In this document: one piece after another, positions 1-54,932 of the stretch
How the letters are laid out: the number at the start of each line of letters is the position of its first letter
How positions within the stretch are numbered: position 1 is the stretch's first letter
Source: a virus
Lineage: Duplodnaviria; Heunggongvirae; Uroviricota; Caudoviricetes
DNA: 54,932 nucleotides
Direction: 5' to 3' (one strand)
Virus record (IMG/VR): IMGVR_UViG_2939147180_000006
Coordinates: 1 to 54,932 of that record
Translations under genes and position numbers: made by a program
Notes under the pieces: generated by a model
Database searches by the model: none
Seen by the model: only the letters and a program-made list of their open reading frames with translations
What the model was told of the DNA's origin: nothing

Positions 1-68
1 ATGGATAACTTAATAAAAAATTCATTTATATTCAATATGTTATGCTTTGTTTTTGTTTTTGATTTATC

Positions 69-92
69 AATTTGGTCACAATTTGGTACACA
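69..92. repeat. 24-bp direct repeat copy (aatttggtcacaatttggtacaca); partner at 54897..54920; candidate att core or integrase arm-type site
   Basis: Read directly: 23/24 identity with the copy at the other window end; each built from two 11-12 bp AATTTGGT(C/A)AC sub-repeats. Confidence 0.4.
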
Positions 93-119
93 AAAAGAAA
101 CGAGGCGTAAGCCTCGTTT
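90..119 (-). terminator. Rho-independent terminator downstream of tail fiber gene
   Basis: Hairpin aaacgaggc-gtaa-gcctcgttt followed on minus strand by TTTCTTTTT, 30 nt beyond the stop at 150. Confidence 0.6.
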
Positions 120-149
120 CGCGCGGCGATGTTCTTCGCACATCACCTC

Positions 150-3100
150 TTATTCTTCGCTTCCGGTCAACTGACTGATAAGCGCTTCAAGTTTTGCTAT
201 CCGCTCATCCATTGCTGCAATGTTAGCTTTCAGGCTTGCGTTCTCCTCTTCCAGTTCGGTGACGCGGTTATCAGTTTCGCGTGCCACCTGGACAAGTAAA
301 CCAGTCACCGCCGCATAGTCAACATTAAGGTAACGTGTTTCTTCTCGTAGCTCGTTGCCGTCAACGGTCGGACCCTGCAATTCTTCACCGTAACGCGTAA
401 ACGATCCTACGGCTTCCGGTAGCGCCTCCATTACTTCCTGTGCAATAACGCCAGCATAAGGAAGGCCGTTTTCCTTGAGCGTGTAGGTGTACCCGTTCAT
501 TTTACGGATTGCTTTCGTCGCGTCTCTGATAACGAGAATATCGTCTTTAAGGTCGCGGTCTGATGACTGATTCAGCGTTGTGCAATTAATAGCGCCATTT
601 ACATCAAACAACTGGCCTGCTGACGTTTTTTGCGCATAAAACAGATACGCAGAAGACGTTCCAACCTCAAAAACGTTTTGTCGATCACTTGATCCCCAGA
701 CCCTGATGCTAACTGGTAGTTCTGCATTACCTGAATTAAGTAAAGCAAAACGATTGCCAGTCCCTGCTTGTTTTCTAATTACTAAATCGGCAGTTGAGTT
801 AACCTCATCTTTGTTGATGGTTAGCGCCTGCGCTGTAGCACCGTTAACAGTGCCACTTAGTAGTTGAACCGCTCCATCATCGCCATTTAACAGCACTTGA
901 GCGCTGCTTCTGTGGTTTTTCAGGAACAACATTTTGCCTGTGCTTTCTGATGTACCTACCGACCATGCCGAATTGGTTCCAGTGCTATCAACACCACGCA
1001 CAGTGCAATTCATGCTGCCATAATCTGACGTACTTCCAAGCACATCAATACGCCCGCCACCTAATTTTGATGGAGTCGTCGAGGTTAACGACCTGACGGT
1101 TACATCCTGATTTCTTCCTGAAACAACAATCTGACTCCATGCAGACCAGTTACCATTTTCACAATAGCGAACGTATATTTGTTTTGTGTCTGTGGCAACA
1201 AGGGTTTGCAAGTTTGTATAATCTGAATCCCTAACCTTACGAATTGACTCTACGCGAAGCAAAAAGTTACCGCCTACGCCGTCAGGCTTATTGGTAATGG
1301 CGTTACCACCAGCGGCATTTGTGCATTGATAATATTTAACTGAACCTTTATCCGCGAACTTAATGACAAGGTCGTTAAGATCTATAGCCTTGCCGTCAAT
1401 GGTTTCTGGATTGATAGATCCCGCCATACCTGCGTTAAATGTGGCAAGGCCAGAAAATGTTGTTTGACCGCCTACCGTTACCCCGCTATCTAGTATTGCT
1501 TGTGTAATTACTCTACTGTTTAGTTTCTGATCAGCGCTACCACCAAAAGCCAGATATCCACTATCGTCAATTCCAAGATATTTTTGTTCAATGTCGCTAA
1601 CCTTGAACCCAATGGATAAATTTTTAAATGCGTCAGTGCGCGTTAAAACCAATGGCGTGTGCTGTGCTCCGCTGATTTTTAACGTAGTATTAGTCGCGTC
1701 AGTTGATGTGTTTGCAAGCTCTGCGGTGGCTCCGCTGATTTTATACGTTACTTTCAAATCGCGGGCTTCTACCCTACCGTCGTGGCGAACAACAAAATCA
1801 CCACTTGATTCACCTTTTGCGTTTTTAGCCCTGATGCGAACTTCGCCAAGCGTATCAGTGTTTTGACCAGCATAGATTATGCCGCGCTCCTGGTTTTGGT
1901 CAGTGTAAAACCGCACAGCGGTAGCACCAGTTCCACCTGTTGCCCGTAGGTAGATCGAAGGAGTTTCTTTACTGATTGTTAAGTCTCCTGACATAACATC
2001 GCCGGATTTTTTCACCTGCGCATCGTTAGTTACGTTGCCAAGTCCAACGTCCGATTTCGACGGCTTATTTTGGGTTCCGTATAGCTCATTTACGGCATAA
2101 GTTGCAGTTTCAAGTTTGTTATCATTGCCAGCGAAAATCTTAACTCTGGCATTTTCGTATTCTATGTTGATCGCCGACCATGTATCACCGCACCGAGAGA
2201 ATATACCAGAACCGTGGGCGTAATGTGTCGCTGTGCTTCCGTTAGGCTTATCAGCACGCCAGAAATGACTACCTTTTGCACGCAGTGCTTTTAATAGCTC
2301 TGTATTGCTCATCATGCCGTTTGATGCCGGACCGCTGCCGCCAAGACCAAAAGCGCCTATAAGCATAGCATTAGAAAGGCCTAAGTCTGCCTTGCTGGGT
2401 TTGTTTACCTGGTCGTAAATCCTTGCTGCCGGGCTTTCAATAAATCCAGAAGGTGCGTCGGTTTGGGTAACATATCCTTCAGGAATGTATAATTCCGTGT
2501 TGCCAGTCTGCGCCAGCACCGCGACTTTTGTTTCTTTAATAAAAGCTCGCTGGTAGCACCAGACCTCGATATAGCCGTCACCTTTAACCAGGCCGTAACG
2601 CATTTGATTATCATTGGGAAGGTTTGGTGAACCGAGTCGGCGAACACTTAAAAATTTAGATATATTTTCACTGGTTACTTCGCCTGTATCGTTAAGACCT
2701 CGAGCGGAGATCTCTATAAAGTCAATATTCCCGTAACTTGAACCGTAGTTACCGCCATTTGTAACCATTAGCGTTAAGTGGCAGCTTACTGACTTTGGAT
2801 CGCTAAGTTTAGCGATCTTAACGTAAGCGCCATTATTGCTAGTTTCAACAGGCCAAGCACATTGGACCATTGGGCTGGTAAGCCTTCCCATTTGATTAAG
2901 ATATTCTTGCGCCCTGTTCTCTGATGTTTTGGCGTTGGTTTCGCTTGTCTTCGCGTTGGTTTCGCTTGTCTTCGCGTTGGTTTCTGATGTTTTCGCTGCT
3001 GTGGCAGATTTTGCAGCCGCTGTTTTTGACGCTTCTGCTGCGTTTTTGTCAGATTCTGTTTTTTGAGCGTTGGCGGTTGATTTGGCTGTTTCTGCGCGAA

Positions 3101-3476
3101 TGTTGGCAAGAAGCTGATCCATCTGACCATCACCGCCGAAATCTTCCCACCACTCTACAGCGGCGGCGATTTCTGTTTCCCTGCCCTGGTAGTAACGCAG
3201 GGTTTCAGCTACGTCCTGAGCAAGCCCATCAACTGAGATCGAGTCAGATAGTAGAATACTGAATTTTGTCCCAGCAGGGATGGCTGGGTTAGCCGCTGGT
3301 GTTACTGACAGTTCAGTGCCGCTCTTGATTTCCGTAATGGTAAAGATCTGTACAGGATTGCCAACAGCAATGAGCGTGCAACCTACACGAATGAGAGAAA
3401 GTGGCGCGGAAAAGTTTGTGCCCGTGCCTGTAACAGTATTGCCACTAATGGCAATTGTTCCAGTTGTGTAAATCAT
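150..3476 (-). CDS. Distal tail fiber protein with C-terminal peptidase-S74-type intramolecular chaperone domain
   Basis: 1108-aa ORF after J; C-terminal segment ...NQSSDRDLKDDILVIRDA... plus coiled coil typical of self-cleaving chaperone domains; AKTSETN tandem repeats near N-terminus; GGAGT RBS. Confidence 0.7.
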   Translation of the reverse strand: MIYTTGTIAISGNTVTGTGTNFSAPLSLIRVGCTLIAVGNPVQIFTITEIKSGTELSVTPAANPAIPAGTKFSILLSDSISVDGLAQDVAETLRYYQGRETEIAAAVEWWEDFGGDGQMDQLLANIRAETAKSTANAQKTESDKNAAEASKTAAAKSATAAKTSETNAKTSETNAKTSETNAKTSENRAQEYLNQMGRLTSPMVQCAWPVETSNNGAYVKIAKLSDPKSVSCHLTLMVTNGGNYGSSYGNIDFIEISARGLNDTGEVTSENISKFLSVRRLGSPNLPNDNQMRYGLVKGDGYIEVWCYQRAFIKETKVAVLAQTGNTELYIPEGYVTQTDAPSGFIESPAARIYDQVNKPSKADLGLSNAMLIGAFGLGGSGPASNGMMSNTELLKALRAKGSHFWRADKPNGSTATHYAHGSGIFSRCGDTWSAINIEYENARVKIFAGNDNKLETATYAVNELYGTQNKPSKSDVGLGNVTNDAQVKKSGDVMSGDLTISKETPSIYLRATGGTGATAVRFYTDQNQERGIIYAGQNTDTLGEVRIRAKNAKGESSGDFVVRHDGRVEARDLKVTYKISGATAELANTSTDATNTTLKISGAQHTPLVLTRTDAFKNLSIGFKVSDIEQKYLGIDDSGYLAFGGSADQKLNSRVITQAILDSGVTVGGQTTFSGLATFNAGMAGSINPETIDGKAIDLNDLVIKFADKGSVKYYQCTNAAGGNAITNKPDGVGGNFLLRVESIRKVRDSDYTNLQTLVATDTKQIYVRYCENGNWSAWSQIVVSGRNQDVTVRSLTSTTPSKLGGGRIDVLGSTSDYGSMNCTVRGVDSTGTNSAWSVGTSESTGKMLFLKNHRSSAQVLLNGDDGAVQLLSGTVNGATAQALTINKDEVNSTADLVIRKQAGTGNRFALLNSGNAELPVSIRVWGSSDRQNVFEVGTSSAYLFYAQKTSAGQLFDVNGAINCTTLNQSSDRDLKDDILVIRDATKAIRKMNGYTYTLKENGLPYAGVIAQEVMEALPEAVGSFTRYGEELQGPTVDGNELREETRYLNVDYAAVTGLLVQVARETDNRVTELEEENASLKANIAAMDERIAKLEALISQLTGSEE
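2919..3000. repeat. About 3.5 copies of a 21-bp tandem repeat inside the tail fiber gene (encodes AKTSETN repeats)
   Basis: Read directly: gcgttggtttcgcttgtcttc repeated head-to-tail. Confidence 0.7.
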
Positions 3477-3560
3477 CGCAATGACTCCATTTTGTTAATT
3501 AACGATATTATTTTAACGCTTTGTCATTGCATGTTCTATTTTTGTGTATACATTATGTAT

Positions 3561-3582
3561 AAAAAACCCCGCGACTGCGGGG
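3561..3582 (-). terminator. Rho-independent terminator immediately after J
   Basis: Minus strand GC hairpin ccccgc-agtc-gcgggg followed by TTTTTT, 7 nt after J stop. Confidence 0.6.
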
Positions 3583-3588
3583 TTGGTG

Positions 3589-6500
3589 TTAGTCGTGTGA
3601 TTCTTCCCATTTATCCCACGTACCGTTACAACGTCCAATTAATATAGTGGGGCAACATAACTGTATTTGTGTTATATCAACCGTGGTTGGCGGCGTATAT
3701 ATCTCGATGACAACATCAACAATCTGATCTGTTACACTGTCTCTACCACAAACAAACATACCGTTGGATTGTTCATTGCCAAATTTTTTCGCATCAAGCA
3801 CTTTCACTCCGTTGATAAATGCGTTTATGTACGAACTGGATAGTAACCCTGTTAATCTTGCCTGGAATAATACGTTTTTATAGGTTCCTTCTGTTGTAGA
3901 GTCAATAAAGCGATAACAAAATCTTGCTACCCTGTAAGTAGTATTAGGTACTTTGCTACTATCAGGGAAAACGTGCATTGCTACAATGTCACCAATGAAT
4001 CTGTTGGCGCGTACAGTTCCTGTAAATGTACCGCTGTCCGCATGTATTTCACCCCTTACAACAACGTTGTTAAATTCTGATGCGCCGCTTTGTGTTATCC
4101 TCCAACCACTGGAACCAGGGACGAAGTTTGCTGATTTAATTTCATTAACAATTTTAGCCATAGTAATGGAGGCATCTGCAATTTTAGCCGTCCCTATTGA
4201 CGCATCCTTAATAAACGCCTCTTTCACATACATTGCGCCGTTAGTGACATAGAATGGCGATGTATATGAACCGTTTGCTGCGGTCATTAACACGAAACGG
4301 TCAACAAGGAAAATACACTGCGACTGAAAGTTAGTGCCGTCACCAGTAAGGCCAAGCGACATACCTGCTGCGTATTTTACGCCATTGCTATCTGTGGCGA
4401 GCTTGATTGAATATGTCGCATCAACATTACCCTTAAAGTCGGTTAATGCTTTCGATGTCGTCTCTATTGCCGTCTTATTCCCGTTAACGGTCACTGTTAA
4501 CTGATCAATTTTCGTTGACAACGCCTCGTCTGCCGTAGCCATTGTCTGCGACCATTCTGTAATACTTGCGTTTACTGATTCGAAAGACGCTGAGATCTGG
4601 CTAAATTTTTCTGCGCTTGATGTTTCATGCGTAGAGAGCGCCGTTGACACTTCAGATACTTTTGAGTTGATTGTGCTGGTAAGCGATGCGCTAAGGCCGC
4701 TTATTGCGTCTGCGCGTGCTTTTGTTTCATCGGCGATGGCTTTGTCCATCCTGGTGACGTTGCTTGTCACTTTATTATCAAGCGTGCTGACACTTGCGCT
4801 AACTTCGCTGATAGCTTGTCCTCTGGCGCTTGTTTCGTCAGCAATTGCCTGATCAAGGCGGTTAACGCTTGCTTCGGTTTTCTTATCAAGGTCGGTGATC
4901 GATGCGCTTACCCCGCTAATGGCTTCCGCTGTCGCTTTTTTCTCTTCAGCAATAACGTTGTCAATACGGTCAATTTGCGCGTTTGTTTCTCTGCGGCCTT
5001 TCTTGTATTGGGCCGTAAGAGTAACTCGCGTGTTGGTTTGAGCGATTGAGTTATTGATAAGTGCAATAGATGCGTTTTGCAGGCTTGCTTTTGCCTGATT
5101 TATTTCGTCGCTGTTTTTGCCAACATTATTTTCAACAGCGCCAAGATTTGCGCTGAGGCCTGATATTGCTTGTGCACGGGCGCTTGATTCATCGGCAATT
5201 GCCTGATCAAGACGTTTAACGCTGGCGTTTGTGTTGTTCTCAAGCGTTGTTAAGTCTGCTTTAACCTCTGTTATTGCGTCGCTTCTTGCCTTCGTTTCGT
5301 CTGATATTGCTTTATCAAGGCGGGAAACGCTGGCGTCAGTTTTCTTGTCAAGGGTGTCTATCGACGCCTTCACGCCGCTGATGGCCTGTGCGCGTGCGCT
5401 GGCCTCGTCAGCGATGGCCTGGTCGAGTCTGTTCACCTCTGATTCAGTGTTGCTTTCAAGCGTGCTGATGCTTGCATTAACGCTGCTGATAGCGTCAGTG
5501 CGCGCCTTAGTTTCGTCTGCAATCGCTTTATCAAGGCGGCTAACGTTACTTGTAACCTTGCCGTCGAGTGCGGAAATTGACGCATTCACACCGTTGATGG
5601 CTTCGGTTCTCGCGCTTGTTTCATCCGCAATGGCTTTATCAAGGCGGCTTATGCTTGAATCGGTTTTCTTGTCGAGCGCTGATACTGAGGCATTTACCCC
5701 GCTAATAGCTTCGCTGCGTGCGCTTGTTTCGTCAGCAATAGCTTTATCCAGGCGTTTAACGCTGGCGTCAGTTCTCTTATCAAGTACCGAGATACTTGCG
5801 TTAACGTCACTGACCGCCTGTGTGCGGGCGTTCGTTTCATCTGCAATAGCCTGATCAAGCCTATTGACGCTGGCATCCGTTTTCTTGTCGAGATTGCTTA
5901 TTGAGGCGTTCACACCGTTAATAGCTTCAGCGCGGGCACTAGCCTCGTCAGCCACTGCGCGTTCCACACTGGAGATCTGACCTTTAAGGTTGGAATCCAT
6001 CGCGTTCATTTCTGCCGTGATGGTTTTCAGTGATTCAGCCGTTGCTTTTTTCTCTTCAGCGATAACGTTGTCAATACGGTCAATTTCCGCTTTCGTTTCC
6101 GTTCTGCCTTTTTTGTACTGGGCGGTAAGGGTAACGCGCGTGTTTGTCTGTGCAAGCGAGTTGTTGATAAGCGCCAATGACGCGTTTTGCAGGCTTGCTT
6201 TTGCTTGCTCCAGTTCACTGCCAACTTTTTCGCTGGACACTTCTAATAGGTCAATCCTGGACTCATGCTGACCAATATCATCGGCGTTTTCCTTAACTTT
6301 TTTGTAAAGATCTTCCGTTTCTTTTTTAAGTGTATCGGTGTCAGCTTTTATTGTTCCTGTTTCTGTGATCAGGTTGTCAGTGTCAGTTCTTAAATCTTCG
6401 GTTATGTTGGTCAGGTTGTCGGTTTCAGTTCTTAAATCGTCAGTTATGTTGGTCAGGTTATCAGTTGCAGTTTTGAGGTTGTCGGTCGCTGTTTTTAGTT

Positions 6501-9030
6501 CATTTGTAGCATTTTCAATAACATCCGTGCGATCGCCAAGATCTTTGATGTCACCAATCATTTCCTTGAACTGTTCTGAGTTCATCACGTCTTTGGTGAC
6601 GTAATCGCTGATTTCATCAAAATTCTCTGTCGGCTTACCTGATGCCTCCACAAAGTCAGACACGCCAAAAGCATTGCGTGTGCGCACATAAACGTAATAG
6701 GTGTGGCCCGTGTTCATGCCGCCAAACGTCCACTGATGACCACGCCCAGTATATTGTGCCTTAGTGGTTACTGATGCCGGATCGGTGATCTGCGTTTCAC
6801 CTGAGTAATAAAACTCGTAACTTGTATCAGTGGTAAGCGTTGTTCTGCTGATTGGGTAAACTGTAGCCTGAAATACACCGGGAACCCAATTAACTCCTAC
6901 CGGGGCCGCTGGTGCGCCAATAACCAGATCCACAATGCTTTCCGCGCCCTTCATGCCTGTGTCATTTCTGCCACGAATGCCTAATGAGTAATTGCCAGCA
7001 TCAATACCATAAAAATCATAACTGTAATTCGTAGTCTCGTAGCTTTTAACTACGGCCCCATCTGAATTATATACGCGGATTTCAAAGGTCAGGCGATGAG
7101 TTGTCGTCAGTGTTTCCCATGTTGCGCGGCATTGAACTGTTTCAGATCCAATGTTTAACACCTTCAGGTTTTCAATGTTCGGCACGCGGAAGTGATTAAG
7201 TGTGTCGTTGTTGACCTCAAAGATTGCGCCAGTATCTACTACAGCCTGTTTGTGAGGGTCATGCTGTGATGCCTCTATAGTGTACACGCTGTTATTTTCT
7301 GTTTCTGCTACACTGGTGATTCTACACAATACTGGTTTTGCTGCGCTAGTTGACACCGCAAATACAGTACCGTTACGAATCCATGCCGGGGCTGATGCAA
7401 GGGTAATTTTATTTCCGCTAACTCCGGTGATCTGGTGTTTTTTAAATTTGCCATCACTATCAAGCAAGCTAATGGTGTCGCCAGGGGCGATATATTCAGA
7501 ATCAACCTTATCGACAGTGATAACCCTGCCATTGTTTGCCACGATACGACCGCCTAGACGAGCGCCAGAGCGGTTATTGTCGAGTATCTCGATAATATCA
7601 CCGGGGGTGAAGTGAATTGCGTCACGGGCCATTTTAAACGTGAATTTAGACGGCTCGCGTTTTGCTGTTTCTATCAGCCATTTGCCAGCGCGGTACGCTT
7701 GCCCGCGTGACGTGCATCCGAACGCCTCCAACGTGGTTTCGTTATAACCATCGCGGGCGATTAGTTCATCATCCGCCACGTATTCTTTTGATTGCTCCCA
7801 GCCGTTTTCCGGGTCAGTCCATGATACGATCACGGCGTTGTAACACTCTGCAAGCGGAAGACTTGAGCGAGTAAACGCGCCATCAACGACGTTTGCGTTT
7901 GTGATGGTGGCAATTGGATCCTGTGGCGCATCAATCATCACGGTAAGGCGTTGCCCGTCCCATAACGCGATACCACGGAACATACCTGCGATGTTATCCA
8001 GTAGGTCGCGGGCGCTCATTTGCTCCGTAATGTAAGCGTTGAGAGTCATGCGAGGTTCAAGGCCACCATAGCCATCATCAACCAACTGATCGCAGTATTG
8101 AGAAAGCACATACAAAGCGCCATCATCAACATCAATGTAACCAGCATGTCGAGCAAGCCCGAAGCGCTCGTTTTTAACCAGATACCGGAAAATCCACGCA
8201 GGGTTATTGGTGTACGCTTTTTTGAATCCACCAAGCCATAAACCCGAATATGTGCGCGTTTCTGTGTTGTAGTTATCAGGAACATCAACAATCAGGCCGC
8301 GAAGGTGATAGGTACGGGTGGGTGTATCAGTATACTGATCATGGTCAATTACAGCGCCAGCTACAGCGGTATGAGGATAAGACAGATTATCATCTATTAT
8401 TTCGCTGTAACTACTCCACCGCGTATCATTTCGCAATAGATCGCTGTTGCTGTCTGCTGTTATGCGACGCACGCGAATATCAAACGGTTTTTCATTGGGC
8501 GCGTCTATGACATGAGCTTCCAGATACTCACCACTCTGTTTGCCTGGCCCAATAGTAATAATTTTAATTTGCGACCACGTAGAAGATGATGACGGTTTAA
8601 CATCAACCATCAACATAACGGACGTATTGTATTGATTGCCCTTATCATCTGACTGAACGAGAGCATCAACACCAAGATTCAACCTGACGCGGGTAACGTT
8701 TGGATCTGAAACAGTCCTGATTATTGGTGTGTCGTGAGTTACCTTTGCGTTGACAATAACGGTTGATTCGATGGCATTAAAACCATTAATCGGCGATTGG
8801 TCAGCCGTGCCGTTGCGCCAGGCTATACTAATCCCCGGGATTGATGTATTCCCGTTTGCGTCAGTAACAGGCGTGCCATTAAGCATCACATCATTTAGTG
8901 GCGCTTTCTGGTTTACAGGACCGTATATTGGCCCTTCGCTGAGAATATCTAAAACACGATAAAACTGTTTATGATACAGGTTATCGTTTAATAATACTGG
9001 TGTTTTGGCTTTGCCGCCGCCGCTACTCAT
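3589..9030 (-). CDS. J: Tail tip / host specificity protein J homolog with expanded central coiled-coil repeat region
   Basis: 1813 aa; N-terminal and core segments (WSSYSEIID, YHLRGLIVDVPDNY..YSGLW, NPAWIFRYL) resemble lambda J; position after I/K/L. Confidence 0.85.
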   Translation of the reverse strand: MSSGGGKAKTPVLLNDNLYHKQFYRVLDILSEGPIYGPVNQKAPLNDVMLNGTPVTDANGNTSIPGISIAWRNGTADQSPINGFNAIESTVIVNAKVTHDTPIIRTVSDPNVTRVRLNLGVDALVQSDDKGNQYNTSVMLMVDVKPSSSSTWSQIKIITIGPGKQSGEYLEAHVIDAPNEKPFDIRVRRITADSNSDLLRNDTRWSSYSEIIDDNLSYPHTAVAGAVIDHDQYTDTPTRTYHLRGLIVDVPDNYNTETRTYSGLWLGGFKKAYTNNPAWIFRYLVKNERFGLARHAGYIDVDDGALYVLSQYCDQLVDDGYGGLEPRMTLNAYITEQMSARDLLDNIAGMFRGIALWDGQRLTVMIDAPQDPIATITNANVVDGAFTRSSLPLAECYNAVIVSWTDPENGWEQSKEYVADDELIARDGYNETTLEAFGCTSRGQAYRAGKWLIETAKREPSKFTFKMARDAIHFTPGDIIEILDNNRSGARLGGRIVANNGRVITVDKVDSEYIAPGDTISLLDSDGKFKKHQITGVSGNKITLASAPAWIRNGTVFAVSTSAAKPVLCRITSVAETENNSVYTIEASQHDPHKQAVVDTGAIFEVNNDTLNHFRVPNIENLKVLNIGSETVQCRATWETLTTTHRLTFEIRVYNSDGAVVKSYETTNYSYDFYGIDAGNYSLGIRGRNDTGMKGAESIVDLVIGAPAAPVGVNWVPGVFQATVYPISRTTLTTDTSYEFYYSGETQITDPASVTTKAQYTGRGHQWTFGGMNTGHTYYVYVRTRNAFGVSDFVEASGKPTENFDEISDYVTKDVMNSEQFKEMIGDIKDLGDRTDVIENATNELKTATDNLKTATDNLTNITDDLRTETDNLTNITEDLRTDTDNLITETGTIKADTDTLKKETEDLYKKVKENADDIGQHESRIDLLEVSSEKVGSELEQAKASLQNASLALINNSLAQTNTRVTLTAQYKKGRTETKAEIDRIDNVIAEEKKATAESLKTITAEMNAMDSNLKGQISSVERAVADEASARAEAINGVNASISNLDKKTDASVNRLDQAIADETNARTQAVSDVNASISVLDKRTDASVKRLDKAIADETSARSEAISGVNASVSALDKKTDSSISRLDKAIADETSARTEAINGVNASISALDGKVTSNVSRLDKAIADETKARTDAISSVNASISTLESNTESEVNRLDQAIADEASARAQAISGVKASIDTLDKKTDASVSRLDKAISDETKARSDAITEVKADLTTLENNTNASVKRLDQAIADESSARAQAISGLSANLGAVENNVGKNSDEINQAKASLQNASIALINNSIAQTNTRVTLTAQYKKGRRETNAQIDRIDNVIAEEKKATAEAISGVSASITDLDKKTEASVNRLDQAIADETSARGQAISEVSASVSTLDNKVTSNVTRMDKAIADETKARADAISGLSASLTSTINSKVSEVSTALSTHETSSAEKFSQISASFESVNASITEWSQTMATADEALSTKIDQLTVTVNGNKTAIETTSKALTDFKGNVDATYSIKLATDSNGVKYAAGMSLGLTGDGTNFQSQCIFLVDRFVLMTAANGSYTSPFYVTNGAMYVKEAFIKDASIGTAKIADASITMAKIVNEIKSANFVPGSSGWRITQSGASEFNNVVVRGEIHADSGTFTGTVRANRFIGDIVAMHVFPDSSKVPNTTYRVARFCYRFIDSTTEGTYKNVLFQARLTGLLSSSYINAFINGVKVLDAKKFGNEQSNGMFVCGRDSVTDQIVDVVIEIYTPPTTVDITQIQLCCPTILIGRCNGTWDKWEESHD
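4690..5960. repeat. About 10 copies of a ~108-bp (36-aa) coding repeat inside J, plus a ~180-bp duplication (approx 4890-5070 vs 6040-6220)
   Basis: Protein repeat AIADETSARxxAIxGVNASISxLDKKTDASVxRLDK iterated; DNA lines visibly periodic; boundaries approximate. Confidence 0.7.
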
Positions 9031-9043
9031 GGCTTTTCTCCTG

Positions 9044-9574
9044 TTAACTTACAACGTCTAGGGCGTCTTTGTTGTTACTTGTGTCTATGCCTAACGATCC
9101 GACGTTTGAACCTATTTTCATTTCACCAAACAGGATTGGCACTGGCCTGCCCTGTCCAACCTTGTTTTCAATACTGGTGTAGGTGTTGTTCGTTATGGTG
9201 TTATCTTGTGCGCTTTCTGCTGATGTTTTTATCTTCATGTTGCGTGACATAAAGATCGAGAATGCAACGCTAACCACTGAAACACCAATCAGGATCCAGC
9301 CTACAACACCAATCCCAGCAATACCGCCTTCAACTACAGGCGCAATAATGACGGTAGTTCCGTCAGGGTATTTACTGTTAACCGCTGCCGGGGCCGTCTT
9401 TTCGTTATAATCTTTCCCGGCAATCCGTAACCGCAAAGGTGTATTTAAAAAAGCCTTCTTGAACTCCTGATTCTGCGCGGTCAATAGGCTAAGTCCCTGC
9501 GATGGCGTATCAACGTTTAAACACACCTTGCCGTAATATCTTCGAAGATTGCCCGTAAATCTAAATTTGAGCAT
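9044..9574 (-). CDS. I: Tail assembly protein I homolog
   Basis: 176 aa; LRIAGKDY and GEMKIGSNVG segments resemble lambda I; hydrophobic central stretch; overlaps K 3' end. Confidence 0.7.
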   Translation of the reverse strand: MLKFRFTGNLRRYYGKVCLNVDTPSQGLSLLTAQNQEFKKAFLNTPLRLRIAGKDYNEKTAPAAVNSKYPDGTTVIIAPVVEGGIAGIGVVGWILIGVSVVSVAFSIFMSRNMKIKTSAESAQDNTITNNTYTSIENKVGQGRPVPILFGEMKIGSNVGSLGIDTSNNKDALDVVS

Positions 9575-10254
9575 TTGTCAGATCTCCATATTGAATTGGT
9601 CTGTCGAACATACGCGGGCCGCATTTGCTCGCGGCGGCTTAACAGTCCGGCATTGTCATGATGTAAAACAGTGTTATCGCCCAGGTAAATCATCGCGTGG
9701 CATGGATCTGCACCCTTAAACGGCTGGCGAACAATCACATCACCAGGCTGAATACTTTGCGCGTCAACCATGAAAAACCCGTTCAATGGCAGGTTTTTTA
9801 TGTACAGGTTTTCTCCACGCAGCCACCACCCATCGTGGCGCTCAAAGTCCGGTAGATCCACGCCGCAAAGGTGATAGGCGTCACGAAAAAGCGAGTAGCA
9901 ATCTGTTTTCCCGTGTTCAAATTTACGGCCTAACAGGTGCGCTACCGGGCGGAATTTTCTTACCCTGCCACCGGAACATAAAAACCACGGTAGGCCGGAA
10001 ATAACCTGCTGTTGTCGATCCCGTGCTGACAATACCAATGAATCGTTAGTATGTGAGTGAAAAACGGCTGTTATAACGCCTAATTCGTCAGCTTTGATAT
10101 AATCGTCAGGCGAGATTTTAAAGCTGTTGTGCGGCGTTTCAGACACGTTTAAACACGGGTAAAAATAATCGTTATCTATCACCAGCCCGCATACTTCCTC
10201 GTCAGGGTGGGCCGCTGCATAGCGAATCATTTTATCTTCAATCGCCATAATCAA
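9517..10254 (-). CDS. K: Tail assembly protein K homolog (JAB/MPN plus NlpC/P60-like)
   Basis: 245 aa; EEVCGLV...HSHTNDS JAMM-like motif; position between L and I. Confidence 0.8.
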   Translation of the reverse strand: MIMAIEDKMIRYAAAHPDEEVCGLVIDNDYFYPCLNVSETPHNSFKISPDDYIKADELGVITAVFHSHTNDSLVLSARDRQQQVISGLPWFLCSGGRVRKFRPVAHLLGRKFEHGKTDCYSLFRDAYHLCGVDLPDFERHDGWWLRGENLYIKNLPLNGFFMVDAQSIQPGDVIVRQPFKGADPCHAMIYLGDNTVLHHDNAGLLSRREQMRPAYVRQTNSIWRSDKCSNLDLRAIFEDITARCV

Positions 10255-10955
10255 CCCACCTTGCTGGATCCTGGGAAACAGGAAATTGGTAACGGATTAG
10301 GACGCGGAAAACGCAAACGGCAACCGCTTAGGCGGTGGCTGCATTTATCCAGCTTCGGATCACTGGTTGGATCGTCTTTGTCAGTAGCTACGGGGCCGCC
10401 ACTGTATCTGCAACCGTCGCCGCGATATTGCCACTGGCAAACGTCAGCGAGAATTGTGCGCCCAGGGATAACCGCTTTATCTGCATCAATTGGCGTTGAC
10501 AGTTCATATTGCACCTGGTCCGCTGTTTCTTCGCTCATCGCTTCAACGACGTAAAAAGATACAGCCTCAATAGATGGATCCGCATCTGGATTGCCGTTAG
10601 GGAAATTAACAGCATCCAGGTATTTTACTTCCACCTGGCGGCGCGTAACTTTCATTCCTCGCAGGTCGTTGAAATCGTTATTCATCCCCGTAATGAGTCC
10701 GCCAATGTTGGCAACAACCATCTGCGGGCGAGAATAAACCCCCTCGTTTTTCATTTCGAAGCCAGTTGCCTCAATCGGGTAGCTGTTGTAGGTAACACCC
10801 TTCCAGATAACCGGGCCGTAATAGCCATTCGCGCCGGAATGGAAGCGGATAACCTCGCCACCAAGGGGCGTGAGGTCTAATTCAAACAAGTCAATTACCG
10901 CGCCGACTCCGGCATCGACGGAATCAATAATCATTTCTGTAGGTATGCTGCGCAT
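10251..10955 (-). CDS. L: Minor tail protein L homolog
   Basis: 234 aa; segments TGFEMKNEGVYSRPQMVVANIGG and VTRRQVEVKYLDAVNFPNGN resemble lambda L; C-terminal Cys cluster. Confidence 0.8.
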   Translation of the reverse strand: MRSIPTEMIIDSVDAGVGAVIDLFELDLTPLGGEVIRFHSGANGYYGPVIWKGVTYNSYPIEATGFEMKNEGVYSRPQMVVANIGGLITGMNNDFNDLRGMKVTRRQVEVKYLDAVNFPNGNPDADPSIEAVSFYVVEAMSEETADQVQYELSTPIDADKAVIPGRTILADVCQWQYRGDGCRYSGGPVATDKDDPTSDPKLDKCSHRLSGCRLRFPRPNPLPISCFPGSSKVG

Positions 10956-11083
10956 TTTTTCACCTTGTCATTTTGTGATCGCCGTCACGATAAATCATAC
11001 CAAAACGGTTGATCGCGATTTTTACAATATGTATATTGTACTCAAAAGGAAGCATGGTTAACAAAATGGCGCGGAGGTGTGAA

Positions 11084-11239
11084 ATGGATGATAAGGTGTG
11101 GATGTTGAAGGTGTTCCTTACGGATGGCAGGGAAATGACTGTGGCCCAGTATAAAGATGAAGGCGAGGCACTTGCCGACGCGCTATTGCTCGCTGAAGAC
11201 GAACGCGTTTTGGGGTACAGGATCGAACCTGTCAAATGA
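11084..11239 (+). CDS. Hypothetical small acidic protein (51 aa), first gene of opposite-strand moron operon
   Basis: GGAGG RBS 6 nt upstream of ATG at 11084; table ORF 11009..11239 trimmed to RBS-supported start. Confidence 0.45.
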   Translation: MDDKVWMLKVFLTDGREMTVAQYKDEGEALADALLLAEDERVLGYRIEPVK

Positions 11240-11251
11240 GAGGTTAACGAA

Positions 11252-11602
11252 ATGCAAAAATATAGTTTAGAGGTATGGACTGATAAATGTGAATGGGAAC
11301 GCATGGGCCTGTTTGACACATATGATGCTGCGCGTGACGAAGGTCGTGAATTACTTCGCTGTTGGTCTAACGCTCGTGATTTTGTTATTACTCCTGTACC
11401 AGTGCCGGATAAGGTGGAAGACATGAACCCGAAAGATATTAACTTTAACGTCAATGTTGATTTTGCTGATTCTATGGATCAGTCTTGCCCTGGTGAAATA
11501 CACGCAAAAGGTTTCCCGGCTGACGATCCAGAAGCAAAACGCGAATACGTAAAAGCGGCGAAAGATTTCTGCATAGATAACCTGGGCGCATTCGATAAAT
11601 AA
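11252..11602 (+). CDS. Hypothetical acidic protein (116 aa), moron operon
   Basis: ORF with GAGAGG RBS; 12-nt spacing from upstream gene; no recognisable motif. Confidence 0.5.
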   Translation: MQKYSLEVWTDKCEWERMGLFDTYDAARDEGRELLRCWSNARDFVITPVPVPDKVEDMNPKDINFNVNVDFADSMDQSCPGEIHAKGFPADDPEAKREYVKAAKDFCIDNLGAFDK

Positions 11603-11611
11603 GGCGGCAAC

Positions 11612-11875
11612 ATGGGGAGGAGCAATCACGGCGATTATGTGTACACGTTGAAACAGGCCGCCCGCCTCGTCGGTTATCATGAACACGAATTTATTGATTT
11701 GCTGATTGAGCGCGGGATACTGTACCAGGTCTGTTTAACACTGTACCCAAAAGCGAAATACCTACAGGAAAAGTTATTCATCATCATGACGGATGAAAAC
11801 CAGGTAAATCATTCATTCGTTACTGATAAAGGCGTCAATTATCTGCGTGATAACTTACAGGACTGTATATGTTAA
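11612..11875 (+). CDS. Hypothetical protein (87 aa) with possible HTH segment
   Basis: ORF 9 nt after previous stop; segment YTLKQAARLVGYHEHEFIDLLIERGIL looks helix-turn-helix-like (inference). Confidence 0.45.
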   Translation: MGRSNHGDYVYTLKQAARLVGYHEHEFIDLLIERGILYQVCLTLYPKAKYLQEKLFIIMTDENQVNHSFVTDKGVNYLRDNLQDCIC

Positions 11876-12072
11876 AGTACGACGGTCAAAAAATGGTTAG
11901 GTTTACAGGTTTTGCTAAAGGTAACAATAGAGAATTAACAGAATATTACAGTTTAAATATTGGTGACGTTTACCGCGTGGAAATATGTCTGCCTTCAATT
12001 AATTCTTTAATAATTATAAATAAAGAAAATCAAGGCGTGCTTGTTACATTTAACGAAGTGGAGTTACCTTAA
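11869..12072 (+). CDS. Hypothetical protein (67 aa), moron operon
   Basis: ORF overlapping previous stop by 7 nt (coupled). Confidence 0.4.
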   Translation: MLKYDGQKMVRFTGFAKGNNRELTEYYSLNIGDVYRVEICLPSINSLIIINKENQGVLVTFNEVELP

Positions 12073-12162
12073 TCAATAAAGCGACGAAGTGATTGAAAAT
12101 GTTTTGGTAGTGGCTGGCGCGATTGCCATCGTTTATGCCTTTACGAGTTAATGGGGTGAATC

Positions 12163-12300
12163 ATGAAAGTCGAAGTTTTAGCACTAATTGCAATGGGCTT
12201 GATCGTCTTCGGTGTTCACGCTGCTGGTTGGGACTGGGCGGCAATAGCAAACAACATGGCGCACGCTCACCCAATGAGTTTGCTGTATATTCACTACTAA
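12163..12300 (+). CDS. Small hydrophobic membrane peptide (45 aa)
   Basis: Manually translated: MKVEVLALIAMGLIVFGVHAAGWDWAAIANNMAHAHPMSLLYIHY; below the track size cutoff; followed directly by terminator. Confidence 0.4.
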   Translation: MKVEVLALIAMGLIVFGVHAAGWDWAAIANNMAHAHPMSLLYIHY

Positions 12301-12304
12301 CAAG

Positions 12305-12334
12305 AAAAACCCCGCGCGAAGCGGGGTTGTTTTT
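12305..12334 (+). terminator. Rho-independent terminator (bidirectional) ending the L-M moron operon
   Basis: ccccgc-gcgaa-gcgggg hairpin followed by TTGTTTTT; A-run on the other side. Confidence 0.65.
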
Positions 12335-12530
12335 ATGCGCCATCAATCAGAAATAAAACTTCCTTCCCTTCCCTGGATCTGCACCCAACGTACCCATCGC
12401 CAACGTCGTGTAAATACCATATATCGCCGTTGTCAGCTTTTACAGTAAGGTCGTTGATCTCATAGTCGTCAAACAATGTAAAAGCGTCAGTTTTGTCAAC
12501 TACACAAGTCCCGTACATATCAACCCCCAT
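12333..12530 (-). CDS. Hypothetical protein (65 aa) immediately downstream of M
   Basis: ORF start overlaps M stop; no counterpart in lambda at this position. Confidence 0.35.
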   Translation of the reverse strand: MGVDMYGTCVVDKTDAFTLFDDYEINDLTVKADNGDIWYLHDVGDGYVGCRSREGKEVLFLIDGA

Positions 12531-12883
12531 TAGCCGACAACTTGCTCAAATGTTGCGTTTAGCGTGTATACAGGCCCATCTTTGGTCATGCTCCAGCTAC
12601 GGCAAACAAAAAGCCTTTGCACGTTATCCATTGATGGCGACCAGTAAAAAGCCTCGACAGCGCCGCGCGCCCTCAAGAATGCTTCTGCCTGGATCGCCAC
12701 GTTCCCTCCATCACCACATCCCGCGCTACTGCCTTTAAAAACCAGGGTGTAGCTATCAAGTAATGTGTTGATACCTTTTGCCTGCCTTTGCTCATAACCA
12801 TCACCAAGTTTAACGACTGACACATTTGGTTCCCTGGTCACGCTGTAGCTTCTTTGCGGCGTCCATCTGAAAACTTCCGGCAT
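12530..12883 (-). CDS. M: Minor tail protein M homolog
   Basis: 117 aa; FRW...LGDGYEQRQ...FEQVV resemble lambda M. Confidence 0.7.
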   Translation of the reverse strand: MPEVFRWTPQRSYSVTREPNVSVVKLGDGYEQRQAKGINTLLDSYTLVFKGSSAGCGDGGNVAIQAEAFLRARGAVEAFYWSPSMDNVQRLFVCRSWSMTKDGPVYTLNATFEQVVG

Positions 12884-13053
12884 GATTCCCCCTATAAGTT
12901 ACATATTGCATACATCTTTACGCGCTTCTACGCGAAAAATGAGAACTTTGTCACAAGAATTATACCCAGTTTACGAAATGGCTTCACACATGACGTGCCA
13001 AGTTGTATATAGAAATCAAGAAGAGAGAGCAGTACAAGCAAAGGAGGTCAAAT

Positions 13054-13209
13054 ATGGAACGCTATGTGGTTGTAATGCTGAACAAAGCATTCGAACAGGT
13101 GGAAGTTGCGATTGTGAAGGGATTTGATGATGCATTCAAATACGGTCAATTCATGATGAATGCAAAAGAAGATGAATACCGTGATTTCTTCCTGAAAGTG
13201 GTCAACTGA
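13054..13209 (+). CDS. Hypothetical protein (51 aa), second moron operon
   Basis: AAGGAGG RBS upstream of ATG at 13054 (table ORF 13003..13209 trimmed). Confidence 0.45.
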   Translation: MERYVVVMLNKAFEQVEVAIVKGFDDAFKYGQFMMNAKEDEYRDFFLKVVN

Positions 13210-13229
13210 TTGATTGCGTGGGGTGAGTT

Positions 13230-13484
13230 ATGAAATTGGTGGCGATTGGCAAAAACCTGAAAGCACAGAAAAACGCCCAGGACCGGATAATCAAAAAGGG
13301 CAAGTCTTTATTAAATGCTTTCCTGAAAAAAGAGGCCAACCCCAAAAAATTACGCGATGGCTACGGTTATAAATTTGACATCAACCCCGATTGGCGGTTA
13401 TTCAGCGAAGATTTAAAGATGTGGTTAATTATTGACCATCTGGAATACAACCGCCACTGTGGAGTAAAAGGGGCACATAAATGA
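13230..13484 (+). CDS. Hypothetical basic protein (84 aa)
   Basis: ORF with GGGGTGAG RBS; lysine-rich. Confidence 0.45.
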   Translation: MKLVAIGKNLKAQKNAQDRIIKKGKSLLNAFLKKEANPKKLRDGYGYKFDINPDWRLFSEDLKMWLIIDHLEYNRHCGVKGAHK

Positions 13485-13603
13485 GGTGAAATATGGATGA
13501 CGATAAATTCACCTGGAGGGATATCTGGAACATCTGGCAGGTGATGTTTGCTCGCAGCTATATAGCAAGAAACGGAAGATTGTGATTTGCGGAGGAAAAT
13601 AAA

Positions 13604-13780
13604 ATGAAAAACCCGGCAAATAAAAGCAATGTAAAACGTATGGCATGGATCGTAAAATGGATGGATAGCAAAGGCGAGACATACAAAGAACCGTTTTTCA
13701 GATACACAGATGCCGTATTCGCAAGAAGTGTAAGAGGAGGGAAAATTGAAAGAGGATATACAAGTTTTGAGAATAACTAA
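13604..13780 (+). CDS. Hypothetical protein (58 aa)
   Basis: Manually translated MKNPANKSNVKRMAWIVKWMDSKGETYKEPFF...; GGAGG RBS 8 nt upstream; followed by terminator. Confidence 0.4.
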   Translation: MKNPANKSNVKRMAWIVKWMDSKGETYKEPFFRYTDAVFARSVRGGKIERGYTSFENN

Positions 13781-13785
13781 AAGAT

Positions 13786-13810
13786 AACCCCGGCATTGTA
13801 CCGGGGTTTT
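13786..13810 (+). terminator. Rho-independent terminator (bidirectional) between moron 2 and tape measure gene end
   Basis: aaccccgg-cattgta-ccggggtttt hairpin with T-run. Confidence 0.6.
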
Positions 13811-13812
13811 GT

Positions 13813-16161
13813 TTATTTGCGGCGCGGTTGCAACATTCCTCCCGGTCGTTGCGATTCCCTTGCCATCATTTTCATTGCTACGCGTTCCATCGTCTGTTCA
13901 AGTCTGCGACTGTCTTCGTCACTAAATCCGTTTGTGGTCTGTACGGTGATGTTAACAGGCATATTGATGCCGCCACCATTGAAGAGATCACGGCCAGGAA
14001 TTACTCTACCATTCTCGCCGGGAATCATATACTGACGCCCGTTGCTCGTCTGGAATAGTTCCGGGATCCCGTGCTCACCTACGCGATACAGACTTCCACC
14101 ATTCACAGAACCACCATTATAACGCCCGCCGCCAAAAATTGATGTTGCCAGCGACATGATCGCAGAAAGTGCCGCAGCACCAGCCGCAGCCCAGCTACCA
14201 CCAGTTGACGCAGCCGTTGCAGCCGCAGCCGGGGCCGCCGCAGCCGCAATCTGGCCTTGCGCCGCCACAGCGCCAGCAGTTGTACTTGCCTGGGTAGCCT
14301 TGCTTTGCGTTTCCATCATCAATTGATCTGCTATCCAGTTAGCGGCAATCTCTGATAGTTTGTTACCAACGGTATTGAGGATACTGCTTCCCAGGTTGGC
14401 GAAAACCTCGCTTAATGATTGAGTACCGTTTAACAGGCCGGTGAGCGCATTACCCATGCCACCTTTTAGGCCACTAACACAAGCACCAATCAGGCCGTTT
14501 GTGTCGCTTTGTGCCTGCCATTGTTCCCATTTCAGATCTCGGATCTGTTGTTCGTATTCCAATTGCGCCTGTCTCTGTTGCGCCTCTGTAGCGCCCAGGT
14601 CCAATAGCATTTGTTTTCTTACAGCCCATTCATTTTGCGCCTGCTTGATTGGGTCAATTTCGCCCTTAAGCTGGTCCATCGGGCTAACTATGTGGTCCCA
14701 TTTGTCGCGTAGCTCATCAACGGGGATTTGCGCCAATTCGTCCTTCAGTTCCTTTCCTATCCCTTTCTGCGCGGCCTTGTACTCAAGGAGGGTTATTTTG
14801 CCCTGGGCGAATGCAGCATCAATGGCCTTGCCGTTCTCTAATGCTTTGCGCATAGCGGCGGCGTCCTTGTTGTATTGGTCAGATACGTTTATGCCTTCAT
14901 CGCCAAGCCGATCAGCTTCAGATTTCTTGTCTTTTTTGCCATTTTTCCCTTTTTTGGGCTTACCAACTGGCTGATCGAATCCTGTAATCTTGCCGTCGTC
15001 AGCCTCACCCTGTTTCTGCATGAACTCGTCATAGGCTGCTGTGGCTTTTTCTATGTCATTCTTGAATGTCATAAATTTGCCAATGGTGGGGCCGAATTTC
15101 TTTTCGTTGTTGCTGTTTAGCTCTTCCTTGCGCTTGTCAATGATCTCCTTCATCCATTTGTAGCCATCCATTAGCGCTTTGATTGGCGTCACCATTCTGA
15201 TGATTTCTTCCGCCACCTCACCCGCCTTAATAGCAACATCGTCAAACATGTCGATGAACTCACTACCAGCGGTTTTCAGTGTATTGAAACAGGTTGCGGC
15301 GAATTTTGCGCCTTTACCTAACCCCTCAACGCCACCAGTGATTAAGTCTATTGCTGACACAACGCCGTCAGATATGCCGAAAAGATCATCAAGCTGCTCG
15401 ACAAGTCCCATCACCTCCACTTTAAGCTCGTTAAAGGCCATGCCGGATGTGCGCGGCAACTGTGCGAACTTCTCGTTTGTTTCCTGCGTGGCGGCCTGGA
15501 TCGCGTTGAGCATCCTTTCAGCCGTGATCTTGCCGTCCAGCATTTCGGCGCGGAACTGGCCCATTGACAGCCCCATTTGGCGGGCCATTTCCTGTATGAT
15601 TGTTGGGGTATTGTCACGTATTGAGTTAAATTCTTCAGCCTGCAACACGCCAGCATCAATAGCCTGGCGGAACTGGCGCATGGAGTTTGATAGTTGTTCC
15701 GCAGACACGCCGCCCAGGTTGCCAAGTTTTTGCAGCGTGCTGACCAGGTTGAGTACCTGGCCTTCTGTGGCGGATGTGTTTTTTAGCGATATGGCAAGAC
15801 CTTGCCACAGGTCGCCAGTATCCTTAAGGCTTTGCCCTGTTTCTTTTGATATATCTTTCAGTCTGTTGAAAACACGTTCCGTGGCCTCCGCTTCACCTGT
15901 AAGCAGTTTGATTTTTACGCGAAGCATTTTAGCTTGTTCCGCCATGTCAATAAACTGGCGTACAGCCTCCGCAGCAAGTAGCAAATGGATAACCCTGGAC
16001 AGTGCTTTGATTGAAGTCTTAAGCGTGTTCACCTGGCGGTCAGCGCGTTTTGCGCCACGCTCGATGCTGTCAAAAGCCTGGTCTGCCTGTCGTTGAGCAA
16101 CGAGAAGTTGACCAGTTTTTGCATCAACTTCGTAATAAATTGTGCCTAAACTAGTTGCCAT
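13813..16161 (-). CDS. H: Tail tape measure protein (lambda H-like)
   Basis: 782 aa, coiled-coil-rich, Gly/Ala-rich segment and C-terminal GGGR...NGG region as in lambda H; position between chaperone and M. Confidence 0.8.
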   Translation of the reverse strand: MATSLGTIYYEVDAKTGQLLVAQRQADQAFDSIERGAKRADRQVNTLKTSIKALSRVIHLLLAAEAVRQFIDMAEQAKMLRVKIKLLTGEAEATERVFNRLKDISKETGQSLKDTGDLWQGLAISLKNTSATEGQVLNLVSTLQKLGNLGGVSAEQLSNSMRQFRQAIDAGVLQAEEFNSIRDNTPTIIQEMARQMGLSMGQFRAEMLDGKITAERMLNAIQAATQETNEKFAQLPRTSGMAFNELKVEVMGLVEQLDDLFGISDGVVSAIDLITGGVEGLGKGAKFAATCFNTLKTAGSEFIDMFDDVAIKAGEVAEEIIRMVTPIKALMDGYKWMKEIIDKRKEELNSNNEKKFGPTIGKFMTFKNDIEKATAAYDEFMQKQGEADDGKITGFDQPVGKPKKGKNGKKDKKSEADRLGDEGINVSDQYNKDAAAMRKALENGKAIDAAFAQGKITLLEYKAAQKGIGKELKDELAQIPVDELRDKWDHIVSPMDQLKGEIDPIKQAQNEWAVRKQMLLDLGATEAQQRQAQLEYEQQIRDLKWEQWQAQSDTNGLIGACVSGLKGGMGNALTGLLNGTQSLSEVFANLGSSILNTVGNKLSEIAANWIADQLMMETQSKATQASTTAGAVAAQGQIAAAAAPAAAATAASTGGSWAAAGAAALSAIMSLATSIFGGGRYNGGSVNGGSLYRVGEHGIPELFQTSNGRQYMIPGENGRVIPGRDLFNGGGINMPVNITVQTTNGFSDEDSRRLEQTMERVAMKMMARESQRPGGMLQPRRK

Positions 16162-16200
16162 GATTTAACCTCATACGAAATGTGATCCATGTCTCTATTT

Positions 16201-16241
16201 TATACAAAATGGCTTCATTTCAACGAGTACATTTTGTATAA
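16201..16241. promoter_or_regulatory. Inverted-repeat motif TATACAAAATGG-N17-CATTTTGTATAA (candidate operator/promoter element)
   Basis: Read directly; the same half-site recurs in several other intergenic regions. Confidence 0.4.
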
Positions 16242-16318
16242 AGAAGATAAAGGAAAGGGATAGAGCGAAAGGATTTAAAAGGCCGGATTAACCGGAGGAA
16301 GCAAAAGAGGATAAGAAA

Positions 16319-16405
16319 ATGAAAAACTACTACCGACCCAACGAGCATGAGCGTTATACCGACTTCATCGAAGAAATGCTTAAAGCACTTAAAAATAAAA
16401 ACTAA
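16319..16405 (+). CDS. Possible small ORF (28 aa) at head of third moron operon
   Basis: AAGAGG RBS then ATG; MKNYYRPNEHERYTDFIEEMLKALKNKN; very short, uncertain. Confidence 0.25.
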   Translation: MKNYYRPNEHERYTDFIEEMLKALKNKN

Positions 16406-16417
16406 GCGGGGTGAGTT

Positions 16418-16768
16418 ATGAAACGGTTAATCAAAGCGGCGATGATGGCGGTAATGGTATGTTTAGCATTCAACGCCAACGCAGATAACAAGATTGATAA
16501 AGCGGAGCATGAATGCGCATTTGCCGCAGAAATATACGACTTAAAATACGGTGACGGTATGGGATACCTTGAGATTGTATATGACGCAGCTTGCAGGTAT
16601 AGGGCGGTAGTCCCGTTCCTTGGTGATGAAATTGCCGAAAAATTTAAACTGCACGAAAAATACAAAGATTTGGTAGACGGCATAAATGAACCTGAGCTAC
16701 TCAAAGCGGTTCGTGACGGCGAAGTTAAAGGATTCGCAATCCACCACAGAGTAAAGGCAGGCGTGTAA
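16418..16768 (+). CDS. Hypothetical secreted/periplasmic protein (116 aa) with N-terminal signal peptide
   Basis: N-terminus MKRLIKAAMMAVMVCLAFNANA has n/h/c-region signal-peptide character; RBS GGGGTGAG. Confidence 0.5.
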   Translation: MKRLIKAAMMAVMVCLAFNANADNKIDKAEHECAFAAEIYDLKYGDGMGYLEIVYDAACRYRAVVPFLGDEIAEKFKLHEKYKDLVDGINEPELLKAVRDGEVKGFAIHHRVKAGV

Positions 16769-16876
16769 ATGGAAACAATCAAAACTGTTATAGATGTATA
16801 TATTACAGCATGGTTAGCATTTAATATAATGGCTGTGCTAGTGCTGGCAATGACAACAGAAGATAAACGTAATTAA
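16769..16876 (+). CDS. Small membrane peptide (35 aa)
   Basis: TAAATG stop-start overlap with the previous gene; hydrophobic core ITAWLAFNIMAVLVLAM. Confidence 0.35.
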   Translation: METIKTVIDVYITAWLAFNIMAVLVLAMTTEDKRN

Positions 16877-16886
16877 GGAGTTCATC

Positions 16887-17189
16887 ATGGAAATGGTAAT
16901 TTTCTTTTGCGGATTCGTGGGAACTATGATTGTTGCCCAGAAAAGACATCTTAATATGCTCATGGCATTCATTGGCGCACTGATTTTTTGGCCTGCCGTA
17001 TTGATTTACGCACTGTGCGTTAACAAAAGGATGTTTAAACACTACGTCGATGCGGTGACTTTCGTAAGCATGGAGTTCCCTAACGCAACTGACGTACAGA
17101 AAGCACAGGTTGCAACTTACCTTTACGATAACGTGTACGATATTCATGACCTGGATGAGGCAAGATGCAGATTTGCAGCATACAAATAA
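16887..17189 (+). CDS. Hypothetical membrane protein (100 aa, two predicted TM segments)
   Basis: AGGAG RBS; hydrophobic segments VIFFCGFVGTMIV and LMAFIGALIFWPAVLIYAL. Confidence 0.5.
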   Translation: MEMVIFFCGFVGTMIVAQKRHLNMLMAFIGALIFWPAVLIYALCVNKRMFKHYVDAVTFVSMEFPNATDVQKAQVATYLYDNVYDIHDLDEARCRFAAYK

Positions 17190-17197
17190 AGATAAAG

Positions 17198-17222
17198 GCC
17201 CGGTTAATTCCGGGCTTTTTCT
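17198..17222 (+). terminator. Rho-independent terminator ending third moron operon
   Basis: gcccgg-ttaatt-ccgggc hairpin followed by TTTTTCTT. Confidence 0.65.
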
Positions 17223-17923
17223 TGCTCGCGTTTTTTCATCAATTCCAGCACCCTTTTAGCTGCCTCCATTTGCTCCTCATAATCACGTTTATTTATGTGA
17301 ACGCTTGGCTTACTTACCTCGTTTCTTTCGTCTGGTGGCGTTTTAGCGCGTACAGCTGCCCTGTATCCGGTCATTGTCATGCCCCACGCTTCTGACTCAG
17401 ATAACCCCAGGTGAGCAACGGCAGAATAAACAAACTCGAGGATATCAAATGTCGGCTTGTACTCGCCTTTCTGTGTTGCGCCCGTGTCCTCCTCTGGACC
17501 GTCACCAATTAAACCGTGATACATGCAGTGTTGCGCCAGTGTGATAACGTCACTGGTAGGCATCAATCCGGGTTTTAGTCTCAACTTACCCGAAGGAGTA
17601 AACCTGCATTCGCCCAATAACGGGCCTATTTCTTCCTCTGAGCAACATCTCAGTATGTGGATGGATGTTTGCACTAACTCACCATAACAACGCGCCATAA
17701 TGCGATTACGGAGGTCTGGATCCGTTGGCAAACGCTGTGGATATTTACCACCGTGCACAGTTGCGAAATATTCAACCAGTTCCCTGTCACTGCCGATTTT
17801 AGCCATTGCAGCAAAGCAGGGATTGAATACATACCGCCTGCCATTGACTACAGCCGCAAATTGTCCGGCTCGAACATGGATCATAGATGTCACCTTAAAA
17901 ATAAAGGGGCCAAACGGCCCCAA
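17204..17923 (-). CDS. Putative tail assembly chaperone (G/GT position)
   Basis: 239-aa ORF between major tail and tape measure genes; assignment by position only; true start may be internal. Confidence 0.4.
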   Translation of the reverse strand: MGPFGPFIFKVTSMIHVRAGQFAAVVNGRRYVFNPCFAAMAKIGSDRELVEYFATVHGGKYPQRLPTDPDLRNRIMARCYGELVQTSIHILRCCSEEEIGPLLGECRFTPSGKLRLKPGLMPTSDVITLAQHCMYHGLIGDGPEEDTGATQKGEYKPTFDILEFVYSAVAHLGLSESEAWGMTMTGYRAAVRAKTPPDERNEVSKPSVHINKRDYEEQMEAAKRVLELMKKREQEKARN

Positions 17924-17938
17924 TGTTAATATTTATTG

Positions 17939-18415
17939 TTACATCGACGGAACGTCGCTAACTGTGACCTTGCCAGCGCTTTCGCACTCAATGGACCAGG
18001 TAGACACATCGTCATGCGGATCTTCTTCTTTAAAGGAAGTGCAAAGAAACGGGCCTTCAGTCACATCAAGCGGAGAAACAATTTTTAACCACACGATCGG
18101 CTGAGAACCAGTTACCTCACCAGGGTTAATAACGTGGCGTTTCAACTCTTTCTGATTGTGAAGCGCTTCTGTGCGGGATACTCCGTCACCTGAGAAAGAA
18201 ACGGATTTGTAAGTAACCAATGATTCTTTGGTGTAGTCTGCTGATTTATCAGCGGTGGCGTCTGCGGTTTCCCATTCCACGGAAAGGGATTTGCCACGCA
18301 TCATTCCTAACGCTTTATATGCGTCGGTTTCAGGTTTCGCATTAGGGCAAGCGATAGCGTAGAATACAGCAACGTCGCGGCCTAAAAACGAACCCTTTTC
18401 GCAAGTCTGAGACAT
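17939..18415 (-). CDS. Major tail (tube) protein
   Basis: 158 aa at the canonical position upstream of chaperone and tape measure; no C-terminal Ig-like extension. Confidence 0.55.
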   Translation of the reverse strand: MSQTCEKGSFLGRDVAVFYAIACPNAKPETDAYKALGMMRGKSLSVEWETADATADKSADYTKESLVTYKSVSFSGDGVSRTEALHNQKELKRHVINPGEVTGSQPIVWLKIVSPLDVTEGPFLCTSFKEEDPHDDVSTWSIECESAGKVTVSDVPSM

Positions 18416-18428
18416 GTTTAGTTACCTC

Positions 18429-18815
18429 TTATCTAGATATGATGGTTTGGAAAGCTACGGTAAAAATAAAGCGCCCTTCTCTTGTCTGCATTGCAGGAAT
18501 AGCGCCAACTGGCTTCATGTGTGTAATTTTATCAGTTTTGTATTCGGTTATCATACTTTGACGTATTGCATCGGCGAGATCTTCCACCTCACTGATATTT
18601 GCGTCATTACGCGCTGAAATAACCAGGATGCGGAAATAATCACGGGTTATTGCTTCTTCACCAGCCGCCCCGCCGTTTTGCTGTATGACAATGTATCTGC
18701 TGTTATTCGAATTGGATCGCTCATTCCAGAAACGGGCCTGCAAAATATAGCCTTCATCGTACCCGTGGGATTTAATCCAATCCCTTATTTCGTCGTATAC
18801 TTCGCTGCGTTTCAT
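18429..18815 (-). CDS. Tail terminator / tail completion-type protein (U position)
   Basis: 128 aa, position between head-tail joining genes and major tail gene. Confidence 0.4.
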   Translation of the reverse strand: MKRSEVYDEIRDWIKSHGYDEGYILQARFWNERSNSNNSRYIVIQQNGGAAGEEAITRDYFRILVISARNDANISEVEDLADAIRQSMITEYKTDKITHMKPVGAIPAMQTREGRFIFTVAFQTIISR

Positions 18816-19252
18816 GTTTTGTAACCTTCTACAATCTCTTTATAAATATCGTCGGCGTTGTTTGGATCTTCGAACGCCTTGCGCAAAAATTCAGGTTCAG
18901 CGTTCGGATCCCAGTAATTACCCTTACCAGTACCGCCGCCAAACTCGACGCCTTCTCTGGTTTTGCCGAAATGTTCGCGCGGCTGGCCTTTTAATGTGCC
19001 TGGCATATTGTGTACCCATTCAGCGTAACGGGCCGTATATCCCAGCCGTAACTGCATACCCTCAGCCGTGTTCCCTATGTACTGGAATTGACTGTTAATT
19101 AAAAAACCAGTATCGATCGGTGTCATATTCGCAGCAAAGCCACCAGCCAGCATCCCTACTCGCCATAACACCTCATGAGTTTTCTTGTCTGTGATTTCCT
19201 TTAGTTCCTGCTTCAATCGCTCCCTGACGCGTTTAACACCCTTAATAGGCAT
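18812..19252 (-). CDS. Head-tail joining protein, HK97 gp10-like
   Basis: 146 aa; position and motif GFAANMTPIDTGFLINS reminiscent of gp10-family proteins (from memory). Confidence 0.45.
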   Translation of the reverse strand: MPIKGVKRVRERLKQELKEITDKKTHEVLWRVGMLAGGFAANMTPIDTGFLINSQFQYIGNTAEGMQLRLGYTARYAEWVHNMPGTLKGQPREHFGKTREGVEFGGGTGKGNYWDPNAEPEFLRKAFEDPNNADDIYKEIVEGYKT

Positions 19253-19263
19253 AGAAAACCCCT

Positions 19264-19656
19264 TTAATATTTACTGTGCACGCTGTTACCTGTAATGATT
19301 TTATAATCCGGCGTGTCGTTAAACATGCTCATATCCCATTCAACCACGCCGGAGATCTCATTCGCGCCAGCTTCAAGCGGATCAGAAAAAGCCGTGGTGT
19401 CACCTAGTGCAATCATCCACCCTTTCCGGGGGCGCTCCACTGGTTGCAGGTTGTAAAGCAGTTCGGTAAATATGACGTAACTAACATCGGTTTCACTCCC
19501 GCGCTCGTCTTCGTCTTTACCTTCCGTAGACGTCCAGGTGCAATCAATCAGGTAAGGTTGCCCGTATACCTTCGAATTATTCCAGTCGTCACGCGTTACG
19601 GGGTAAATGGTGGCTATTGCCTTGTAGCTGAATCTCGCGATCTTACTCATAGCCAT
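19264..19656 (-). CDS. Head-tail adaptor / head closure protein (hypothetical)
   Basis: 130-aa ORF in head-tail joining block. Confidence 0.4.
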   Translation of the reverse strand: MAMSKIARFSYKAIATIYPVTRDDWNNSKVYGQPYLIDCTWTSTEGKDEDERGSETDVSYVIFTELLYNLQPVERPRKGWMIALGDTTAFSDPLEAGANEISGVVEWDMSMFNDTPDYKIITGNSVHSKY

Positions 19657-19828
19657 AGCTCCATTTAACGATTTTCGGATGGGTTTTCGCTACGCGCGGG
19701 CAAAGAATTACCCATTCACCAGCATCATTGAGGTAGGCCGCCACCTGTCGCCCGGTGTCAGTTTTCACCCACACGCGGGTAAACAGTTTCGGCAATAGCG
19801 GATCCGGTAATGTCAGGTCGTTCCACAT
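19643..19828 (-). CDS. Hypothetical protein (61 aa) in head-tail joining block
   Basis: ORF overlapping neighbours in operon. Confidence 0.35.
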   Translation of the reverse strand: MWNDLTLPDPLLPKLFTRVWVKTDTGRQVAAYLNDAGEWVILCPRVAKTHPKIVKWSYGYE

Positions 19829-19830
19829 TG

Positions 19831-20217
19831 TTACATCCTCCCGCTTTTACCTATCCAAAGCCCAGCGTGTGCGGTGTTTTCTGGATCTGGTGGAATCAGT
19901 TCTGCTGTACAGTGATGTTTATCAAGGGAGTAAAGCAACGAGCAGGATGCCTTCCATTTTTTATTGAAATCGACATAGCGGTATGACTGGCCTGCACCGT
20001 TCGGACCAGTTTGCGAGGAAACGTACTTGTTAGCCTGGGTGAGTCCTAACAGGCCGATCAGATAAAGTTGGATCAATGTTGCAGTGGAGGCCGGATAGTT
20101 GGCATCAAGGCATTCATTAACGCTGTTTGCCTGCTCCACCAGCAAGGATAAGATAATGTCTGGCAGGTCAATACCCTGGCTTTCAAGATATTCCCGCGCC
20201 TGTTCTGTAGTGACCAT
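19831..20217 (-). CDS. Head-tail connector / gp6-like protein
   Basis: Start trimmed to MVTTEQAREYLESQGIDL (GGAGCA RBS); the table's longer start lies inside the upstream terminator hairpin. Confidence 0.45.
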   Translation of the reverse strand: MVTTEQAREYLESQGIDLPDIILSLLVEQANSVNECLDANYPASTATLIQLYLIGLLGLTQANKYVSSQTGPNGAGQSYRYVDFNKKWKASCSLLYSLDKHHCTAELIPPDPENTAHAGLWIGKSGRM

Positions 20218-20235
20218 TTTGTTTGCTCCACATAC

Positions 20236-20264
20236 AAAAAAAATCCCCGGCATCGCGCCGGGGA
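20236..20264 (-). terminator. Rho-independent terminator just downstream of major capsid gene
   Basis: Perfect 8-bp stem tccccggc/gccgggga followed on minus strand by TTTTTTTT. Confidence 0.7.
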
Positions 20265-20283
20265 GTTACAGGAAATAAGGAAA

Positions 20284-21336
20284 TTATTTGTGACCGTAAA
20301 CAACACCGGAACGGCCCAGCATGTCGCAGGTGATTTGTAAGCCTTCGGCAGACATGATTTTGAAGTTGTAGTTATCAGTAGGCATAAAGCGCGGCATTGG
20401 GACAACACCAGTAGTCATACCAACCAGCGGGGTAATGACGTTGCGACGGCGTTGGTAAGCAATGAACTCGTTGCCTTTCAGTGCAAAGGTCTGACGGATT
20501 TCTTTAACCGGAATGAACGGTTTAACGATATTCAGTACAGTACCAACAACAGTACCGTTAGCAATGTGCGGCGCTGCCAGGTTAGCCATGATTTCAGGTG
20601 ACACCCACATGATGTCATACTGGTCAACGCGGTTGTTACGGGCCATGACACCGAATGCACCAGTGGTGAAGAATTTGATGATGTCGTCGAATCCGTCAGT
20701 GGTGAGGTCGTCAGTGGTCATTTTCAGTTGCTGGGTATTACGGTGATTTTTAATACCCTGGCCAGGTTTACCGTTGACGTTGATTTTTTCGTTACCGTTA
20801 AGGTAATACTCAACGCGGGCTTTGTTGAATTTTTGCAGTTTCAGACGCTGGCTGTCCAGGGCGAGGTCAATACCCACAGTTTTCAGACCTTCGGAATGAC
20901 GCCAGTTGACACCGTAACCCGCTGTGAACATCGGGATCGGGTCGCCATCGCTACCGTATTCGGTGTGATCAAAGCCATGTGGCGCTTGACCATCGATACT
21001 AACGACAACTTCATCGTTAATATCACCGGATACGCTGTACATTTTCTCGGTTTTACCGATTGGTAATACGGTTTGAACAGCCATCAGGTCGTTTACAATT
21101 TCGATGCCAGTCTCTTCGGTGCTCATTTCGATAATCTGGTTATCGATAGCTTTCCAGAATTCCTGATCGAAGCCGCCAACGGCATTACATGCCAGGATGT
21201 CAGCGGTCATGTTTGCCATATTTGCGGCAATAAGAGCGCCGTCACGATCATTGAACATGTTGCGCTGCGCCCAGAGGTGATCCCACTGAGCACGAATGCG
21301 GCTGTTGGTAGCAAGGTTGTGTTTATTAAACAACAT
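20284..21336 (-). CDS. Major capsid protein
   Basis: 350 aa, position after scaffold and decoration-like genes and before the terminator; family not verified. Confidence 0.6.
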   Translation of the reverse strand: MLFNKHNLATNSRIRAQWDHLWAQRNMFNDRDGALIAANMANMTADILACNAVGGFDQEFWKAIDNQIIEMSTEETGIEIVNDLMAVQTVLPIGKTEKMYSVSGDINDEVVVSIDGQAPHGFDHTEYGSDGDPIPMFTAGYGVNWRHSEGLKTVGIDLALDSQRLKLQKFNKARVEYYLNGNEKINVNGKPGQGIKNHRNTQQLKMTTDDLTTDGFDDIIKFFTTGAFGVMARNNRVDQYDIMWVSPEIMANLAAPHIANGTVVGTVLNIVKPFIPVKEIRQTFALKGNEFIAYQRRRNVITPLVGMTTGVVPMPRFMPTDNYNFKIMSAEGLQITCDMLGRSGVVYGHK

Positions 21337-21355
21337 AGTTTTTCACCTCTTATTA

Positions 21356-21757
21356 TTATGCAACGCGGACACGTACAAAATCAGCCGCTTCAAGGTTTAC
21401 AGTTTCCTGGCAGAAAGCGAAAACCGGTTCATCAGATGCTACCAATTTGAACCCACCTTCACCGATGGTGATGGCAGCGTCTTTGGTGTAAGTACCTTCA
21501 GGAAGCAGAATTGCAAATTCGCGTCCTTCTTCTGCGTAGTCAGCAACCACGGAATGACCAACCGGGATCGCGTCTTCAATGCCTAAACCTTCATGGTATG
21601 CCGGATTAACAACATAAATACGTCCTGTGGTATCAGTTGCGGCAGCGAATTTACCAGACGCCATTTTTACCGGGGTGCCAGGCTTAAGTGCTGCGGCAGA
21701 TACTGCGGTTTCAGTAACGGATTTACCGTCAATATTTACACGACGAAAACGGGCCAT
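21356..21757 (-). CDS. Head decoration / capsid accessory protein (DUF2190-like position)
   Basis: 133-aa ORF immediately upstream of capsid gene. Confidence 0.4.
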   Translation of the reverse strand: MARFRRVNIDGKSVTETAVSAAALKPGTPVKMASGKFAAATDTTGRIYVVNPAYHEGLGIEDAIPVGHSVVADYAEEGREFAILLPEGTYTKDAAITIGEGGFKLVASDEPVFAFCQETVNLEAADFVRVRVA

Positions 21758-21768
21758 AATTTCACCTC

Positions 21769-23055
21769 TTATGCGAAATAGTTGTTAATGTCAGGGGTGG
21801 CAGGTTTATTTCCACCAGCGGCTGAGTTTGCTGCCATTGGTGCTGCTTTACCCAGGGATTTAAACATTGCTTCTAACGCTTCACCACTTAATGCGTTAGC
21901 AACAATTTCGCCGTGTACTTTTGCTACTGCGGCGCGTTTTTCTGCTTCTTCTTTATTTGCGTTTGCTGCAATTTCTTCTTTAATTGCTTTCTGGTTGGTC
22001 TGTAATTCTTCAACGCTTGCCTGTACTGGTTTAAGTGCTTCAGCTACTGCATTGGCGATGTTAGCGGATAAACCTTCGTTAATTTCTTTTACCAGTTCGG
22101 CGCGTTCTTCTTTGGTCAAAGGCATGGGATCGTCCTCCGATTTATTGGCCTTAATTTTTTCATTCAGGGAGAAAAGATTAGACAGGTGTTCAGCGAACTG
22201 AGCGAACCATGATTTACTTTCCTCATTGGTTGCAAGCTCGCCATTATTGAGAATAATTTTATCAGCCTGTTTTTGGTAGTTGTATTTTTCCGCGTAATTT
22301 TTATTAGTGGCAATTGTCACTTCTTTGTCAGTGAAGTCCACGACATAGACATAATCGGCATCAGGAAGTAATTCACGCGCCGCTTCTGTCAGTTGTCTTT
22401 CAAGCGTGCGATAGCTGTTTTCTTTCATTGCCACCGCCATTAAAGGCTTCGCCTGGTCAGTGTTAACCATCAGGCCAACGCCCTGCTCTGGTGATGCGGC
22501 TGGCGGCTCATGTAGTAAGATGGCGTCATGGTCAATCGACATGATTTTAACCACGCTGTCAGCACCCTGGGCCTTCATCTCTTCAGTAGCTGGCATACGC
22601 TGACGATATACGGCAACAGATGACCAAATCGGATCTTTGCTTTCGCCTTTTTCCAGTGCTTCCAGTCGGCTTAATAATTCGCGTCCTTGTTCTGAATGGC
22701 TGGCAGTTTCAACATCCACCCATTTTTCCACATAAACACGGTTGCCGCGTAATTCCACATTTCTGTTCCACGCTCCACAAAAGCCAATATTCAGTCCTTC
22801 AGGGCTAAATGCGGAAACAAATTCACCATCAACCGTAGGATGGCCCAACGGTGCGAGCGTTCCTTCCAGTGACTGATAATTAGCGATAATTTCAGCTTCA
22901 GGATAATATTCACGATTCATAACGATGTTGAAGGGCAACGTATAAGACGGGACTACAATATGCTCGCGCCCGTTATATGTTTCCCGACGAATGGTATTAG
23001 CGGTTAATTTGGTATTAACCTGAATCAGTTCTTTACTCACGGTTTTTACTCCCAA
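21769..23055 (-). CDS. Putative head scaffolding protein
   Basis: 428 aa; C-terminal half strongly coiled-coil, Ala/Glu/Lys-rich; position between MuF-like and capsid genes. Confidence 0.45.
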   Translation of the reverse strand: MGVKTVSKELIQVNTKLTANTIRRETYNGREHIVVPSYTLPFNIVMNREYYPEAEIIANYQSLEGTLAPLGHPTVDGEFVSAFSPEGLNIGFCGAWNRNVELRGNRVYVEKWVDVETASHSEQGRELLSRLEALEKGESKDPIWSSVAVYRQRMPATEEMKAQGADSVVKIMSIDHDAILLHEPPAASPEQGVGLMVNTDQAKPLMAVAMKENSYRTLERQLTEAARELLPDADYVYVVDFTDKEVTIATNKNYAEKYNYQKQADKIILNNGELATNEESKSWFAQFAEHLSNLFSLNEKIKANKSEDDPMPLTKEERAELVKEINEGLSANIANAVAEALKPVQASVEELQTNQKAIKEEIAANANKEEAEKRAAVAKVHGEIVANALSGEALEAMFKSLGKAAPMAANSAAGGNKPATPDINNYFA

Positions 23056-24011
23056 TCTTCGCCATATTTAGCGTGCGCAACCTTGTAATTCTCCTGCGCC
23101 CGCTCAAGGATTCGTTTGTTTAATATATTACCGTCTTCGTCAACTAATACGGTAATAGTGCTGCATTTGCAGTTAATTGAATTAGGGGATCTACTCCACC
23201 ATTCGCGCTGCTCTTCTATGGTGTACGTTTTCCCGTGCCGCTGTGCATGTGACAGCCTGGTAGTCGGTGACAATGCCGAAATGTGCATTTGCATAGTGCG
23301 CAAATTAAGCTCTTCTGTCGCCGCTTCTGCCTCATCCATACGCGCTGTGCGCAACGCTGTACATATTTCAGTACGGGCAATACGTTTGCACCTGTATAGC
23401 GGTAATTGCGTTTCCTGCTGCAATGTACGCGCTATTTCAAGTGGGTTTAAGCCGCGAGCCATGCCTTCAGTTAATCGGCGGGCCATATCCTTCTTGATCT
23501 GTGCGGTAAGCCCACGCATCTCTTCAAATACACGGGTACGAACCAGGGCAAGACGCGTGCGATAGGTCTGACTGGTTAATACCGCCGACACTTCGGGGTA
23601 AGCCCTGGAATATGTGACTGACTGGTTAGCTAGGTTGGCATATTCCTGTGAAGTGCCTCGCTGATACGCCACCTTCACGTATTCCTGCCAGAACCAGAAG
23701 TCTTCCGGGTCTGTTAACTCGAATATCTCATCAATCATGTCGCTGGCGTCTTCCAGCAAATCATGTAATTCGTCGATGTAGATCTGGAAAGTGTATTTCT
23801 TATTAACAGCCAGGCTATATTGTATTCTGTCCAGTATGGCGATATACGGATCCGCAACTTTCTTCAGGCAGGCTTTAAAACGCTTGATAGCACCGGACCT
23901 TAACTTCCCTGTCATGGTCGGGTCTTCGGTGTTAGATGGCATTATCGCGGCTGGAGGTATTCGCCTGATTATCTTCTTCACCTTCATCATCGTCTTCCTC
24001 TTCCGTTTCAA
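23046..24011 (-). CDS. Head morphogenesis protein, Mu F-like / SPP1 gp7-like
   Basis: 321 aa downstream of portal; segment IARTEICTALRTARMDE resembles the MuF-family core; start uncertain (may be at 23915). Confidence 0.6.
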   Translation of the reverse strand: MKRKRKTMMKVKKIIRRIPPAAIMPSNTEDPTMTGKLRSGAIKRFKACLKKVADPYIAILDRIQYSLAVNKKYTFQIYIDELHDLLEDASDMIDEIFELTDPEDFWFWQEYVKVAYQRGTSQEYANLANQSVTYSRAYPEVSAVLTSQTYRTRLALVRTRVFEEMRGLTAQIKKDMARRLTEGMARGLNPLEIARTLQQETQLPLYRCKRIARTEICTALRTARMDEAEAATEELNLRTMQMHISALSPTTRLSHAQRHGKTYTIEEQREWWSRSPNSINCKCSTITVLVDEDGNILNKRILERAQENYKVAHAKYGEDWE

Positions 24012-25323
24012 CTACACTGGCAGGGCCATCGTATCCGGCAGCCTCGCGGATCTCGTCACCGCTAAATATTTCTTCACCAGTAGCCAAACAAGCCTGATTG
24101 ATTTGTGCCATTTTGTATGCCGCCTCCAGTAGTTCAGCTTTGGTCATGGCGTTCAGGTCGTCCCATATAACTGATACGTCAATTGGCATACTGATAAGGC
24201 GGAGATCTGCCATCTTGCGGAATAGATCCTCAAGCTCACCGCCGATTTCCTCCCTGCGGGTCATACAGCGGCTGTTGAAGTAGCGGAGGTCTTCGGTTGA
24301 TGCGCGTTCGCCCTGCTGGTTCCCAACCAGGATGCGGGTCGGAATATCAATACCAGCGGCGGCGGTTTGCAGGTTGACGTCATAGGTTGCTGACGGGTCA
24401 GATACGGCAGTCACCAGTGGGCTTACTGTTGCCCCCTGTAATGCCATCATCACGTCGTTACCCTTATTCATTTCAGCCGCTGCCTCATTGAATCTTTCGC
24501 GTAACTCTGTAACGTCGCAATCGTATGTTGCAGCAAGGGAACGGAAGTCAATCTCTTTATCGAACGAGATAGCAAGCTGGCGGGCGGCGTTTTTCAGGAA
24601 TGATTCACCGCTACCCCCCTCCACCTTCTCAAGTGACACAAAGGCGTTATAGGACGGTTCAAGGAAAGCGATGGCATCATCAGAATAGTCGCCAAAGATA
24701 AATATGCGGTCAGGGTGGATCTTTCTGGCAATGGTTTTACTGTTTATGCGCTCTTTGTATTCCCACCATGTAGGCAGGCCATAGTTTTCACTGTTCGGGT
24801 CTTCTTCAAATTCCTTCGGTGTAAGAGCGCCAGCCCATACCGGGGTAAATTTGGCAACACCTACGCCTTTCGTCACTGGCTGATCCCACGGCTGGTTATC
24901 TCTGACATGAATCAACAGGCCAGCATAACGACCAATGAGGCGGCGGCGGTCACATTCGGCAATGATGCGCCAAAATCTGTTATCAAACTGTTTCTTGATT
25001 TCTCTTTCCCAGGATGTTTCTGTTTCCGCTTTCTCGTCTTCTGTTCCTTCAATCATCGTTGGCCTGGTGCGCCAGCACGTCGTGATGATTTTCTCAATAG
25101 CACCGTGAGCAATACCGCCGCGACGATACAGTTTGTACAGGTCGTCATACGTGATCTCTTCTTTGAATCCGTATTCGCTCCACGCAGCATCACGTTTGGC
25201 ATCTATCCCCATAGTGAACGGGTGCGCTGCGGCATAGCGGGCATATGCCGCCTGGCGTTGTGACAAGGCAGCATTAACCGCCAATTCTAAATTGGATGGC
25301 ATAATGTTTACTCCTGAATACAT
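23932..25323 (-). CDS. Portal protein
   Basis: 463 aa between terminase large subunit and MuF-like gene; acidic C-terminal tail. Confidence 0.6.
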   Translation of the reverse strand: MYSGVNIMPSNLELAVNAALSQRQAAYARYAAAHPFTMGIDAKRDAAWSEYGFKEEITYDDLYKLYRRGGIAHGAIEKIITTCWRTRPTMIEGTEDEKAETETSWEREIKKQFDNRFWRIIAECDRRRLIGRYAGLLIHVRDNQPWDQPVTKGVGVAKFTPVWAGALTPKEFEEDPNSENYGLPTWWEYKERINSKTIARKIHPDRIFIFGDYSDDAIAFLEPSYNAFVSLEKVEGGSGESFLKNAARQLAISFDKEIDFRSLAATYDCDVTELRERFNEAAAEMNKGNDVMMALQGATVSPLVTAVSDPSATYDVNLQTAAAGIDIPTRILVGNQQGERASTEDLRYFNSRCMTRREEIGGELEDLFRKMADLRLISMPIDVSVIWDDLNAMTKAELLEAAYKMAQINQACLATGEEIFSGDEIREAAGYDGPASVVETEEEDDDEGEEDNQANTSSRDNAI

Positions 25324-25380
25324 GTTTACGCGTTGCTACGCGAAAAATAGAAAAACTTGTGGGTAGTTGTGAGTCAGATT

Positions 25381-26865
25381 TTAAAATCCGCGCAGGCGCT
25401 TCGGTAACATGAGGCCCATCGCCTGTGGCTGGCTTAGTTCGGTGATACCCCATACCATTGCATCCATACGGTCAGGGGATTTTTTAGCGGTAGCTGGCAC
25501 GTATTCCATCATTTGATTTTCCAGCGTGTACAGGCTGCCAGTGTGGGCCACCCTTCCTTGTGCATACAGTGCTGATATTGGTTCAGCGCGGGCGAATTTA
25601 CCTTTACTTGCGTGCACCTTAACAATGCGGCCTTTGAATCCGGCATTACGCAAAGTGGCCTCTGCCATTTCGCCGCCCTGGTTGGTTTCGATAACTATCG
25701 CGTCAGCTTCATGGATGTTGTAGGCGTTCATTGATGCCTGCGCCCAGTCGTTAGGTGACATGCGTCCTGAGTAGTCACCGTCTACAGAATACTGAGCATT
25801 CTTGCCGCCACCATAGGCGGAACACGCTATGATCCCCGTTTCGTCCGACTCATCAGATGATGTTGTCGCAGGGTCAATAGCTATTACAGTGCGTATTTTC
25901 TCCTGCGTTATCTGCATCCGGTGCGCGGCTGTTATCATCGCCTCTGTCCACAACGCACCCTCTTCATCGAATTTGCGCGGGCGCTGCATGTACTGGGCCT
26001 CAAATGACCTTCTGTGTGCCTTCAATCCAGCTTCATGGGCGTCATTGTGCTTTTTAGGCCACAGCCAGCCGTCTGGCAGATTGTGAGGAATAGGGATAGC
26101 GAACTCGTTTTCAGGGTACAGATCCCAGTAGTCCAGACTGTTATCAATCTTCACTGGCAGGTTCAGGTGATGCCATTTCTCACCGCTCCCACCTCGTAGC
26201 AGGTAGCCGGACAAATCATCGTAGTGGATGCGCTGCATAATGACGATAACAGGCGTTGTTTGCACTGCCAGACGTGAAGCAAGCGTGTCGTTATAGTTAG
26301 TGTTAACCTGCTTTCTCACCACGTCAGAATAAGCGTCAGCGGGTTTTAATGGGTCGTCAATGATTAACGCGCCGTTAAATCCCGGTTCCATATACCCTGC
26401 ACGGAACCCAGTAACCTGACCAAGCGATGACGTTGCATACACGCCGCCACCGTATTCAGTCCACCACATTGATTTTGAGTTTGCATCGTTGCGGATCCTC
26501 ATGGGCCACATTGCCTGATATTCAGGCGTACAGATCATGTTTCTTACGGTCGAGGAATTGAGTAACGCCAGGTTGTTGGAATAGGAGACATGAAGGAATC
26601 GTGTGCGGGGATTTATTGCGAGTGACCGCGCCATCATGTTGATAGTTGCGATCATGGTTTTGCCGTACCCTGGAGGGATGTTAATGATGAGTCTGGTTAT
26701 CTCACCATTGACAACGCGTTGCAGTGCGTCGCGGATAGCTAAGTGATGGCCTGAGATTAACATCTTCGTTCCGTTCGCTTGCTTATAGAAGTAGCGATTG
26801 AAAAACAGGCCATCGTTTTCACATTTGGACTGAATAACTCGTTCTTTGATTGTCAGCATAATCAC
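25381..26865 (-). CDS. terL: Terminase large subunit
   Basis: 494 aa; Walker-A-like NIPPGYGKT; acidic nuclease-type C-terminal motifs; downstream of small subunit. Confidence 0.85.
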   Translation of the reverse strand: MIMLTIKERVIQSKCENDGLFFNRYFYKQANGTKMLISGHHLAIRDALQRVVNGEITRLIINIPPGYGKTMIATINMMARSLAINPRTRFLHVSYSNNLALLNSSTVRNMICTPEYQAMWPMRIRNDANSKSMWWTEYGGGVYATSSLGQVTGFRAGYMEPGFNGALIIDDPLKPADAYSDVVRKQVNTNYNDTLASRLAVQTTPVIVIMQRIHYDDLSGYLLRGGSGEKWHHLNLPVKIDNSLDYWDLYPENEFAIPIPHNLPDGWLWPKKHNDAHEAGLKAHRRSFEAQYMQRPRKFDEEGALWTEAMITAAHRMQITQEKIRTVIAIDPATTSSDESDETGIIACSAYGGGKNAQYSVDGDYSGRMSPNDWAQASMNAYNIHEADAIVIETNQGGEMAEATLRNAGFKGRIVKVHASKGKFARAEPISALYAQGRVAHTGSLYTLENQMMEYVPATAKKSPDRMDAMVWGITELSQPQAMGLMLPKRLRGF

Positions 26866-27347
26866 ACCTCATCTTCTACTTCCTGAACGATGCGGGCGAT
26901 CTCTTCTTTTGTGACTTCTACCTGTACTGGTGCTTCTTCCCTGTTGCCTACGATTTCCTGCGTAACGCGTTCGCCATACTTACGCGGTTGCAGTTTTGCC
27001 AATAGCCATTTACGGGTTTCAATCATCAAATGATGTCTGTTTAACTCTTCCTTTTTGATGTTTTCTGGCGCGTCAGCAAGGTCGATGATTTCATCAGCTA
27101 ACACCTCAAATCCGATCTCCTTCGCGCGCATATACATGTCCGAAAACTCTGGCACGTCACGGAACCATTTAAGGATTGTTGAACGCGCAGGCATACCAGG
27201 CATCTTCGAAATCTTGTTAATACTTTCGCCGTCCGACACCAGCTCGCAGATCTCCAATGCCTTTTCTTCTGAATAGCCATGTGGACGGCCCGTCTTTTTG
27301 GCTGCTGGCTTTTTGTCTTCAGCCTTTGCCTTTTTAGTGCGGGCCAT
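26862..27347 (-). CDS. terS: Terminase small subunit
   Basis: Start trimmed to MARTKKAKAED; HTH-like N-terminal domain; 4-nt overlap with terL. Confidence 0.75.
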   Translation of the reverse strand: MARTKKAKAEDKKPAAKKTGRPHGYSEEKALEICELVSDGESINKISKMPGMPARSTILKWFRDVPEFSDMYMRAKEIGFEVLADEIIDLADAPENIKKEELNRHHLMIETRKWLLAKLQPRKYGERVTQEIVGNREEAPVQVEVTKEEIARIVQEVEDEV

Positions 27348-27451
27348 AATCTCACCTCTTAATATTTGTTGATGATATATACGCAAGCCACAAAACTTGC
27401 GCAATATGTTAATACTTCCAACCAGTCGAATAATTCTTTCATCTTTTCACC

Positions 27452-27520
27452 TTACTGCGACAAGGCCGCCATAGTGAGAACAATCGCGACAATCAGGAAA
27501 AAGAAATCAAGCCATTTCAT
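27452..27520 (-). CDS. Tiny hydrophobic peptide (22 aa) MKWLDFFFLIVAIVLTMAALSQ
   Basis: Manually translated; AGGAG RBS; member of tandem array. Confidence 0.35.
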   Translation of the reverse strand: MKWLDFFFLIVAIVLTMAALSQ

Positions 27521-27537
27521 TTTTAAACTCCTGCGAT

Positions 27538-27609
27538 TCAGTTAACACTTAAAAGAACCGCAACGATGACGATCACTATAATCATGCAAAAGAAGTCTGC
27601 TTCTCTCAT
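27538..27609 (-). CDS. Tiny hydrophobic peptide (23 aa) MREADFFCMIIVIVIVAVLLSVN
   Basis: Manually translated; GAGGG RBS; ATGA overlap with upstream peptide. Confidence 0.35.
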   Translation of the reverse strand: MREADFFCMIIVIVIVAVLLSVN

Positions 27610-27686
27610 CTTTTTAACCCTCGATAAAAATCAACAGCAATGACTACAACTACAGCCACCAGCAATAGCATTTCGTATGCGTTCAT
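27606..27686 (-). CDS. Tiny hydrophobic peptide (26 aa) MNAYEMLLLVAVVVVIAVDFYRGLKR
   Basis: Manually translated; ATGA stop-start overlaps on both sides. Confidence 0.35.
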   Translation of the reverse strand: MNAYEMLLLVAVVVVIAVDFYRGLKR

Positions 27687-27781
27687 TTGATGCTACCCAT
27701 AATAAGGCCGATGATGATAATTATGGCGACAGTGCCTAACATCATTCCGCACATAATCGCCATCAGTTCGAATATATCCAT
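27683..27781 (-). CDS. Tiny hydrophobic peptide (32 aa) MDIFELMAIMCGMMLGTVAIIIIIGLIMGSIK
   Basis: C-terminal part of table ORF 27683..27886; AGGTGA RBS before the internal ATG. Confidence 0.4.
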   Translation of the reverse strand: MDIFELMAIMCGMMLGTVAIIIIIGLIMGSIK

Positions 27782-27789
27782 GCCGTCAC

Positions 27790-27864
27790 CTATACAACAT
27801 TCTTCAACCACAGATACATGATGACGGCGAACGTTGAGCACCATATGAGATCGTAAATATCCAT
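27790..27864 (-). CDS. Tiny hydrophobic peptide (24 aa) MDIYDLIWCSTFAVIMYLWLKNVV
   Basis: Manually translated; weakest member of the array. Confidence 0.25.
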   Translation of the reverse strand: MDIYDLIWCSTFAVIMYLWLKNVV

Positions 27865-27875
27865 TGTGAACACCT

Positions 27876-27950
27876 TCAGCTTTCAATGAATATCATGATC
27901 GCCAGCCATACAGCGACGCATAAGGAAAGGATAACGAGCGGGTCAATCAT
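27876..27950 (-). CDS. Tiny hydrophobic peptide (24 aa) MIDPLVILSLCVAVWLAIMIFIES
   Basis: Manually translated; overlaps upstream peptide stop by 8 nt. Confidence 0.35.
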   Translation of the reverse strand: MIDPLVILSLCVAVWLAIMIFIES

Positions 27951-28059
27951 GCTGCCCCTCCACCCAGTGCTTGATCTTTGCGTTTATTAGTGCAACTGCA
28001 ATAAAACCCACCAGGAATACAGAAACACCGATCAATCCGGCTATTACATAAGCGTCCAT
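27943..28059 (-). CDS. Small membrane peptide (38 aa) MDAYVIAGLIGVSVFLVGFIAVALINAKIKHWVEGQHD
   Basis: Manually translated; GGGGGTGA RBS; starts 2 nt after the HExxH-protein stop. Confidence 0.4.
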   Translation of the reverse strand: MDAYVIAGLIGVSVFLVGFIAVALINAKIKHWVEGQHD

Positions 28060-28061
28060 AA

Positions 28062-28646
28062 TCACCCCCGCTTAAAGCTCATAACACGCGGTACAAGCGC
28101 TTCTTTTGCTTTAGGCTTACGTTTGCCTTTCTTAGCTGGTTTTTTCTCTTCTTTCGGCTCCTCTGCCTGTTCAACTGCCTGTTCTGCTGATTTAGTAGCC
28201 TTTTCCGCCTGGTCTAATGCCTTCTCTACGACTTCAGCCGCCTGCATTGCTGCAACCTGTGCTTCGTTTGATTCAGCCAGGATTGGGAAGAATGCGTCAA
28301 AGATGCGGCCTACCATGTAAGCATATGTCTCGTTTGCCGGATGAGTTGGATCAGTGGTTGCCACGACACCTACATCGCTTAGAACGTGGAATGTAGTGTG
28401 GGCCGCTTCATGTACCAGTGTTCCTAACTCATTGTCGAATACTGCGATCACATAGAAATTACCGCCTTTCTCACCAGTACAAGTAAGCGTTAATCCTCCT
28501 GCCAGTTCGAAATCAGGTTCGATTGGAATCCCTGCCTTTTCGCAAAATTCATAGAACATGTCGCGGGTCGGGCAAAAGAAAACGGTTGTATGCTCAAAAA
28601 GCGGAATCTTGAATTGAGGCAACTTAATGCCTTTAGCCTTAGCCAT
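28062..28646 (-). CDS. Hypothetical protein with HExxH motif and Lys/Glu-rich C-terminal tail
   Basis: 194 aa; LVHEAAHTTFH (HExxH, zinc-metallopeptidase-like) then AEKATKSAEQAVEQAEEPKEEKKPAKKGKRKPKAK. Confidence 0.5.
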   Translation of the reverse strand: MAKAKGIKLPQFKIPLFEHTTVFFCPTRDMFYEFCEKAGIPIEPDFELAGGLTLTCTGEKGGNFYVIAVFDNELGTLVHEAAHTTFHVLSDVGVVATTDPTHPANETYAYMVGRIFDAFFPILAESNEAQVAAMQAAEVVEKALDQAEKATKSAEQAVEQAEEPKEEKKPAKKGKRKPKAKEALVPRVMSFKRG

Positions 28647-28924
28647 CAGAATATTCCTCTATCCTGAAAAATATAACCCCCGCAAAAATCGACACCGCAG
28701 GGAGTGAAAACAGCTATAAAACACTGAAAACGGCGCTTAATCAGTACCGTTTCCAGAATTTTATAAAATTGGATAATGGCGCTTTCTTCTACCCAGGTAG
28801 CGCCGGACCTGTTAATGGGACTGTTGATCCGGTATTACGTGTTTTTGAATTTCCGCCGTCGCTCGCGGGAAGGATTGGCCCGGTTATGGCTGGCTGGCGG
28901 AAACGGCGACACGTCCACGCGCTG

Positions 28925-29413
28925 TTATTCTTTGCGTAAGCACTGCGTTTTGATGTAGTCCTGTAACCCAGTGATCTGAGCGTCTTTCGTTTTTAGTTGT
29001 TCTCTGAGGGATAGATAAGCCGATTCAGCGTCGGGAGTGAGTCTACAGGTGGCTCCATCAATGGCGCTGGCGGATCCGGTGGGGTCGGACAATCGCACAG
29101 GTGTTGCGTTGACGCGCAACCGGATAGTACCGTTATCAATGCCAGTGCGCAGATCGGCAATGTCAGATCTGATAGCTTTAATCTCATCGTGATACCTCTT
29201 ATCAAGTTTTGACAGTTCGGCGTTTCGCTCCTTCATCTGCTGAATAGTGTTACTTGCTGTCTTTAGTGCGCCCTGAGTGGTCGTTAACTCTTCCTGTAAC
29301 CTTGTTGCCTCACTCTGGTAATGGCACGTTACGGCGGTAAGGCTGGCAATAATGCAAACAACAGCGGCGATAATTAACGCCTTCACCTTGTCCACGTTTC
29401 CCCCCATTCGCAA
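28925..29413 (-). CDS. Rz: i-spanin (Rz-like)
   Basis: N-terminal TM anchor [14 protein letters not shown], coiled-coil periplasmic domain; directly after endolysin; Rz1 embedded in +1 frame. Confidence 0.8.
28993..29187 (-). CDS. Rz1: o-spanin (Rz1-like lipoprotein) embedded within Rz
   Basis: [24 protein letters not shown] lipobox followed by Pro-rich [17 protein letters not shown]; start trimmed from table ORF. Confidence 0.75.
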   Translation of the reverse strand: MRLKLSDLTLPICALALITVLSGCASTQHLCDCPTPPDPPAPLMEPPVDSLPTLNRLIYPSENN

Positions 29414-29877
29414 ACGGCATATTCAACCTCGCGGCGGTTAACCAGACCATGCCACTTTTTGCCGCCAGCGTATACCCAGCGTTTAAGCTGTGCGCACGCT
29501 TCTGATTTCTTGCCGTCATTGAGTAGCTTTAATAAGGTTGATGTTTTGAAGTTGGTTGCGCCTACGTTATAGGCGAATGAATAAAGTGCTGCGCGGGTAA
29601 AATCTGATATTTCGACTTTAATATATGGGTCAATCGCTTTTGCGGTCTTGTGTAGATCTTTATTTAACAAAGCATCGCATTCTGATTGCGTGTAAGTCTT
29701 CCCAAGCATGATGTCTTTTCCGGTGTGACCGTAGCAAACAGTCCATACACCAACAACATCACGATATGGATCGTGTTCCACGCCCTCTAATGGCTTAATC
29801 ATCACAGCCGCTATAGCGATTGCCCCACCAGCCGCCGCCGCAACAATCTTGTTTTTCAGCGATTGGCTAATCATATT
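29383..29877 (-). CDS. R: SAR endolysin (T4-lysozyme fold, phage 21 R-like)
   Basis: Start trimmed to MISQSLK; Gly/Ala-rich SAR segment [17 protein letters not shown]; catalytic E-D-T pattern [23 protein letters not shown]; close resemblance to R21 from memory. Confidence 0.85.
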
Positions 29878-30076
29878 ACTTATTCCCCATTCGTGCGTCG
29901 TGTTCCTCTTGCGCCCGCTTGTTCTCCTGTGATTTGAAGTAATAATTAACGGCAAATGTGCCTATGGTTGATAAGATACCCACAAAGACGGCAATGTCAT
30001 TGATGGTTATCGCGCCGAAAAAAGCGGTTACGGCCCCGGTCACATACGCACACGCCTCCCGTATTCTGTCGAACAT
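29876..30076 (-). CDS. S: Class II holin (pinholin, S21-like)
   Basis: 66 aa, two TM segments, charged C-terminus; GGAGG RBS; ATGA overlap with endolysin; table start at 30109 lies in the terminator. Confidence 0.75.
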
Positions 30077-30092
30077 AGATTTACCTCCAACA

Positions 30093-30118
30093 AAGCAAAA
30101 ACCCGGCACGGGGCCGGG
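30093..30118 (-). terminator. tR'-like Rho-independent terminator immediately upstream of holin
   Basis: Minus strand cccggc-cccg-tgccggg hairpin followed by TTTTTGCTTTG, ending about 10 nt before the holin RBS. Confidence 0.6.
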
Positions 30119-30146
30119 TAGTTACAGTTTCGCATTGTTAGGTAAT

Positions 30147-30176
30147 ATTTTAATCTGTTTGTTTGCGCTCTACAAA
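30147..30176 (-). promoter_or_regulatory. Candidate sigma70 late promoter (pR'-like): TTGTAG-17bp-TAAAAT
   Basis: Read on minus strand; promoter, ~45-nt leader and terminator precede the holin as in the lambda pR'-tR' arrangement. Confidence 0.45.
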
Positions 30177-30183
30177 TACGGCT

Positions 30184-30360
30184 TTACTGCTTTCTGTATA
30201 TCAGGCCATTATTTAGTAATGTTTGCATATGCCACCGATCCATGTCGCTTAATTCCCAATACGGAACATCATCAGGTCTTATCATCACCGCTTCACCTCT
30301 AACCAAATACGCGATGTTAAATACCTTATGCAAATAGATACCATCTTCGATCTCATTCAT
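30184..30360 (-). CDS. Hypothetical protein (58 aa), paralog of adjacent ORF 30357..30542
   Basis: Manually translated MNEIEDGIYLHKVFNIAYLVRGE...; shares the IEDGIY N-terminus with its neighbour; ATGA overlap. Confidence 0.4.
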   Translation of the reverse strand: MNEIEDGIYLHKVFNIAYLVRGEAVMIRPDDVPYWELSDMDRWHMQTLLNNGLIYRKQ

Positions 30361-30542
30361 AGTTCACCAAGTTTAAACAGTTCGCCTTTATCAACGTATC
30401 GCTCAATATCTTCCCTTGTTGTTTTGATGAATGGCTCTGCATATTCCTCCCCACCATCTACACTAATTGTTACAGTATCGCCTTCAACCATGTAAAATAC
30501 GTTTTCCATCAGGTTTACACCATAGATACCGTCTTCAATCAT
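30357..30542 (-). CDS. Hypothetical protein (61 aa)
   Basis: Track ORF; MIEDGIYGVNLMENVFYMVEGD N-terminus similar to the downstream paralog. Confidence 0.4.
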   Translation of the reverse strand: MIEDGIYGVNLMENVFYMVEGDTVTISVDGGEEYAEPFIKTTREDIERYVDKGELFKLGEL

Positions 30543-30775
30543 TTCTTGCGCTCCTTAATAGCTCGCTTGATCTGCTCTACCGTAGCATCGAAGAAAGCGA
30601 GAAACATAACTACAGGCCATAAAGGAATCTCAAGGCCACCAGGTTTAGCACCGCTAAACTTAATAAAACATGACATCAGGATCGCGCCAGCGATATAAAG
30701 CAAAACAATCACAGCAATAAGGCATTCAATCATAATCATCCTCATCGTCTTCGTGTTCAGCCAGGAACTCATCAA
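30539..30775 (-). CDS. Hypothetical membrane protein (78 aa, two TM)
   Basis: Track ORF; hydrophobic segments; 4-nt overlap with neighbour. Confidence 0.4.
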   Translation of the reverse strand: MMSSWLNTKTMRMIMIECLIAVIVLLYIAGAILMSCFIKFSGAKPGGLEIPLWPVVMFLAFFDATVEQIKRAIKERKK

Positions 30776-30980
30776 CCACGCGGTAAGTTACTGGCGGGAT
30801 GTATTCGAAATCATCAGAATCAAGATCAAGCGTCCGGCTGTCGCCATCGTCATCAATCGTATTCATCCCTAACTCACCGAAAGGGCCGTACCCAATGTGG
30901 CCCAGGTATTCGCATCCAGTAGTAAAGCCAGGGTATTCGCCTTTACACCTGATCTTGTATAGCTTACTTGATACGCTCAA
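30726..30980 (-). CDS. Hypothetical acidic protein (84 aa)
   Basis: Track ORF in co-directional small-gene island. Confidence 0.35.
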   Translation of the reverse strand: MSVSSKLYKIRCKGEYPGFTTGCEYLGHIGYGPFGELGMNTIDDDGDSRTLDLDSDDFEYIPPVTYRVVDEFLAEHEDDEDDYD

Positions 30981-31287
30981 TTTTCGATCCCCCGTCTTCA
31001 GATTCTGTTATTTTGTATTCCGCGATCTTTTCCGCGCCAATTAATTCGACTTCGTTTTTAGGGAAAGGATTAAGCGCCACCGCAGCAAAAGTAAATCCCC
31101 TAACTTTATTCAGATCTTCAAGATGTTTTGCATCAAAAGGCGGTTCTGATACGTGGAAGCATTTAACGTGCGCGTCGTCTTCAGTGGCTACACGGAAACA
31201 TGCGCCAGGTTGTCCGGCGAATTGTCCATGTTTCTCATCTTCTGGAAAAGTGCCACGGAAAACCTTAACGCTGATAAATTTAGACAT
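30964..31287 (-). CDS. Hypothetical protein (107 aa)
   Basis: Track ORF in island. Confidence 0.4.
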   Translation of the reverse strand: MSKFISVKVFRGTFPEDEKHGQFAGQPGACFRVATEDDAHVKCFHVSEPPFDAKHLEDLNKVRGFTFAAVALNPFPKNEVELIGAEKIAEYKITESEDGGSKIERIK

Positions 31288-31290
31288 TTA

Positions 31291-31545
31291 TTATTCTCCT
31301 TCGTAAAGAATTGCCACCAGTTCTGCATCAATTAGCGTGTTATGATCTGCATAAAACCCGTGGCGCAGAATTGAGGCAAGACCAGCCACTTTACGCCACA
31401 TAGGGGTCGATTCGTTCAGGTATTCTTTCTCCCTTTTTTCGCTGTATGGCAATTCATAAAACCGACCACGATTAACATCTTCAATCACGCGGATATATTT
31501 ACCATCAAATCGGCTATTACCGCGCCATAGTCTGATCACAACCAT
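31291..31545 (-). CDS. Hypothetical protein (84 aa)
   Basis: Track ORF in island. Confidence 0.4.
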   Translation of the reverse strand: MVVIRLWRGNSRFDGKYIRVIEDVNRGRFYELPYSEKREKEYLNESTPMWRKVAGLASILRHGFYADHNTLIDAELVAILYEGE

Positions 31546-31547
31546 AA

Positions 31548-31859
31548 TTAAAACTCCGCACCAGGTAAGCTACGCGCTTTATTTACCGCATCTTGTTTTA
31601 ACAACAAACTGGCGTGATAACTCATGTTCAACATATTGACAGCGGGTATTCCATCATTTTCCGACTTTATTCTTAACAACTGGTTTTTAGTAAAGATCCT
31701 GTCACCATCAGTTATATATAACCAGTCTCCGCGCTTACCAACTACAACATGAGATCCACCCCAACTGTCTTTAAATTCGTAATTACAGAAAACATCACCT
31801 TCAGGCACTTCAACAAAACAGCACGCTATGAATTTATCGCTTTTCATGATTTTGCCCAT
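31548..31859 (-). CDS. Hypothetical protein (103 aa)
   Basis: Track ORF; preceded by intergenic region carrying regulatory motifs. Confidence 0.4.
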   Translation of the reverse strand: MGKIMKSDKFIACCFVEVPEGDVFCNYEFKDSWGGSHVVVGKRGDWLYITDGDRIFTKNQLLRIKSENDGIPAVNMLNMSYHASLLLKQDAVNKARSLPGAEF

Positions 31860-31876
31860 CAGTCTTTCGGTGGCTT

Positions 31877-31940
31877 ATATATAACAAAACGGCACTGCCG
31901 AAACAATGCCATTTTGTATACATTGTGATAAAGATCACAT
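31877..31940. promoter_or_regulatory. Regulatory region: inverted motif TATATAACAAAACGG-N16-CCATTTTGTATA plus CRP-consensus palindrome TGTGATAAAGATCACA
   Basis: Read directly; TGTGA-N6-TCACA at 31925..31940 matches the CRP core consensus. Confidence 0.45.
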
Positions 31941-31976
31941 TTTTATTTATTCATTAAAATCAACATTATAACGCAA

Positions 31977-32189
31977 TTAATAACGCTCGAAGCTGGCGGA
32001 AAAATCAATACTTGATATCTCACCGCCTCGATAAGTAGGCCAAAAACGCCAAATATCATCATGGTCATCAATCAAGACAACATCAGTACCTATTCTGTAA
32101 CCATCATTACCATAAATGACCTTAACATCATAAGTACGCCCAGGAGTAAAAATACTCTCATTGCTTGAGTATATGCATTTAACTTGCAT
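31977..32189 (-). CDS. Hypothetical protein (70 aa)
   Basis: Track ORF in island. Confidence 0.35.
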   Translation of the reverse strand: MQVKCIYSSNESIFTPGRTYDVKVIYGNDGYRIGTDVVLIDDHDDIWRFWPTYRGGEISSIDFSASFERY

Positions 32190-32466
32190 TGTCAGCCACC
32201 TTTAAATAATTTTTCGTGTCAATATCTGCCGGATACCTGGAAAATTGCGCAAGCCATTGTCCGGTAATGTTTTTCACCAGTGCATAATCAAGATCGCCGC
32301 AGTAGAATACCTGGTACATTGTCCCTTCGTTATCATCCATAACAAAGACCATTGGATCGGTAGTCGCATTGCGCAGCCTGTGAATCGTGTAAGCCTGGCC
32401 AGTAGTGAATTTGTACTCGTTACACGTTGTGCGGCAAAACATCCGGTCAAAATAGCTTTCCATCAA
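32179..32466 (-). CDS. Hypothetical protein (95 aa)
   Basis: Track ORF in island. Confidence 0.35.
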   Translation of the reverse strand: MMESYFDRMFCRTTCNEYKFTTGQAYTIHRLRNATTDPMVFVMDDNEGTMYQVFYCGDLDYALVKNITGQWLAQFSRYPADIDTKNYLKVADNAS

Positions 32467-32729
32467 AAAATCCCCTTATAATCGACCGTGTATTTTGCTA
32501 TTAGCTTCCATTCACAATAGCTTTCCATGTCTCGCGGTTGCCAGCCTTTCATGCCTACAGCACCACGCACGCCGTGGCGACGATAATTATCGTTATAGTC
32601 AGCTACACACCACGGCTGAAGCACAAACATGTAATTGGCCTCGTTAACCAGGATCGCCATCTGCTTTCCTGTTGCCTTATCTTTCGCCCGGAAATAACTT
32701 ACCCTGATTTTCATTTTTAATAACCTCAA
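32463..32729 (-). CDS. Hypothetical protein (88 aa)
   Basis: Track ORF in island. Confidence 0.35.
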   Translation of the reverse strand: MRLLKMKIRVSYFRAKDKATGKQMAILVNEANYMFVLQPWCVADYNDNYRRHGVRGAVGMKGWQPRDMESYCEWKLIAKYTVDYKGIF

Positions 32730-32925
32730 TCAACATTTCTTCTTCCAGGTTGGCAGGACGTTTACGGAATATGCCAGCAAAAACCAAATCGTCCAGGTGC
32801 CCCCTGGTGCAAAACAGCTTTTCTTCCCTAACCCCGTCAGAATCGCACCTGTAAGTCTTATCGTTGATCAGAAAGTAAAAGCTACAGAATGAAGGGGCCA
32901 GGTAAACATCTTCGTAAACGTCCAT
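32677..32925 (-). CDS. Hypothetical protein (82 aa)
   Basis: Track ORF in island. Confidence 0.35.
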   Translation of the reverse strand: MDVYEDVYLAPSFCSFYFLINDKTYRCDSDGVREEKLFCTRGHLDDLVFAGIFRKRPANLEEEMLIEVIKNENQGKLFPGER

Positions 32926-32929
32926 GATG

Positions 32930-33172
32930 TTAACCCTCGACTACTTCCAGACCGCGCCCCTTGTCGCCCACGAAGTCGGCAAGGCTGAACGTATACGACC
33001 ATGCCGGATTGATGTAATGGTCATCAGCGCCAGCGGCAATGAGGTCAGCACCGTTAATCATGCAAGTGACACCATCACTATGAACGACGTTAACCACCTT
33101 ACCAACAACCTGTTTTAATGATGGATAACCGTGATCGTGCAAGAATTTGACTTTCACTCTTCTGTCCCCCAA
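32930..33172 (-). CDS. Hypothetical protein (80 aa)
   Basis: Track ORF in island. Confidence 0.35.
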   Translation of the reverse strand: MGDRRVKVKFLHDHGYPSLKQVVGKVVNVVHSDGVTCMINGADLIAAGADDHYINPAWSYTFSLADFVGDKGRGLEVVEG

Positions 33173-33393
33173 CGCTCAATACTGATTAAGAAGTCCCGGA
33201 TAGCGTGTCGCTCGTCGCGCGTTGGTTTGCGCTTACGGTAGATCCTGAAATCGAACCATTCTTTTTCCTGCTCAAAATCCAGGTCGTAAGCAAGCGCCTC
33301 AATGTATCCGCATTCGTGATACCAGTACGCCACGCCAGCACGAACAAAAAAGCGGGTTTTATCCCGCTTGTGCTCATAGATACGCATATTCAC
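33154..33393 (-). CDS. Hypothetical protein (79 aa)
   Basis: Track ORF in island. Confidence 0.35.
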   Translation of the reverse strand: MNMRIYEHKRDKTRFFVRAGVAYWYHECGYIEALAYDLDFEQEKEWFDFRIYRKRKPTRDERHAIRDFLISIERWGTEE

Positions 33394-33399
33394 CCCCCG

Positions 33400-33630
33400 T
33401 TATGCAGTTGTGTAGCTGTCCACCAGCTTTTCATCTTTCATTCTGGCAAGCTGATCGGTGTTCATCGTGTAGCCACCATCAGAGAAAAGCAATTCAGCCG
33501 CAGCGCGACGAAAAGCAATATCATCATGGTTACGTGTCCATGTAGCGATCACAACGCGTTTCCCGTTAGTGGCGAACATAGACAATTCATTATCAACTAC
33601 GTCGATAGCCTGCCAGATTTTTAGCTCCAT
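33400..33630 (-). CDS. Hypothetical protein (76 aa)
   Basis: Track ORF in island. Confidence 0.35.
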   Translation of the reverse strand: MELKIWQAIDVVDNELSMFATNGKRVVIATWTRNHDDIAFRRAAAELLFSDGGYTMNTDQLARMKDEKLVDSYTTA

Positions 33631-33986
33631 GATTTATCTCCGTAGATCTTGAATAGTTCACACGCTTCCTGATTTTCAAATATATTCATATGCAGGTCAC
33701 GCAGGCGGCGCATTGTGCGGAATCGCGGCCTGAACTCCTGGCTACGTTTAATGTATTTGCCGCCAATTGAATAAATATGCCCGTATGCGTACCATCTGTT
33801 ACCTACCCATATGTCATATTCTTTTCCTTCGTAATTGAATTTTATCGTTAGCTCGCCGACTTCAACTATTAACCCTTTATCAATGATGTCATTAAGCATT
33901 TCATCCCATTCTTTGAGGAATGGTTGTTGATAAAAACCAAAAAGCGTATTCACAGCATGACAAAGATAATCAATGATTATTTGCAT
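33621..33986 (-). CDS. Hypothetical protein (121 aa)
   Basis: Track ORF in island. Confidence 0.4.
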   Translation of the reverse strand: MQIIIDYLCHAVNTLFGFYQQPFLKEWDEMLNDIIDKGLIVEVGELTIKFNYEGKEYDIWVGNRWYAYGHIYSIGGKYIKRSQEFRPRFRTMRRLRDLHMNIFENQEACELFKIYGDKSWS

Positions 33987-33990
33987 ATTA

Positions 33991-34203
33991 TCACCACATC
34001 ATATAATAAACGTTCTCGTCAGCTAACATGTCAGCTACATCCTGCGTCATGTGTCTGGCCTCAAGGAAATATTCCTCACTATGCCATTCCCTTACAAGCA
34101 TACGCGCCCATTTACGGCGCTGGCGCTTATTGCGTCGCAGATCATCAAAAGCCTTTAATGCTTTGTCATATGCCCTTACAAGGCGCTTGCGGTTACTTTT
34201 CAT
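33991..34203 (-). CDS. Hypothetical basic protein (70 aa)
   Basis: Track ORF; Arg/Lys-rich. Confidence 0.35.
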   Translation of the reverse strand: MKSNRKRLVRAYDKALKAFDDLRRNKRQRRKWARMLVREWHSEEYFLEARHMTQDVADMLADENVYYMMW

Positions 34204-34206
34204 ATC

Positions 34207-34542
34207 TTAAAACCTATATTGCCAATAAATATCGCAGTTAATAGCAAAAACCTTAACAGGATCGTCACCAAATAAAGGATGTTGAATCGTCTTGATTGTG
34301 TACCCCATATAAGGAAGAATCAGTATTCGTTCTCTATCGTCGTTTGCAGGGTATCCCCATTTAAGAATCAATCTTGTATATTCCCTCCCCTCCAGGCGTT
34401 TACGCCAATAGTCATTATAAAGCCTGTATTCCTCCACCTTCTTTCCCGCCCGTATAGCGTGGAAGTATTCTCCTTTTAAATTCAAATGTAAGTGCTTATT
34501 TGCCATCACTATGATCCTGTAAACAGTCGTTATAGCCTTCAA
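34207..34542 (-). CDS. Hypothetical protein (111 aa)
   Basis: Track ORF in island. Confidence 0.4.
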   Translation of the reverse strand: MKAITTVYRIIVMANKHLHLNLKGEYFHAIRAGKKVEEYRLYNDYWRKRLEGREYTRLILKWGYPANDDRERILILPYMGYTIKTIQHPLFGDDPVKVFAINCDIYWQYRF

Positions 34543-34801
34543 TGTATCCGGTTAATCCGGTGTTACTCACTGACCATTCAGCCGAACGGCGCTTGATGGC
34601 CTTGTCCATAGTCATTTCACCTTTGCGGTGACATCCTGCATCAATGTAACGGTTGACAACTGAAGACAACCGTCCGCGTAGCTGTTGTGTTCCAGCGTAA
34701 TGGTGTGCCGTTTCCGTTAATTCGTTAACCAGTTTTGCAAATAGATGTTCCTTTAATTTAGGCTTCATTGTCGTCAACCTCGAAATACTGCTTAATAGCA
34801 C
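34496..34801 (-). CDS. Hypothetical protein (101 aa; likely starts at MKPKLKEHLF)
   Basis: Track ORF; alternative internal start reduces overlap with the upstream gene. Confidence 0.4.
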   Translation of the reverse strand: MLLSSISRLTTMKPKLKEHLFAKLVNELTETAHHYAGTQQLRGRLSSVVNRYIDAGCHRKGEMTMDKAIKRRSAEWSVSNTGLTGYIEGYNDCLQDHSDGK

Positions 34802-35105
34802 GTTTGACGTTCATTTCACGCTGATAATTGTTATCGCTATAGATTGCGGCTGCCGATACGTGATCGATAATTTGCTGTAATAAATCAGGATGAATTTTTA
34901 TTTTTTCATCAAGGACAATGCGAGATGGCTTATGTGCTGTAGCAATATCATTAACGATTTCTATCTCACCACCGCCGCCGCAGCGAGGACAAACGAATTT
35001 ATCACCTTGATACAGCATGAAGCCGCAACCTTTTTCAGTTTTTACGACCATACCATCGTCGTCGCAGTTTTCGCAATACAGCCACCCAATATTAATTATT
35101 TTCAT
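34758..35105 (-). CDS. Hypothetical zinc-ribbon protein (CxxC...CxxC)
   Basis: Start trimmed to MKIINIGWLYCENC; Cys pairs CENC and CPRC. Confidence 0.4.
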   Translation of the reverse strand: MKIINIGWLYCENCDDDGMVVKTEKGCGFMLYQGDKFVCPRCGGGGEIEIVNDIATAHKPSRIVLDEKIKIHPDLLQQIIDHVSAAAIYSDNNYQREMNVKRAIKQYFEVDDNEA

Positions 35106-35298
35106 TATCTTTATTCCGTCCGTAAATATGTACTGGCTCAACTGGTACGGCTGGCAATTCACCATCATTTAACGCGCTTGCCATACCCAATATTAATCGT
35201 GCTTCCGCACCAGTGACTTTCTTACACCATGCACCGCCAGTTTTATCTTCGAACAAGATAACAGCAAACTGATCGTTTATTTCCAGCTTATCCATCAT
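35092..35298 (-). CDS. Hypothetical protein (68 aa)
   Basis: Track ORF; 4-nt overlap with the Q-like gene. Confidence 0.35.
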   Translation of the reverse strand: MMDKLEINDQFAVILFEDKTGGAWCKKVTGAEARLILGMASALNDGELPAVPVEPVHIYGRNKDNENN

Positions 35299-36017
35299 TC
35301 ACCCCGCGTCACTCTTTTAATTTCGTTATCTGCCAGCGCCTCTTCTTTGAACAATTCAGCAATGGCGTCTTCATAGAAAGCCCGGTACTTTTTCCACCAT
35401 GTTGATCGGCTTACCGGAAAAACAAGCTGATTAACCGCCTGCCGTACAAGATCTACAGGGAAACGCGAGTACCCGCGCCCGCCGCAATGCTGGCACGTTT
35501 TGAACACTGGCATTTCCGCCGCTTCACTGGCTGCTTTATCCGGTACTTCGCCACGGCCCTTGCATTGTTTACAATGATTGCGAACTGTCCCATGCCCCTT
35601 GCATTTCTTACAAAGGTGTTTTTCTCCGTAGTCGTCAAACGTAAATTTATATCCGCCGCACTCCATACAAGTTTTTTCCGTCGCGGCACTCTGGCAATAA
35701 TCCCGAAACGCGAAAACGGCAACAAGAATAATGAGATCATTGCGTTTGGCCTCGTCCAGTTCCATAACGTATTCATAATCTTTTGCCATAGCCCTTAAAC
35801 GCTCTGTAAGCAAAACTACGGCCTTATGTTTTTCGGCTTGTGATAGTTCCATCTTCCCTAAAAAAGCGCTGTAACCAAGCTCTACGCGCGATTGCGCCAT
35901 GCCTGCTGCAGTTAGTGCATCCGTAGTATTAAGAGCATCCGGGGACGTGCCCCGGCTTTCATCTGACAAACGAGGTGATTTTGGGAAGTGGAATTTCAGA
36001 ATTGATTCCAGATTCAT
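35295..36017 (-). CDS. Putative late antiterminator Q-family protein with DnaJ-like CxxCxGxG zinc-finger repeats
   Basis: 240 aa directly downstream of ninG and rusA (canonical Q position); repeats CMECGGY, CKKCKGHG, CKQCKGRG, CQHCGGRG; family assignment from memory, unverified. Confidence 0.45.
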   Translation of the reverse strand: MNLESILKFHFPKSPRLSDESRGTSPDALNTTDALTAAGMAQSRVELGYSAFLGKMELSQAEKHKAVVLLTERLRAMAKDYEYVMELDEAKRNDLIILVAVFAFRDYCQSAATEKTCMECGGYKFTFDDYGEKHLCKKCKGHGTVRNHCKQCKGRGEVPDKAASEAAEMPVFKTCQHCGGRGYSRFPVDLVRQAVNQLVFPVSRSTWWKKYRAFYEDAIAELFKEEALADNEIKRVTRGE

Positions 36018-36211
36018 TATTTACCCCCGTAACGCGCAACCAGTCTTTTGCGATCAGATATTGCCTGCACTAGCTTTCTTTCAAGCTCTTTAAGTGCAAG
36101 CAATTCTCGCATGTGAAAAGCCTGTATTTGTCGCACAGTCTCTAAATCATGCTCATCGTGCTGAATATCTATTTGCAGATCTTTAATTTCGTTTTTCATT
36201 TCTAACCCCAT
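36017..36211 (-). CDS. Hypothetical protein (64 aa)
   Basis: Track ORF between rusA and the Q-like gene. Confidence 0.35.
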   Translation of the reverse strand: MGLEMKNEIKDLQIDIQHDEHDLETVRQIQAFHMRELLALKELERKLVQAISDRKRLVARYGGK

Positions 36212-36603
36212 ATATTCGTTGCGTATTCGTCAATATCCGGTAGTAGGTCACCGCGCTCGCGTACCTTAATAAACAATCGACCGCCTTTTACCTTCCGGCA
36301 GCGAACAATTTTTATAGAATCGATCTGCCCGTCGTCGGTCCAGAATCCAGCGTAAGTAAGGCTGTCAAAAAGGCATTTGGGGATATTATCCAGATCTCTG
36401 ATCCGGTTATCCGGCGGCGCGGCATAAATGGCTATTGCCAGTCGGCAAGATAGGTTGATGTTTAAATTTAATAGCTCGATGATGTCTCTTACCTGTTCCC
36501 TGTATTCTTTACCAACCTTGCTGATATAGTGAAAACCGCGTGAATGACGGTAATATCGGTTATTAGATGGTGGGTAAGGTAGGCTAAATGTATATTCGTT
36601 CAT
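36202..36603 (-). CDS. rusA: RusA-family Holliday junction resolvase
   Basis: 133 aa; N-terminus LPYPPSNNRYYRHSRG, then RDLDNIPKCLFDSLTYAGFW and KGGRL closely match E. coli RusA from memory. Confidence 0.85.
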   Translation of the reverse strand: MNEYTFSLPYPPSNNRYYRHSRGFHYISKVGKEYREQVRDIIELLNLNINLSCRLAIAIYAAPPDNRIRDLDNIPKCLFDSLTYAGFWTDDGQIDSIKIVRCRKVKGGRLFIKVRERGDLLPDIDEYATNIWG

Positions 36604-37205
36604 GCTGCCTTTCTCCTTAAGGCGTCCAATTTAGCCTGATAAACTTTTATGATCTCCTTGCATTCTTCGATCGTCCATTTGTGCGTATCATTGTTGTTCT
36701 CCAGTGCTACCACCCTGGCCAGGCCAATTTTTCGAATCAGTGCCGGGCGATACCCTCCGATGTTGCCGTCTAATGTCTGGTTGCAGTGCCTGCATTGTTT
36801 GTGACAATTATCCTCATTGAAGCGAAGGTGTCCGGCGGCTGCTACCGTTCTATAGTGTCCGGCATCCCATGAACATTGCTCGCCGTAGTAAGTGCCGCAT
36901 GATATACACGGCAAACGAGCGTCACGCTCGCGGATATATGCATTAAATACCGCTTGCGCCTGCTTGATCCAGTAACTACGCGGATTTAACTGTTTCCGCT
37001 TCCGGTTGCGTTCTTCCCGCTGGCTGTCGCGGCGTTTCTTCCGTTCCATAGCCTTCATAGCCTTCTCACGGTCGCGGCATAACTGGTCAAACTTCAGTTC
37101 TTCCAGACATTCGTCACTGCACCACGTTTGATTGTGATATTTAGGCTCAAAAAAAACGCCGCAGCACTTGCAACGGCGTCTTATGGGTTTTTTAGGGTTC
37201 TGCAT
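36600..37205 (-). CDS. ninG: NinG / Rap-like recombination-associated protein
   Basis: Cys-rich protein (CKCCGVFF, CISCGTYYGEQCSWDAGHYR, CRHCNQ) directly upstream of rusA; start trimmed to MQNPKKPIRRR. Confidence 0.7.
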   Translation of the reverse strand: MQNPKKPIRRRCKCCGVFFEPKYHNQTWCSDECLEELKFDQLCRDREKAMKAMERKKRRDSQREERNRKRKQLNPRSYWIKQAQAVFNAYIRERDARLPCISCGTYYGEQCSWDAGHYRTVAAAGHLRFNEDNCHKQCRHCNQTLDGNIGGYRPALIRKIGLARVVALENNNDTHKWTIEECKEIIKVYQAKLDALRRKAA

Positions 37206-37243
37206 AAAAACCACCCCGATTATTTTTGATTCTCTGTTTCGTT

Positions 37244-37396
37244 CAGCCTTTCGGCGTGTCCGGCCCTTAGCCAATGTTCTAAACATTCGTTGCACTCGTT
37301 ACAGCCTCCTTTCTTAGTGCTGCATACATTACACATTGCACGCATGACGCTTTCTCGCTCATAGTCGTCATGCCATTGGTAATCATCAAAAGGCAT
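37244..37396 (-). CDS. Small zinc-ribbon protein (50 aa) upstream of ninG
   Basis: Manually translated MPFDDYQWHDDYERESVMRAMCNVCSTKKGGCNECNECLEHWLRADTPKG; AAGGAGAG RBS. Confidence 0.4.
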
Positions 37397-37473
37397 AATG
37401 CTCTCTCCTTTTCAGGTGATTTATACGCATTTCAGCGCTGCCGGATTTTTAAAGAGCATTTGTTTGCTTGAAG

Positions 37474-37552
37474 TATACAAAATGGATACGTCATAACAAG
37501 CTGAAAAGCGCCATTATGTGATCCGTATCACACAATGACGCCATTTTGTAAA
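37474..37552. promoter_or_regulatory. Regulatory region: TATACAAAATGG and CCATTTTGTAAA in inverted orientation flanking CRP-consensus palindrome TGTGATCCGTATCACA
   Basis: Read directly; TGTGA-N6-TCACA at 37517..37532; intergenic between C5-MTase-like gene and ninG block. Confidence 0.45.
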
Positions 37553-37554
37553 CT

Positions 37555-38337
37555 TCAGTCAGGCAAAACACGGTTAAGCGTAGTACGATTGATGGCCCTG
37601 TCGTTAGCCAGGAATACAGCACGGGCAAAGCCGCGCGGCGTTAGCGAGCGGATCATCTTTGTTCGTTTCGTCCGGCCTCCAGTTTTAGACCATCCCGGGT
37701 TATCACCAGAGTTAAGATCTACAGGTCTGAAAAGCGGTTGTTTAAATCCGTTACCGCACCAAATACAAGTTTTCTTTGTATACGCGTCGCGCGACGGGTA
37801 AACATCCTGGAAAGCAGGATGCTTGTCATCTTCCGGCAGGTAGCCACCGTAAGCGCAAGGATTAAAGATAAAATCCGGTTTACGCCATAACGTTGACAGT
37901 GCGCCCACCGGATTTTCCACCATCCACGGCACGTTATACATATTTGCCAGTTTTTCTACAATTTTTGCGTTATACGCCGCCTTTACCTGGAAGCCAGGAT
38001 CTTTTTTTCGCTTATCAGCGAACCAGCGAGCGCCAGACACAGCGAGATCGTCGCATGGAGGAAAGCCCAAGATAATGTCAGGCTCTGGATAAACAGACAA
38101 TTCAGGGGAGAACATTACCAGGAAATGGCTGTCAATCCATACGTTAACATATTCAATATTCGGATGAATGATTTTAACGCCTTCATAATCGCCGTGGTTT
38201 GCGCCGTCATAGTTGAAGCAATAGCACTTATATCCAGCATCCGCCCAGTCTTTAACGGCATATCCGCTGCCGTCGTACAGCGACCACACAACCCAGCTTC
38301 TAAGCCAATTATTTAACCAGTGTTTAGCCTTGCTCAT
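37555..38337 (-). CDS. Putative DNA cytosine-C5 methyltransferase (compact, divergent)
   Basis: 260 aa; motif-I-like SLYDGSGYA, motif-IV-like GFPPCDDLAVSG, motif-VI-like WMVENPVG; target-recognition region short. Confidence 0.5.
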   Translation of the reverse strand: MSKAKHWLNNWLRSWVVWSLYDGSGYAVKDWADAGYKCYCFNYDGANHGDYEGVKIIHPNIEYVNVWIDSHFLVMFSPELSVYPEPDIILGFPPCDDLAVSGARWFADKRKKDPGFQVKAAYNAKIVEKLANMYNVPWMVENPVGALSTLWRKPDFIFNPCAYGGYLPEDDKHPAFQDVYPSRDAYTKKTCIWCGNGFKQPLFRPVDLNSGDNPGWSKTGGRTKRTKMIRSLTPRGFARAVFLANDRAINRTTLNRVLPD

Positions 38338-38846
38338 TTTCTGCCCTCAAACGTGAGATAGCGGCGCATGATGATAGTGATCACCGTTACCGCTGCCATT
38401 TTTGAGATGAACTGCATAGCTGATATTTCAGGCATAAACGCCATAAACGATAGCGTGGGGAAAATCAACGCATCGCCAATGGCTGACGCTATATTTGCAG
38501 GCCAGCGTTTCGAATCGAAATCACCAGGCAAAACCCGGTAAACACCGCCAGATATAAGCGCACCAGAAACAACCGCGACGAATGACGCGATTGCCACCAT
38601 CCCTGCGTCATAATTTATCAGCACCGTGATTGCGCCAGCGGCGGCGCATGTTGTAGCCGACCATTTCAGGCCGCCGTCATATAACAGAAAGTCGCGGATC
38701 ATCATATTGACACACACTACTGCTACCGTGGTGATAGGAATTACCCACGGGCCGCAATGGTTAACAATTAGGTTGATGATCACGAAAACGGCGACATAAA
38801 CGCAGGCCAATAACCTGTCAATCGCCACCTTTTTCATTTGGGTCAT
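38334..38846 (-). CDS. Integral membrane protein (about 5 TM; possible Vut/YhhQ-like transporter fold)
   Basis: 170 aa, very hydrophobic; segment PANIASAIGDALIFPTLSFMAF loosely resembles a YhhQ motif; weak. Confidence 0.3.
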   Translation of the reverse strand: MTQMKKVAIDRLLACVYVAVFVIINLIVNHCGPWVIPITTVAVVCVNMMIRDFLLYDGGLKWSATTCAAAGAITVLINYDAGMVAIASFVAVVSGALISGGVYRVLPGDFDSKRWPANIASAIGDALIFPTLSFMAFMPEISAMQFISKMAAVTVITIIMRRYLTFEGRK

Positions 38847-39333
38847 ACCTCTTATCGCGAATAGCCTCAGATCTTTTAAAATTCAAGTCAAGTCGAGTTG
38901 AAAGACAACCGCATTGAGGGTTAATCTCCGAAGGCTCAAAGACATCACGGAATTTTATAACCCCATCCTTTACCATCCCTTCACTAATGTTGGCGGCAGT
39001 GAACTGGTTTTTATTTTGCTCCACCTCCCGATCATTCAGTATCTGCTCCGCTTTTAGTGCGCTGTAGCTGATTAGGTCAACCAAAGTGTCAGTAGGGTCA
39101 GAACCATTAACCAAAATGGCTTCTAAACGCGCCTCCTTGAGGCAAATCATAAGATCCCATACATCAAGTGGGGTTAAATTTGCGCCCTTCTTAGCGTTGT
39201 ATATAGTGGCTATTTTTGGCGCTGATTTTTCTTGTTTTCTGTCGTATCCGTTTTGTTTCCCTCTTTGCTCAATTGTTTCCGCTGCAAGTCGTAATAAATC
39301 TGCTACACTAGTCATTATCTGCACCTCTTGCAT
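38818..39333 (-). CDS. Hypothetical protein (171 aa)
   Basis: Track ORF between the two methyltransferase genes. Confidence 0.4.
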   Translation of the reverse strand: MQEVQIMTSVADLLRLAAETIEQRGKQNGYDRKQEKSAPKIATIYNAKKGANLTPLDVWDLMICLKEARLEAILVNGSDPTDTLVDLISYSALKAEQILNDREVEQNKNQFTAANISEGMVKDGVIKFRDVFEPSEINPQCGCLSTRLDLNFKRSEAIRDKRYDPNEKGGD

Positions 39334-39859
39334 ATAGATCTTTGCGCGTTACGTGTGTAAAAATACATTCATGTCTGCACCGTGGATGCCAGATCAAAAA
39401 CAAGCTGCCTTTATTGTTTCCGCTCACTGGCTTACCAGTCGCAGCATTTATAAAAGCCAGCCGCCCGCGCGTGATTAATCTGCATTCGTTTGCCGTCTCA
39501 ACGCCGTTCATAAACCAGCCAACAGAAATATCAGCGGGCAACAACATTACGCAACCTATATGATTTCGTTTATGTTCTATCGCCGCCTTATCAACGAATG
39601 GCCCCGGATTCGAGTATGGCGGATTCATCCAGACATACTCACCAGGCATTGCCACCGCTCCCCACGGATAATGCAACGTGTCCATTTCTTCTGTTATATA
39701 CCGAGGAACTAGCGCATTTTCCTCGCTTGCCGCCACATCTGCGACAAATTCGAACTCGCGATCCATTCCTCTAAAAACTGGTTTTGGCGTCTGCCACAGG
39801 TCTTTTATTTCCTTCGGCGTGTTGCTGCCTCCAAAATCATTTTTCATCATTACCCCCAC
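39308..39859 (-). CDS. dam: Phage-type DNA N6-adenine methyltransferase (Dam family)
   Basis: 183 aa; catalytic motif WMNPPYS (NPPY); size and context typical of lambdoid phage Dam proteins. Confidence 0.7.
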   Translation of the reverse strand: MGVMMKNDFGGSNTPKEIKDLWQTPKPVFRGMDREFEFVADVAASEENALVPRYITEEMDTLHYPWGAVAMPGEYVWMNPPYSNPGPFVDKAAIEHKRNHIGCVMLLPADISVGWFMNGVETANECRLITRGRLAFINAATGKPVSGNNKGSLFLIWHPRCRHECIFTHVTRKDLYARGADND

Positions 39860-40098
39860 TAAAAATAATCCTGGTCAGTCCCCCATCTATTATTGAGATA
39901 CCCCACCAACCACACAAAACGTTCAATACTGATTAGCGGGGCGACCTTGCGATAATGCTTTTCTAATATCAGCCGCGTAGCTTTATCGCTGTAGCCGTTT
40001 CTTTCTACCTCTGATTTGCAGGCAGAAAGCGCCGCACGCGCGGCAGTTTTTACGGCGTTGAATTGCGGCTCTGACAGGTTAAATAAAGCCATTTTCAT
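39859..40098 (-). CDS. Hypothetical protein (79 aa)
   Basis: Track ORF, co-directional early-left operon. Confidence 0.35.
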   Translation of the reverse strand: MKMALFNLSEPQFNAVKTAARAALSACKSEVERNGYSDKATRLILEKHYRKVAPLISIERFVWLVGYLNNRWGTDQDYF

Positions 40099-40337
40099 AA
40101 ATCATCAGTAGAATCAGCGAAAAAGAATCCTATAAATACACTTGCGGCAATAATTATCCTTAACCCATAAAGCGCATCTTCAGGTGATGGCATTTCTGGT
40201 AGTTCCCATGTAACAAAAGACACGCCGCACAAAATTCCAATAAAAACAGTGACAATGCATGAGAATACGAAAAAAGAACAAAATAACCAGCCAACGATGA
40301 AGTCAATAAGTGCACGCATCATTCTAAACATCCTCAA
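40095..40337 (-). CDS. Hypothetical membrane protein (80 aa)
   Basis: Track ORF; two hydrophobic segments. Confidence 0.35.
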   Translation of the reverse strand: MRMFRMMRALIDFIVGWLFCSFFVFSCIVTVFIGILCGVSFVTWELPEMPSPEDALYGLRIIIAASVFIGFFFADSTDDL

Positions 40338-40527
40338 TCACACCGCCTTGCACGCGTTCCTTAATATCCCACACATGAGGCTTGCATATTTCTTGATAAT
40401 AGTGATCCGGCCTGCTGCCGAAATACCATTTCCCTTCCATATAAAAATAAACGCCCGAAAAGTTTCCGGGCGCTGCCTTTGTTGCTGACTCTGGAATTTT
40501 CCATTCTCTGTAATGTTTAAACCGCAT
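40324..40527 (-). CDS. Hypothetical protein (67 aa)
   Basis: Track ORF. Confidence 0.35.
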   Translation of the reverse strand: MRFKHYREWKIPESATKAAPGNFSGVYFYMEGKWYFGSRPDHYYQEICKPHVWDIKERVQGGVIEDV

Positions 40528-40711
40528 GTAATGACACCTCCCGGATAAGTTTACTCAATTCAATGTCTGGTAGTCTGCGAAAATGCTGTACACCATCGAC
40601 AAAGCGCACGCAATAAATATCGCCTACATTGTTGTAGTAATAACAGCCGCTAAAACCAATTCCCGCCAATTTAGCGTTATCAGGCAACGTATAACCGCCA
40701 ACATTTTTCAT
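40517..40711 (-). CDS. Hypothetical protein (64 aa)
   Basis: Track ORF. Confidence 0.35.
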   Translation of the reverse strand: MKNVGGYTLPDNAKLAGIGFSGCYYYNNVGDIYCVRFVDGVQHFRRLPDIELSKLIREVSLHAV

Positions 40712-40809
40712 AAATCACCTCATATGGTATTCAATAAACCACCTGATAAACAGGCATAAGGCAATAAAACCCCAGCAAATGCACATAAATAGAAGTGGAT
40801 CGTCCATAG

Positions 40810-41028
40810 TTAAGCCTCAAATAATGCGTAGTCGAATTTGCCCAAATATCTTTCAAGGCTGACTATCTCAACGCCATCAACGCATCGCTTCCACACAGAC
40901 ACCTGGTTTTCATTTTCCCGGAAGTGCATATTAGAAAGCACTTCATCGGCTGGATAGCTTTTCCCGGCGACGTAGGCATCACTACCAACGCCACCTTCAA
41001 CACAATAAAGCATTAATTCGCGGGCCAT
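40810..41028 (-). CDS. Hypothetical protein (72 aa)
   Basis: Track ORF. Confidence 0.35.
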   Translation of the reverse strand: MARELMLYCVEGGVGSDAYVAGKSYPADEVLSNMHFRENENQVSVWKRCVDGVEIVSLERYLGKFDYALFEA

Positions 41029-41127
41029 CTTGTTTTCCTCCGTGCCGTAAACATTTTGATTTCAGTTTACAAAACGGATTCGCGATCGCAACACAAAACG
41101 TATATTTATGCGATCGCAACCACAATG

Positions 41128-41748
41128 TTAATGAAGTACGCGCTTTTCAGGTTCAGGCATTGGCTGCACGTTTTTCCGTACATCATTAAGCACAGCTATA
41201 GCCGCCTGTACACCTAAATCATTTGCACGCATATTATTCCCAACCATTTCGCCGTAAAACAATGGCATGATCGCCTTTACGTCTTCCTCTTTGTGCCCTT
41301 CATCAATACACTTCTGTAACGCTTTAGCCTCGAATATTTCTTTCATTACGCCGCGCATAGAATACAGCGCAACGCTACCCATATGATTTTCATCTAACGG
41401 GAAAATAACCGCACTTCCGAACGCCAGCGGGTCAATTTCTTCCGGCACTGGTACTCGTCCAAATTCTTCTTCCATTCGTTTTACGAAAGTAAGGCAGAAG
41501 ACATAACGAGCTACAGCCGTTTTTTCTTCAGCGCTTAAAGACACATAATCGCGGATCGACGCATCCATCACAATATCAACAATCTGTAACGCCAGATTCA
41601 AATCAGCGTCATACTTGCCAGCTTCCATATCTTTCAATACTTCGTGATAATCTTTAATTTCAACTTCATGAAAACTTGCGTCTTCAGTGTAGCGAGTGAT
41701 TAACATGCCTTCGCTGCCTAGTGAATAAGCTGTTTTGATGTCGTTCAT
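41128..41748 (-). CDS. Hypothetical protein (206 aa)
   Basis: Track ORF, largest unknown in early-left region. Confidence 0.45.
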   Translation of the reverse strand: MNDIKTAYSLGSEGMLITRYTEDASFHEVEIKDYHEVLKDMEAGKYDADLNLALQIVDIVMDASIRDYVSLSAEEKTAVARYVFCLTFVKRMEEEFGRVPVPEEIDPLAFGSAVIFPLDENHMGSVALYSMRGVMKEIFEAKALQKCIDEGHKEEDVKAIMPLFYGEMVGNNMRANDLGVQAAIAVLNDVRKNVQPMPEPEKRVLH

Positions 41749-41760
41749 GATATTTATCCT

Positions 41761-42093
41761 TTATAGTGGGTGATGCCATTTCATTTCGGTTTCTGGATTG
41801 AACGTGTTTCCTTCACTTGAAAGGAATAAATCACGCGCCCGTTTTAGTTCTTCCTGGATTATTTCAATTTCATCAATCTGACCGAACGATCCAGGCATCA
41901 TCCGTTTTAAATCAGATAGAGGGCGCATAAGTCCGCAGCCACGTAACAACATGTCTAACGCGAACTGCCGCCGCCCTGCCGCATCATTAAAGCGCCGAGA
42001 ATAAGGAACAACCACAATCCGGCGTTCGAACTCAATAAATAGCGATAGCTTGTTAGTTTCTGCGTCATATGCTTTATGGAATTTAATTTTCAT
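41761..42093 (-). CDS. Hypothetical protein (110 aa)
   Basis: Track ORF. Confidence 0.4.
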   Translation of the reverse strand: MKIKFHKAYDAETNKLSLFIEFERRIVVVPYSRRFNDAAGRRQFALDMLLRGCGLMRPLSDLKRMMPGSFGQIDEIEIIQEELKRARDLFLSSEGNTFNPETEMKWHHPL

Positions 42094-42274
42094 CTAACAC
42101 CTCGATATATTGTTCAAGATGCCATCTGCCGACTTCCTTCAGGTCTTCATCGTATATAACGACTTCCCCGCCCTGCATGATCATGAAGGCAGCTGCTGTA
42201 AATTCACGCCCCCACCACGCCTTTAATCGCTCACCGCCTTTCAGGTCTTTGACCTTTACTTCTTTTATAGCCAT
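42083..42274 (-). CDS. Hypothetical protein (63 aa)
   Basis: Track ORF. Confidence 0.35.
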   Translation of the reverse strand: MAIKEVKVKDLKGGERLKAWWGREFTAAAFMIMQGGEVVIYDEDLKEVGRWHLEQYIEVLDEN

Positions 42275-42537
42275 ACGCCGTACATCCCATTAAGTCCGGC
42301 GAATAATTTCCGCCAGTGGTCTTCAACATAAGCCCGGAACGGCTTAACGCGAACATTGCGTGCCTTCAGTTCAATCTTGTCAAAGAAACGCGGCTCTATA
42401 ATTGTTCCGTCCAGGTATTTAACCAGGATCGGGCGCTCAAGATCATTAAATGTCTTATTCAGCACGACCAGGCCAGGGTCACTACGATACTCAGGCAAAA
42501 CAACAAGATCGCCATCTTTTGCATTCCAAGTAATCAT
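42265..42537 (-). CDS. Hypothetical protein (90 aa)
   Basis: Track ORF; ATG at 42537 (table start at 42540 is a GTG codon). Confidence 0.4.
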   Translation of the reverse strand: MITWNAKDGDLVVLPEYRSDPGLVVLNKTFNDLERPILVKYLDGTIIEPRFFDKIELKARNVRVKPFRAYVEDHWRKLFAGLNGMYGVWL

Positions 42538-42653
42538 CACATCACCCCGCCGATATAGCTAATAATTGCCGCAGTAGCGCCAGCCATTACCACCATGAAG
42601 ACGAAAGCGACCACGCAGAAAACAGCCCTTACAGTATTTTTATCGACTCGCAT
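42537..42653 (-). CDS. Small hydrophobic peptide (38 aa) MRVDKNTVRAVFCVVAFVFMVVMAGATAAIISYIGGVM
   Basis: Manually translated; stop overlaps the next gene's start. Confidence 0.3.
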   Translation of the reverse strand: MRVDKNTVRAVFCVVAFVFMVVMAGATAAIISYIGGVM

Positions 42654-42660
42654 ATAAGCC

Positions 42661-42768
42661 TCACATGTCAGTAATCAGCTTAACAATCGCCACAGTGATA
42701 TAAAGTGACGCACTAAGGTAAACAGCCGCCACAGCAACAAATGCGGCTAACATTGCAATCTTTTTCAT
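42661..42768 (-). CDS. Small hydrophobic peptide (35 aa) MKKIAMLAAFVAVAAVYLSASLYITVAIVKLITDM
   Basis: Manually translated; ATGA overlap with the upstream gene stop. Confidence 0.3.
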   Translation of the reverse strand: MKKIAMLAAFVAVAAVYLSASLYITVAIVKLITDM

Positions 42769-42989
42769 TTGCCACCCTCCGCAATGAATTTATCAAGCCA
42801 TTTGTTATTCGCCAGGCGTTCGGCATCTTCGCCGAATGATTTACGGTCATTCAATTCCTTGCGAGTAGGCAGAGGCCATTTATCATGCCAACCAGCCGAC
42901 GTATCGAACTCATACAGGCCACCATCAAAAGTAACGTAGTCATCTGCTGTGTCAGGCATTTCCTTATCAACTTCTTTATCTTCGATCAT
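42765..42989 (-). CDS. Hypothetical acidic protein (74 aa)
   Basis: Track ORF. Confidence 0.35.
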   Translation of the reverse strand: MIEDKEVDKEMPDTADDYVTFDGGLYEFDTSAGWHDKWPLPTRKELNDRKSFGEDAERLANNKWLDKFIAEGGK

Positions 42990-43003
42990 GATTTAATACC
43001 TCA

Positions 43004-43282
43004 TTAATCGTTAATAACCTGACCCATACGCCCGCGATATTTGCGCATACGTGGATCGACATATTCAGGCCAATGCATATCCGGTTTTCTTTGCAGTGGG
43101 TAAAAACTTGCCTGCCAGTTGTCGAACCATATTTGTTTTGCGTACAGGTCACTAAATCTTTTTGCCATCCGTTCCGCTGCCGTTCCGCATAAAAAAAGCC
43201 CATGATCGATATGATCACGGGCTTCTTTTAGAACTTGCTCTTTTGTTCGCGGTGGCGGTGGCGGTTTTAAATAATCACCCAT
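43004..43282 (-). CDS. Hypothetical protein (92 aa)
   Basis: Track ORF. Confidence 0.35.
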   Translation of the reverse strand: MGDYLKPPPPPRTKEQVLKEARDHIDHGLFLCGTAAERMAKRFSDLYAKQIWFDNWQASFYPLQRKPDMHWPEYVDPRMRKYRGRMGQVIND

Positions 43283-43297
43283 CGCTAACCTATTGAA

Positions 43298-43714
43298 TCA
43301 GAACGGAATATCATCGTCGAAGTCCATCGGCGGAGGATTATTCACGTTATTATTTTGATGCGGTGGCGCTTTCTGCTGCTGGCCTTGCTGCTGGCCTTGT
43401 TGGTTAACGTTCATGAATTCAAATTCGTTAACCGCCACTTCTACCGCCGTCCCCTTCGTGCCGTCGTTCCGGTCATATTGCCGAACATCCAGGCGACCGC
43501 TTACCACTATTTTCCCACCCTTGCGGATATGTGGCGCTAATTTTTCCGCACGCTCGCCAAATACCAGGCAAGTGACCCACATTGTCCGCTTATTATCGCC
43601 GTAGCCATTCGTTACAGCTAACGGAAAACTACCAATCGCTTTTCCGTTTTGCGTGTAACGAACTTCCATATCATTCCCGATATTACCGCCAAGTGTGATT
43701 AAATTTAAGCTCAT
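43298..43714 (-). CDS. ssb: Single-stranded DNA-binding protein
   Basis: 138 aa; OB-fold-like N-terminus, Gln/Gly-rich linker, acidic C-terminal tip DFDDDIPF. Confidence 0.85.
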   Translation of the reverse strand: MSLNLITLGGNIGNDMEVRYTQNGKAIGSFPLAVTNGYGDNKRTMWVTCLVFGERAEKLAPHIRKGGKIVVSGRLDVRQYDRNDGTKGTAVEVAVNEFEFMNVNQQGQQQGQQQKAPPHQNNNVNNPPPMDFDDDIPF

Positions 43715-44355
43715 TAACTGATCTCCCCGTTAAGCTCTTTTAATCGAATGTCATAAACGTCTTTGGCTTTCTGTTGCTGCTCTGAATCTTTAGGCAGTAG
43801 CTTCCAGCACTTCCCGAAGATCTCGCGCAATTTGTTAGCGTCCTGCGCTTTCGCTGCCGCATCACAGAAACGCGCTAACACCTCATCAGGATTTGGAGGC
43901 GCTTTCTGCTGCTGTGGTTGTTGTTTTGGTGGGTTTTTCTGCTGGCGTGGCTGTTGATTTGTCTGTTTCGCGTAAGCATCAGTATCAGGATCTTTTGCGT
44001 CATCAATGCAGAACAACCCGTTCAAAGCGTATTTACGCGCGTAACTTGATGTCGCGCCAGTTAACTGGCTTGCGTCCATTCCCTTCTTGCTTTCTTCCTC
44101 CCTGGCGTAAGCCGTTACCGCTATTTCATCCTCACCGTCGCTTAGTGTCGCAGTGGCTTTCACATAATAGCGATTGCCGATCAGGACAATTTCATCGCTT
44201 ACAGTCAGAGTAATACTTTGAAGCAGTGGTTTGACCGCTTCTAAAATATCCTCCGCCGACCTGTAATTGTATCCACCGAAATTATTACGCTGATTTTTCG
44301 GTGCGTTCAGCGTTTGCTGAATCGTCCGCAGTTTTTTGTGTAACTCTGTTTTCAC
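43714..44355 (-). CDS. erf: ERF-family single-strand annealing recombinase (P22 Erf-like)
   Basis: 213 aa; N-terminal region incl. VLIGNRYYVKATAT and GATSSYARKYALNGLF closely resembles P22 Erf from memory. Confidence 0.85.
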   Translation of the reverse strand: MKTELHKKLRTIQQTLNAPKNQRNNFGGYNYRSAEDILEAVKPLLQSITLTVSDEIVLIGNRYYVKATATLSDGEDEIAVTAYAREEESKKGMDASQLTGATSSYARKYALNGLFCIDDAKDPDTDAYAKQTNQQPRQQKNPPKQQPQQQKAPPNPDEVLARFCDAAAKAQDANKLREIFGKCWKLLPKDSEQQQKAKDVYDIRLKELNGEIS

Positions 44356-44504
44356 TCTTTAATCTCCTTCGCTGTTAACACTATGTATAAGGCTTTATTC
44401 GCGGCGCTCCACATTTCGGCATCATGAAGCATTTCCGCTACCGCCAGTTTGAATTGAAGCGCCTGAATAACCATAACGTCACCTCCGGCTGTTTACATTT
44501 TGTA

Positions 44505-44795
44505 TTAATGGTAACGGACTTTATCAAGGGGTTTTTCCCCTAAATGGCGTGGTTGCGTTGCGTGGTAGTAGTTGCCGCTTTCATTTTCCGTATACCATTT
44601 TACTGCTCCTTTGCGACGTTCTTTAATGCTATTTGGTTTGCATCTTTCCTCGTTTGCAAAGCGAATAGCTTTATCCACATTGTCTGTTTTATTAATTGCA
44701 GGTGATGATTTTCTTTCGTTTTCTCTTTTTATTCTTCTGCGTTCCCTGGCATTCAGTTTACTGTCACATTTGCCATACATGATTGTAACTGTCAT
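44505..44795 (-). CDS. Putative N-type antiterminator (P22 gene 24-like) with arginine-rich motif
   Basis: 96 aa; N-terminus MTVTIMYGK...NARERRRIKRENERK (ARM-like); first gene downstream of the pL-type region. Confidence 0.5.
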   Translation of the reverse strand: MTVTIMYGKCDSKLNARERRRIKRENERKSSPAINKTDNVDKAIRFANEERCKPNSIKERRKGAVKWYTENESGNYYHATQPRHLGEKPLDKVRYH

Positions 44796-45267
44796 GATCT
44801 GATCTCCTTATATCCTTGATGATACTTAATAAAAAATCATCTTCGTTAATTGCCGCACTTCCAGCGGCTGACCAGATTGTTAAAGAATGGCTTAACATCT
44901 TTCAACTAATCCCGCAATCATCGCCGTTTCCGGTGTGACCCTGCTCACTCCAAGCAAGCTGACTTGTCGCCTTGCGTGCGGTTTCGTGGGGGATGTAACG
45001 CTTTAAACACCCCATGCGCCTTGTTATCAGTGCCGCTTTCGGTCCCCCATCGGGGAGTTACTCCACGGTTGACAAGGTGTTAAGCCTGATTTTTAAAGTG
45101 CCAGGAAGGTGCTTTTTTGTTTACTGCCTCCTTCCTTTGATTCGCAATATACGCCCTGTGATATGTCGAGTCAATCCATTTTGTATACTTTTTAAAAAAA
45201 TTTTATATCTTATTGATATTTAAATGATAAAACTGTTTTTTTGTTTACGTTTTGGCGTTTTTGGTGG

Positions 45268-45293
45268 CAAAGAAAAGCCGCCACCAGGCGGCT
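45268..45293 (-). terminator. Rho-independent terminator 5 nt downstream of repressor gene
   Basis: agccgcc-acca-ggcggct hairpin followed on minus strand by TTTTCTTT. Confidence 0.55.
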
Positions 45294-45298
45294 AGTGT

Positions 45299-45946
45299 TT
45301 ATGGCAGGTTTACGATCTTCGCATCCACTACCACGCCTATGATTTTAGATTCTGGATTCATAGGGATTGGCGGATACAGCGGATTGAGAGAACGTAAAAG
45401 CCTTTGACCTCCATCAATAACAAGCTGTTTAAACGTAGGAGTTTGCCCTTCCTCCAGTTGGGCTATAACCAGTTTTCCGTCAATAGCTGGCGCGTGCGGA
45501 TCGACAAGTATCATCGTCCCCGCTGGTATACTCAATCCTTGCGGCGCGTTCATTGATTCTCCTTTAGCCACCAGCCAATAACTATCATCTGAACAAATAA
45601 CGCTAGTTGTAACGTGTGGTAATGTTGATCGCCTTGCATCTTCCATATTGTTTACTGCATCCTTCCAGTCAACAACCGGGTAACTGCCTAAATCACGCGG
45701 TGGCGCTCCCGGTAACGTGTTAGAAACAGAATCATCTATGACCATCCCATCATGTGTGACAGTGAATTGCCGACGCCCAAGCGCCCGCATAATCCGCGCA
45801 ATATCTTCAAGATTTGGCTCACGGCGACCGTTCAGCCAGTGCGACAAGCCGCCTTTTGTTATCCCCATGAGATCAGCCAGTGAATCCTGACTCATGCCCT
45901 GCGCCCGCATGAGTTGTTTTGCCAAGTCATACCATTTTGTTTTCAT
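45299..45946 (-). CDS. cI: CI/C2-type prophage repressor (HTH_XRE plus S24 LexA-like peptidase)
   Basis: 215 aa; N-terminal HTH QDSLADLMGITKGGLSHWLNG; C-terminal GESM...FKQL Ser/Lys dyad; C-terminus KIIGVVVDAKIVNLP as in P22 C2. Confidence 0.85.
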   Translation of the reverse strand: MKTKWYDLAKQLMRAQGMSQDSLADLMGITKGGLSHWLNGRREPNLEDIARIMRALGRRQFTVTHDGMVIDDSVSNTLPGAPPRDLGSYPVVDWKDAVNNMEDARRSTLPHVTTSVICSDDSYWLVAKGESMNAPQGLSIPAGTMILVDPHAPAIDGKLVIAQLEEGQTPTFKQLVIDGGQRLLRSLNPLYPPIPMNPESKIIGVVVDAKIVNLP

Positions 45947-45949
45947 GTC

Positions 45950-46100
45950 GCTACCCTATAAGCTAAAAAAGTTTGATGCAAGTCACAAAATGTATTTTTC
46001 AATCCTTGACCTGTTAACGCCATTCTGTAAACTTGCAGACAAGGTAAGTCCATACTTGCAAGGATGCAAGAAAAAAGATAATGGAAAGCACAAAAGGAAC
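45950..46100. promoter_or_regulatory. Immunity-region operator/promoter region (OR/PR/PRM equivalent) with CTTGCA/TGCAAG palindromic half-sites
   Basis: Divergent intergenic region between repressor and rightward operon; repeated CTTGcagaCAAG, aCTTGCAAGg, gaTGCAAG; TTGACC -35-like hexamer. Confidence 0.4.
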
Positions 46101-46252
46101 ATACCTTAAAAGCTCTTTAAAAATCCGGTGTCGCTGCGAAGCGAAAAACAAATATCACGCAACGGCGGGATCTGTTGAGCGGTCAGTCACTGCTATCTAA
46201 TGCTAATTGGATGCCCGCCAGCGCGTTCACTCTAACCATAGGAGAAAACACG

Positions 46253-46507
46253 ATGAGCACGAACATGATTAACAAAGCATGGAACGTAAAACTTAACAGC
46301 CCGATTCAAAAACTAGTTTTAATCTCCCTTGCTGAGACGGCGGATAGCCAGGGGCGGACAAGCGTATCACGCGAAGAAGTAGCAAAAATGTGTGAACTTC
46401 CTGTTCATACGGTACATGATGCCTTCGCCGCATTAATTAGCAAAGGGTTTGTTTGCCGTATTGATGCGTTTAGTGGTGTCTATGTAGTTATGTTGCCGGA
46501 GGAATGA
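46253..46507 (+). CDS. Winged-helix DNA-binding protein, first gene of rightward early operon
   Basis: AGGAG RBS and ATG at 46253 (table ORF has an N-terminal extension); HTH-like segment TSVSREEVAKMCELPVHTVHDAFAALISKGFV; not lambda-Cro-like. Confidence 0.45.
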   Translation: MSTNMINKAWNVKLNSPIQKLVLISLAETADSQGRTSVSREEVAKMCELPVHTVHDAFAALISKGFVCRIDAFSGVYVVMLPEE

Positions 46508-47556
46508 TTATGAAGTGGTTTAAGCATGATAGCGATGCGAACCGCGATGAAAAACTTCAAAACGTTTTATTAGATTATGGCCTGGAAGGTTACGGGCTTT
46601 ATTGGTATTGCCTTGAACTGATAACTTATGACGTAGATCAGCACAATCTTACTTTTGACCTACGACATGACGCGAGAATCATTGCGCGAAACGTCGGATC
46701 TACTGAAAAACGTATAGAAGAAATGATGAAATACTTCATCGAAATTGGTTTGTTTGAATGTTCTCAAGGCCACATAACTTGCCTAAAGTTATTAAAAAGG
46801 CTAGACCAATCAATGACTTCTAAAAGCGCTTACAGGGCCGCCATAAACACAGCGAAGGAGCAATTAAAATTAGAAAAGTTAATCAATCCAACACAAAAAG
46901 GTCATGATAGGGTCATGACCGGGTCAGGAAAGGGTCATGAATTAGAATTAGAAGAAGAAATAGAAAAAGATATATACACTTCGTGTATTGTCGAAAATGA
47001 ACAAAAAATGGTCAATCAGGATGACGTAAACGAAGCGGCGTTGCGTTGCCTGGCCTTCTACAACGACAAGGCAGGATGCAAATGTCGTGATGCGAAGCCA
47101 TTCATCGAACTACTGACAGAAACAAAAACACGTAAAGCGTATACGGAGGATGAGATCACATTGGTGATTGAGTGGGCTTTAACGCAATGGCGTAGCCGTG
47201 GTGGAACACCTAAGCCTATCAATATTTGCCGGGTAACTAAATTTGATGGGTATCTGACTGATGCTGAACAATGGCGCAAACTGTCAGCCACTGCAAACGC
47301 TGCCGACGTGGTGGAAGCATTTAACAGCACGTTTGACGGCCTGTTACCACCTGTCGAACTGGATCGGGATCTTGAACGCAAGATCTATGCGTTCACTGAC
47401 TACCTGAAAGACAAAAGCATTAACGGCTTTGTCGCCTACTTCGAAACATTCAAAAACACGGCTTCAGATTTTTACTTCGGCAATGGCTTCACGGCGACAC
47501 TTGATTTTCTGCTTAAACCAAAAACGCTACGCGATACACGCGCAGGCGCTCTTTGA
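46504..47556 (+). CDS. Replication initiation / replisome organiser protein
   Basis: 350 aa; N-terminus KWFKHDSDANRDEKLQNVLLDYGLEGYGLYWYCLE resembles phage replisome-organiser N-domain proteins; followed by helicase. Confidence 0.6.
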   Translation: MIMKWFKHDSDANRDEKLQNVLLDYGLEGYGLYWYCLELITYDVDQHNLTFDLRHDARIIARNVGSTEKRIEEMMKYFIEIGLFECSQGHITCLKLLKRLDQSMTSKSAYRAAINTAKEQLKLEKLINPTQKGHDRVMTGSGKGHELELEEEIEKDIYTSCIVENEQKMVNQDDVNEAALRCLAFYNDKAGCKCRDAKPFIELLTETKTRKAYTEDEITLVIEWALTQWRSRGGTPKPINICRVTKFDGYLTDAEQWRKLSATANAADVVEAFNSTFDGLLPPVELDRDLERKIYAFTDYLKDKSINGFVAYFETFKNTASDFYFGNGFTATLDFLLKPKTLRDTRAGAL

Positions 47557-47690
47557 CCAACCACGATCCACAAAAACCCAAAATAACCCGCAAAACAAGC
47601 TCGCCAGCGAGATAAATCGCATGTGGTGCTATACTTGCTTACCTTTTTGCGATTAGCTCGTTATAGAGCGTTACAGAGAGGATTTCAAAA

Positions 47691-47792
47691 ATGGACGGTA
47701 AACACGTTTTCGCCCTGGCTTTTGCCATCGCCGCTGCAATAGCTGTTAACGTCGCTTTGTTCGGCGGTTTGTTCCTTCTAGTCAATCCATAA
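47691..47792 (+). CDS. Small hydrophobic peptide (33 aa) MDGKHVFALAFAIAAAIAVNVALFGGLFLLVNP
   Basis: Manually translated; GAGAGGA RBS; in the rep-ant intergenic region. Confidence 0.3.
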   Translation: MDGKHVFALAFAIAAAIAVNVALFGGLFLLVNP

Positions 47793-47923
47793 CATACCTA
47801 CCAGTCAGTAAATCAAAAATTAGCCACCTGGTAGCGCCTCTGACGCAATAAGACACTGCAACCCGTGCAAATGGGTTACGCGGTGGAATTTTGCGTTGTA
47901 GAGTGTTTTACGGGGAATATACA

Positions 47924-48661
47924 ATGTCTGATTTAATGGTTTTTAATTTTGATAATAATCAAATCACTGCTGTAATTTATGATGGTAAACCTGCTTTTGT
48001 TGCGGTTGAGGTAGCGAAAACGTTAGGTTATAACGATGAGCATCAAGCTCTTAATAAGCATTGTAAGTCATTGATTAGACTTGATTCCGTCGAAACGACG
48101 TCTTTGGGTTTTGGGTTCAGACCTAAAGGAATAATTCTAATCAGGGAGGCAGACGTATACCGTCTTGTCATGCGATCGAAGCTACCATCGGCTGAGCGCT
48201 TCCAGGATTGGGTGTGCGAGGATGTTCTCCCTGCTTTGCGTGAAAATGGACATTACGGCTTTAAACCAGCTTTGCCGGATTTCACTGATCCGGTTGCGGC
48301 AGCCCGCGCATGGGCGGATGAGGTTGAGCAAAAATTGTTAGTTAAGAAAGAAAATGAACGGCTTACGCTTGAAAACAAGGTGCTGGCTCCGAAAGCGGCT
48401 GTATGTGACGCGATAGTCAAAAACGATATGCACAGAACGGCTTCAGAGGTAGCTAAACCGCTGGGAATGTCAGCCGTAAAATTAAACAGAAAACTTTCGG
48501 CGGTTGGTGTTTACGATCTTCGCTGTCGCCGCCGTGTATTCAGTCAGTGGTTTATTGATGAGGGCTACGGTGAAATGAGGGTAACTCACGATGGATATGA
48601 GCAGGCTGTATTCACTGCTAAAGGACAAGTATGGATCACTGAGCTTTTAACTTGTAACTAA
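47924..48661 (+). CDS. ant: Antirepressor (Bro-N plus KilAC/ANT domains)
   Basis: Start trimmed to MSDLMVFNF; Bro-N-like N-terminus and ANT-like C-terminal half. Confidence 0.65.
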   Translation: MSDLMVFNFDNNQITAVIYDGKPAFVAVEVAKTLGYNDEHQALNKHCKSLIRLDSVETTSLGFGFRPKGIILIREADVYRLVMRSKLPSAERFQDWVCEDVLPALRENGHYGFKPALPDFTDPVAAARAWADEVEQKLLVKKENERLTLENKVLAPKAAVCDAIVKNDMHRTASEVAKPLGMSAVKLNRKLSAVGVYDLRCRRRVFSQWFIDEGYGEMRVTHDGYEQAVFTAKGQVWITELLTCN

Positions 48662-48695
48662 GTATACAATTTGTTATTCGTGAGGAAATGACACT

Positions 48696-49814
48696 ATGTC
48701 ACAAAGAAAGATAAGCGATGAGCAATTGATCGCTGAATATAACAACGGTTTAACGTACAAGCAGATCGCTGAAAAGTACGGCATGTCAAAACGCAACGTA
48801 GAGCGCCTGGGGGCAAAACTGGCGAAACGCGGTTTATTGTCAACACGCCGCGCGCCTGGTTTTGGCGTCAATGGCGAGTCGTTGCTAGTCGATAAGAACG
48901 GCAATGTGATCATGCGCTGGATTAAAACAGTCCGTGACCGCGATGAAATGGAACAGCTAATGGAATCGGCCCGCTACGCATTCACGGAAGAAATACCACG
49001 CGCGGAGGCAGTGCCAGTGCCGGAAATTGATTTCCAAAAAAGCCTGGCCCTTTATCCGGTATTTGATCTGCATATCGGCGCACTTGCTCACAAAGCAGAA
49101 TGCGGCGAGAGCTACGACACCGGGATCGCTGAGCGCGTGTTGAATGACTTCTTTGACTACGCGGTGGGCGCTGCGCCGATGTCTGAAAAAGCCGTTTTGC
49201 TTCTCGGTGGCGACCTGCTTCATTCTGATGGAATGGTCCCGGTTACACCAACAAGCGGGCACATTCTTGATCAAGATAGTCGTTATGCAAAACTTGTCTA
49301 TGTAGCGATCCGGTCTGTCCGGCGTGCTGTCGGGAAGATGTTGTTAAATCATAAGGATATTGAAATCCAGGTGTTATCAGGCAATCACGATCAGTCAGGG
49401 ATGATCTGGTTACGTGCGGCGCTGGCGGCTTTTTACGAAGATGAACCGCGTGTGACGGTTGATGTGTCACCTGCTATTGTTCACCACACGCAGTACGGTA
49501 AAACATTTCTCGCTTACCACCACGGGCACACTATCAAAAAGCCAGAGAATTTACTTTCTGCCTGCGTTTCTGACTGGCGGGAGGATTTCGGCAAGTCTTC
49601 GGCGGTTTACGCTCATTGTGGGCACTGGCATCATCAACGGCTGATTGAATCATCGCTAGGCGTTGTTGAGTATCACGGCACATTAGCGGGAAAAGACGCT
49701 TATTCGACTAATGGCGGCTGGCGGTCGCGGCGTCTGGCGGCGGTAATAATTTACAGTCCTGATCACGGGGAGATCGGGCGCTTTGTTTATTACCCTGAAT
49801 ATTCCATTTTGTAA
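48696..49814 (+). CDS. HTH-domain / calcineurin-like metallophosphoesterase fusion protein
   Basis: 372 aa; N-terminal HTH LTYKQIAEKYGMSKRNVERLGAKLAKRGLL; phosphoesterase motifs in order: FDLHIG, LGGDLLHSDG, LSGNHDQ, YHHGH, CGHWHH; GAGGA RBS. Confidence 0.55.
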   Translation: MSQRKISDEQLIAEYNNGLTYKQIAEKYGMSKRNVERLGAKLAKRGLLSTRRAPGFGVNGESLLVDKNGNVIMRWIKTVRDRDEMEQLMESARYAFTEEIPRAEAVPVPEIDFQKSLALYPVFDLHIGALAHKAECGESYDTGIAERVLNDFFDYAVGAAPMSEKAVLLLGGDLLHSDGMVPVTPTSGHILDQDSRYAKLVYVAIRSVRRAVGKMLLNHKDIEIQVLSGNHDQSGMIWLRAALAAFYEDEPRVTVDVSPAIVHHTQYGKTFLAYHHGHTIKKPENLLSACVSDWREDFGKSSAVYAHCGHWHHQRLIESSLGVVEYHGTLAGKDAYSTNGGWRSRRLAAVIIYSPDHGEIGRFVYYPEYSIL

Positions 49815-49832
49815 ACCGGAGGCAATAACATA

Positions 49833-51248
49833 ATGGTAACTGAGCAAATAAACTCACTACGGCAGGAACGTGAAGCATCAGTTATCGGCGGGCTGCTGTT
49901 AGGTGGCCTTACTCCTAACGCGCAAGATGTTCTAGCCACACTTGATCCTGAAGTGTTCACGATCCCGCTTTATAAACGTGCGTTTGAAGTTATCCGGGCG
50001 CAAGCCAGAAACAGAAATCTTATCGACGCGTTATTGGTTGGCGATGAGATTGGCAATGAAAACTTTGTACCGCTAATGCAAACGGCGCGATCGTGTCCTT
50101 CTGCTGCCAACCTGAAGGGATACGCACAGCTACTACGTGAAGAGCACCAGCGGCGGCAGATGTTGGAACTCATCGACGATATGCGCTACAAACTGGAAAC
50201 TGGGACACTTGATGTCGTCAAAGAGACGATGAAAGATTTTGATTCCCGGTATTCAAAATTAAAAGTAACGAAAGACAAGATCATTCCGGTGTTGTTGCGC
50301 GATGCGGTACAGGAATACACGGAGGTTTTAAGCAAACGCATGGAATGCGGTGTCAATTCTGACAACATCAAAACAGGGGTAGAACCACTCGACGAAATGT
50401 TAGGCGGCATTAACGCTACTGATTTGGTGCTTCTCGCCGGACGTCCTGGGTCTGGTAAATCTGCGTTGGCGCTGACAATTGCCCGCGCTGCCGCTGAACG
50501 CCCTTACCCTGGCAGTAAAGATCAGCGGGTTGGCGTTTTGTTCTTCACGCTTGAAATGTCACTCGATCAGATGACTGAACGCGCCATCGCTGGCGCTGGT
50601 AATTTATCAACCGACTGCCTGCGCAATCCGGTAAAACTTGATGATGAGGGGTGGGCGCATGTCGGCCAGGGCATGAGCGCACTTGCTAACCTTGATGTGT
50701 GGATCGTTGACGCGTCGCAGTTAACGGTTGAGGAAATACGCGCAACAACGGAACGCATGAAACAGGATCACCCAAATTTGGGCATGTTAATGATTGACTA
50801 CATCGGGTTAATGAAGCTGGCTAAGGCCGAACGTCACGATCTCGCTGTAGGGCAATTGTCGTGGTCGTTGAAGATGATGGCGAAAGAATTGCGCGTACCA
50901 GTGTTGGCGCTGGCGCAGTTGTCCCGCCGCGTTGAGGAACGACCGAATAAGCGTCCTAACAATTCAGATCTTCGCGATTCCGGGAACCTTGAGCAAGACG
51001 CTGACAGGATCATCATGGTGTACCGCGATGGATATTACGATGAGCAGTCTGTAGCACGTGAATACATGGAAATAATTGTATCTAAAAACCGTCACGGGAA
51101 AACTGGTACTGTTTACCAGCGGTTTGATGACAACGGCAATATATTACCATGCGACCAGGGTAAGGCCGCCGCCGCGTGCATTCAGTCCATGAATCATCGT
51201 ACAAGCAGATTTAATCAACGAAACAATCAGAATAGCGCATCTTTTTAA
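49833..51248 (+). CDS. dnaB: Replicative DNA helicase (DnaB family)
   Basis: 471 aa; Walker A GRPGSGKSA, Walker B LMIDYIG, DnaB-type N-terminal domain. Confidence 0.85.
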   Translation: MVTEQINSLRQEREASVIGGLLLGGLTPNAQDVLATLDPEVFTIPLYKRAFEVIRAQARNRNLIDALLVGDEIGNENFVPLMQTARSCPSAANLKGYAQLLREEHQRRQMLELIDDMRYKLETGTLDVVKETMKDFDSRYSKLKVTKDKIIPVLLRDAVQEYTEVLSKRMECGVNSDNIKTGVEPLDEMLGGINATDLVLLAGRPGSGKSALALTIARAAAERPYPGSKDQRVGVLFFTLEMSLDQMTERAIAGAGNLSTDCLRNPVKLDDEGWAHVGQGMSALANLDVWIVDASQLTVEEIRATTERMKQDHPNLGMLMIDYIGLMKLAKAERHDLAVGQLSWSLKMMAKELRVPVLALAQLSRRVEERPNKRPNNSDLRDSGNLEQDADRIIMVYRDGYYDEQSVAREYMEIIVSKNRHGKTGTVYQRFDDNGNILPCDQGKAAAACIQSMNHRTSRFNQRNNQNSASF

Positions 51249-51324
51249 TTAATATGAGCAAACGGCTTACCGGAAAGTTTACCGCTTTCTGGTGGCCGTT
51301 ATCGCGTTTAAAGCGAGGCTGAAA

Positions 51325-51852
51325 ATGAAAACTTCATACCAACAACAAATAATTGATTTTTTAAATGACGCTGTTATTTCAGGTGAGGGAACGATAGTTA
51401 AATCTATTCCTGGACCTGAAGGTGAAATAATTTGCGCTTTGGATGCTTTGGTTTCTGATGGTGTTATTATAAAAGTAGATCTAAATAGTAAAAGATTATC
51501 ATATTGCTTGAAGTCAGTAAGAGAAATGGCGATAAGGGATATAATCCCTTTGTTTTCAAATAGTAGCGGGTATTTTTCAGCGGAAGATGTTAAAAATGAA
51601 TTGAATATTAATATAAACAAAGGAAAGGTCGGAAGAATATTGCGGATGTTAGGAAGTGAGAACCTATTAACTGTTAATAAGTTTGACGGTAAATATTTTT
51701 TCAGAAACGCGCGTTTTTATGGCTATTCAAATGTTATCGCATTTAATTTTAGTAACTTATTAAACGAATACCGTAAAAATAATGGGCTGCTTCCTGATAA
51801 ACCAGTATTTGAGATCGAAAAACTTAACGGCAAAAAGGGGTTGGAATTATGA
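51325..51852 (+). CDS. Hypothetical protein (176 aa) in locally AT-rich segment
   Basis: GAGGCT RBS and ATG at 51325; marked local drop in GC suggests separate acquisition. Confidence 0.45.
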   Translation: MKTSYQQQIIDFLNDAVISGEGTIVKSIPGPEGEIICALDALVSDGVIIKVDLNSKRLSYCLKSVREMAIRDIIPLFSNSSGYFSAEDVKNELNININKGKVGRILRMLGSENLLTVNKFDGKYFFRNARFYGYSNVIAFNFSNLLNEYRKNNGLLPDKPVFEIEKLNGKKGLEL

Positions 51853-52055
51853 GACGTGTAATTTTTTATTCAGTTGAAACGTTTATTGACGAATCTCACT
51901 TTAAATTCCCACGCAATCCTTGCTGCGCGATGGTTTATACACCTCCACTAATGCGCAAGTATAGGCACGTAAAATTTAACCGGGCTTTTGTGCCGATTCG
52001 TTACGCTTTGCAGGCGTTGCGCGGTGAATTACGAAACACAATGCGTATTGTGTAA
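51849..52055 (+). CDS. Hypothetical protein (68 aa)
   Basis: Track ORF; 4-nt overlap with the previous gene. Confidence 0.35.
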   Translation: MRRVIFYSVETFIDESHFKFPRNPCCAMVYTPPLMRKYRHVKFNRAFVPIRYALQALRGELRNTMRIV

Positions 52056-52064
52056 GGGGCGATC

Positions 52065-52262
52065 ATGAATAAGGAATTGGATTTAACCGTTGAAGACTTG
52101 AGCACGATTGCTGAATACATGCGAGGAGACGATCCTGATAAACCTGTCGTGGTTGACATGAAAGAGTTAAAAGAAAAATACATGACAAGCTCGCGTCTAA
52201 TTTCTTTGCAGGCGATCATGTATGCGCGGGCACAGTGGAAAAATAGTAACGGTGTATCATGA
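52065..52262 (+). CDS. Hypothetical protein (65 aa)
   Basis: Track ORF; overlaps ninB start. Confidence 0.35.
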   Translation: MNKELDLTVEDLSTIAEYMRGDDPDKPVVVDMKELKEKYMTSSRLISLQAIMYARAQWKNSNGVS

Positions 52263-52690
52263 GGCAAATAAGATTTGAGATAGTAAATGACGCCGTAAAA
52301 GAAAACGCTATCAGACAGATAAGGGATATTCAGCCTGATAGCAAAAGCCCGCTGATAATTACCATTCGGGAGAAAACCCGCTCGCTAAGTCAGAATGCGT
52401 TGCTTTGGGCGCTACTGACAGACGTTAGCGATCAGGTTAATTGGTACGGCAAGAAGCTGTCACCTGAAGACTGGAAGGCGGTATTCACTGCCGGGCTTAA
52501 GAAATATGGCGTTGTCCCTAACCTGGACAAATCAGGCTTTGTTGTTCTGGGAACATCAACCAGCCGGATGAGTAAAGCAGAATTTAGCGAATTAATCGAA
52601 CTGATCTACTCGTTCGGCGCGGAACACGGTGTTCAGTGGTCTGGCGATACGAAGTTAAACGAGGAATTTATAAAACGCTGGGGGCAATAA
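52259..52690 (+). CDS. ninB: NinB (Orf-family recombination mediator)
   Basis: 143 aa; extensive resemblance to lambda NinB incl. RSLSQNALLWA, WKAVFTAGLKK, GVVPNLDKSGFVVLGTSTSRMS. Confidence 0.85.
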   Translation: MRQIRFEIVNDAVKENAIRQIRDIQPDSKSPLIITIREKTRSLSQNALLWALLTDVSDQVNWYGKKLSPEDWKAVFTAGLKKYGVVPNLDKSGFVVLGTSTSRMSKAEFSELIELIYSFGAEHGVQWSGDTKLNEEFIKRWGQ

Positions 52691-52866
52691 TGGTTAGTTA
52701 TTACAGGGCTAAACCTACAGGCATTTTGTATAAGATTGATGGCGAATATGTTTATTACTTTCACAACCAGGCGCGTGATTGGCGATTGTGTCACGCGCAC
52801 TTTAAGCACGAAATAGAAAATAACCCTGAATACTTTATCAAAGTTGACAATGTAACGGTGGCGTAA
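52690..52866 (+). CDS. Hypothetical nin-region protein (58 aa)
   Basis: TAATG overlap with ninB stop; table ORF 52636..52866 trimmed. Confidence 0.4.
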   Translation: MVSYYRAKPTGILYKIDGEYVYYFHNQARDWRLCHAHFKHEIENNPEYFIKVDNVTVA

Positions 52867-52867
52867 T

Positions 52868-53521
52868 ATGGCAAATAAAACACCTCGCGCAATAGGAAGA
52901 ATATTTCATCGTTTCAACGTTGATATTCCAAGTTTTGAAGTAACAACGTTTTTAAGCTATTACGATTTTGGTACTAAGTATTACGCAGGATCTAAGGTTG
53001 GCGGCGAGAGTTATACGCTGATGGCTAATACGTGGAGTTTTGTGCGCTACTCTGAAAAGGATGCTGACGGTATGAATAAAGAAAGCGAAATCATTGATGA
53101 ATTGATCGAAGATGAACGACGTGAATGCGAAACACAACCAGAAAAAACGGAATGGGCCGCAGGTGATAAACCTCCTGTTAATGTGTGGCTTGATTGTATG
53201 GGTGTAACCAGTGGAACGGTTCTTGATGTCGTCAAGTTTTTATATCTCGGTGATAATTGGGCTATCGCTCACAGTAAATTAGTATCAGATATTGAAACAG
53301 CTATCGCATGGAAACAATACTCTTACCGCATTCACATTGACCCGAAAGAAAAGGCGCTTGCTGAAATCGCGTTCGCACTTGCTATCAATGTCATGGGTGA
53401 AGATGCGGCAAAAGAGATTGACTTTAACCACGACAATGATTTTTCGTGCGATTATCGCAATATGGCGCAAGCTATTATTGACGGATGTATCGGACACGTT
53501 GAATACACGGGGAAAAGATAA
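52868..53521 (+). CDS. Hypothetical protein (217 aa)
   Basis: Track ORF; 1-nt spacing from neighbours. Confidence 0.45.
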   Translation: MANKTPRAIGRIFHRFNVDIPSFEVTTFLSYYDFGTKYYAGSKVGGESYTLMANTWSFVRYSEKDADGMNKESEIIDELIEDERRECETQPEKTEWAAGDKPPVNVWLDCMGVTSGTVLDVVKFLYLGDNWAIAHSKLVSDIETAIAWKQYSYRIHIDPKEKALAEIAFALAINVMGEDAAKEIDFNHDNDFSCDYRNMAQAIIDGCIGHVEYTGKR

Positions 53522-53739
53522 TGGATAAGGTCGGGACAATTCTTATTAATCGTGAGCAAGTGCAAAAAATGTTGGGCGGGCTTAGTAAGTCCGCCTTTTT
53601 TAAGCTCGTTAAGAAATGGAAAGATGCCGGAACTCCTTTCCCTGAACCAGTTAAGGGGATGCCAGCGTTAAAGCGCGGCGGATCTCTTTACCGTTATCAG
53701 GATGTCATTTCATTTTGTAAATCAATGGGCTTCATGTAG
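53521..53739 (+). CDS. xis: AlpA-family excisionase / transcriptional regulator
   Basis: 72 aa; HTH LINREQVQKMLGGLSKSAFFKLVKK followed by FPEPVK...RYQDV, AlpA-like; convergent with and overlapping the integrase 3' end. Confidence 0.5.
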   Translation: MDKVGTILINREQVQKMLGGLSKSAFFKLVKKWKDAGTPFPEPVKGMPALKRGGSLYRYQDVISFCKSMGFM

Positions 53740-54896
53740 TAATCAGCCAGTTTATTCATCGCCTCGATTTGCTCCCTCACATAATCATACTGATCATATA
53801 TAGCCATCATTCCCGCCAGTTTATGACCTAAGACCTTTTCGGCTACGTGCGGCGCAATGCCAAGCGCTGAAAGGTTTGTCCTTACAGTGCGGCGTAGATC
53901 GTGACACGACCACGGCTCGCCGCCCATCCTTAGCATCAAATCCCTTGCGGCTGTTTTCGGTACGCTCCTGTCCACCGCTTCATCCCTTCCAGAAAGCACT
54001 GGAACGAAGATAAAATTAAAGCCGTGCAAATCCATAGCTTCACGCAATAAATCAACGCTAACGGCGGATAAACCGCGTTTAAACTCATTTCTGTTCTTAC
54101 TCAATGCGCCAGGCACGGTCCACACGCAGTTATCAAGATCGAAATGTTCGCGCCTTGAGTTTGTCAGTTCGCTTGTTCTGCATCCGGTGAATATAATCAG
54201 CTTCATCAATATCTGGTTCAGTCGCGCCATTTTTGAACTGTCTATAAGGCTGATTAGATGGTGAATCTCTTGTATTGACAAAACGCGTTTCCTTTGCGCA
54301 GGGTTTTTGCCTACGTCTTTCACGCGTAGCAATGATATGTCGTCACGCTCCACGCGGCGGCGTCGCATGGCATATTTTATCACCGCCTTCATCCTGTTTA
54401 AGACTATCCCTGCCTGAACGGGCGCGCCACCATTAGCTACCTTTCTAAAAATCCCCTCCCACATTATGGAGTCCATATCATCGACGATATAGCTACCGCA
54501 TGGTCTGACAATATGCTTACTTAGCATCGCCTCGACTTGCTTATAGTTGACCATGTTTCTTGCCTGCGGTGATTCCATATACTCCCTTACAATATCCTCA
54601 ACCGTTGCCCGTGTCGTAACGCGGGAAATGTGCATTCTTTTTGCTACCGATGGATCTCGACCTGAGTTTAGCACTTCCTTATGCTCCGCCACCGCCGCCC
54701 GCGCTTCTTTGAGTGTTATTTCTCCGTATGTGCCGATCTTCATCCGTCGAGGCTTGCCGTTGAATCGGTAGCGATACTGGAAAGATATAACTCCGCGCGG
54801 GCTTATCCTGGCAGACAATCCGCCCGCGTCCGGTACTTCTTCCGGGCCGTCGTATGGCTTGCCGTGGATGTTTCTTAATTTGGTATCTGTAAGCAT
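53697..54896 (-). CDS. int: Tyrosine integrase (P4-like, DUF4102-type arm-binding N-terminus)
   Basis: Typical start MLTDTKLRN at 54896 (ORF is open to 54932); catalytic-domain segments incl. HDLRRT and LGH...Y; N-terminal arm-binding domain. Confidence 0.85.
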   Translation of the reverse strand: MLTDTKLRNIHGKPYDGPEEVPDAGGLSARISPRGVISFQYRYRFNGKPRRMKIGTYGEITLKEARAAVAEHKEVLNSGRDPSVAKRMHISRVTTRATVEDIVREYMESPQARNMVNYKQVEAMLSKHIVRPCGSYIVDDMDSIMWEGIFRKVANGGAPVQAGIVLNRMKAVIKYAMRRRRVERDDISLLRVKDVGKNPAQRKRVLSIQEIHHLISLIDSSKMARLNQILMKLIIFTGCRTSELTNSRREHFDLDNCVWTVPGALSKNRNEFKRGLSAVSVDLLREAMDLHGFNFIFVPVLSGRDEAVDRSVPKTAARDLMLRMGGEPWSCHDLRRTVRTNLSALGIAPHVAEKVLGHKLAGMMAIYDQYDYVREQIEAMNKLADYYMKPIDLQNEMTS

Positions 54897-54920
54897 AATT
54901 TGGTCACTATTTGGTACACA
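54897..54920. repeat. 24-bp direct repeat copy (aatttggtcactatttggtacaca), partner of 69..92; a third partial copy sits at 54878..54888
   Basis: Read directly; immediately upstream of the probable integrase start. Confidence 0.4.
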
Positions 54921-54932
54921 CATTCTACGCAT

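Follow-up and report, generated by a model that had tools for sequence, protein, structure and literature searches.

The C1 repressor of phage P1, a protein of a different kind from the lambda type, controls many separate transcription units, including the antirepressor operon, by means of asymmetric 17-bp operators that are distributed genome-wide in either orientation, as single sites or as overlapping or inverted pairs. The stoperators of mycobacteriophage L5, to which the repressor gp71 binds, are 13-bp asymmetric sites located in short intergenic gaps far from the immunity region; they have one orientation relative to transcription and block elongation within operons. The repressors of lambda (CI), P22 (c2) and 434 share a helix-turn-helix and S24 build and act on operators at both sides of the repressor gene, on the divergent early promoters, with half-sites 10 bp apart. 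The stretch of DNA analysed here (54,932 nucleotides, hereafter the window) is a mEp021-like (mEpimmI) temperate Escherichia coli phage and agrees in group, gene order, nut sites and terminators with the map of mEp021, which includes Rep021, Gp17, nutL, nutR1, nutR2 and t1–t5 (PMC11893012). Rep021 was shown experimentally to confer immunity, and the repressor of this type was reported to have no Ala-Gly cleavage site and its lysogens not to be UV-inducible; in that literature the Rep021 operators are undefined, with no operator sequence given and no promoter upstream of nutR2 (PMC11893012).

The boxes that recur in the window are, with a probability of about 0.68 as judged from sequence, operators of the CI-like repressor of this phage (Rep), a Rep021 homologue with an N-terminal helix-turn-helix and a C-terminal S24 domain. 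The observed basis of this reading consists of their enrichment, their conservation, a fixed register to promoter hexamers and an association with homologous repressor modules. The candidate operator sequence is previously undescribed, and the present analysis adds to the mEp021 map the box, its ~20 positions and the PR2 promoter. The system shares with lambda, P22 and 434 the domain build of the repressor, the boxes on both sides of its gene on divergent early promoters and the 10-bp half-site spacing; further lambda-type features are the distance between neighbouring boxes (24–26 bp, compared with 24 bp between OR1 and OR2), a box at about −42 from a candidate maintenance promoter and N-type antitermination (nut sites) after the early promoters. 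Unlike in those phages, the box has an unrelated and markedly lopsided sequence (a single good half-site and a conserved A/T centre), ~20 boxes are found far outside the immunity region (at tail-gene junctions, at the candidate late promoter and at a second rightward promoter) and the mEp type has no cro gene beside rep. Scattered asymmetric sites in both orientations, singly or paired, recall P1 C1, whereas Rep is of the lambda type (Pfam HTH_3 and Peptidase_S24). As with L5 gp71, an asymmetric site recurs in short intergenic gaps of a temperate phage; unlike the stoperators, the boxes occur in both orientations and overlie promoter hexamers in a fixed register, a placement that favours control at initiation.

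The 12-mer TATACAAAATGG is present in four exact copies (16201+, 31909−, 37474+ and 45176−), with one-mismatch copies at 16229−, 37541−, 24108−, 49804− and 52721− and two-mismatch variants that include 3487−, 3550−, 44495− and 46020−; every coordinate listed by an earlier note on this DNA, which had pointed out the recurrence, holds a box. At up to two mismatches 25 copies were found against 7.5 expected, a number reached in 0/100 shuffles, and the window has 11 occurrences of the core ACAAAATGG, for which 1.03 were expected. Non-coding DNA makes up 12% of the window (GC content 42.5%, compared with 45.9% for the whole window) and holds 4/4 of the exact copies, 7/9 of those with one mismatch and 11/25 of those with two. 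The enrichment survives composition correction: a Markov model that had been trained solely on non-coding DNA of the window gave, over 1000 simulations, expectations of 0.003, 0.08 and 1.2 for the 4, 7 and 11 copies seen, with highest counts of 1, 1 and 6, respectively. The claim that all copies lie in non-coding gaps thus stands for the exact and most of the one-mismatch copies, but the copy at 24108 falls within the portal gene and that at 49804 on a stop codon. The earlier note had made its motif depend on such a non-coding excess and on conservation in related phages; the boxes are indeed kept at orthologous positions in ~45 relatives, including at places with exchanged flanking DNA.

The most plausible reading of the 12-mer is as the greater part of a 15-bp candidate operator. 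This consists of a strong outer half-site T(A/T)TAC (here TATAC), five A/T-rich central bp (mostly AAAAT) and a weak inner half starting G(G/T). A single box is taken as the unit because comparison with homologous repressor modules shows half-sites 10 bp apart, a spacing at which each box would accommodate one repressor dimer. Each inverted pair consists of two neighbouring boxes, 24–26 bp centre to centre in five cases; single boxes also occur, as do pair distances of 35 and 63–70 bp. The proposal of an operator for a phage regulator persists as the best-supported reading, with the CI-like repressor as the most likely binder, but its geometry, one dimer spanning two arms 16–17 bp apart, does not. 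Nor is the spacing constant: 12-mers are separated by 16 nt in three pairs (16201/16229, 31881/31909 and 12970/12998), by 15 nt at 41066/41093 and by 55 nt at 37474/37541. The pair at 12970/12998 was absent from the earlier list, and the box partner at 31877–31892 carries a 1-nt insertion (TATAACAAAACGG). Counting against operators of Rep, the boxes are weakly dyad-symmetric: the strict dyad TATAC-N5-GTATA is not enriched at up to two mismatches (27 found, 20 expected), and the inner half has GG(C/A)N(T) in place of GTATA, which would put a symmetric dimer on a very lopsided site.

Since their 12-bp arms are able to pair, and those at 37.5 kb extend to 16 bp and enclose terminator t4, the inverted pairs might instead act as RNA or single-strand hairpins (processing sites, terminators or attenuators). 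This is highly improbable given that the 16 distinct versions of the 16.2-kb pair display no compensatory change, only variable pairs that break, that single boxes and direct repeats occur, that transcription is predicted to start downstream of most arms, and that a U-tract is absent and an Rfam search was empty.

At eight promoter-like sites, all predicted (PR, PL, PR2, the candidate late promoter, an internal early promoter at ~41.07 kb, the tape-measure promoter and the reverse-cassette junctions at 16.2 and 13 kb), a box is centred near −16 and overlaps the −10 hexamer; in five of these a −35-like hexamer matching at least 4/6 consensus positions lies at 16–17 bp, and a second box is usually located 24–26 bp upstream, near −41. 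The shared promoter architecture that the earlier note had considered is real: at PL, PR2, the tape-measure promoter and others, the −10 hexamer begins with the outer TATA(C/A) of a box. A repressor bound near −16 should block RNA polymerase. One Rep dimer would bind each 15-bp box, Rep would sit on boxes over about a dozen promoters genome-wide, beyond the neighbourhood of its gene, and from the −16 boxes it would shut off RNA polymerase at the eight sites. The 24–26 bp distance matches that of lambda OR1–OR2 and suggests pairwise cooperative binding, while boxes 35 and 63–70 bp apart may act via short loops.

The same register could also reflect a promoter core spread by duplication with no dedicated binding protein, CCATTTTG plus TA(T/A)A(C/A)(T/A) being the sigma-70 −10 region and, in the opposite reading, an UP-like proximal element that spans −48 to −37 of a divergent promoter. 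The PL, PR2, 41-kb and both 16.2-kb promoters do share the build [-35]-N8-CC(A/G)TTTTG-[-10], the outer TATA truly belongs to the −10 hexamer and ACAAAATG is similar to AAAAAARNR, the consensus of proximal UP elements. This explanation is nevertheless doubtful: the PR box and O_C (see below) are invariant without a usable outward promoter, boxes are also found on ribosome-binding sites, after a stop codon and as tandem direct copies before an antirepressor gene, and real promoter families conserve the −35 hexamer and spacer no less than bases −20 to −13. Moreover, the same box type recurs beside homologous repressor genes in differing prophages and shifts with the recognition helix.

The gene rep (45299–45946, minus strand), whose 215-residue product is the candidate box binder and is 93–100% identical to the repressor of mEpimmI relatives, has boxes on both sides, over PL and PR. 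The predicted PR (TTGACT-17-TATATT, 45146–45174, minus strand, 10/12 consensus positions) has hexamers that are both invariant in relatives and is followed, ~60 nt downstream, by the boxA-like sequence of nutR1; lying upstream of nutR1 and the N-like gene, the region at 45176 is PR in mEp021 nomenclature rather than the pL-type region previously supposed. O_R1 (TATACAAAATGGATT, 45173–45187, minus strand) is centred at about −41 and overlaps the −35 hexamer by 2 nt. Its AAAGTATACAAAATG is invariant in 33 distinct relatives, in 15 columns, in a PR region ~85% identical overall in which the promoter spacer drifts, and the box holds the same position in the divergent relative L188. O_R2 (TATAC-GCCCT-GTGAT, 45148–45162, plus strand), 25 bp from O_R1 and centred at about −16, overlaps the −10 hexamer by 4 nt; its inner half-site in relatives is only ATCAC, TTTAC or TATAC, all of which recur as half-site variants in other boxes, the remaining spacer drifts, and L188 carries ATCACAAGGCGTATA there. 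An upstream box (TTTACGTTTTGGCGT, 45244–45258, plus strand), ~70 bp from O_R1 and just 3′ of terminator t1, keeps CCAAAACGTAAA in 42 loci. At the predicted PL (TTGACC-16-TAAACT, 46006–46033), O_L1 (TTTACAGAATGGCGT, 46017–46031, minus strand) is centred at about −16 over the −10 hexamer TAAACT, and L188 has GTTTACGAATTGG across its own TAAACT. O_L2 (GTCACAAAATGTATT, in reverse AATAC-ATTTT-GTGAC; 45982–45996, plus strand), 35 bp from O_L1, is kept in 25 distinct relatives, with GTCACAAAATGGCGC at the same position in L188; it would lie at about −42 of a candidate leaderless rep promoter, putatively PRM, the position from which lambda CI activates its own.

Such positions could also suit a different regulator activating from about −42 in class II style, either another phage protein or Rep itself acting mainly on lysogen promoters (rep and the reverse-oriented cassettes). 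At PR and at the late, 16.2-kb, 13-kb and mEp021 gp68/gp63 cassette promoters, the end of the forward box lies 1 nt before a −35-like hexamer, several of these hexamers are poor, and O_L2 is suitably placed for the candidate rep promoter. It is, however, an unlikely alternative: the strongest boxes, at PL and PR2, cover the −10 hexamer, a repressing position, an activator should be unnecessary at PR, with its core close to consensus and its A/T-rich DNA upstream, and a Pfam scan of 20 proteins gave as the sole extra DNA-binding match a below-threshold HTH_36/TrmB-like hit in the first ORF of the PL operon. With Rep as repressor, PR presents a perfect box at −41 and a −16 box with a G+C-rich centre; by analogy with lambda PRM, the −41 box occupied alone could lead to activation instead of repression. 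We infer both the binding of the boxes by Rep and its effect, repression or activation, at each of them, including those at −41.

The predicted PR2 (TTGTTA-16-TATACT, 37472–37499, minus strand, 9/12 consensus positions) lies between t4 and nutR2; in relatives, variable stretches surround its conserved CTTGTT and TATACT blocks. The location of nutR2 (boxA 37440–37458, boxB 37426–37439) downstream of the PR2 site is taken from the mEp021 work (PMC11893012). O_D (TATACAAAATGGATA, 37474–37488, plus strand) is centred at about −16; its GTATCC(A/G)TTTTGTATACTTCAA is invariant and the 6 nt upstream vary freely. O_C (TTTACAAAATGGCGT, 37538–37552, minus strand), directly after the cytosine-methyltransferase stop codon, has TTTACAAAATGGC invariant in 30 distinct relatives. 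A weak, uncertain box (ATCACATAATGGCGC, 37508–37522, minus strand) falls within the descending arm of the t4 hairpin, and L188 has ATCACAAAATGG between its equivalents of O_C and O_D; the supposed CRP-like site at 37517–37532 turned out to be the stem of this intrinsic terminator, TERM_4 in the mEp021 annotation. At 41 kb, TTTACAAAACGGATT (41066–41080) and TATACGTTTTGTGTT (41090–41104, minus strand), 24 bp apart, overlie the predicted internal sense promoter TTGCGA-16-TAAACT (41064–41091, minus strand); across 41 loci both are kept, in contrast to the 9 intervening nt, which drift. A further box, AATACAAAATGTAAA (44492–44506, minus strand), located where the N-like gene ends, keeps its half-sites in 42 loci with a variable centre (AAAAT, ATAAC or ATATC). 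The role of TTTACAAAATGGAAT (49801–49815, minus strand), on the stop codon of the gene preceding the helicase, is uncertain, its presence in 35/43 relatives being confounded by coding constraint.

At the candidate late promoter (TTGTTT-17-TATATA, 31878–31906, minus strand), O_B1 (TATACAAAATGGCAT, 31906–31920, minus strand) and O_B2 (ATAAC-AAAAC-GGCAC, 31881–31895, plus strand), 25 bp apart, are centred at about −41 and −16, respectively. The module is kept in 27 distinct relatives with both flanks unrelated among them, and GGCAGTGCC(A/G)TTTTGTTATA of O_B2 is conserved. Here a perfect CRP consensus (31924–31939) abuts the box and the promoter spacer is unusually conserved, as might be expected if a host protein (CRP, IHF, ArcA or similar) or a phage Q-like antiterminator bound the boxes. 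This is very unlikely, since the box mismatches the CRP and IHF consensus sequences (judged by eye), its type follows the repressor helix-turn-helix from Escherichia to Shewanella, and PL, PR and the cro–rep intergenic region are unexpected places for a Q-binding element; the Q-like, N-like and IHF binders named by the earlier note found no support, and neither did a CRP role of the box itself. At 16.2 kb, O_E (TATACAAAATGGCTT, 16201–16215, plus strand), which is centred at about −16 relative to the tape-measure promoter and at about −41 relative to the divergent cassette promoter, is invariant in 35 distinct relatives despite at least four unrelated upstream cassettes. O_F (TATACAAAATGTACT, 16226–16240, minus strand), 25 bp away on the −10 TATAAA of the plus-strand cassette promoter (TTCATT-17-TATAAA), has a variable right half (GTATT, GGAGT, GGTAT or GTACT). 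A pattern match in the tape-measure leader, 29 bp from O_E, gives a third box (ATCAC-ATTTC-GTATG, 16172–16186, minus strand) with GATCAC invariant in relatives. A pair at the junction of a tail gene and a reverse cassette, TTTACGAAATGGCTT (12970–12984, plus strand) and TATACAACTTGGCAC (12995–13009, minus strand), 25 bp apart, has its orthologous junction in mEp021 marked by TTTACAAAATGG c TTCACA pointing into gp68-65. Between tail gene L and a reverse-oriented cassette lie TTTACAATATGTATA (11021–11035) and TTAACAAAATGGCGC (11058–11072), both on the plus strand and 37 bp apart; the perfect dyad TATACATTATGTATA (3547–3561) follows the J terminator, 63 bp from TTAACAAAATGGAGT (3484–3498, minus strand) on the tail-fibre ribosome-binding site, and L188 has TATACAAAATGGAGTCAT over the ribosome-binding site of its antirepressor gene. 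Boxes on promoters of reverse-oriented 'moron' cassettes would silence genes usually expected to be on in lysogens.

Independent prophages with a similar CI-like recognition helix bear boxes on both sides of the repressor gene. The P0008 repressor, 56% identical overall to the rep product, has an identical recognition helix (ITKGGLSHWLNGRREP), and its diverged but syntenic phage carries the same boxes at PR, PL and the cro ribosome-binding site, as well as two perfect copies upstream of the antirepressor gene. In otherwise different prophage contexts, with repressors 36–52% identical, T(A/T)TAC-N5-GTAT(A/T) boxes are found beside rep, with 10 pattern matches in L195 (1.09 simulated), seven in L192 (0.73 simulated), including AATACAAAATGG, and four in L047 (0.52 simulated). 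No cro-type HTH_3 gene lies divergent from rep in mEp-type phages, which leaves Rep as the sole helix-turn-helix protein seen next to the boxes across all lineages examined; the comparative signal would be identical for any further protein that all modules conserve, such as one of the Cro type in the lineages other than mEp. A control repressor of the P22 c2 type, with the same S24 domain and a different helix-turn-helix, had 0 boxes, and a Shewanella homologue with a changed helix is accompanied by TGTAC-N5-GTACA instead.

The recurrent 12-mer of the intergenic regions belongs to a 15-bp unit, here termed the box, in which a TATAC half-site is followed by an AAAAT centre and G(G/T), and which, judging from the sequence, is best explained as an operator of the CI-like repressor of the phage (Rep), placed at numerous promoters across the genome. 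The motif itself is real, conserved and non-random. It is present at every position listed by the earlier note, and boxes with at most two mismatches number 25 in the whole window (7.5 expected), a count that no shuffle attained, with the core ACAAAATGG occurring in 11 copies (1.03 expected). The intergenic excess persists after correction for composition: relative to a simulation from the non-coding DNA alone, which makes up 12% of the window and is slightly A/T-richer, four exact and seven one-mismatch copies were found in non-coding DNA against expectations of 0.003 and 0.08, respectively. At orthologous positions the box is kept in mEp021, mEp010 and 40-odd IMG/VR relatives collected around the repressor, Q and tape-measure genes. 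The motif thus withstands both refuting conditions set in the earlier note. The sole good box deep within a gene, CATACAAAATGG at 24108-24119 inside the portal gene, is also conserved in mEp021 and mEp010, probably as a result of coding constraint. TGTGAT-N4-ATCACA was rejected as a second recurrent motif, having only two exact copies and seven matches with at most two mismatches, a number equalled by five of 100 shuffles. No box operator is described in the searchable literature, and a literature search for the box sequence returned nothing relevant.

Positions 28000-46500 of the window match by megablast only mEp021-like coliphages (mEp010, 554, 044, 013, 515, 021 and MagusPhagus; 88-91% identity), the group named 'mEpimmI', which is reported to equal the lambdoid phages in frequency among temperate coliphages that depend on Nus and were isolated from human faeces (PMC11893012). 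In mEp021, the CI-like repressor Rep021, of which Rep is a homologue, confers immunity, the N-like antiterminator Gp17 acts at nutL, nutR1 and nutR2, and a Q-like protein and terminators t1-t5 have also been described (PMC11893012). Rep021 has thus been defined experimentally but its operators have not; no operator sequence is given in that work, the discussion of which suggests that the operators are possibly unlike those of lambda CI (PMC11893012). By comparison with the mEp021 annotation, rep (45946-45299, minus strand) is followed by t1, PR, nutR1, the N-like gene, erf and ssb, and then, on the minus strand, by the cytosine methyltransferase gene, t4, nutR2, ninF, ninG, rusA and Q, past which the lysis, head and tail genes extend on the minus strand down to position 150. 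PL, starting at about 46040, reads on the plus strand into the replication genes. The window has the appearance of a complete genome that was cut open at the ATG of int, and the start codon of an integrase-like gene (53697-54932, minus strand) is its exact end. Near-identical 24-mers, AATTTGGTCAC(A/T)ATTTGGTACACA, within each of which ATTTGGT(C/A)AC is doubled, lie at both ends (66-89 and 54897-54920); with the ends joined they flank the int start within about 125 bp, and they look like arm-type integrase sites of an attP.

Read outward, the box corresponds to CC(A/G)TTTTG followed by TA(T/A)A(C/A)(T/A), that is, the end of a promoter spacer and a -10 hexamer. At seven predicted promoters it is centred at about -16 and shares about four bases with the -10 hexamer: PL (TTGACC-16-TAAACT, 46006-46033, with nutL downstream), PR2 (TTGTTA-16-TATACT, 37499-37472, after t4 and directly upstream of nutR2), an internal early promoter (TTGCGA-16-TAAACT, 41091-41064), a candidate late promoter (TTGTTT-17-TATATA, 31906-31878), the tape-measure promoter (-10 TATAAA, 16204-16199, with a poor -35, CTCGTT), a divergent cassette promoter (TTCATT-17-TATAAA, 16214-16242) and a 13-kb cassette promoter (TTCACA-17-TATATA, past the box at 12970). 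PR (TTGACT-17-TATATT, 45174-45146) has a perfect box at about -41 and a second box, TATAC-GCCCT-GTGAT, at about -16, the inner half of which is ATCAC, TTTAC or TATAC in relatives, all half-site variants of other boxes. The boxes on the two sides of rep (45148-45162, 45173-45187, 45982-45996 and 46017-46031) share bases with the hexamers of PR and PL, and a further box (45244-45258) lies about 70 bp from the -41 box of PR. A partner box is found upstream, centre to centre, at a distance of 25 bp at PR and at the 31.9-, 16.2- and 13-kb sites and of 24 bp at 41 kb (a range of 24-26 bp), with spacings of 35 bp at PL and of 63-64 bp between the methyltransferase gene and ninF and ahead of the tail-fibre gene. 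Neighbours at 24-26 bp stand about 2-2.5 helical turns apart, which would permit pairwise cooperativity.

A promoter-consensus scan of the window gave a total count equal to the shuffle expectation; it was therefore used only for positions, and the individual promoters remain predictions. A match of at least 4/6 to TTGACA is found in the -35 hexamer at five of the eight box-associated sites, which would rarely be expected by chance. Candidate promoters for rep itself are TTGCAT-15-TATAGG or, from the scan, TTAACA-17-TACATT. The fixed -16/-41 register with promoter hexamers speaks against reading the boxes as L5-type stoperators, which lie in a single orientation within transcribed intergenic gaps, whereas the boxes occur in both orientations and over promoters. 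Nor do they fit sigma-70 UP elements, which are A/T-rich tracts between -40 and -60 that follow no strict sequence and are confined to the DNA upstream of promoters: in the boxes TAC and TGG never vary, and some boxes cover -10 hexamers, ribosome-binding sites or stop codons. The consensuses of IHF, CRP, LexA, TyrR, ArcA, OmpR, DnaA and the sigma-S -10, compared by eye, do not fit, and a 434-like ACAA-N6-TTGT reading was inconsistent between sites.

Among relatives, the box is kept while its flanks drift or are swapped, and selection therefore acts on the sequence of the box rather than on the DNA around it. Across 33 distinct versions of the PR region, which are about 85% identical, AAAGTATACAAAATG, TTGACT and GTATATT are invariant, while the spacer and the surrounding DNA drift. 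On the sense strand of the methyltransferase-ninF gap, compared in 30 distinct sequences, the stop codon is followed by an invariant TTTACAAAATGGC, the t4 hairpin (conserved stem, freely varying loop, T-run behind), variable bases, a conserved CTTGTT, six free bases, an invariant GTATCC(A/G)TTTTGTATACTTCAA, an rrn-like boxA (TGCTCTTTAAAAATCCGG) and boxB. PR2, a conserved, predicted sigma-70-like promoter between t4 and nutR2 that is unmentioned in the accessible literature, could account for the third nut site of the mEpimmI group. The 'CRP-like site' that the earlier note saw between the boxes of this gap (37517-37532) proved to be the stem of t4, and the box itself contains no TGTGA-N6-TCACA dyad that would identify it as a CRP site. 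The window has two perfect dyads of this type, both separate from the box: one is the t4 stem, and the other, the CRP consensus AAATGTGATCTTTATCACA at 31924-31939, adjoins a box, 3 bp upstream of O_B1 of the 31.9-kb pair and centred at about -60 of the candidate late promoter. Relatives keep the left half of the latter (GTGATCT), but the right half is often degenerate (TCGCA, CCGCA).

The 31.9-kb module, located downstream of the Q-like gene (Pfam Antiterm), is probably a late promoter. It is kept in 27 distinct sequences, both flanks of which are unrelated between them, and is missing from some relatives (two rows of the comparison); in mEp021 it has no match at one mismatch or fewer and no blastn match. 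Unlike the PR spacer, the spacer of this promoter is unusually conserved. It contains a palindrome, CGGCAGTGCCG (31890-31900), that is almost invariant in the 27 relatives and may be a site at which the Q-like antiterminator binds, a role that is unlikely for the box. The 40-bp pair 5' of the tape-measure gene is kept in 35 distinct sequences, beside a reverse-oriented cassette of which relatives carry at least four unrelated versions. A role of the inverted pairs as hairpins or RNase III sites was rejected, as the 16 distinct versions of the 16.2-kb pair show no compensatory change: ten of its 12 putative base pairs never vary, and the two that do lose pairing. Single boxes and direct repeats are likewise contrary to a hairpin, and Rfam and tRNA scans were empty.

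Rep comprises an N-terminal helix-turn-helix (Pfam HTH_3, E = 3e-13) and a C-terminal LexA-like S24 domain (Peptidase_S24, E = 3e-19). The repressor P0008, 56% identical overall and identical in the recognition helix, belongs to a diverged, syntenic phage with a cro-type gene, in which boxes lie at about -41 from PR, over the PL -10, next to the promoter of rep and over the ribosome-binding site of cro, with two perfect boxes preceding an ANT/Rha antirepressor gene and a pair flanking a hairpin before ninF. P0009, P0013 and P0020 (47-52% identical) and IMG/VR relatives (36%) come from prophage contexts with differing neighbour genes; their dyads (TATACGTTTCGTATT, TATACATTTTGTATT, AATACGTTATGTATT, TATACATAACGTATA and AATACAAAATGGAAC) sit between cro and rep and shortly after the end of rep, in one locus (L195) three per side and spaced by 25-26 and 33-34 bp. 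Pattern counts in homologous modules are 10, 7, 7 and 4, where simulation gives means of 0.5-1.1. Similar recognition helices (L192, L194, L195 and L047) accompany T(A/T)TAC boxes, a Shewanella homologue with an altered helix (L196) has TGTAC-N5-GTACA in their place, and the locus of a Salmonella P22-c2-type repressor (L197), in which S24 is shared and the helix-turn-helix is different, contains no boxes and shows the expected P22-type operators. Operator sequence thus co-varies with the recognition helix, and the box therefore travels with this helix-turn-helix. A profile search of genome contigs with the repressor alignment found no relative, and a second viral search with it returned the same loci and nothing further. 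A cro-type gene is missing beside rep in the mEp type, which leaves Rep as the one helix-turn-helix protein seen adjoining boxes in all lineages. Less probably, the boxes may be activator sites or be bound by a second protein.

The operator of this repressor family is, on comparison of these loci, T(A/T)TAC-N5-GTAT(A/T), with half-sites 10 bp apart. CI/c2-type operators are typically dyad-symmetric over about 14-18 bp; clear dyads are found in the homologous modules (for example TATACATAACGTATA and TATACGTTTCGTATT) and few in the window, where the good ones are TATACATTATGTATA (3547-3561) and AATACAAAATGTAAA (44492-44506), the latter keeping its halves in relatives while its centre varies; most window boxes have only one good half-site. 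In the mEp group the inner half would have decayed to G(G/T)... and the A/T centre (AAAAT) would have become conserved, which would explain the asymmetry of the box. The earlier proposal of inverted pairs as operators of a dimeric regulator was right in kind but wrong in geometry, since the 28-29 bp between arm centres exceeds the reach of a single helix-turn-helix dimer and the unit seen in homologous modules is 15 bp long.

We infer that Rep dimers on the -16 boxes would exclude RNA polymerase from PL, PR, PR2 and the late, internal and tail promoters, that the -41 partner boxes would stabilize Rep binding via lambda-like pairwise cooperativity, and that O_L2 (45982-45996) may activate a candidate leaderless rep promoter from about -42. 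Several points fit this mechanism poorly. The strict dyad TATAC-N5-GTATA is not enriched in the window, and at PR it is the 'activating' position that carries the best box. Reverse-oriented cassettes with boxes over their promoters would have to be silent in lysogens, which is not the usual assumption for morons.

What is new here is a predicted operator consensus, a map of about 20 putative sites, the conserved PR2 and the candidate late promoter. If Rep does bind the boxes, a CI-type repressor would control promoters genome-wide and not from two operator clusters, and promoter-operator cassettes would stand exactly at mosaic boundaries, which bears on the control of acquired genes by prophages. 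We give a probability of roughly 0.35 to the full reading, in which Rep directly gates almost all transcription units of this 55-kb temperate phage (early left, two early right, late, tail and reverse cassettes) through about 20 lopsided operators in -10 hexamers, and in which promoter-operator cassettes of 40-70 bp, as conserved joints for the exchange of unrelated gene modules between relatives, double as recombination linkers that hold acquired modules under the repressor. Genome-wide silencing in the style of P1 or L5 would then be reached with a CI-type protein.

Box-bearing cassettes are located exactly at mosaic joints; in different relatives (loci L050-L141), those at 31870-31945 and 16190-16245 have unrelated genes on either side and are all the DNA that is conserved there, and such cassettes could serve as recombination linkers. 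The Logan contigs L188-L191 represent a diverged sister lineage of mEpimmI phages with the same gene order, a repressor that is 56% identical and has an identical recognition helix, and a cro-type HTH_3 gene, and the ANT/Rha antirepressor gene with two perfect boxes in front is present in some members only. The 15-base ACAAAATGGAGTCAT forms the ribosome-binding region of the tail-fibre gene (3484-3498) and also that of the antirepressor gene in the diverged relative (L188, 8557-8568), the GG of the box contributing to the Shine-Dalgarno GGAG. Before the PR start, at a distance of about 75-85 bp, ATTGATATTTAAA (sense-strand TTTAAATATCAAT, 45212-45224) is nearly invariant in relatives; it is similar to an IHF core (WATCAA...), from which it departs by a single mismatch in the TTR portion. 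Immediately past the PL start lies a dyad family distinct from the box, ACTTGCAGACAAGGTAAGT and CTTGCAAGGATGCAAG (46033-46068), which relatives share and PR lacks and which could be an operator for another factor or a structure in the nutL leader; a lone GCAAGT of the same family lies at 45979-45984.

What the first reader, a model, noticed from the sequence alone, without database searches (positions are those of the whole stretch)
16319..17222. Third tail-module moron encoding a signal-peptide protein and small membrane proteins
Between the tape measure gene and the tail chaperone gene, on the opposite strand, are a 116-aa protein with a clear N-terminal signal peptide, a 35-aa TM peptide coupled by a TAAATG overlap and a 100-aa two-TM protein, closed by a strong terminator. 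Secreted and membrane morons in lambdoid tail regions are classically lysogenic-conversion or exclusion factors (Lom/Bor-like roles), but these sequences do not resemble Lom or Bor to my reading. An inverted TATACAAAATGG motif lies just upstream.
Basis: partly seen in the sequence, partly recalled or inferred. Interest (0 to 1): 0.5.

Follow-up and report, generated by a model that had tools for sequence, protein, structure and literature searches.

The report
Swappable envelope-protein cassettes in prophage tail
Between two tail genes of an mEp021-type E. coli prophage sits a reverse-oriented accessory locus encoding one exported periplasmic protein, two small inner-membrane proteins and an overlooked 28-residue protein. 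It is one version of a hotspot where related phages swap different envelope proteins, most plausibly to block infection by other phages, but no function has been demonstrated.

Summary
All described ORFs, the abutting TAA/ATG junction, the terminator and the upstream inverted repeat are present at the stated coordinates. Comparison with relatives shows the + strand ORFs are real genes: purifying selection, preserved lengths, and antisense ORFs broken in relatives.

The window is an mEpimmI (mEp021-group) prophage. The gap between the tape measure gene and the DUF6246 tail gene is a cassette hotspot. In 58 related slots I found about 20 arrangements:
- Position 1 always encodes an exported protein: the p116 family, an unrelated p138 family, a VasI-domain lipoprotein, or others.
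- Position 1 is optionally followed by the 35-aa peptide plus the 100-aa two-TM protein, or by a BamE-like lipoprotein.
- Swaps break at the signal-peptide/mature-domain boundary and at the terminator.

The 116-aa protein gives a confident helical-bundle model with two invariant cysteines and no informative fold or sequence neighbour. Both it and the 100-aa protein belong to tiny orphan families confined to these phages.

No tested feature links them to Lom, Bor, T4 Imm or Spackle, or HK97 gp15. HK97's gp15 exclusion moron does occupy the equivalent slot. The best guess, envelope-level superinfection exclusion, is inferred and not shown. This is a new member of a known kind (a moron) and is moderately interesting.

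The parts
16194..16247 (.). Inverted repeat (arms 16194-16211 and 16230-16247, 18-nt spacer). It is part of the slot's conserved backbone and overlaps the candidate promoter.
   Evidence: Found. The arms are invariant in 12 aligned relatives while the spacer varies. Both exact arms are present in 39 of 46 IMG/VR slots, and 5 more have a single A>G change. The hairpin folds at -17.8 kcal/mol, z = -5.3, if transcribed.
16214..16242 (+). Candidate sigma-70 promoter: TTCATT (16214-16219), 17-nt spacer, TATAAA (16237-16242). Relatives have TTCACT or TTTACT at -35.
   Evidence: Read by hand. The automatic scan did not list it because the -10 hexamer lacks the final T. In relatives without orf28, only about 45 nt separate the right arm from the cargo ATG. 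A promoter serving the cassette must therefore lie here. This is inferred, not shown.
16319..16405 (+). orf28: a hydrophilic 28-aa protein (MKNYYRPNEHERYTDFIEEMLKALKNKN) preceded by the RBS GAGGA. It heads the cassette array.
   Evidence: Codon-position differences are 6/4/27. dN/dS is 0.02-0.12 with saturated dS. It is present in 28 of 46 IMG/VR slots. No family match was found.
16418..16768 (+). p116: a Sec-exported periplasmic protein. The signal peptide is encoded by 16418-16483 with predicted cleavage ANA|D. The mature helical-bundle domain is encoded by 16484-16765 and has invariant C33 and C59.
   Evidence: The AlphaFold2 model has mean pLDDT 85, with the mature domain mostly above 90, and is all-helical. 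The family has only 16 full-length clusters among 5.8 billion. All examined copies lie in this same slot.
16769..16876 (+). orf35: a single-pass membrane peptide (METIKTVIDVYITAWLAFNIMAVLVLAMTTEDKRN). Its ATG directly abuts the p116 stop codon.
   Evidence: It is conserved in mEp554, N921, L004 (GTG start), L008, L013, L014 and L041. dN/dS is 0.09-0.31. It accompanies p100 in every slot that has p100.
16887..17189 (+). p100: a protein with two hydrophobic helices (residues 1-18 and 21-46), the invariant motif WPxVLIYALCVNKxxFK and a helical C-terminal domain of about 50 aa. The RBS is AAGGAG.
   Evidence: An exhaustive profile search of 1.84 billion representatives found only 3. The exact sequence is annotated 'hypothetical protein' in E. 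coli at NCBI. dN/dS is 0.06-0.20. The structure model is weak, pLDDT 68.
17189..17223 (+). Intrinsic terminator closing the cassette. It is potentially bidirectional and overlaps the stop codon of the convergent DUF6246 gene.
   Evidence: Folding energy is -19.5 kcal/mol, z = -4.6, on the + strand, followed by UUUUUCUU. On the - strand it is -15.1 kcal/mol with a poorer U-tract. It is annotated as a terminator in mEp021 and mEp554.
13813..16161 (-). Tape measure protein gene (left boundary of the slot).
   Evidence: PF20155 TMP_3, 1.4e-49.
17204..17884 (-). DUF6246 tail-module gene (right boundary of the slot). It is a putative tail assembly chaperone by position only.
   Evidence: PF19759, 6.1e-55. 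Homologues are 225-226 aa and annotated as DUF6246 family protein.

Best explanation
SHOWN. This is the cargo of a recombination hotspot in the tail operon of mEpimmI (mEp021-group) temperate coliphages. The hotspot lies between the DUF6246 gene and the tape measure gene and is transcribed against the late operon.

The hotspot has a conserved 5' arm: the inverted repeat with candidate promoter, usually the 28-aa gene, an RBS and the signal-peptide codons. It has a conserved 3' arm: the terminator. Between the arms, unrelated genes for envelope proteins are exchanged.

The window carries one of the rarer combinations:
- p116, a Sec-exported, probably disulfide-bonded helical-bundle protein;
- orf35, a single-pass peptide translationally coupled to p116;
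- p100, a two-helix membrane protein.

p116 on one side and orf35+p100 on the other assort independently, so they are two functional modules.

INFERRED.
- The array is expressed from the prophage.
- Its products sit in the periplasm and inner membrane of the lysogen.
- There they interfere with envelope crossing by incoming phage, that is, superinfection exclusion at the DNA-entry step.

The inference rests on analogy with HK97 gp15, an inner-membrane protein encoded in the equivalent chaperone/tape-measure slot that blocks genome injection in a tail-dependent way. The stated confidence of 0.4 is for this functional reading. The structural reading (a real, swappable, exported-protein moron cassette array) I hold at about 0.9.
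For: Real genes on the + strand.
- Codon-position bias in all four ORFs.
- dN/dS of 0.02-0.43.
- ORF lengths kept at 116, 35 and 100 aa across up to 30-60% protein divergence.
- Antisense ORFs broken in relatives.
- A confident AlphaFold2 model for p116.

Hotspot.
- 58 slots show about 20 arrangements, and no close relative has an empty slot.
- Distant DUF6246 phages (L076, L077) have the tape measure gene directly after DUF6246.

Clean breakpoints.
- mEp554 lacks window 16412-16759, L008 lacks 16849-17183, and mEp021 shares the sequence up to 16483.
- The window's p116 signal-peptide DNA is 62/66 identical to that of the unrelated p138 gene of mEp021, but only 42/66 identical to p116 of L008.
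- hhalign aligns p116 and p138 only over residues 1-28.

Moron features.
- G+C dips to 0.38-0.43 and the GC skew reverses sign.
- There is a strong terminator.

Envelope theme.
- Every position-1 cargo has an SPase I signal peptide or a lipobox. Examples are a VasI-domain lipoprotein (PF11319, 2e-16) and, at the second position, a BamE/OsmE-like lipoprotein.
- p116 is the only classic signal-peptide protein in the window outside the lysis genes.

Faster protein evolution of p116.
- Between the window and L004, dN is 0.163 for p116 against 0.041 for DUF6246 and 0.027 for the tape measure gene. This fits an interaction under diversifying pressure or frequent exchange.

Precedents.
- mEpimmI phages are known to carry envelope exclusion proteins in their structural cluster (PMC11893012).
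Against: - There is no direct evidence of expression in lysogens, of localisation, or of any exclusion phenotype.
- The promoter is a weak consensus match found by eye, and the scan tool did not call it.
- Cargo type does not track the adjacent tape-measure N-terminus. The same N-terminus occurs with p138, with orf35+p100 and with p138+BamE-like cargo. A strict lock-and-key relation with the resident phage's own tape measure protein is therefore not evident.
- One slot partner (UNK106) has no export signal.
Confidence: 0.4

Rival explanations
1. Lysogenic-conversion factors that benefit the host directly, with no role against phages. Possible benefits include envelope stress tolerance, serum or bile resistance, and colonisation, as with Bor or Lom.
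For: - All cargo proteins are envelope proteins.
- The alternative cargo includes BamE/OsmE-like and VasI-domain lipoproteins, whose relatives serve host envelope functions.
- The phages are prevalent in human gut isolates (PMC11893012; hosts listed).
Against: - The p116 and p100 families are confined to this one slot of one phage group. They comprise 16 clusters and 3 representatives in databases of billions. That is unusual for a generally useful host factor.
- There is no homology to Bor, Lom or any virulence family.
Confidence: 0.25
2. Orphan immunity or protection proteins against periplasm-acting toxins of competing bacteria, such as type VI amidase or lipase effectors or colicins.
For: - p116 is a small, all-helical, probably disulfide-bonded periplasmic protein. 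From general knowledge, this is a common format for periplasmic immunity proteins.
- One alternative cargo carries a T6SS-associated VasI domain.
- Diversification and cassette swapping are typical of immunity loci.
Against: - There is no toxin or effector gene nearby.
- VasI itself is not a known immunity protein.
- The families are restricted to this phage group.
Confidence: 0.1
3. Phage-cycle functions, such as control of lysis timing or help with tail assembly or the phage's own DNA injection, rather than prophage-expressed accessory genes.
For: - The slot is never empty in close relatives.
- The inverted repeat and orf28 are strongly conserved.
- The locus lies in the middle of the tail genes.
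Against: - Orientation is opposite to the late operon, with a dedicated terminator.
- The cargo is replaced by unrelated proteins or partly deleted in viable isolated phages. mEp554 lacks p116, and mEp021 lacks p116, orf35 and p100.
- Distant relatives have no slot at all.
Confidence: 0.1
4. orf35 is a toxic small membrane peptide and p100 is its partner. Together they would act as a toxin-antitoxin-like or abortive-infection membrane module, independent of p116.
For: - orf35 is a 32-35-aa single-pass hydrophobic peptide, which is the size class of type I toxins.
- It co-occurs with p100 wherever p100 is present.
- Late-operon transcription would supply antisense RNA across it.
Against: - L008 carries orf35 without p100, so orf35 is tolerated alone.
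- orf35 is translationally coupled to whatever precedes it, which is not the usual arrangement for type I toxins.
- There are no PADLOC or Rfam matches.
Confidence: 0.08
5. The + strand ORFs are spurious, and the real genes are the - strand ORFs (16402-16782 and 16821-17147), as the PHANOTATE annotations of mEp554 and mEp044 imply.
For: - Two long - strand ORFs are open in the window.
- The GenBank record of mEp554 annotates - strand CDS here.
- The - strand ORF over p116 shares its wobble positions with p116, so codon-position bias alone cannot separate them.
Against: - The antisense ORF over p116 has 2-5 stops in all five relatives. The one over p100 has 4 stops in L013 and L014, where p100 stays intact.
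- Between the window and L008, protein identity is 0.66 in the sense frame against 0.41 in the antisense frame.
- The + ORFs have RBSs, export signals and invariant cysteines.
- The PGAP annotation and the metagenome gene calls choose the + strand.
Confidence: 0.02

Closest known systems
HK97 gene 15 moron (gp15, YebO-like inner-membrane superinfection exclusion protein)
   Same: [quoted passage not shown]
- It is a small envelope protein with its own terminator.
- It is absent from close relatives.
- It is the original definition of a moron.
   Different: - There is no sequence relation (hhalign probability 0.4%; no YebO Pfam hit).
- gp15 is a single 62-aa gene on the same strand as the tail genes.
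- Here there are four genes on the opposite strand, including a periplasmic protein, inside a multi-allelic cassette system.
T4 Imm (two-TM inner-membrane protein) and Spackle (periplasmic protein with a signal peptide)
   Same: - The format matches: a periplasmic protein of about 95 aa (mature) plus a membrane protein of about 85-100 aa with two hydrophobic helices.
- Both T4 proteins act on incoming phage at the envelope.
   Different: - No homology was found (hhalign probabilities 0.2-0.3%).
- The PHROG 'spackle' match (E = 0.087) covers only the signal peptide.
- The T4 genes are not adjacent and belong to a lytic phage.
Lpp exclusion lipoproteins of mEpimmI phages and Cor/Llp-type lipoproteins
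   Same: They are envelope proteins encoded within the structural gene cluster of the same phage group, and they have been shown to exclude related phages (PMC11893012).
   Different: - p116 has an SPase I site and no lipobox. The cysteine at position 15 is glycine in most relatives.
- The tested Lpp021 and Lpp010 lipoproteins are not the proteins of this slot. In mEp021 the slot holds p138, which has no lipobox.
- This window shows no lipobox protein outside the lysis module.
Lambda Lom and Bor
   Same: They are prophage-expressed envelope proteins encoded in or near late regions.
   Different: - There is no Pfam match.
- Lom is an outer-membrane beta-barrel and Bor a lipoprotein (general knowledge).
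- p116 is an all-helical soluble periplasmic protein, and orf35 and p100 are helical membrane proteins.

Membership tests
Moron (accessory transcription unit inserted in a phage operon; Juhala/Hendrix definition as summarised in PMC3594210) | Present in some genomes, and absent or replaced at the same position in close relatives | tested here: met
   About 20 arrangements were found in 58 slots. p116 is absent from mEp554 and N921, p100 is absent from L008 and mEp021, and distant relatives have no slot.
Moron (accessory transcription unit inserted in a phage operon; Juhala/Hendrix definition as summarised in PMC3594210) | Own terminator | tested here: met
   The hairpin at 17198-17215 plus its T-tract folds at -19.5 kcal/mol, z = -4.6.
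Moron (accessory transcription unit inserted in a phage operon; Juhala/Hendrix definition as summarised in PMC3594210) | Own promoter | tested here: inconclusive
   Only a moderate manual match was found: TTCATT-N17-TATAAA at 16214-16242. The consensus scan did not list it. Its position is constrained by relatives lacking orf28.
Moron (accessory transcription unit inserted in a phage operon; Juhala/Hendrix definition as summarised in PMC3594210) | Base composition different from the neighbours | tested here: met
   G+C is 0.38-0.43 in the slot against 0.45-0.57 in the flanks, and the GC skew reverses sign.
Moron (accessory transcription unit inserted in a phage operon; Juhala/Hendrix definition as summarised in PMC3594210) | Expressed from the repressed prophage | not testable with these tools
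   This needs RNA-seq or reporter assays in a lysogen.
Sec/SPase I-exported protein (p116) | Basic n-region, hydrophobic h-region, and small residues at -3 and -1 | tested here: met
   The N-terminus is MKRLIK + AAMMAVMVCLAF + NANA|D. A20 and A22 are invariant. No signal-peptide predictor was available, and cleavage itself is not testable here.
HK97 gp15 / YebO family | Sequence homology to gp15/YebO | tested here: not met
   hhalign of the p100 family against gp15 gives probability 0.4%. None of the four products has a YebO Pfam hit.
HK97 gp15 / YebO family | Location between the tail chaperone gene and the tape measure gene | tested here: met
   This holds only if DUF6246 is the chaperone, which is inferred from its position.
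T4 Imm (Imm_superinfect) | Sequence homology to T4 Imm | tested here: not met
   hhalign probability is 0.2%. There is no Pfam hit at E <= 1.
T4 Spackle | Sequence or fold similarity of the mature domain | tested here: not met
Lom (outer-membrane beta-barrel) / Bor (lipoprotein) | Family homology, and a beta-barrel fold or a lipobox | tested here: not met
   There are no Pfam or NCBIfam hits. The p116 model is all-helical. No conserved lipobox is present.
Known anti-phage defence systems (PADLOC) | Match to any defence-system profile | tested here: not met
   There were no hits at E <= 1 for the four products, nor at E <= 0.01 for six alternative cargo proteins.

The most novel reading that the evidence does not exclude
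The slot is a dedicated 'periplasmic effector shuffling' locus. A fixed expression and export head serves as a homology arm, so that unrelated mature domains can be plugged in by recombination at the signal-peptide cleavage boundary. The head consists of the invariant inverted-repeat operator/promoter, a strongly constrained 28-aa micro-protein and a shared signal peptide. On this reading, p116 and its sister cargoes form a new class of periplasmic proteins that bind tail-tip or tape-measure components of incoming phages, and orf35+p100 act as a new inner-membrane injection block. The 28-aa protein would be a regulator or co-factor of the array.
Probability: 0.2. Interest if true: 0.6.

Novelty: new member of a known kind. 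Interest (0 to 1): 0.35.

Why it matters
mEpimmI phages are reported to be as common as lambdoid phages among the temperate coliphages isolated from human faeces in the Mexican (mEp) collection (PMC11893012), yet this locus is annotated only as 'hypothetical'. In some GenBank records it is annotated on the wrong strand.

The analysis makes three things available:
- a defined set of alternative envelope proteins sitting at one address, which is a ready-made panel for testing which phage each one excludes or which envelope property each one changes;
- a clear natural example of domain exchange at a signal-peptide boundary;
- two orphan protein families and a conserved 28-residue protein that can be tested directly.

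If the exclusion reading holds, it would extend the HK97 gp15 paradigm. The chaperone/tape-measure junction would then be a preferred home for injection blockers in an unrelated phage lineage, and periplasmic proteins would join membrane proteins in that role.

Tried and rejected
- Family searches of all four products against Pfam, PHROGs, NCBIfam and PADLOC gave nothing above noise. The 'spackle' PHROG hit was rejected because it covers only the signal peptide.
- PDB sequence-profile searches found nothing.
- The p100 model was too weak (pLDDT 68) to be worth a fold search.
- From memory, p100 seemed to resemble the T4 Imm motif. hhalign found no relation, so the idea was dropped.
- Rfam found no family in 16000-17400.
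- I asked whether the inverted repeat is a repeated operator. The motif is somewhat enriched in the window (21 matches against 9.8 expected at up to 2 mismatches). The other sites are not palindromic, and the look-alikes near the repressor gene lie inside its coding sequence. A link to the immunity repressor is not supported.
- I asked whether cargo type tracks the tape-measure N-terminus. It does not.
- I considered the - strand ORFs as the real genes and rejected this.
Full report
**What is there**

On the + strand between the tape measure gene (13813-16161, - strand; PF20155, 1.4e-49) and the DUF6246 gene (17204-17884, - strand; PF19759, 6e-55) lie four ORFs.
- p116 (16418-16768).
- orf35 (16769-16876). 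Its ATG directly abuts the p116 TAA.
- p100 (16887-17189), preceded by AAGGAG.

The array ends in a hairpin at 17198-17215 followed by TTTTTCTT. It folds at -19.5 kcal/mol, z = -4.6, and overlaps the stop codon of the convergent DUF6246 gene. Upstream is an inverted repeat at 16194-16211/16230-16247. G+C drops to 0.38-0.43 in the slot, against 0.45-0.57 in the flanks, and the GC skew changes sign.

**Are the ORFs genes, and on which strand?**

- Differences between the window and diverged relatives fall mainly on third codon positions of all four + frames: 6/4/27, 45/31/93, 21/7/37 and 54/32/104.
- Nei-Gojobori dN/dS is 0.02-0.12 for orf28, 0.10-0.43 for p116, 0.09-0.31 for orf35 and 0.06-0.20 for p100. 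The tape measure and tail tube genes give 0.04-0.11 and DUF6246 gives 0.09-0.18.
- The long antisense ORF over p116 shares its wobble positions with p116, so I tested it separately. It is open only in the window and has 2-5 stops in five relatives.
- The antisense ORF over p100 has 4 stops in L013 and L014, where p100 remains intact.

The - strand CDS annotated by PHANOTATE in the mEp554 and mEp044 records are therefore shadow ORFs.

**Product features**

- p116 begins MKRLIKAAMMAVMVCLAFNANA|D, a canonical SPase I signal. Across 17 family members, A20, A22, E32, C33, Y40, G49, E52, C59, P66, Y82, G101, E102, G105 and R111 are invariant.
- AlphaFold2 gives a confident all-helical model: mean pLDDT 85, with the mature part mostly above 90.
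- C33 and C59 lie on the two arms of the first helical hairpin at similar distances from the loop. I infer that they form a disulfide.
- orf35 has one hydrophobic segment and p100 has two.
- p100 relatives share an invariant WPxVLIYALCVNKxxFK motif. Its model is weak, pLDDT 68.
- Charge distribution slightly favours a cytoplasmic C-terminal domain for p100. This is an inference.

**Genomic identity and literature**

The window matches the mEp021 group of temperate coliphages at 90-92% identity, and 16 of 5,426 complete E. coli genomes have a partial match. This group was recently described as the non-lambdoid, Nus-dependent 'mEpimmI' phages (PMC11893012). That paper tested two exclusion lipoproteins encoded elsewhere in the structural cluster. 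It does not characterise the genes of this slot.

**The slot is a cassette hotspot**

Pairwise comparison gives sharp breakpoints:
- mEp554 and E. coli N921 lack exactly window 16412-16759, which is p116;
- L008 lacks 16849-17183, which is p100;
- mEp021 matches the window up to 16483, the last signal-peptide codon, and then carries an unrelated 138-aa gene.

A census covered 46 IMG/VR loci fetched through DUF6246 plus 12 earlier loci:

| Arrangement | Slots |
|---|---|
| orf28 > p138 | 13 |
| orf28 > orf35 > p100 | 10 |
| VasI-domain lipoprotein > BamE-like lipoprotein | 10 |
| VasI-domain lipoprotein > a 106-aa protein | 7 |
| orf28 > p119 (a 39%-identical relative of p116) | 3 |
| The window's full array | window, L041 and L004 only (in L004 orf35 starts with GTG) |

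Several other arrangements occur once each. No close relative has an empty slot. In two distant DUF6246 phages the tape measure gene follows DUF6246 directly.

Every position-1 cargo starts with MK(R/Q/S/N)L(I/A/V)K and carries a signal peptide or a lipobox. The signal-peptide DNA follows the upstream backbone, not the mature domain:
- the window's p116 is 62/66 identical to mEp021's p138 over these codons, but only 42/66 identical to L008's p116;
- hhalign aligns the p116 family and p138 only over residues 1-28.

The intergenic junction AATTAAGGrG precedes both p100 and the BamE-like gene. Exchange therefore occurs at conserved linkers and at the signal-peptide boundary. p116 on one side and orf35+p100 on the other assort independently.

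**Conserved head of the slot**

- The inverted-repeat arms are invariant in 12 aligned relatives while the spacer varies.
- Both exact arms occur in 39 of 46 IMG/VR slots. Five more carry one A>G change, which would keep a G.U pair only in + strand RNA.
- The only plausible sigma-70 promoter for the array is TTCATT-N17-TATAAA at 16214-16242, with its -10 hexamer inside the right arm. This is a manual reading, and the scan tool did not list it.
- In relatives without orf28, only about 45 nt separate the right arm from the cargo ATG. This places the promoter here.
- The repeat also lies 33-86 nt upstream of the tape measure start on the other strand, so it may act on that gene instead. This is unresolved.
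- orf28 is present in 28 of 46 IMG/VR slots and is the most constrained gene of the array.

**How narrow the families are**

- The p116 family has 16 full-length clusters (116-131 aa) among 5.8 billion, even with a profile search. All are 'hypothetical' proteins from E. coli or Caudoviricetes.
- Every genomic context examined is this same slot.
- For p100, an exhaustive HMM search of 1.84 billion representatives found only three. One of them is a 122-aa relative encoded between the tail tube and DUF6246 genes of another phage.

**Comparison with known systems**

- None of the four products gave a match above noise in Pfam, PHROGs, NCBIfam or PADLOC. The alternative cargo also gave no PADLOC hit.
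- PDB profile searches were empty.
- Direct hhalign comparisons with T4 Imm, T4 Spackle and HK97 gp15 were negative.
- The closest known analogue is positional and functional, not homologous. HK97 gene 15, the first moron, lies between the tail chaperone and tape measure genes. It inserts into the inner membrane and blocks genome injection in a tail-dependent manner (PMC3594210; layout checked).

**Mechanism**

Shown: this is a real, reverse-oriented, terminator-bounded, compositionally distinct cassette array that encodes one exported protein and two membrane proteins. It sits at a hotspot whose cargo is always exported.

Inferred: the array is expressed from the prophage and acts at the envelope.

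I favour interference with entry of superinfecting phage (confidence about 0.4) for four reasons:
- the positional precedent of HK97 gp15;
- the documented use of envelope exclusion proteins by this phage group;
- the confinement of the families to these phages;
- the roughly four-fold higher dN of p116 compared with the flanking genes.

Against this reading, there is no homology to any exclusion protein, there are no expression data, and cargo type does not correlate with the neighbouring tape-measure N-terminus.

The rival explanations are host-benefit conversion (0.25), protection from periplasm-acting bacterial toxins (0.1), a phage-cycle role (0.1), a toxic-peptide or abortive-infection module (0.08), and coding on the wrong strand (0.02, refuted).

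**Verdict**

The finding is a new member of a known kind. It is moderately interesting as a tidy example of signal-peptide-anchored cassette exchange and as a source of testable orphan envelope proteins.

Noticed in passing
It is the most constrained gene of the locus (dN/dS 0.02-0.12 with saturated dS) and is present in 28 of 46 IMG/VR slots. It has no family match, and its role is unknown.
   Followed up: partly
window 16194-16247: The inverted-repeat arms are invariant whatever the cargo, while the spacer varies. Five relatives have one A>G change that keeps pairing (G.U) only in + strand RNA. The repeat sits 33-86 nt upstream of the tape measure start codon and could regulate that gene rather than the cassette.
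   Followed up: partly
L001 (mEp554, PP180005.1) 3145-3330 and 3421-3696, - strand; equivalent to window 16402-16782 and 16821-17147: The GenBank records made with PHANOTATE annotate - strand CDS across the slot. These are shadow ORFs, broken by stops in relatives, so the deposited annotation is likely wrong there.
   Followed up: yes
L019 1712-2080: A 122-aa distant relative of p100 (P0026, 41% identity, same WPxVLIYALCVNK motif) is encoded between the tail tube and DUF6246 genes of another phage. That is the neighbouring intergenic slot.
   Followed up: partly
L011 2823-3482 and 3493-3867 (E. coli STEC308); also 16 IMG/VR loci for the VasI-type gene and 10 for the BamE-like gene: Alternative cargo of the same slot. 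The first gene encodes a VasI-domain lipoprotein (PF11319, 2e-16), which PGAP names 'TagO'. The second encodes a BamE/OsmE-like lipoprotein. A type VI secretion accessory domain on a prophage is unexplained.
   Followed up: partly
window 11009-12072 and 13003-13780 (+): There are two further clusters of + strand accessory ORFs inside the - strand tail operon. By comparison with gene calls in L004, one of them (13230-13484) corresponds to a ParE_like homologue. None has an export signal.
   Followed up: no
whole window; 28993-29187 (-): A heuristic scan found only one lipobox protein in the window, an Rz1-like spanin candidate in the lysis region. This prophage therefore seems to lack the Lpp-type exclusion lipoproteins reported for 83% of mEpimmI phages, or the gene lies outside the window.
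   Followed up: partly
window 52722-52733, 31910, 37473, 44496, 45177: The 12-mer CATTTTGTATAA and its one-mismatch variants recur (21 matches at up to 2 mismatches against 9.8 expected). The other sites are not palindromic and show no obvious link to the slot's repeat.
   Followed up: partly
window 16283-16295 (CCGGATTAACCGG) and 17198-17215 (GCCCGGTTAATTCCGGGC): A small GC-stem hairpin in the leader has a conserved stem and a variable loop in relatives. It resembles the terminator hairpin at the other end of the array. This may be chance: the fold z-score is only -1.2.
   Followed up: partly
L076, L077 (distant DUF6246 phages): The tape measure gene starts immediately after DUF6246 with no intervening slot. 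This suggests that the hotspot arose within the mEpimmI lineage.
   Followed up: no

Follow-up and report, generated by a model that had tools for sequence, protein, structure and literature searches.

What do coliphages of the mEp021/mEpimmI group encode just upstream of their DNA-packaging genes, in a stretch of 0.3-1.2 kb that is almost entirely devoid of annotated genes in RefSeq prophages? The question is raised by the window analysed here, a 54,932-nt sequence (IMG/VR record IMGVR_UViG_2939147180_000006) from a gut coliphage of this group, in which eight very small hydrophobic ORFs fill the minus-strand gap between a 194-aa gene (28062-28646) and the terminase small subunit gene (TerS; 26862-27347). 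Phages of the mEp021 group are siphoviruses, the mEpimmI group reportedly equals lambdoid phages in its prevalence among human faecal samples, and the published description of the mEp021 group is silent on these ORFs (PMC11893012). Literature on mEp021, phage small membrane proteins and peptide strings yielded no description of the array and no experimental data. Phage ORFs that are small and hydrophobic tend to be disregarded or go unannotated; here they form a dense array with gene-like purifying selection. Since mEpimmI phages grow on E. coli K-12, the function of the array is directly testable.

The array and its neighbours

The array spans 701 nt (27359-28059) on the minus strand. The preliminary description had listed seven minus-strand ORFs of 22-38 aa at 27452-28059; all seven are real and lie where they were placed, and an eighth, outside that range, completes the set. 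Peptide A (27943-28059; 38 aa, MDAYVIAGLIGVSVFLVGFIAVALINAKIKHWVEGQHD) starts 2 nt past the stop of the 194-aa gene, and peptide B (27876-27950; 24 aa, MIDPLVILSLCVAVWLAIMIFIES) overlaps it by 8 nt (ATGATTGA). Peptide C (27790-27864; 24 aa, MDIYDLIWCSTFAVIMYLWLKNVV) is followed by peptide D (27683-27781; 32 aa, MDIFELMAIMCGMMLGTVAIIIIIGLIMGSIK), which carries two GxxxG motifs, and then by peptide E (27606-27686; 26 aa, MNAYEMLLLVAVVVVIAVDFYRGLKR) and peptide F (27538-27609; 23 aa, MREADFFCMIIVIVIVAVLLSVN), each joined to its predecessor by an ATGA overlap. Peptide G (27452-27520; 22 aa, MKWLDFFFLIVAIVLTMAALSQ) and the eighth member, peptide H (27359-27442; 27 aa, MKELFDWLEVLTYCASFVACVYIINKY), close the row. 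TerS follows directly, its start codon at 27347 being 11 nt from the stop of H. The ATGA stop-start links reported earlier are thus limited to D/E and E/F, the A/B junction being the longer overlap, and apart from these 4- or 8-nt overlaps the ORFs are separated by gaps of 8-17 nt. Each ORF contains an uncharged hydrophobic core of 15-27 residues, in agreement with the single transmembrane helix predicted for each at the outset.

Ribosome-binding sites had been credited to most of the ORFs, and an SD-like element was found at all eight, with anti-SD duplex energies of -3.7 to -9.9 kcal/mol, the strongest at peptide A (-9.9 kcal/mol), against a background mean of -2.3. The suspicion that such a pattern would rarely arise by chance was borne out: the 701-nt region holds eight hydrophobic ATG-initiated ORFs of at least 20 aa on one strand, whereas 2000 dinucleotide-preserving shuffles gave at most four, with none in 1013 of them, and other 701-nt windows of the genome, on either strand, never held more than three. 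The opposite strand of the array contains no such hydrophobic ORFs.

Downstream, TerS is of the Sf6 type (PF20901, 3.3e-36; phrog_1482, 4e-49) and is followed on the same strand by the large terminase subunit (25381-26865; PF17289, Terminase_6C). Upstream, also on the minus strand, lies the lysis cassette (28925-30076; PF16080, PF00959 and PF03245), comprising a 66-aa class II holin (about 29876-30076; PF16080), a lysozyme (29383-29874) whose N-terminus bears a hydrophobic segment rich in Ala and Gly, and Rz (28925-29413), within which Rz1 is embedded (28993-29187). The array was initially placed between lysis cassette and small terminase gene; it does adjoin TerS, but the 194-aa gene lies between Rz and peptide A. 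The comparison then made with lambda and phage 21, which carry cos in this slot, is a weak one, because TerS proteins of this type form a headful/pac packaging family.

Immediately upstream of the array, on the same strand, the 194-aa gene is a candidate zincin-like metallopeptidase, with a predicted HExxH-bearing N-terminal domain followed by a long helix and a basic tail. Residues H79, E80, H83 and E106 are invariant, and the element order of the AF2 model (E21-25, H28-38, E51-57, E63-69, H74-91, H104-161) agrees with the published zincin layout, in which an N-terminal helix and a three-stranded sheet precede the HExxH helix and the helix after it supplies a further, downstream Glu (PMC5512222).

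A scan for promoters and terminators returned nothing above chance within the array, and the coding strand between Rz and TerS carries no promoter-like site, which fits co-transcription with the late genes. Late co-expression of the peptides with the packaging genes is accordingly expected from this arrangement. On the opposite strand a single weak promoter-like site was seen, not above chance, and the Rfam search returned no significant family, its sole match being a sub-threshold S15 leader (E = 0.53).

Selection and turnover among relatives

The array was compared with 63 relatives, namely 7 sequenced phages, 8 E. coli prophages examined among 34 matching genomes, 46 IMG/VR contigs and 2 more distant contigs. 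It is present in 64 of the 64 related loci examined, with 2-12 ORFs each drawn from about 20 peptide families, and its length ranges from about 210 to about 1160 nt. Loss of the reading frames in syntenic relatives had been named beforehand as the observation that would count against these genes; the frames are kept in all 64 loci. In 62 loci, about 545 ORF copies are intact and none contains an internal stop or a frameshift; the loss of a start codon or of an ORF was recorded there on just three independent occasions.

Segregating sites fall on codon positions 1, 2 and 3 in the ratio 143:98:256 (chi-square 80, p = 4e-18). In frame, pN/pS is 0.27, compared with 0.97 and 1.28 in the two shifted frames, these values being pooled over every pair of haplotypes, pairs that lack phylogenetic independence and among which recombination is frequent. 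Per family, pN/pS lies between 0.13 (peptide G) and 0.37, with peptides D and B at 0.15 and 0.31; the exception is the two-copy family Q, which has zero non-synonymous differences. In the same loci the neighbouring TerS and 194-aa genes give 0.17 and 0.10. By these measures of substitution, the eight ORFs are genuine protein-coding genes under purifying selection on their amino-acid sequence.

Gene order is collinear among the relatives, with differences in presence and absence that produce 36 architectures in 62 loci. Over these 62 loci, peptide E is found in 61 copies, peptide B in 59 intact copies, peptide G in 58, peptide C in 41 intact copies plus one start-codon loss and peptide D in 29, while the A family occurs in most loci with C-terminal variants of 31-38 aa. 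Inter-ORF spacings are confined to -8, -4 or +2 to +18 nt, and the junctions are in register: the sequence in front of ORF E changes with its neighbour, and may be C's spacer, D's spacer or the 3' end of D. ORFs have likewise come and gone in register.

A TerS-based search of species-representative genomes found no wider relatives, and the corresponding search of viral contigs retrieved largely the same contigs as a search with the 194-aa gene. The next-closest TerS (40% identity) belongs to Sf6-like phages, where small genes for ordinary soluble proteins occupy the slot and an array is absent.

Peptide build, paralogy and similarity to known proteins

All 20 families have uncharged hydrophobic cores of 15-30 residues, several as short as 15-17, and nearly all copies reach at least 1.9 in a 15-residue Kyte-Doolittle window. 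Families share the N-terminal pattern M-x-x-x-[D/E]-hydrophobic, with D or E exactly at residue 5 in half of them (10/20), and families F, G, K and H carry a basic residue at position 2. The N-terminal tail is acidic and the C-terminal tail neutral or basic in all families but B and Q. By the rule of thumb that relates charge distribution to topology, single-pass insertion into the inner membrane, mostly N-out/C-in, would be expected. The families resemble one another, most strongly E and M (z = 11), followed by F and K (z = 9.2) and F and G (z = 6.4), and C is related to families M and U. Residual DNA repeats persist between units, the F/G repeat reaching 76% over 29 nt. On this evidence of similarity, the peptide families are paralogous.

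No peptide has a significant match in Pfam, PHROGs, NCBIfam or PADLOC. At E <= 1, no Hok/Gef, Ibs, Ldr, ShoB or TisB profile appeared in Pfam or NCBIfam; the holin models of Pfam and PHROGs and the anti-phage defence models of PADLOC were likewise unmatched, in line with the earlier remark that the peptides are not recognisable as Hok/Gef, holin or antiholin homologs. An assignment of peptide A to KdpF was considered and rejected: the match is faint (E = 0.057, 13.5 bits against an NCBIfam cut-off of 56), BLASTP aligns only seven residues around ALINA, and ALINA is not conserved among A variants. Exact look-up in a collection of 15 billion proteins, from which peptides shorter than 30 aa are absent, recorded only D and L among the tested peptides, D being named only 'hypothetical'. 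A protein search with peptide L, the longest at 47 aa, returned only relatives of at least 70% identity, all unnamed or 'hypothetical'.

When all family consensuses were compared by tblastn with 50,697 phage genomes, the only one found outside the group was peptide O, in rV5-like phages. The similarity (92% nucleotide identity over 114 nt) covers the RBS and ORF only. In the rV5-like phages this tiny ORF stands singly, outside any array, amid a run of unrelated small genes, with neither a terminase nor any identified lysis gene nearby. As judged from this alignment, the 29-codon gene has been transferred between the temperate siphovirus group and the unrelated virulent rV5-like myoviruses.

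Several known systems resemble the array in part. KdpF, AcrZ, MgrB, MgtS, CydX and PmrR, of 20-50 residues, likewise consist of one transmembrane helix with short polar ends and act by binding larger membrane proteins; they are, however, single genes beside the gene of the partner, whereas here 2-12 tandem paralogues with no significant homology to them lie in a phage late operon. In filamentous phages, pVII and pIX (33 and 32 aa) are encoded by adjacent, translationally coupled genes and need no signal peptide to enter the inner membrane. The array shares with them adjacent, coupled genes for hydrophobic peptides of roughly 30 residues, but pVII and pIX are single-copy, invariant virion parts of a non-tailed phage and have no sequence similarity to the array peptides. 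As in moron and anti-defence islands, the small genes are lineage-specific, vary in presence and absence and are exchanged between unrelated phages; unlike in those islands, all members are paralogous transmembrane micro-peptides (20-47 aa) that turn over in register within one operon, between core genes. The 'cryptic microproteome' of Enterobacteriaceae also comprises hydrophobic, unannotated genes under purifying selection, of 15-70 codons, but that survey makes no mention of prophages, terminase or a tandem layout, and here a 700-nt 'intergenic' gap is itself a dense array (PMC11188072).

Candidate functions of the peptides

The explanation that we favour, and hold to be reasonably probable, is that the array encodes late-expressed, single-pass inner-membrane microproteins that constitute a fast-evolving accessory set. 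The row of eight micro-genes is co-directional and tightly packed and would belong to the late operon, between the zincin-like gene and the terminase genes. Each peptide of 22-38 residues, with its short, usually acidic N-terminus, one hydrophobic helix of 15-27 residues and neutral or basic C-terminus, would be inserted in the E. coli inner membrane as a single-pass protein, mostly N-out/C-in. The paralogues would have arisen by tandem duplication, and recombination between similar 5' ends would allow genes to be gained, lost and swapped in register, which would account for related phages with 2-12 genes in many combinations; at least one family has moved as a free-standing gene of roughly 114 nt into an unrelated virulent lineage. 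By analogy with characterised bacterial small membrane proteins, whose mode of action this is, each peptide is proposed to bind a host or phage membrane protein helix to helix and to modulate it, so that the array would serve as a set of accessory membrane-directed modulators outside the core lysis or packaging machinery. If the peptides do target membrane proteins, the array would provide a ready-made library of natural transmembrane binders and a model for the birth and diversification of micro-genes.

A bolder version, which we regard as possible but doubtful, is a recombination-driven arsenal in which each helix of roughly 25 residues is a separate effector that binds its own inner-membrane protein, different from those of the other helices, and disables or hijacks it. 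Such targets might include a transporter, a protease, a defence effector anchored in the membrane or the holin of the phage itself. Fresh specificities would then arise through in-register unequal crossing-over and the exchange of micro-genes of roughly 100 nt between unrelated phages. If true, anti-defence gene islands would have in the array a counterpart that works in the membrane phase and that genome annotation at present fails to see.

The preliminary description had put forward lysis-timing modulators, injection-exclusion peptides and membrane-depolarising toxins as candidate roles. Of the rival explanations, modulation of the lysis clock has the most in its favour, and we still consider it unlikely. 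Late build-up of the peptides in the inner membrane would advance or delay class II holin triggering and the release of tethered lysozyme, by holin binding or altered proton-motive force, with copy number serving as a lysis-time rheostat. The array lies about 0.9 kb downstream of the holin/lysozyme/Rz/Rz1 cassette in the same orientation, a copy number of 2-12 suits a quantitative trait, and the hydrophobic segment of the lysozyme is typical of signal-anchor-release enzymes, which are set free according to how far the membrane is energised, as in phage 21 and P1 lysis. Like holins, antiholins and pinholins, the peptides are small phage membrane proteins near the lysis genes and presumably late. 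However, a terminator-like gap and the 194-aa gene separate the array from the cassette, which is complete without the peptides and has its own holin; none of the peptides matches a holin or antiholin family, and to our knowledge they are shorter than any characterised holin. Peptide O, moreover, stands alone in rV5-like phages, away from any identified lysis gene.

Superinfection exclusion, in which inner-membrane peptides block DNA entry of competing phages, appears distinctly improbable. Known exclusion proteins such as T4 Imm, P22 SieA and lactococcal Sie2009 are also small inner-membrane proteins, and high gene turnover with horizontal transfer is typical of conflict genes; but no promoter-like site stands ahead of the array in its own orientation, so a repressed prophage would not be expected to express it, and exclusion would bring little benefit late in the lytic cycle. 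The exclusion factors demonstrated in the mEp021 group are other proteins, a repressor and a lipoprotein (PMC11893012).

We judge it just as improbable that the peptides are membrane-depolarising toxins of the type I kind (Hok, Ibs, Ldr, ShoB, TisB) that kill or arrest the host. Size and the single hydrophobic helix agree with such toxins, some of whose loci are tandem in E. coli, and tiny hydrophobic single-helix peptides are commonly toxic when overproduced. Yet no toxin family was matched in Pfam or NCBIfam, antisense RNA units appear to be lacking, and the genes stand back to back with shared translation signals in an operon whose late genes are essential. With units of about 85 nt, no more than 18 nt apart, there is little room for an individual promoter and a gene for antisense RNA; the opposite strand shows no excess of promoter-like sites over chance, and no Rfam sRNA was found. 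Premature depolarisation would also fire the holin early and lower burst size.

It is very improbable that the peptide products are immaterial, the ORFs being either a coupling and spacing chain that delivers ribosomes to TerS or neutral de novo ORFs in a T-rich spacer. Tight packing, the ATGA overlaps and the 11-nt distance to the TerS start would suit such a chain, and the G+C content of the array (41%, against 46% for the genome) would suit the spacer, as AT-rich intergenic DNA readily yields hydrophobic micro-ORFs (PMC11188072). Against both stand purifying selection in every family, with the two shifted frames looking neutral, an SD element for each ORF and the retention of a single transferred micro-gene in an unrelated phage with no terminase nearby. 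A non-coding element with incidental ORFs, either a cos/pac packaging site or a structured RNA, is scarcely credible, for although the slot just upstream of the terminase genes is the cos position in lambda-like phages, the headful type of TerS, the lack of a significant Rfam match, the more than fivefold range of array length and the three-base periodicity of substitutions all argue against it.

Among the accessory modulators proposed here, peptide H may differ from the variable members in having a core role, such as one connected with TerS expression. It is universal, occurring in 62/62 loci and also in the two further loci L062 and L063, and very strongly conserved, its main allele showing pS = 0.262 and pN = 0.015.

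A run of eight tiny hydrophobic ORFs upstream of the terminase

The window spans one complete genome, that of a temperate Escherichia coli siphovirus from the mEp021 or 'mEpimmI' group. Read in order, its minus strand encodes a class II holin at about 29876-30076 (PF16080), a lysozyme at 29383-29874 (PF00959) whose N-terminal segment is hydrophobic and rich in Ala and Gly, and Rz at 28925-29413 (PF03245), in which a lipoprotein ORF is embedded. Beyond a 278-nt gap come the gene for a 194-aa protein (28062-28646), eight tiny ORFs, the Sf6-type small terminase subunit TerS (27347-26862, PF20901) and the large subunit TerL (26865-25381). The eight ORFs, on the same strand, encode peptides A (38 aa, 28059-27943), B (24 aa, 27950-27876), C (24 aa, 27864-27790), D (32 aa, 27781-27683), E (26 aa, 27686-27606), F (23 aa, 27609-27538), G (22 aa, 27520-27452) and H (27 aa, 27442-27359). 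A preliminary description of this DNA counted seven, which are exactly A-G, and overlooked H just beyond its coordinates. It also set the array between the lysis genes and the terminase; TerS does lie directly downstream, its ATG 11 nt from the stop of H, but the 194-aa gene, whose stop precedes the start of A by 2 nt, stands between the lysis genes and A. As for the stop-start overlaps it reported, ATGA junctions occur at D/E and E/F, while A and B overlap by 8 nt and the remaining junctions are spaced by 8-17 nt. Because this phage has an Sf6-type TerS, the parallel drawn with the cos slot of lambda is weak; Sf6-like phages fill the corresponding position with ordinary soluble small genes, whereas here it holds tiny hydrophobic ORFs.

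A Shine-Dalgarno-like element precedes all eight starts, in agreement with the ribosome-binding sites first noted for most of them, with anti-SD duplexes of -3.7 to -9.9 kcal/mol against a mean of -2.3 kcal/mol at random positions, and thymine occupies 54% of second codon positions, a signature of hydrophobic coding. On one strand of a 701-nt region there are eight hydrophobic ATG-initiated ORFs of at least 20 aa, while no more than four arose in any of 2000 dinucleotide-preserving shuffles, 1013 of which contained none, so that the pattern is indeed unlikely to arise by chance. Every other 701-nt window in the rest of the genome, on both strands, contains three or fewer such ORFs, and the strand opposite the array contains no tiny hydrophobic ORF. 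That the array consists of real, translationally linked micro-genes is firmly supported. Since the coding strand from Rz to TerS contains no promoter-like site and the annotation of relatives places a terminator after Rz, the array is most likely read within the late transcript.

In the adjoining 194-aa protein, residues H79, E80, H83, H87 and E106 are invariant. Its AF2 model (mean pLDDT 71.6, with 80-88 across nearly all of residues 21-150) places three strands and an N-terminal helix before an HExxH helix and then a helix from near E106; as modelled, this topology and the HExxH motif match the zincin-like metallopeptidase core described in phage polyvalent proteins (PMC5512222). One homologue with 59% identity bears a zincin-like metallopeptidase name in nr.

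Conservation and selection among relatives

The region matches mEp044, mEp013, mEp554, mEp010, mEp021, mEp515 and MagusPhagus at 88-92% identity. Further matches are 46 IMG/VR contigs and, among 5426 complete E. coli genomes, prophages in 34. The comparison set comprised 62 loci and two more distant contigs, in which the 194-aa protein is 59-60% identical. In all compared loci the gap from the 194-aa gene to TerS contains consecutive tiny hydrophobic ORFs that share one strand and, in most loci, occupy 75-100% of it. About 20 peptide families make up these arrays in a collinear order from which individual families may be missing, [O/Q/T][N][A][P/M][B][C/U][R][D][E][F][G][I][J][K][L][H], where I-U are families found in relatives only. 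Arrays contain 3-12 ORFs (2 in the distant contig L063) and assume 36 distinct architectures among the 62 loci, that of the window, ABCDEFGH, occurring in three. Peptide H is the sole member present in every related locus (62 of 62), followed by E (61), B (59) and G (58).

The array of mEp013 is separated from the 194-aa gene by an inserted HNH endonuclease gene. HNH endonuclease genes in relatives lie at 998-1483 of locus L005, 5250-5753 of L063 and 2752-3273 of L062, the second distant contig, and the module has three insertion points, namely 194-aa gene/array, TerS/TerL and lysozyme/Rz. An intein is also recorded in L062, in the Mu F-like (PF04233) protein whose gene adjoins the portal gene.

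The preliminary description would have been contradicted by a loss of reading frames among syntenic relatives, and this objection fails, as the frames are intact and in-frame pN/pS is low. About 545 intact copies contain no internal stop and no frameshift, and only three independent start-codon losses or truncations were identified: the start codon of J is ACG in one haplotype (five loci), that of C is ATA in L050, and U is reduced to a fragment in L016. Segregating sites at codon positions 1, 2 and 3 number 143:98:256 (chi-square 80, p = 4e-18). Pooled pN/pS is 0.27 in the annotated frame versus 0.97 and 1.28 in the two shifted frames, a comparison that serves as the internal control for pairwise counts that are phylogenetically non-independent and subject to frequent recombination. 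Individual families range from 0.13 to 0.37, the two-copy family Q lacks non-synonymous change, and the flanking genes of the same loci give 0.17 (TerS) and 0.10 (194-aa gene). Purifying selection on the peptide sequences themselves is firmly supported by these sequence comparisons. Peptide H is the most constrained member (main allele, pS 0.262, pN 0.015) and its sequence is unchanged in contigs where the neighbouring 194-aa protein retains no more than 59% identity; H may have a distinct core role beside TerS.

Paralogy, in-register turnover and transfer

Local alignment against 300 shuffles relates the families to one another well above the expectation from composition, with z-scores of 11.3 for M and E, 9.3 for C and U, 9.2 for F and K, 6.4 for F and G, 6.0 for G and K, and 5.2 for M and C. 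Weak DNA repeats persist in the pairs F/G (76% over 29 nt) and C/D (80% over 20 nt), and many families have in common a 5' pattern, ATG-RAY-NNN-TWY-GAW. These alignments firmly support paralogy between families. Upstream of E lies the 3' end of D when D is present, the spacer and Shine-Dalgarno element of D when D is absent, and those of C when both C and D are absent; these junctions show in-register gain and loss, and such cassette turnover is likewise firmly supported. It is the outcome expected if tandem paralogues recombine unequally through their similar 5' ends, which also explains how ORFs survive the turnover.

All family consensus sequences were compared with 50,697 phage genomes by tblastn. 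Outside the group, peptide O alone gave matches, in roughly 90 rV5-like (Vequintavirus) genomes, and the other families gave none. This 29-aa peptide, absent from the window, stands at the array start in L049, L050 and L059; its homologue in phage JeffSchatz (L111, 2495-2590) is an intact 29-codon ORF, bas55_0158, annotated as hypothetical within a run of unrelated small genes. The DNA common to both lineages covers 114 nt at 92% identity, comprising the ribosome-binding site and ORF only, which indicates transfer of one micro-gene; at least one inter-lineage transfer is firmly supported by this match. That an unrelated virulent phage has retained peptide O on its own speaks for a function that is autonomous and exerted by the product. 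The same rV5-like peptide O homologue as in E. coli Vequintavirus genomes occurs in three records labelled 'Campylobacter phage', MG065684.1, MG065654.1 and MG065666.1 (A138, 35 kb; C15 and A12a, 135 kb). C15 and A12a resemble those genomes in size as well, and the three records may represent mislabelled or contaminant genomes.

Predicted topology, mode of action and annotation

Each peptide consists of a short N-tail and a short C-tail on either side of a single uncharged core of 15-30 residues; single-pass inner-membrane localisation is probable. Most families have an N-tail of net negative charge, and D/E occupies exactly residue 5 in 10 of 20, giving M-x-x-x-[D/E]-hydrophobic, or residue 6 in two others; the C-tail is neutral or basic except in B and Q, and GxxxG motifs occur in D, N and O. 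Under the positive-inside rule, and on the model of Sec-independent small coat proteins of phages, among them Pf3 coat, these tail charges predict N-out/C-in insertion in the inner membrane.

The favoured mode of action is that the peptides would bind membrane-protein partners through helix-helix contacts, as characterised bacterial small membrane proteins do, because the members vary greatly and are dispensable one by one, a single one (O) works in a completely different phage background, and the lysis cassette is already complete. A role in the lysis clock, in exclusion or as toxins, each proposed in the preliminary description, is possible; its observation has been confirmed and enlarged, its interpretation upheld only in part. 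The selection data make it unlikely that the ORFs serve translational coupling alone or that the region has a non-coding role.

Searches of Pfam, PHROGs, NCBIfam and PADLOC gave no meaningful match for any peptide, consistent with the initial view that they are not Hok/Gef, holin or antiholin homologs, and an Rfam search of the array gave no significant match. The only lead, assignment of A to KdpF, was rejected at 13.5 bits against a cut-off of 56, and the ALINA motif on which it was based is missing in other A variants. Peptides below 30 aa are absent from a large protein collection, where D and L do have records, all of them unnamed or labelled 'hypothetical'. In RefSeq annotation the stretch is nearly empty, with a single ORF called in one of eight prophages, and PHANOTATE-based records call three to six, some as extended forms. 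In the RefSeq E. coli prophages (L008-L015), PGAP leaves the 0.75-1.0-kb array almost wholly unannotated and, in most, gives the Sf6-type TerS no name beyond 'DNA-binding protein' or 'hypothetical protein'. The tiny ORFs are unmentioned in the descriptive paper on the phage group (PMC11893012), and text searches of the literature with peptide strings found none. The feature belongs among phage small membrane proteins, a known kind; no prior description was found, in the literature searched, of paralogous peptides (2-12 per array, 20-47 residues each) organised in an array that reshuffles. A K-12 phage system would allow clean tests of it.

Within the lysis cassette (29383-30076, minus strand), the holin (PF16080) has weak similarity to the phage 21 holin and the Ala/Gly-rich hydrophobic segment forms the first ~28 residues of the lysozyme; the sequence suggests lysis of the pinholin/signal-anchor-release type. 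Upstream of the holin, a 78-aa ORF (30539-30775, minus strand) with hydrophobic segments has no Pfam match. A second, far smaller hydrophobic micro-ORF cluster lies in the early region, where two adjacent single-helix ORFs of 38 and 35 aa occupy 42537-42653 and 42661-42768 on the minus strand.

Follow-up and report, generated by a model that had tools for sequence, protein, structure and literature searches.

Zincin-like metallopeptidase domains of the MPTase-PolyVal type occur in the N4 virion RNA polymerase, in the C-terminal domain of ArdC and in P1 DdrB, and the survey that describes them defines zincins by a sheet, a backing helix, an HExxH helix and a Glu helix (Iyer et al. 2017, PMC5512222). 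Two phage proteins that bear directly on the locus described here, HkcC of P22 and HK620 and Orf-129 of ST64T, have no known function, and the 'ant moron' that holds P22 hkcC is described as taking no part in either morphogenesis or lysis (PMC2629481). Mass spectrometry of the mEp021 coliphage virion identified 16 proteins, only two of which are encoded outside the structural cluster (PMC11893012).

We analysed a 54,932-nucleotide stretch of tailed-phage DNA (the window), in which a gene homologous to mEp021 gp49 encodes what is probably an active, small zinc protease from a widespread family. By profile and alignment, the window protein is a further member of the phage family PHROG 1365, which is already catalogued but functionally unstudied. 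The family sits in some of the best-studied phages while its members are still anonymous, and the invariant zincin catalytic set described below turns such an anonymous accessory gene into a predicted, testable enzyme.

The gene, its product and its immediate neighbours

The gene runs from ATG to TGA on the minus strand, from 28646 to 28062 in the ORF list (the sequence-only reading that had drawn attention to it gave no strand), with a GAGGA ribosome-binding site about 9 nt 5′ of the ATG. The features of the locus are as follows.

28062..28646, minus strand: complete CDS, 194 aa plus TGA stop, homologue of mEp021 gp49 (mEp021_49), from the ORF list
28925..29413: Rz-like spanin ORF with an embedded Rz1-like frame (PHROG 13, E 1.5e-43)
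28647..28924, minus strand: structured 278-nt intergenic leader from Rz to the protease gene, with four hairpins (RNA fold z-score -3.2 versus shuffles)
27359..28059: run of eight hydrophobic mini-ORFs of 22-38 aa (ORF analysis)
27943..28059, minus strand: first of the eight mini-ORFs, hydrophobic, 38 aa from an ATG at 28059 (ORF analysis)

The spanin ORF on one side and the mini-ORFs on the other confirm an earlier placement of the gene between Rz/Rz1 and a peptide array, and the small terminase subunit gene comes after the mini-ORF run. The product shares 95% identity with a cluster of 556 E. coli prophage proteins and is the gp49 homologue of mEp021-type (mEpimmI) coliphages, with full-length copies of 82-95% identity in mEp515, mEp044 and mEp554; in its own record mEp021_49 is annotated 'hypothetical protein'. 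A search across the window for a second copy of the family found none.

At the 3′ end of the gene, GGGGGTGA overlaps the protease stop codon and lies 4 nt 5′ of the mini-ORF ATG, an arrangement by which the first mini-ORF is probably translationally coupled to the protease gene. In two family members, P0008 and P0009, read-through joins extra C-terminal residues to the protease, the extension being hydrophobic in P0008. Co-conservation with the mini-ORF array, a check that the sequence-only reading had proposed, holds within the mEpimmI phages and fails beyond them. On the 5′ side, the leader hairpins lie at 28850-28903, 28778-28804, 28726-28753 and 28677-28704, two of them followed by U-rich tracts, and an intrinsic terminator is annotated at the equivalent place in the mEp021 and mEp013 records. 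A consensus promoter/terminator scan of 27300-29100 returned no more sites than in shuffled sequence and called no terminator in the leader, and an Rfam search gave nothing relevant.

An invariant catalytic set on a predicted minimal zincin fold

Four features define the putative enzyme.

28275..28646, minus strand: catalytic domain, aa 1-124, predicted minimal zincin (gluzincin-type) metallopeptidase fold (PHROG 1365 match and AlphaFold2)
28494..28496, minus strand: G51, glycine invariant in 113/113 members, at the start of strand 51-57 in the model
28398..28412, minus strand: HEAAH, aa 79-83, with H79/E80/H83 invariant in 113/113 members, on model helix 74-91
28323..28334, minus strand: NETY, aa 105-108, with E106 predicted as third Zn ligand, where the 'glutamate helix' begins (alignment and model)

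The single HEAAH motif first noted in the 194-aa protein is indeed present, and no second HExxH occurs when all open frames of 100 aa or longer are read in six frames across the window, 20,730 residues in total. In an alignment of 113 diverse members, 23-64% identical to the window protein and with a mean column identity of 21%, the only invariant positions are G51, H79, E80, H83 and E106; N105 is kept in 71/113 sequences and Y110, four residues beyond E106, in 110/113. Because H79, E80, H83 and E106 are unchanged across sequences of such divergence, conservation marks the HEAAH as no chance occurrence. The distance from H83 to E106 is 23 residues here and 20 in most members, a thermolysin-type HExxH...NE spacing, and the whole pattern (HExxH, 20-23 residues, NExxxY) is a gluzincin signature, with H79 and H83 as predicted Zn ligands and E80 as predicted general base.

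Supplied with the 113-sequence alignment, AlphaFold2 returned a minimal zincin fold with a pLDDT of 94.1 and a pTM of 0.88, the pLDDT from the single sequence being only 49. The model comprises strands 11-13, 21-25, 51-57 and 63-69 and helices 28-38, 44-48, 74-91 and 104-130; a mixed sheet and the backing helix 28-38 precede the active-site helix 74-91, and E106 stands at the start of helix 104-130, an order of elements that matches the published zincin definition (PMC5512222). A compact N-terminal domain of about 110 aa had been read from the sequence; a globular domain is present, but the model puts its size at about 124-130 aa.

Foldseek comparison of the model with the PDB gave no match at E <=1e-3, and 29 predicted viral structures matched at that threshold; the named entries among the best 40 viral matches were two 'SprT-like', one 'SprT', a 'Metalloprotease' and one BepA-type protease. 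Among PDB chains, the family profile reached myroilysin at E 0.006 and thermolysin and the N4 virion RNA polymerase at E about 1, values that are suggestive without being significant, and profile positions 70-116 align weakly to thermolysin 134-180 (E 1.3). The single protein, used as query against PDB chains, retrieved only noise, and Pfam, NCBIfam and PADLOC scans of the protein and its 113 relatives gave nothing above threshold. The lack of a strong match to a solved protease or of any curated family match would suit a non-enzymatic binding or structural protein whose HExxH is incidental or vestigial. However, the family's only invariant positions are the zincin catalytic set and one glycine, on the expected helices, and a decayed site would not be expected to stand out as the most conserved feature of so divergent an alignment. 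We rate a non-enzymatic protein as the least probable of the explanations considered; an incidental HExxH in a non-enzymatic fold, for which the sequence-only reading had allowed, was seen neither in the model nor in the family alignment. The zinc-dependent hydrolase that it had taken HExxH to imply is upheld by the invariant H79/E80/H83/E106 and by the zincin layout of the predicted model, and we regard the product as very likely to be an active zincin metallopeptidase.

Such a protein would be a zinc endopeptidase that stands alone and uses the zincin fold in its smallest form. Judging from signature and model, one Zn2+ would be held by H79 and H83 of the active-site helix and by E106 of the next helix, a catalytic water would be activated by E80, and the substrate would add as an extra strand along the sheet edge at residues 51-57, starting at G51. 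The invariant glycine presumably shapes this substrate-binding edge of the sheet, and Y110 is a candidate transition-state or ligand-positioning residue. The 194-aa sequence contains no signal peptide, transmembrane segment or lipobox, and cytoplasmic action is therefore expected. A lipoprotein or secreted protein was considered and rejected, as the N-terminus is charged and proline-rich without a hydrophobic core and C25 is present in only 37/113 members.

A widespread family and its relation to known metallopeptidases

At first sight the protein could be placed in no named family. It now matches PHROG 1365 at E 5e-30 over aa 1-131, as do 112 of the 113 aligned relatives (and also RSJ2 ORF43, Bp4 orf2 and phCDa gp24), which brings it together with HkcC of P22/HK620 and Orf-129 of ST64T. 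At E <=1e-3 the family is matched by 152 clusters (50% identity), and the listed cluster representatives are single-domain proteins of 67-189 aa with one exception, P0259, a spurious 527-aa repeat protein; none of the listed members is fused to head-targeting or other polyvalent domains. Members occur in P22, HK620, ST64T, epsilon34, N4-like coliphages and a gut-prevalent E. coli prophage group and are uniformly annotated 'hypothetical' or 'unknown', and a literature search that covered hkcC, mEp021 and anti-defence metalloproteases of phages turned up no functional work on any of them.

Over the domain, HkcC and Orf-129 are respectively 34% and 43% identical to the window protein and carry the same HExxH...NETY signature, and all three are encoded by accessory, late-strand genes. 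The Orf-129 gene, like the window gene, lies between Rz and the small terminase subunit gene, whereas hkcC is flanked by gene 16 and the tailspike gene, within the 'ant moron'. Unlike the window protein with its acidic helix and basic tail, HkcC and Orf-129 are bare domains of 121-129 aa. Counted towards accessory status are the location of P22 hkcC in the moron and the presence of the window gene in only 34/5,426 complete E. coli genomes.

Comparison by hhalign with the metallopeptidase region of N4-like virion RNA polymerases gave 91.1% probability (E 1.1e-6, 61 columns), a match that covers the N-terminal subdomain and the HExxH helix only, the alignment being unreliable over the Glu helix. 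The family appears, then, to be remotely related to the 'PolyVal' metallopeptidase domain of these polymerases, and in one nr record a homologue of 59% identity bears the name 'PolyVal Metallopeptidase superfamily domain'. The corresponding Pfam family, PF18818 (MPTase-PolyVal), was not matched by the window protein at E up to 10 and is not among the 25 most frequent of the 46 families matched by the 113 members. The window protein shares with MPTase-PolyVal its fold plan of a small sheet, N-terminal helix, HExxH helix and Glu-bearing helix, with strand, backing helix, hairpin and HExxH helix aligned in the N4-like match, and both are tied to phage conflict or early-phase biology. The MPTase-PolyVal domains are embedded in multidomain polyvalent proteins, however, and in the N4-like polymerases a long insert follows the HExxH helix of the domain, whereas the window protein is a standalone domain of ~125 aa. 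The minigluzincins proabylysin and projannalysin (HExxH+Glu domains of about 100-110 aa) and the 114-aa 'predicted zincin-like metalloprotease' of PDB 3e11 show no detectable sequence relationship and a weak structural score, and are archaeal or bacterial rather than of phage origin.

SprT-like/Wss1/Spartan proteins (PF10263) are likewise small zincins, with a TL(V/L)HE(L/M)xH-type active-site helix and, in some cases, basic DNA-binding parts. DNA-activated small zincins are an established theme (Spartan/Wss1, CapP/IrrE), and a DNA-dependent protease of this kind could bind DNA through its basic tail and remove phage-DNA-bound or cross-linked proteins before or during packaging. Such a role fits the basic tail and the adjacency to packaging genes; 28/113 members give weak Pfam SprT-like matches (best E 4e-4), and three of the five named structures among the best 40 matches in the viral structure library carry a SprT label, more than carry any other name. 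The PF10263 matches examined, however, are confined to 15-29 residues around the HExxH helix, and their scores of 11-14 bits fall short of the 25.6-bit cut-off; hhalign gave 4% probability to E. coli SprT (YggI), with an alignment outside the active site, versus 76% to a single N4-like RNA polymerase segment. Furthermore, the third ligand is typically His in SprT/Wss1 and an invariant Glu in the window family, which has no Zn-ribbon and, in the 113-member alignment, no conserved His between H83 and E106 or beyond E106, and >90% of members have no DNA-binding appendage. We consider a SprT-like activity decidedly improbable.

The probability is very small that the protein acts as an ImmA/IrrE-type (M78) regulatory protease, cleaving a repressor or anti-sigma-like regulator and thereby switching a phage or host programme. 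The P22 paralogue does lie in the immI region, one homologue, P0118, gives the family's sole match to Peptidase_M78 (PF06114; weak, E 0.099), and two members weakly match the PADLOC capP model. All of these profile matches nevertheless fall far below threshold, no helix-turn-helix gene that could encode a partner or substrate adjoins the family gene in any context examined, the protein has no sensor domain attached, and its gene is expressed late, not when the choice between lysis and lysogeny is made.

Genomic contexts and candidate roles

The impression that the gene lies outside any canonical slot does not survive comparison, as its position after Rz or beside terminase/portal recurs in unrelated phage types. 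Family genes occupy late operons in every temperate-phage and Autographiviridae context examined, and the early region in N4-like phages, where they are among the first early genes. Placement right after Rz, or one or two small genes later, is seen in four unrelated genome architectures: mEpimmI, P22-like phages, the Autographiviridae phage RSJ2 and a pair of siphophage contigs in which the whole lysis cassette lies within the head-gene module and the protease gene still follows Rz (overlapping the Rz stop in L026). Three further contexts place the family gene at terminase/portal: in L024 it is flanked by TerL and portal, and in L022 and L029 it overlaps the start of portal and the stop of TerL, respectively. 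Placement beside terminase/portal could instead point to a packaging or assembly role. No partner gene was found to be constant across the contexts examined.

The repeated after-Rz placement in four architectures is what a lysis-linked factor would show, that is, an optional fifth component of the lysis cassette, alongside holin, endolysin and Rz/Rz1, that cleaves a cytoplasmic regulator or an envelope-anchoring protein and so times or completes lysis. The Rz-terminase junction of lambdoid genomes is, however, a general hot spot for inserted accessory genes, and the synteny may therefore be positional rather than functional. The absence of export signals from the 194-aa protein puts the periplasmic targets of spanin and endolysin out of reach, and there are no lysis neighbours in L022, L024, L029, at P22 hkcC or in N4-like phages. 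A part in lysis is, in our judgement, quite unlikely.

The terminase/portal placements bear on a further alternative, a virion-associated early-phase effector or processing protease that would be made late, loaded into the head and injected, and would act at the start of the next infection or trim head-internal proteins before ejection. Tailed versions would ride the packaged DNA by means of the Lys-rich tail, and the enzyme would correspond, as a standalone protein, to the metallopeptidase domain of the N4 virion RNA polymerase, P1 DdrB and ArdC-type polyvalent proteins, for which such roles have been proposed (PMC5512222). The N4-like polymerase domain is the closest named relative, the gene adjoins TerL/portal in the three contexts named above, with a weak ART-PolyVal match in the gene after portal in L024, and since N4-like phages have the family gene among their first early genes, activity would be available from the onset of infection under either arrangement. 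Against this, gp49 was undetected in mEp021 virions by mass spectrometry, because the two non-cluster virion proteins map upstream of the lysis genes (PMC11893012 and the mEp021 annotation). The listed representatives are never fused to head-targeting or other polyvalent domains, and most members lack a tail capable of DNA binding; we hold a virion-associated role to be unlikely. Capsid proteins are not, to our knowledge, cleaved in P22-like phages, a group that carries the family, and a prohead maturation protease was set aside on that ground.

We favour, with slightly better than even confidence in the statement as a whole, a soluble, cytoplasmic, standalone zinc endopeptidase that serves as an accessory conflict or host-modulation effector; for the biological role our confidence is much lower than for an active zincin metallopeptidase. 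The protease would be made from a Q-dependent late transcript with the lysis and DNA-packaging genes, would be dispensable, would cut a specific host or phage protein, and would be related, as an independent protein, to the metallopeptidase domains that injected 'polyvalent' phage and plasmid proteins contain. Candidate roles for such a cytoplasmic protease include counter-defence, packaging hygiene and lysis control. If the substrate is a host immunity protein, a protease-based mechanism would join the known anti-defence strategies; if there is no phenotype, the gene would be an ordinary accessory gene. A bolder and rather doubtful extension is that PHROG 1365 comprises free-standing counterparts of the metallopeptidase 'warheads' of injected polyvalent proteins, available as infection begins because they are made early in N4-like phages and, in temperate and T7-like phages, made late beside terminase and portal and carried in the head; in the cell they would cut a host immunity or DNA-bound protein. 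The Lys-rich tail of the tailed forms would then bind packaged DNA, and P22 hkcC would be an unrecognised protease-based counter-defence gene.

A lineage-specific acidic linker and basic tail

Beyond the catalytic domain, the window protein continues into three further features.

28152..28274, minus strand: acidic Ala/Glu-rich helical linker, aa 125-165 (pI 4.3, 27% Ala)
28167-28208, minus strand: 14-aa insertion in the linker, aa 147-160, absent from the common 180-aa form (alignment)
28065..28151, minus strand: basic tail, aa 166-194, KKPAKKGKRKPKAK followed by the conserved C-terminal EALVPRVMSFKRG (nt 28065-28103) (charge, alignment)

The linker gives a weak Alanine_zipper match (E 0.069), and the single-sequence AlphaFold2 model shows, at low confidence, a continuous helix 106-160. 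The Lys/Pro-rich tail described from the sequence is as stated, aa 165-181 reading KEEKKPAKKGKRKPKAK, after the acidic Ala/Glu-rich segment. The order is thus acidic helix, Lys-rich stretch and conserved VPRVMSFKRG end, and the last 29 residues carry a net charge of +9. Homologues as distant as P0121 (52% identity) still end in VPR(V/I)xx(F/Y)KRG; P0113 and P0117 carry a different tail in its place, and the mEp013 copy diverges past residue 126.

Since a C-terminal extension of at least 15 aa is found in only 13/169 representatives, the alignment marks the tail as an add-on that is specific to the mEpimmI lineage and outside the family core; with >90% of the family tailless, it cannot be central to the mechanism. 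Most likely the tail tethers or regulates the enzyme, and it might do so by binding a polyanion such as DNA or by sitting in its own active-site cleft, as in minigluzincin zymogens. Charged or basic tails are also present in the distant members P0160, P0174, P0257 and P0212, and a Klebsiella prophage carries a Lys-rich ORF of 46 aa in overlap with the 3′ end of its protease gene.

A conserved phage family with a predicted zincin active site

The 194-aa ORF described in the sequence-only reading is present at 28062-28646 and lies on the minus strand, with a GAGGA ribosome-binding site about 9 nt 5' of its ATG. The features of the region are as follows:

28925-29413: Rz-like spanin ORF, upstream of the protease gene (PHROG 13, E 1.5e-43)
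28677-28903, minus strand: hairpins of the structured 278-nt leader between Rz and the protease gene (folding compared with shuffles)
28062-28646, minus strand: protease gene, 194 aa (ATG at 28646, TGA at 28064-28062)
27359-28059, minus strand: array of eight tightly packed, hydrophobic mini-ORFs of 22-38 aa
26862-27347, minus strand: small terminase subunit, with N-terminus ARTKKAKAEDKKPAAKKTGRP

The HEAAH motif occurs once in the protein, as had been claimed, at residues 79-83, and is the only HExxH among the 20,730 residues of all open frames of at least 100 aa in the six frames of the window. The sequence-only reading could not assign the protein to a named family; its N-terminal 131 residues match PHROG 1365 (E 5e-30), which is annotated as of unknown function, and Pfam, NCBIfam and PADLOC scans gave nothing significant. 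When 1.84 billion representatives were searched exhaustively with HMMER, 152 clusters reached an E value of 1e-3 or better; almost all are standalone proteins of 105-140 aa, and PHROG 1365 is matched by 112 of the 113 members that we aligned.

Mean column identity in this alignment is 21%, and the only invariant columns are G51, H79, E80, H83 and E106, with Y110 retained in 110 sequences. The family signature, GVFD-x5-TLxHExxH-x(20-23)-NExFCYL, shows the HExxH-to-NE distance of thermolysin-type gluzincins, and profile positions 70-116 align weakly to thermolysin 134-180 (E just 1.3). An AlphaFold2 model calculated with the family alignment (pLDDT 94.1, pTM 0.88) contains strands at 11-13, 21-25, 51-57 and 63-69. 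Residues 28-38 form the backing helix and residues 74-91 the one that carries HExxH, and a long helix, 104-130, starts at E106. The zincin-like metallopeptidase core defined by Iyer et al. consists of a small sheet, an N-terminal helix, the HExxH helix and a second helix with a Glu ligand (PMC5512222), and the arrangement in our model is that of this core. Foldseek found no match at E of 1e-3 or better among solved structures. Among predicted viral structures there were 29 at that threshold, almost all uncharacterised and from very diverse phages; the few named entries in the top 40 viral matches read 'SprT-like', 'SprT', 'Metalloprotease' and BepA-type protease.

In its invariant residues and its predicted fold, this conserved family of single-domain phage proteins corresponds to a gluzincin-type zinc peptidase. 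The HExxH of the window protein is, by its conservation, the predicted active site, and the zinc-dependent hydrolase proposed from the motif is supported by the invariance of H79, E80, H83 and E106 and the zincin-like predicted fold; an incidental motif is an extremely improbable reading.

Placement among zincin metallopeptidases

Weak SprT-like Pfam matches occur in 28 of the 113 members; those examined are confined to 15-29 residues around the HExxH helix, and none reaches the cut-off. Furthermore, hhalign of the family against E. coli SprT was negative (4%), and the third conserved polar residue is Glu, in contrast to the His of SprT-like proteins. SprT-like membership is not supported, and we consider a SprT-like DNA-dependent protease very unlikely. 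Nor is membership in ImmA/IrrE supported, as there is no real profile match and the contexts examined show no helix-turn-helix neighbour; a regulatory protease of that type is highly improbable.

In nr, the homologue P0118 carries the name 'PolyVal Metallopeptidase superfamily domain'; for comparison we therefore took eleven N4-like virion RNA polymerases and aligned their metallopeptidase region. The family matches this alignment with 91% probability (hhalign, E 1.1e-6) over 61 columns that span the strand, backing helix, hairpin and HExxH helix, the Glu helix not being reliably covered; a single N4-like polymerase sequence already gave 76%. The window protein is best assigned to a separate family of zincins, always standalone and closest to the phage 'PolyVal' metallopeptidase assemblage. 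Phage Bp4 encodes both a standalone PHROG 1365 protease in its early region (L006 2920-3246) and a related metallopeptidase domain inside its virion RNA polymerase (L011 2956-13668). The enzyme class, and the PolyVal label given to one homologue by automated annotation, were already known; the family takes in a P22 gene, and the window protease is a well-defined, easily testable lead rather than a surprise.

Distribution and genomic context

At the DNA level, the region shares 89-93% identity with Escherichia phages mEp021, mEp010, mEp013, mEp044, mEp515, mEp554 and MagusPhagus. These are members of the 'mEpimmI' group, coliphages that are temperate, Nus-dependent and non-lambdoid (PMC11893012). 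The gene is present in all seven phage records of the group and corresponds to mEp021_49; it also occurs in 34 of 5,426 complete E. coli genomes, in every case on the chromosome, and both mEp021_49 and these copies are annotated 'hypothetical protein'.

A tblastn search places homologues with 34-45% identity at two loci in 73 records of P22-like phages. One locus is flanked by the lysis genes and the gene for the small terminase subunit (ST64T Orf-129 and equivalents); the other is in the 'ant moron', on its late-operon strand, between sieA/hkcB and mnt (HK620 HkcC and the P22 ORF). Several P22-like phages carry both paralogues. The P22 ORF is intact:

BK000583.1 13849-14226 (L002 2989-3366), plus strand: hkcC-type ORF, 125 aa, with HECAH and NETY

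This ORF overlaps the annotated sieA promoter at its 5' end, and the curated record has no CDS there. A second P22 match, in two pieces (AF217253.1 37376-37668), is probably frameshifted. hkcC is listed solely as an unknown-function gene, in a region without a role in morphogenesis or lysis (PMC2629481), and we found no functional study of any PHROG 1365 member in the literature.

Wherever a temperate phage or a member of the Autographiviridae was examined, the gene lies on the late-operon strand. It follows Rz in mEpimmI phages, in the P22-like ST64T and two further P22-like loci (L025, L028), in Ralstonia phage RSJ2, as the last gene, behind TerL, lysozyme and Rz, and in two siphophage contigs whose lysis cassette sits inside the head module. 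Elsewhere it adjoins packaging genes: in L024 it sits between TerL and portal, in L022 it overlaps the start of portal, and in L029 it overlaps the stop of TerL. In N4-like phages it is among the very first early genes (Bp4 orf2; phCDa gp24, L008 2818-3180). No neighbour is constant across the contexts examined. A lysis-linked role draws on the synteny with Rz, and we consider it quite unlikely. A head-packaged early effector or processing protease is unlikely: virion mass spectrometry of mEp021 did not report the protein, and just two of the virion proteins are encoded outside the structural cluster, both upstream of the lysis genes (PMC11893012).

Strand and neighbourhood are typical of late accessory genes. 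We propose that the window protein would act as a cytoplasmic, active enzyme that cleaves a particular host or phage protein in an accessory conflict or host-modulation function.

In the metagenomic P22-portal-type phage of L024, the gene behind the portal encodes a 359-aa product (7478-8557) with a weak Pfam match to ART-PolyVal, the ADP-ribosyltransferase of polyvalent proteins; this product is possibly an injected effector adjoining the standalone metallopeptidase gene.

The leader and the mini-ORF array

In the window, endolysin and holin genes precede the Rz-like ORF, which has an embedded Rz1-like frame. The leader that follows folds far better than shuffled sequence (z -3.2) into four terminator-like hairpins. 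U-rich runs follow two of these, and the last hairpin ends about 30 nt 5' of the protease start codon and might affect translation too. Terminators are annotated at the equivalent place in the mEp021 and mEp013 records, so that the protease gene, together with the packaging genes behind it, would be expected to require Q-type antitermination.

The reported position between Rz/Rz1 and a peptide array holds, with the eight mini-ORFs downstream filling the entire gap to the small terminase gene (PHROG 1482), which is followed by large terminase and portal. Each mini-ORF has either a ribosome-binding site of its own or a start/stop overlap (ATGA) and encodes one hydrophobic transmembrane-like peptide, most with D/E within the first six positions (MDAY.., MIDP.., MDIYD.., MDIFE.., MNAYE.., MREAD.., MKWLD.., MKELFD..). 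None of the eight matches a PHROG; the mEp044 record has four ORFs of this kind annotated and the mEp021 record none.

Variation of the C-terminal tail

The globular, acidic part of the window protein (residues 1-124, pI 5.0) is followed by an Ala/Glu-rich acidic segment (125-165, pI 4.3) and a basic end of 29 residues with net charge +9, KKPAKKGKRKPKAK then EALVPRVMSFKRG. Most close mEpimmI-type homologues conserve 95-98% of the catalytic domain and vary in the linker; their usual length is 180 aa, the window copy having 14 extra residues at 147-160. The terminal VPR(V/I)xx(F/Y)KRG is kept down to 52% identity and replaced by another tail in P0113 and P0117. The 177-aa mEp013 copy matches only residues 1-126, its C-terminal part being unlike the VPRVMSFKRG type; an HNH endonuclease gene is inserted directly 3' of this copy and overlaps it (L010 1227-2232). 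C-terminal extensions of at least 15 aa occur in only 13 of 169 family representatives, so that the tail, specific to the lineage of the window protein, is an add-on outside the core mechanism; it may tether or regulate the enzyme.

In four distant members (P0160, P0174, P0257, P0212), the extensions are charged helices with basic stretches at the end. Furthermore, a 46-aa, extremely Lys-rich ORF (MPLKKGKSKKVV...KAGKKKKKGAK) in a Klebsiella aerogenes P22-like prophage (L028 5374-5514, LVUP01000124.1) shares 20 nt with the 3' end of the PHROG 1365 gene, in another frame, and might correspond to the fused basic tail in split or frameshifted form. Together, these cases modestly support the idea that the protease works in combination with a polycationic segment. 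Such a segment might attach to nucleic acid or to membrane, or might control the enzyme.

The Lys/Ala/Pro-rich N-terminus of the small terminase subunit resembles the protease tail KKPAKKGKRKPKAK in composition, which may reflect coincidence or a common polyanion-binding theme. Finally, the E. coli prophage homologues P0008 (209 aa) and P0009 (211 aa) read through the normal stop and continue beyond ...FKRG, the P0008 extension being hydrophobic, which points to loss of the stop codon, with the frame running on into the region of the first downstream mini-ORF.
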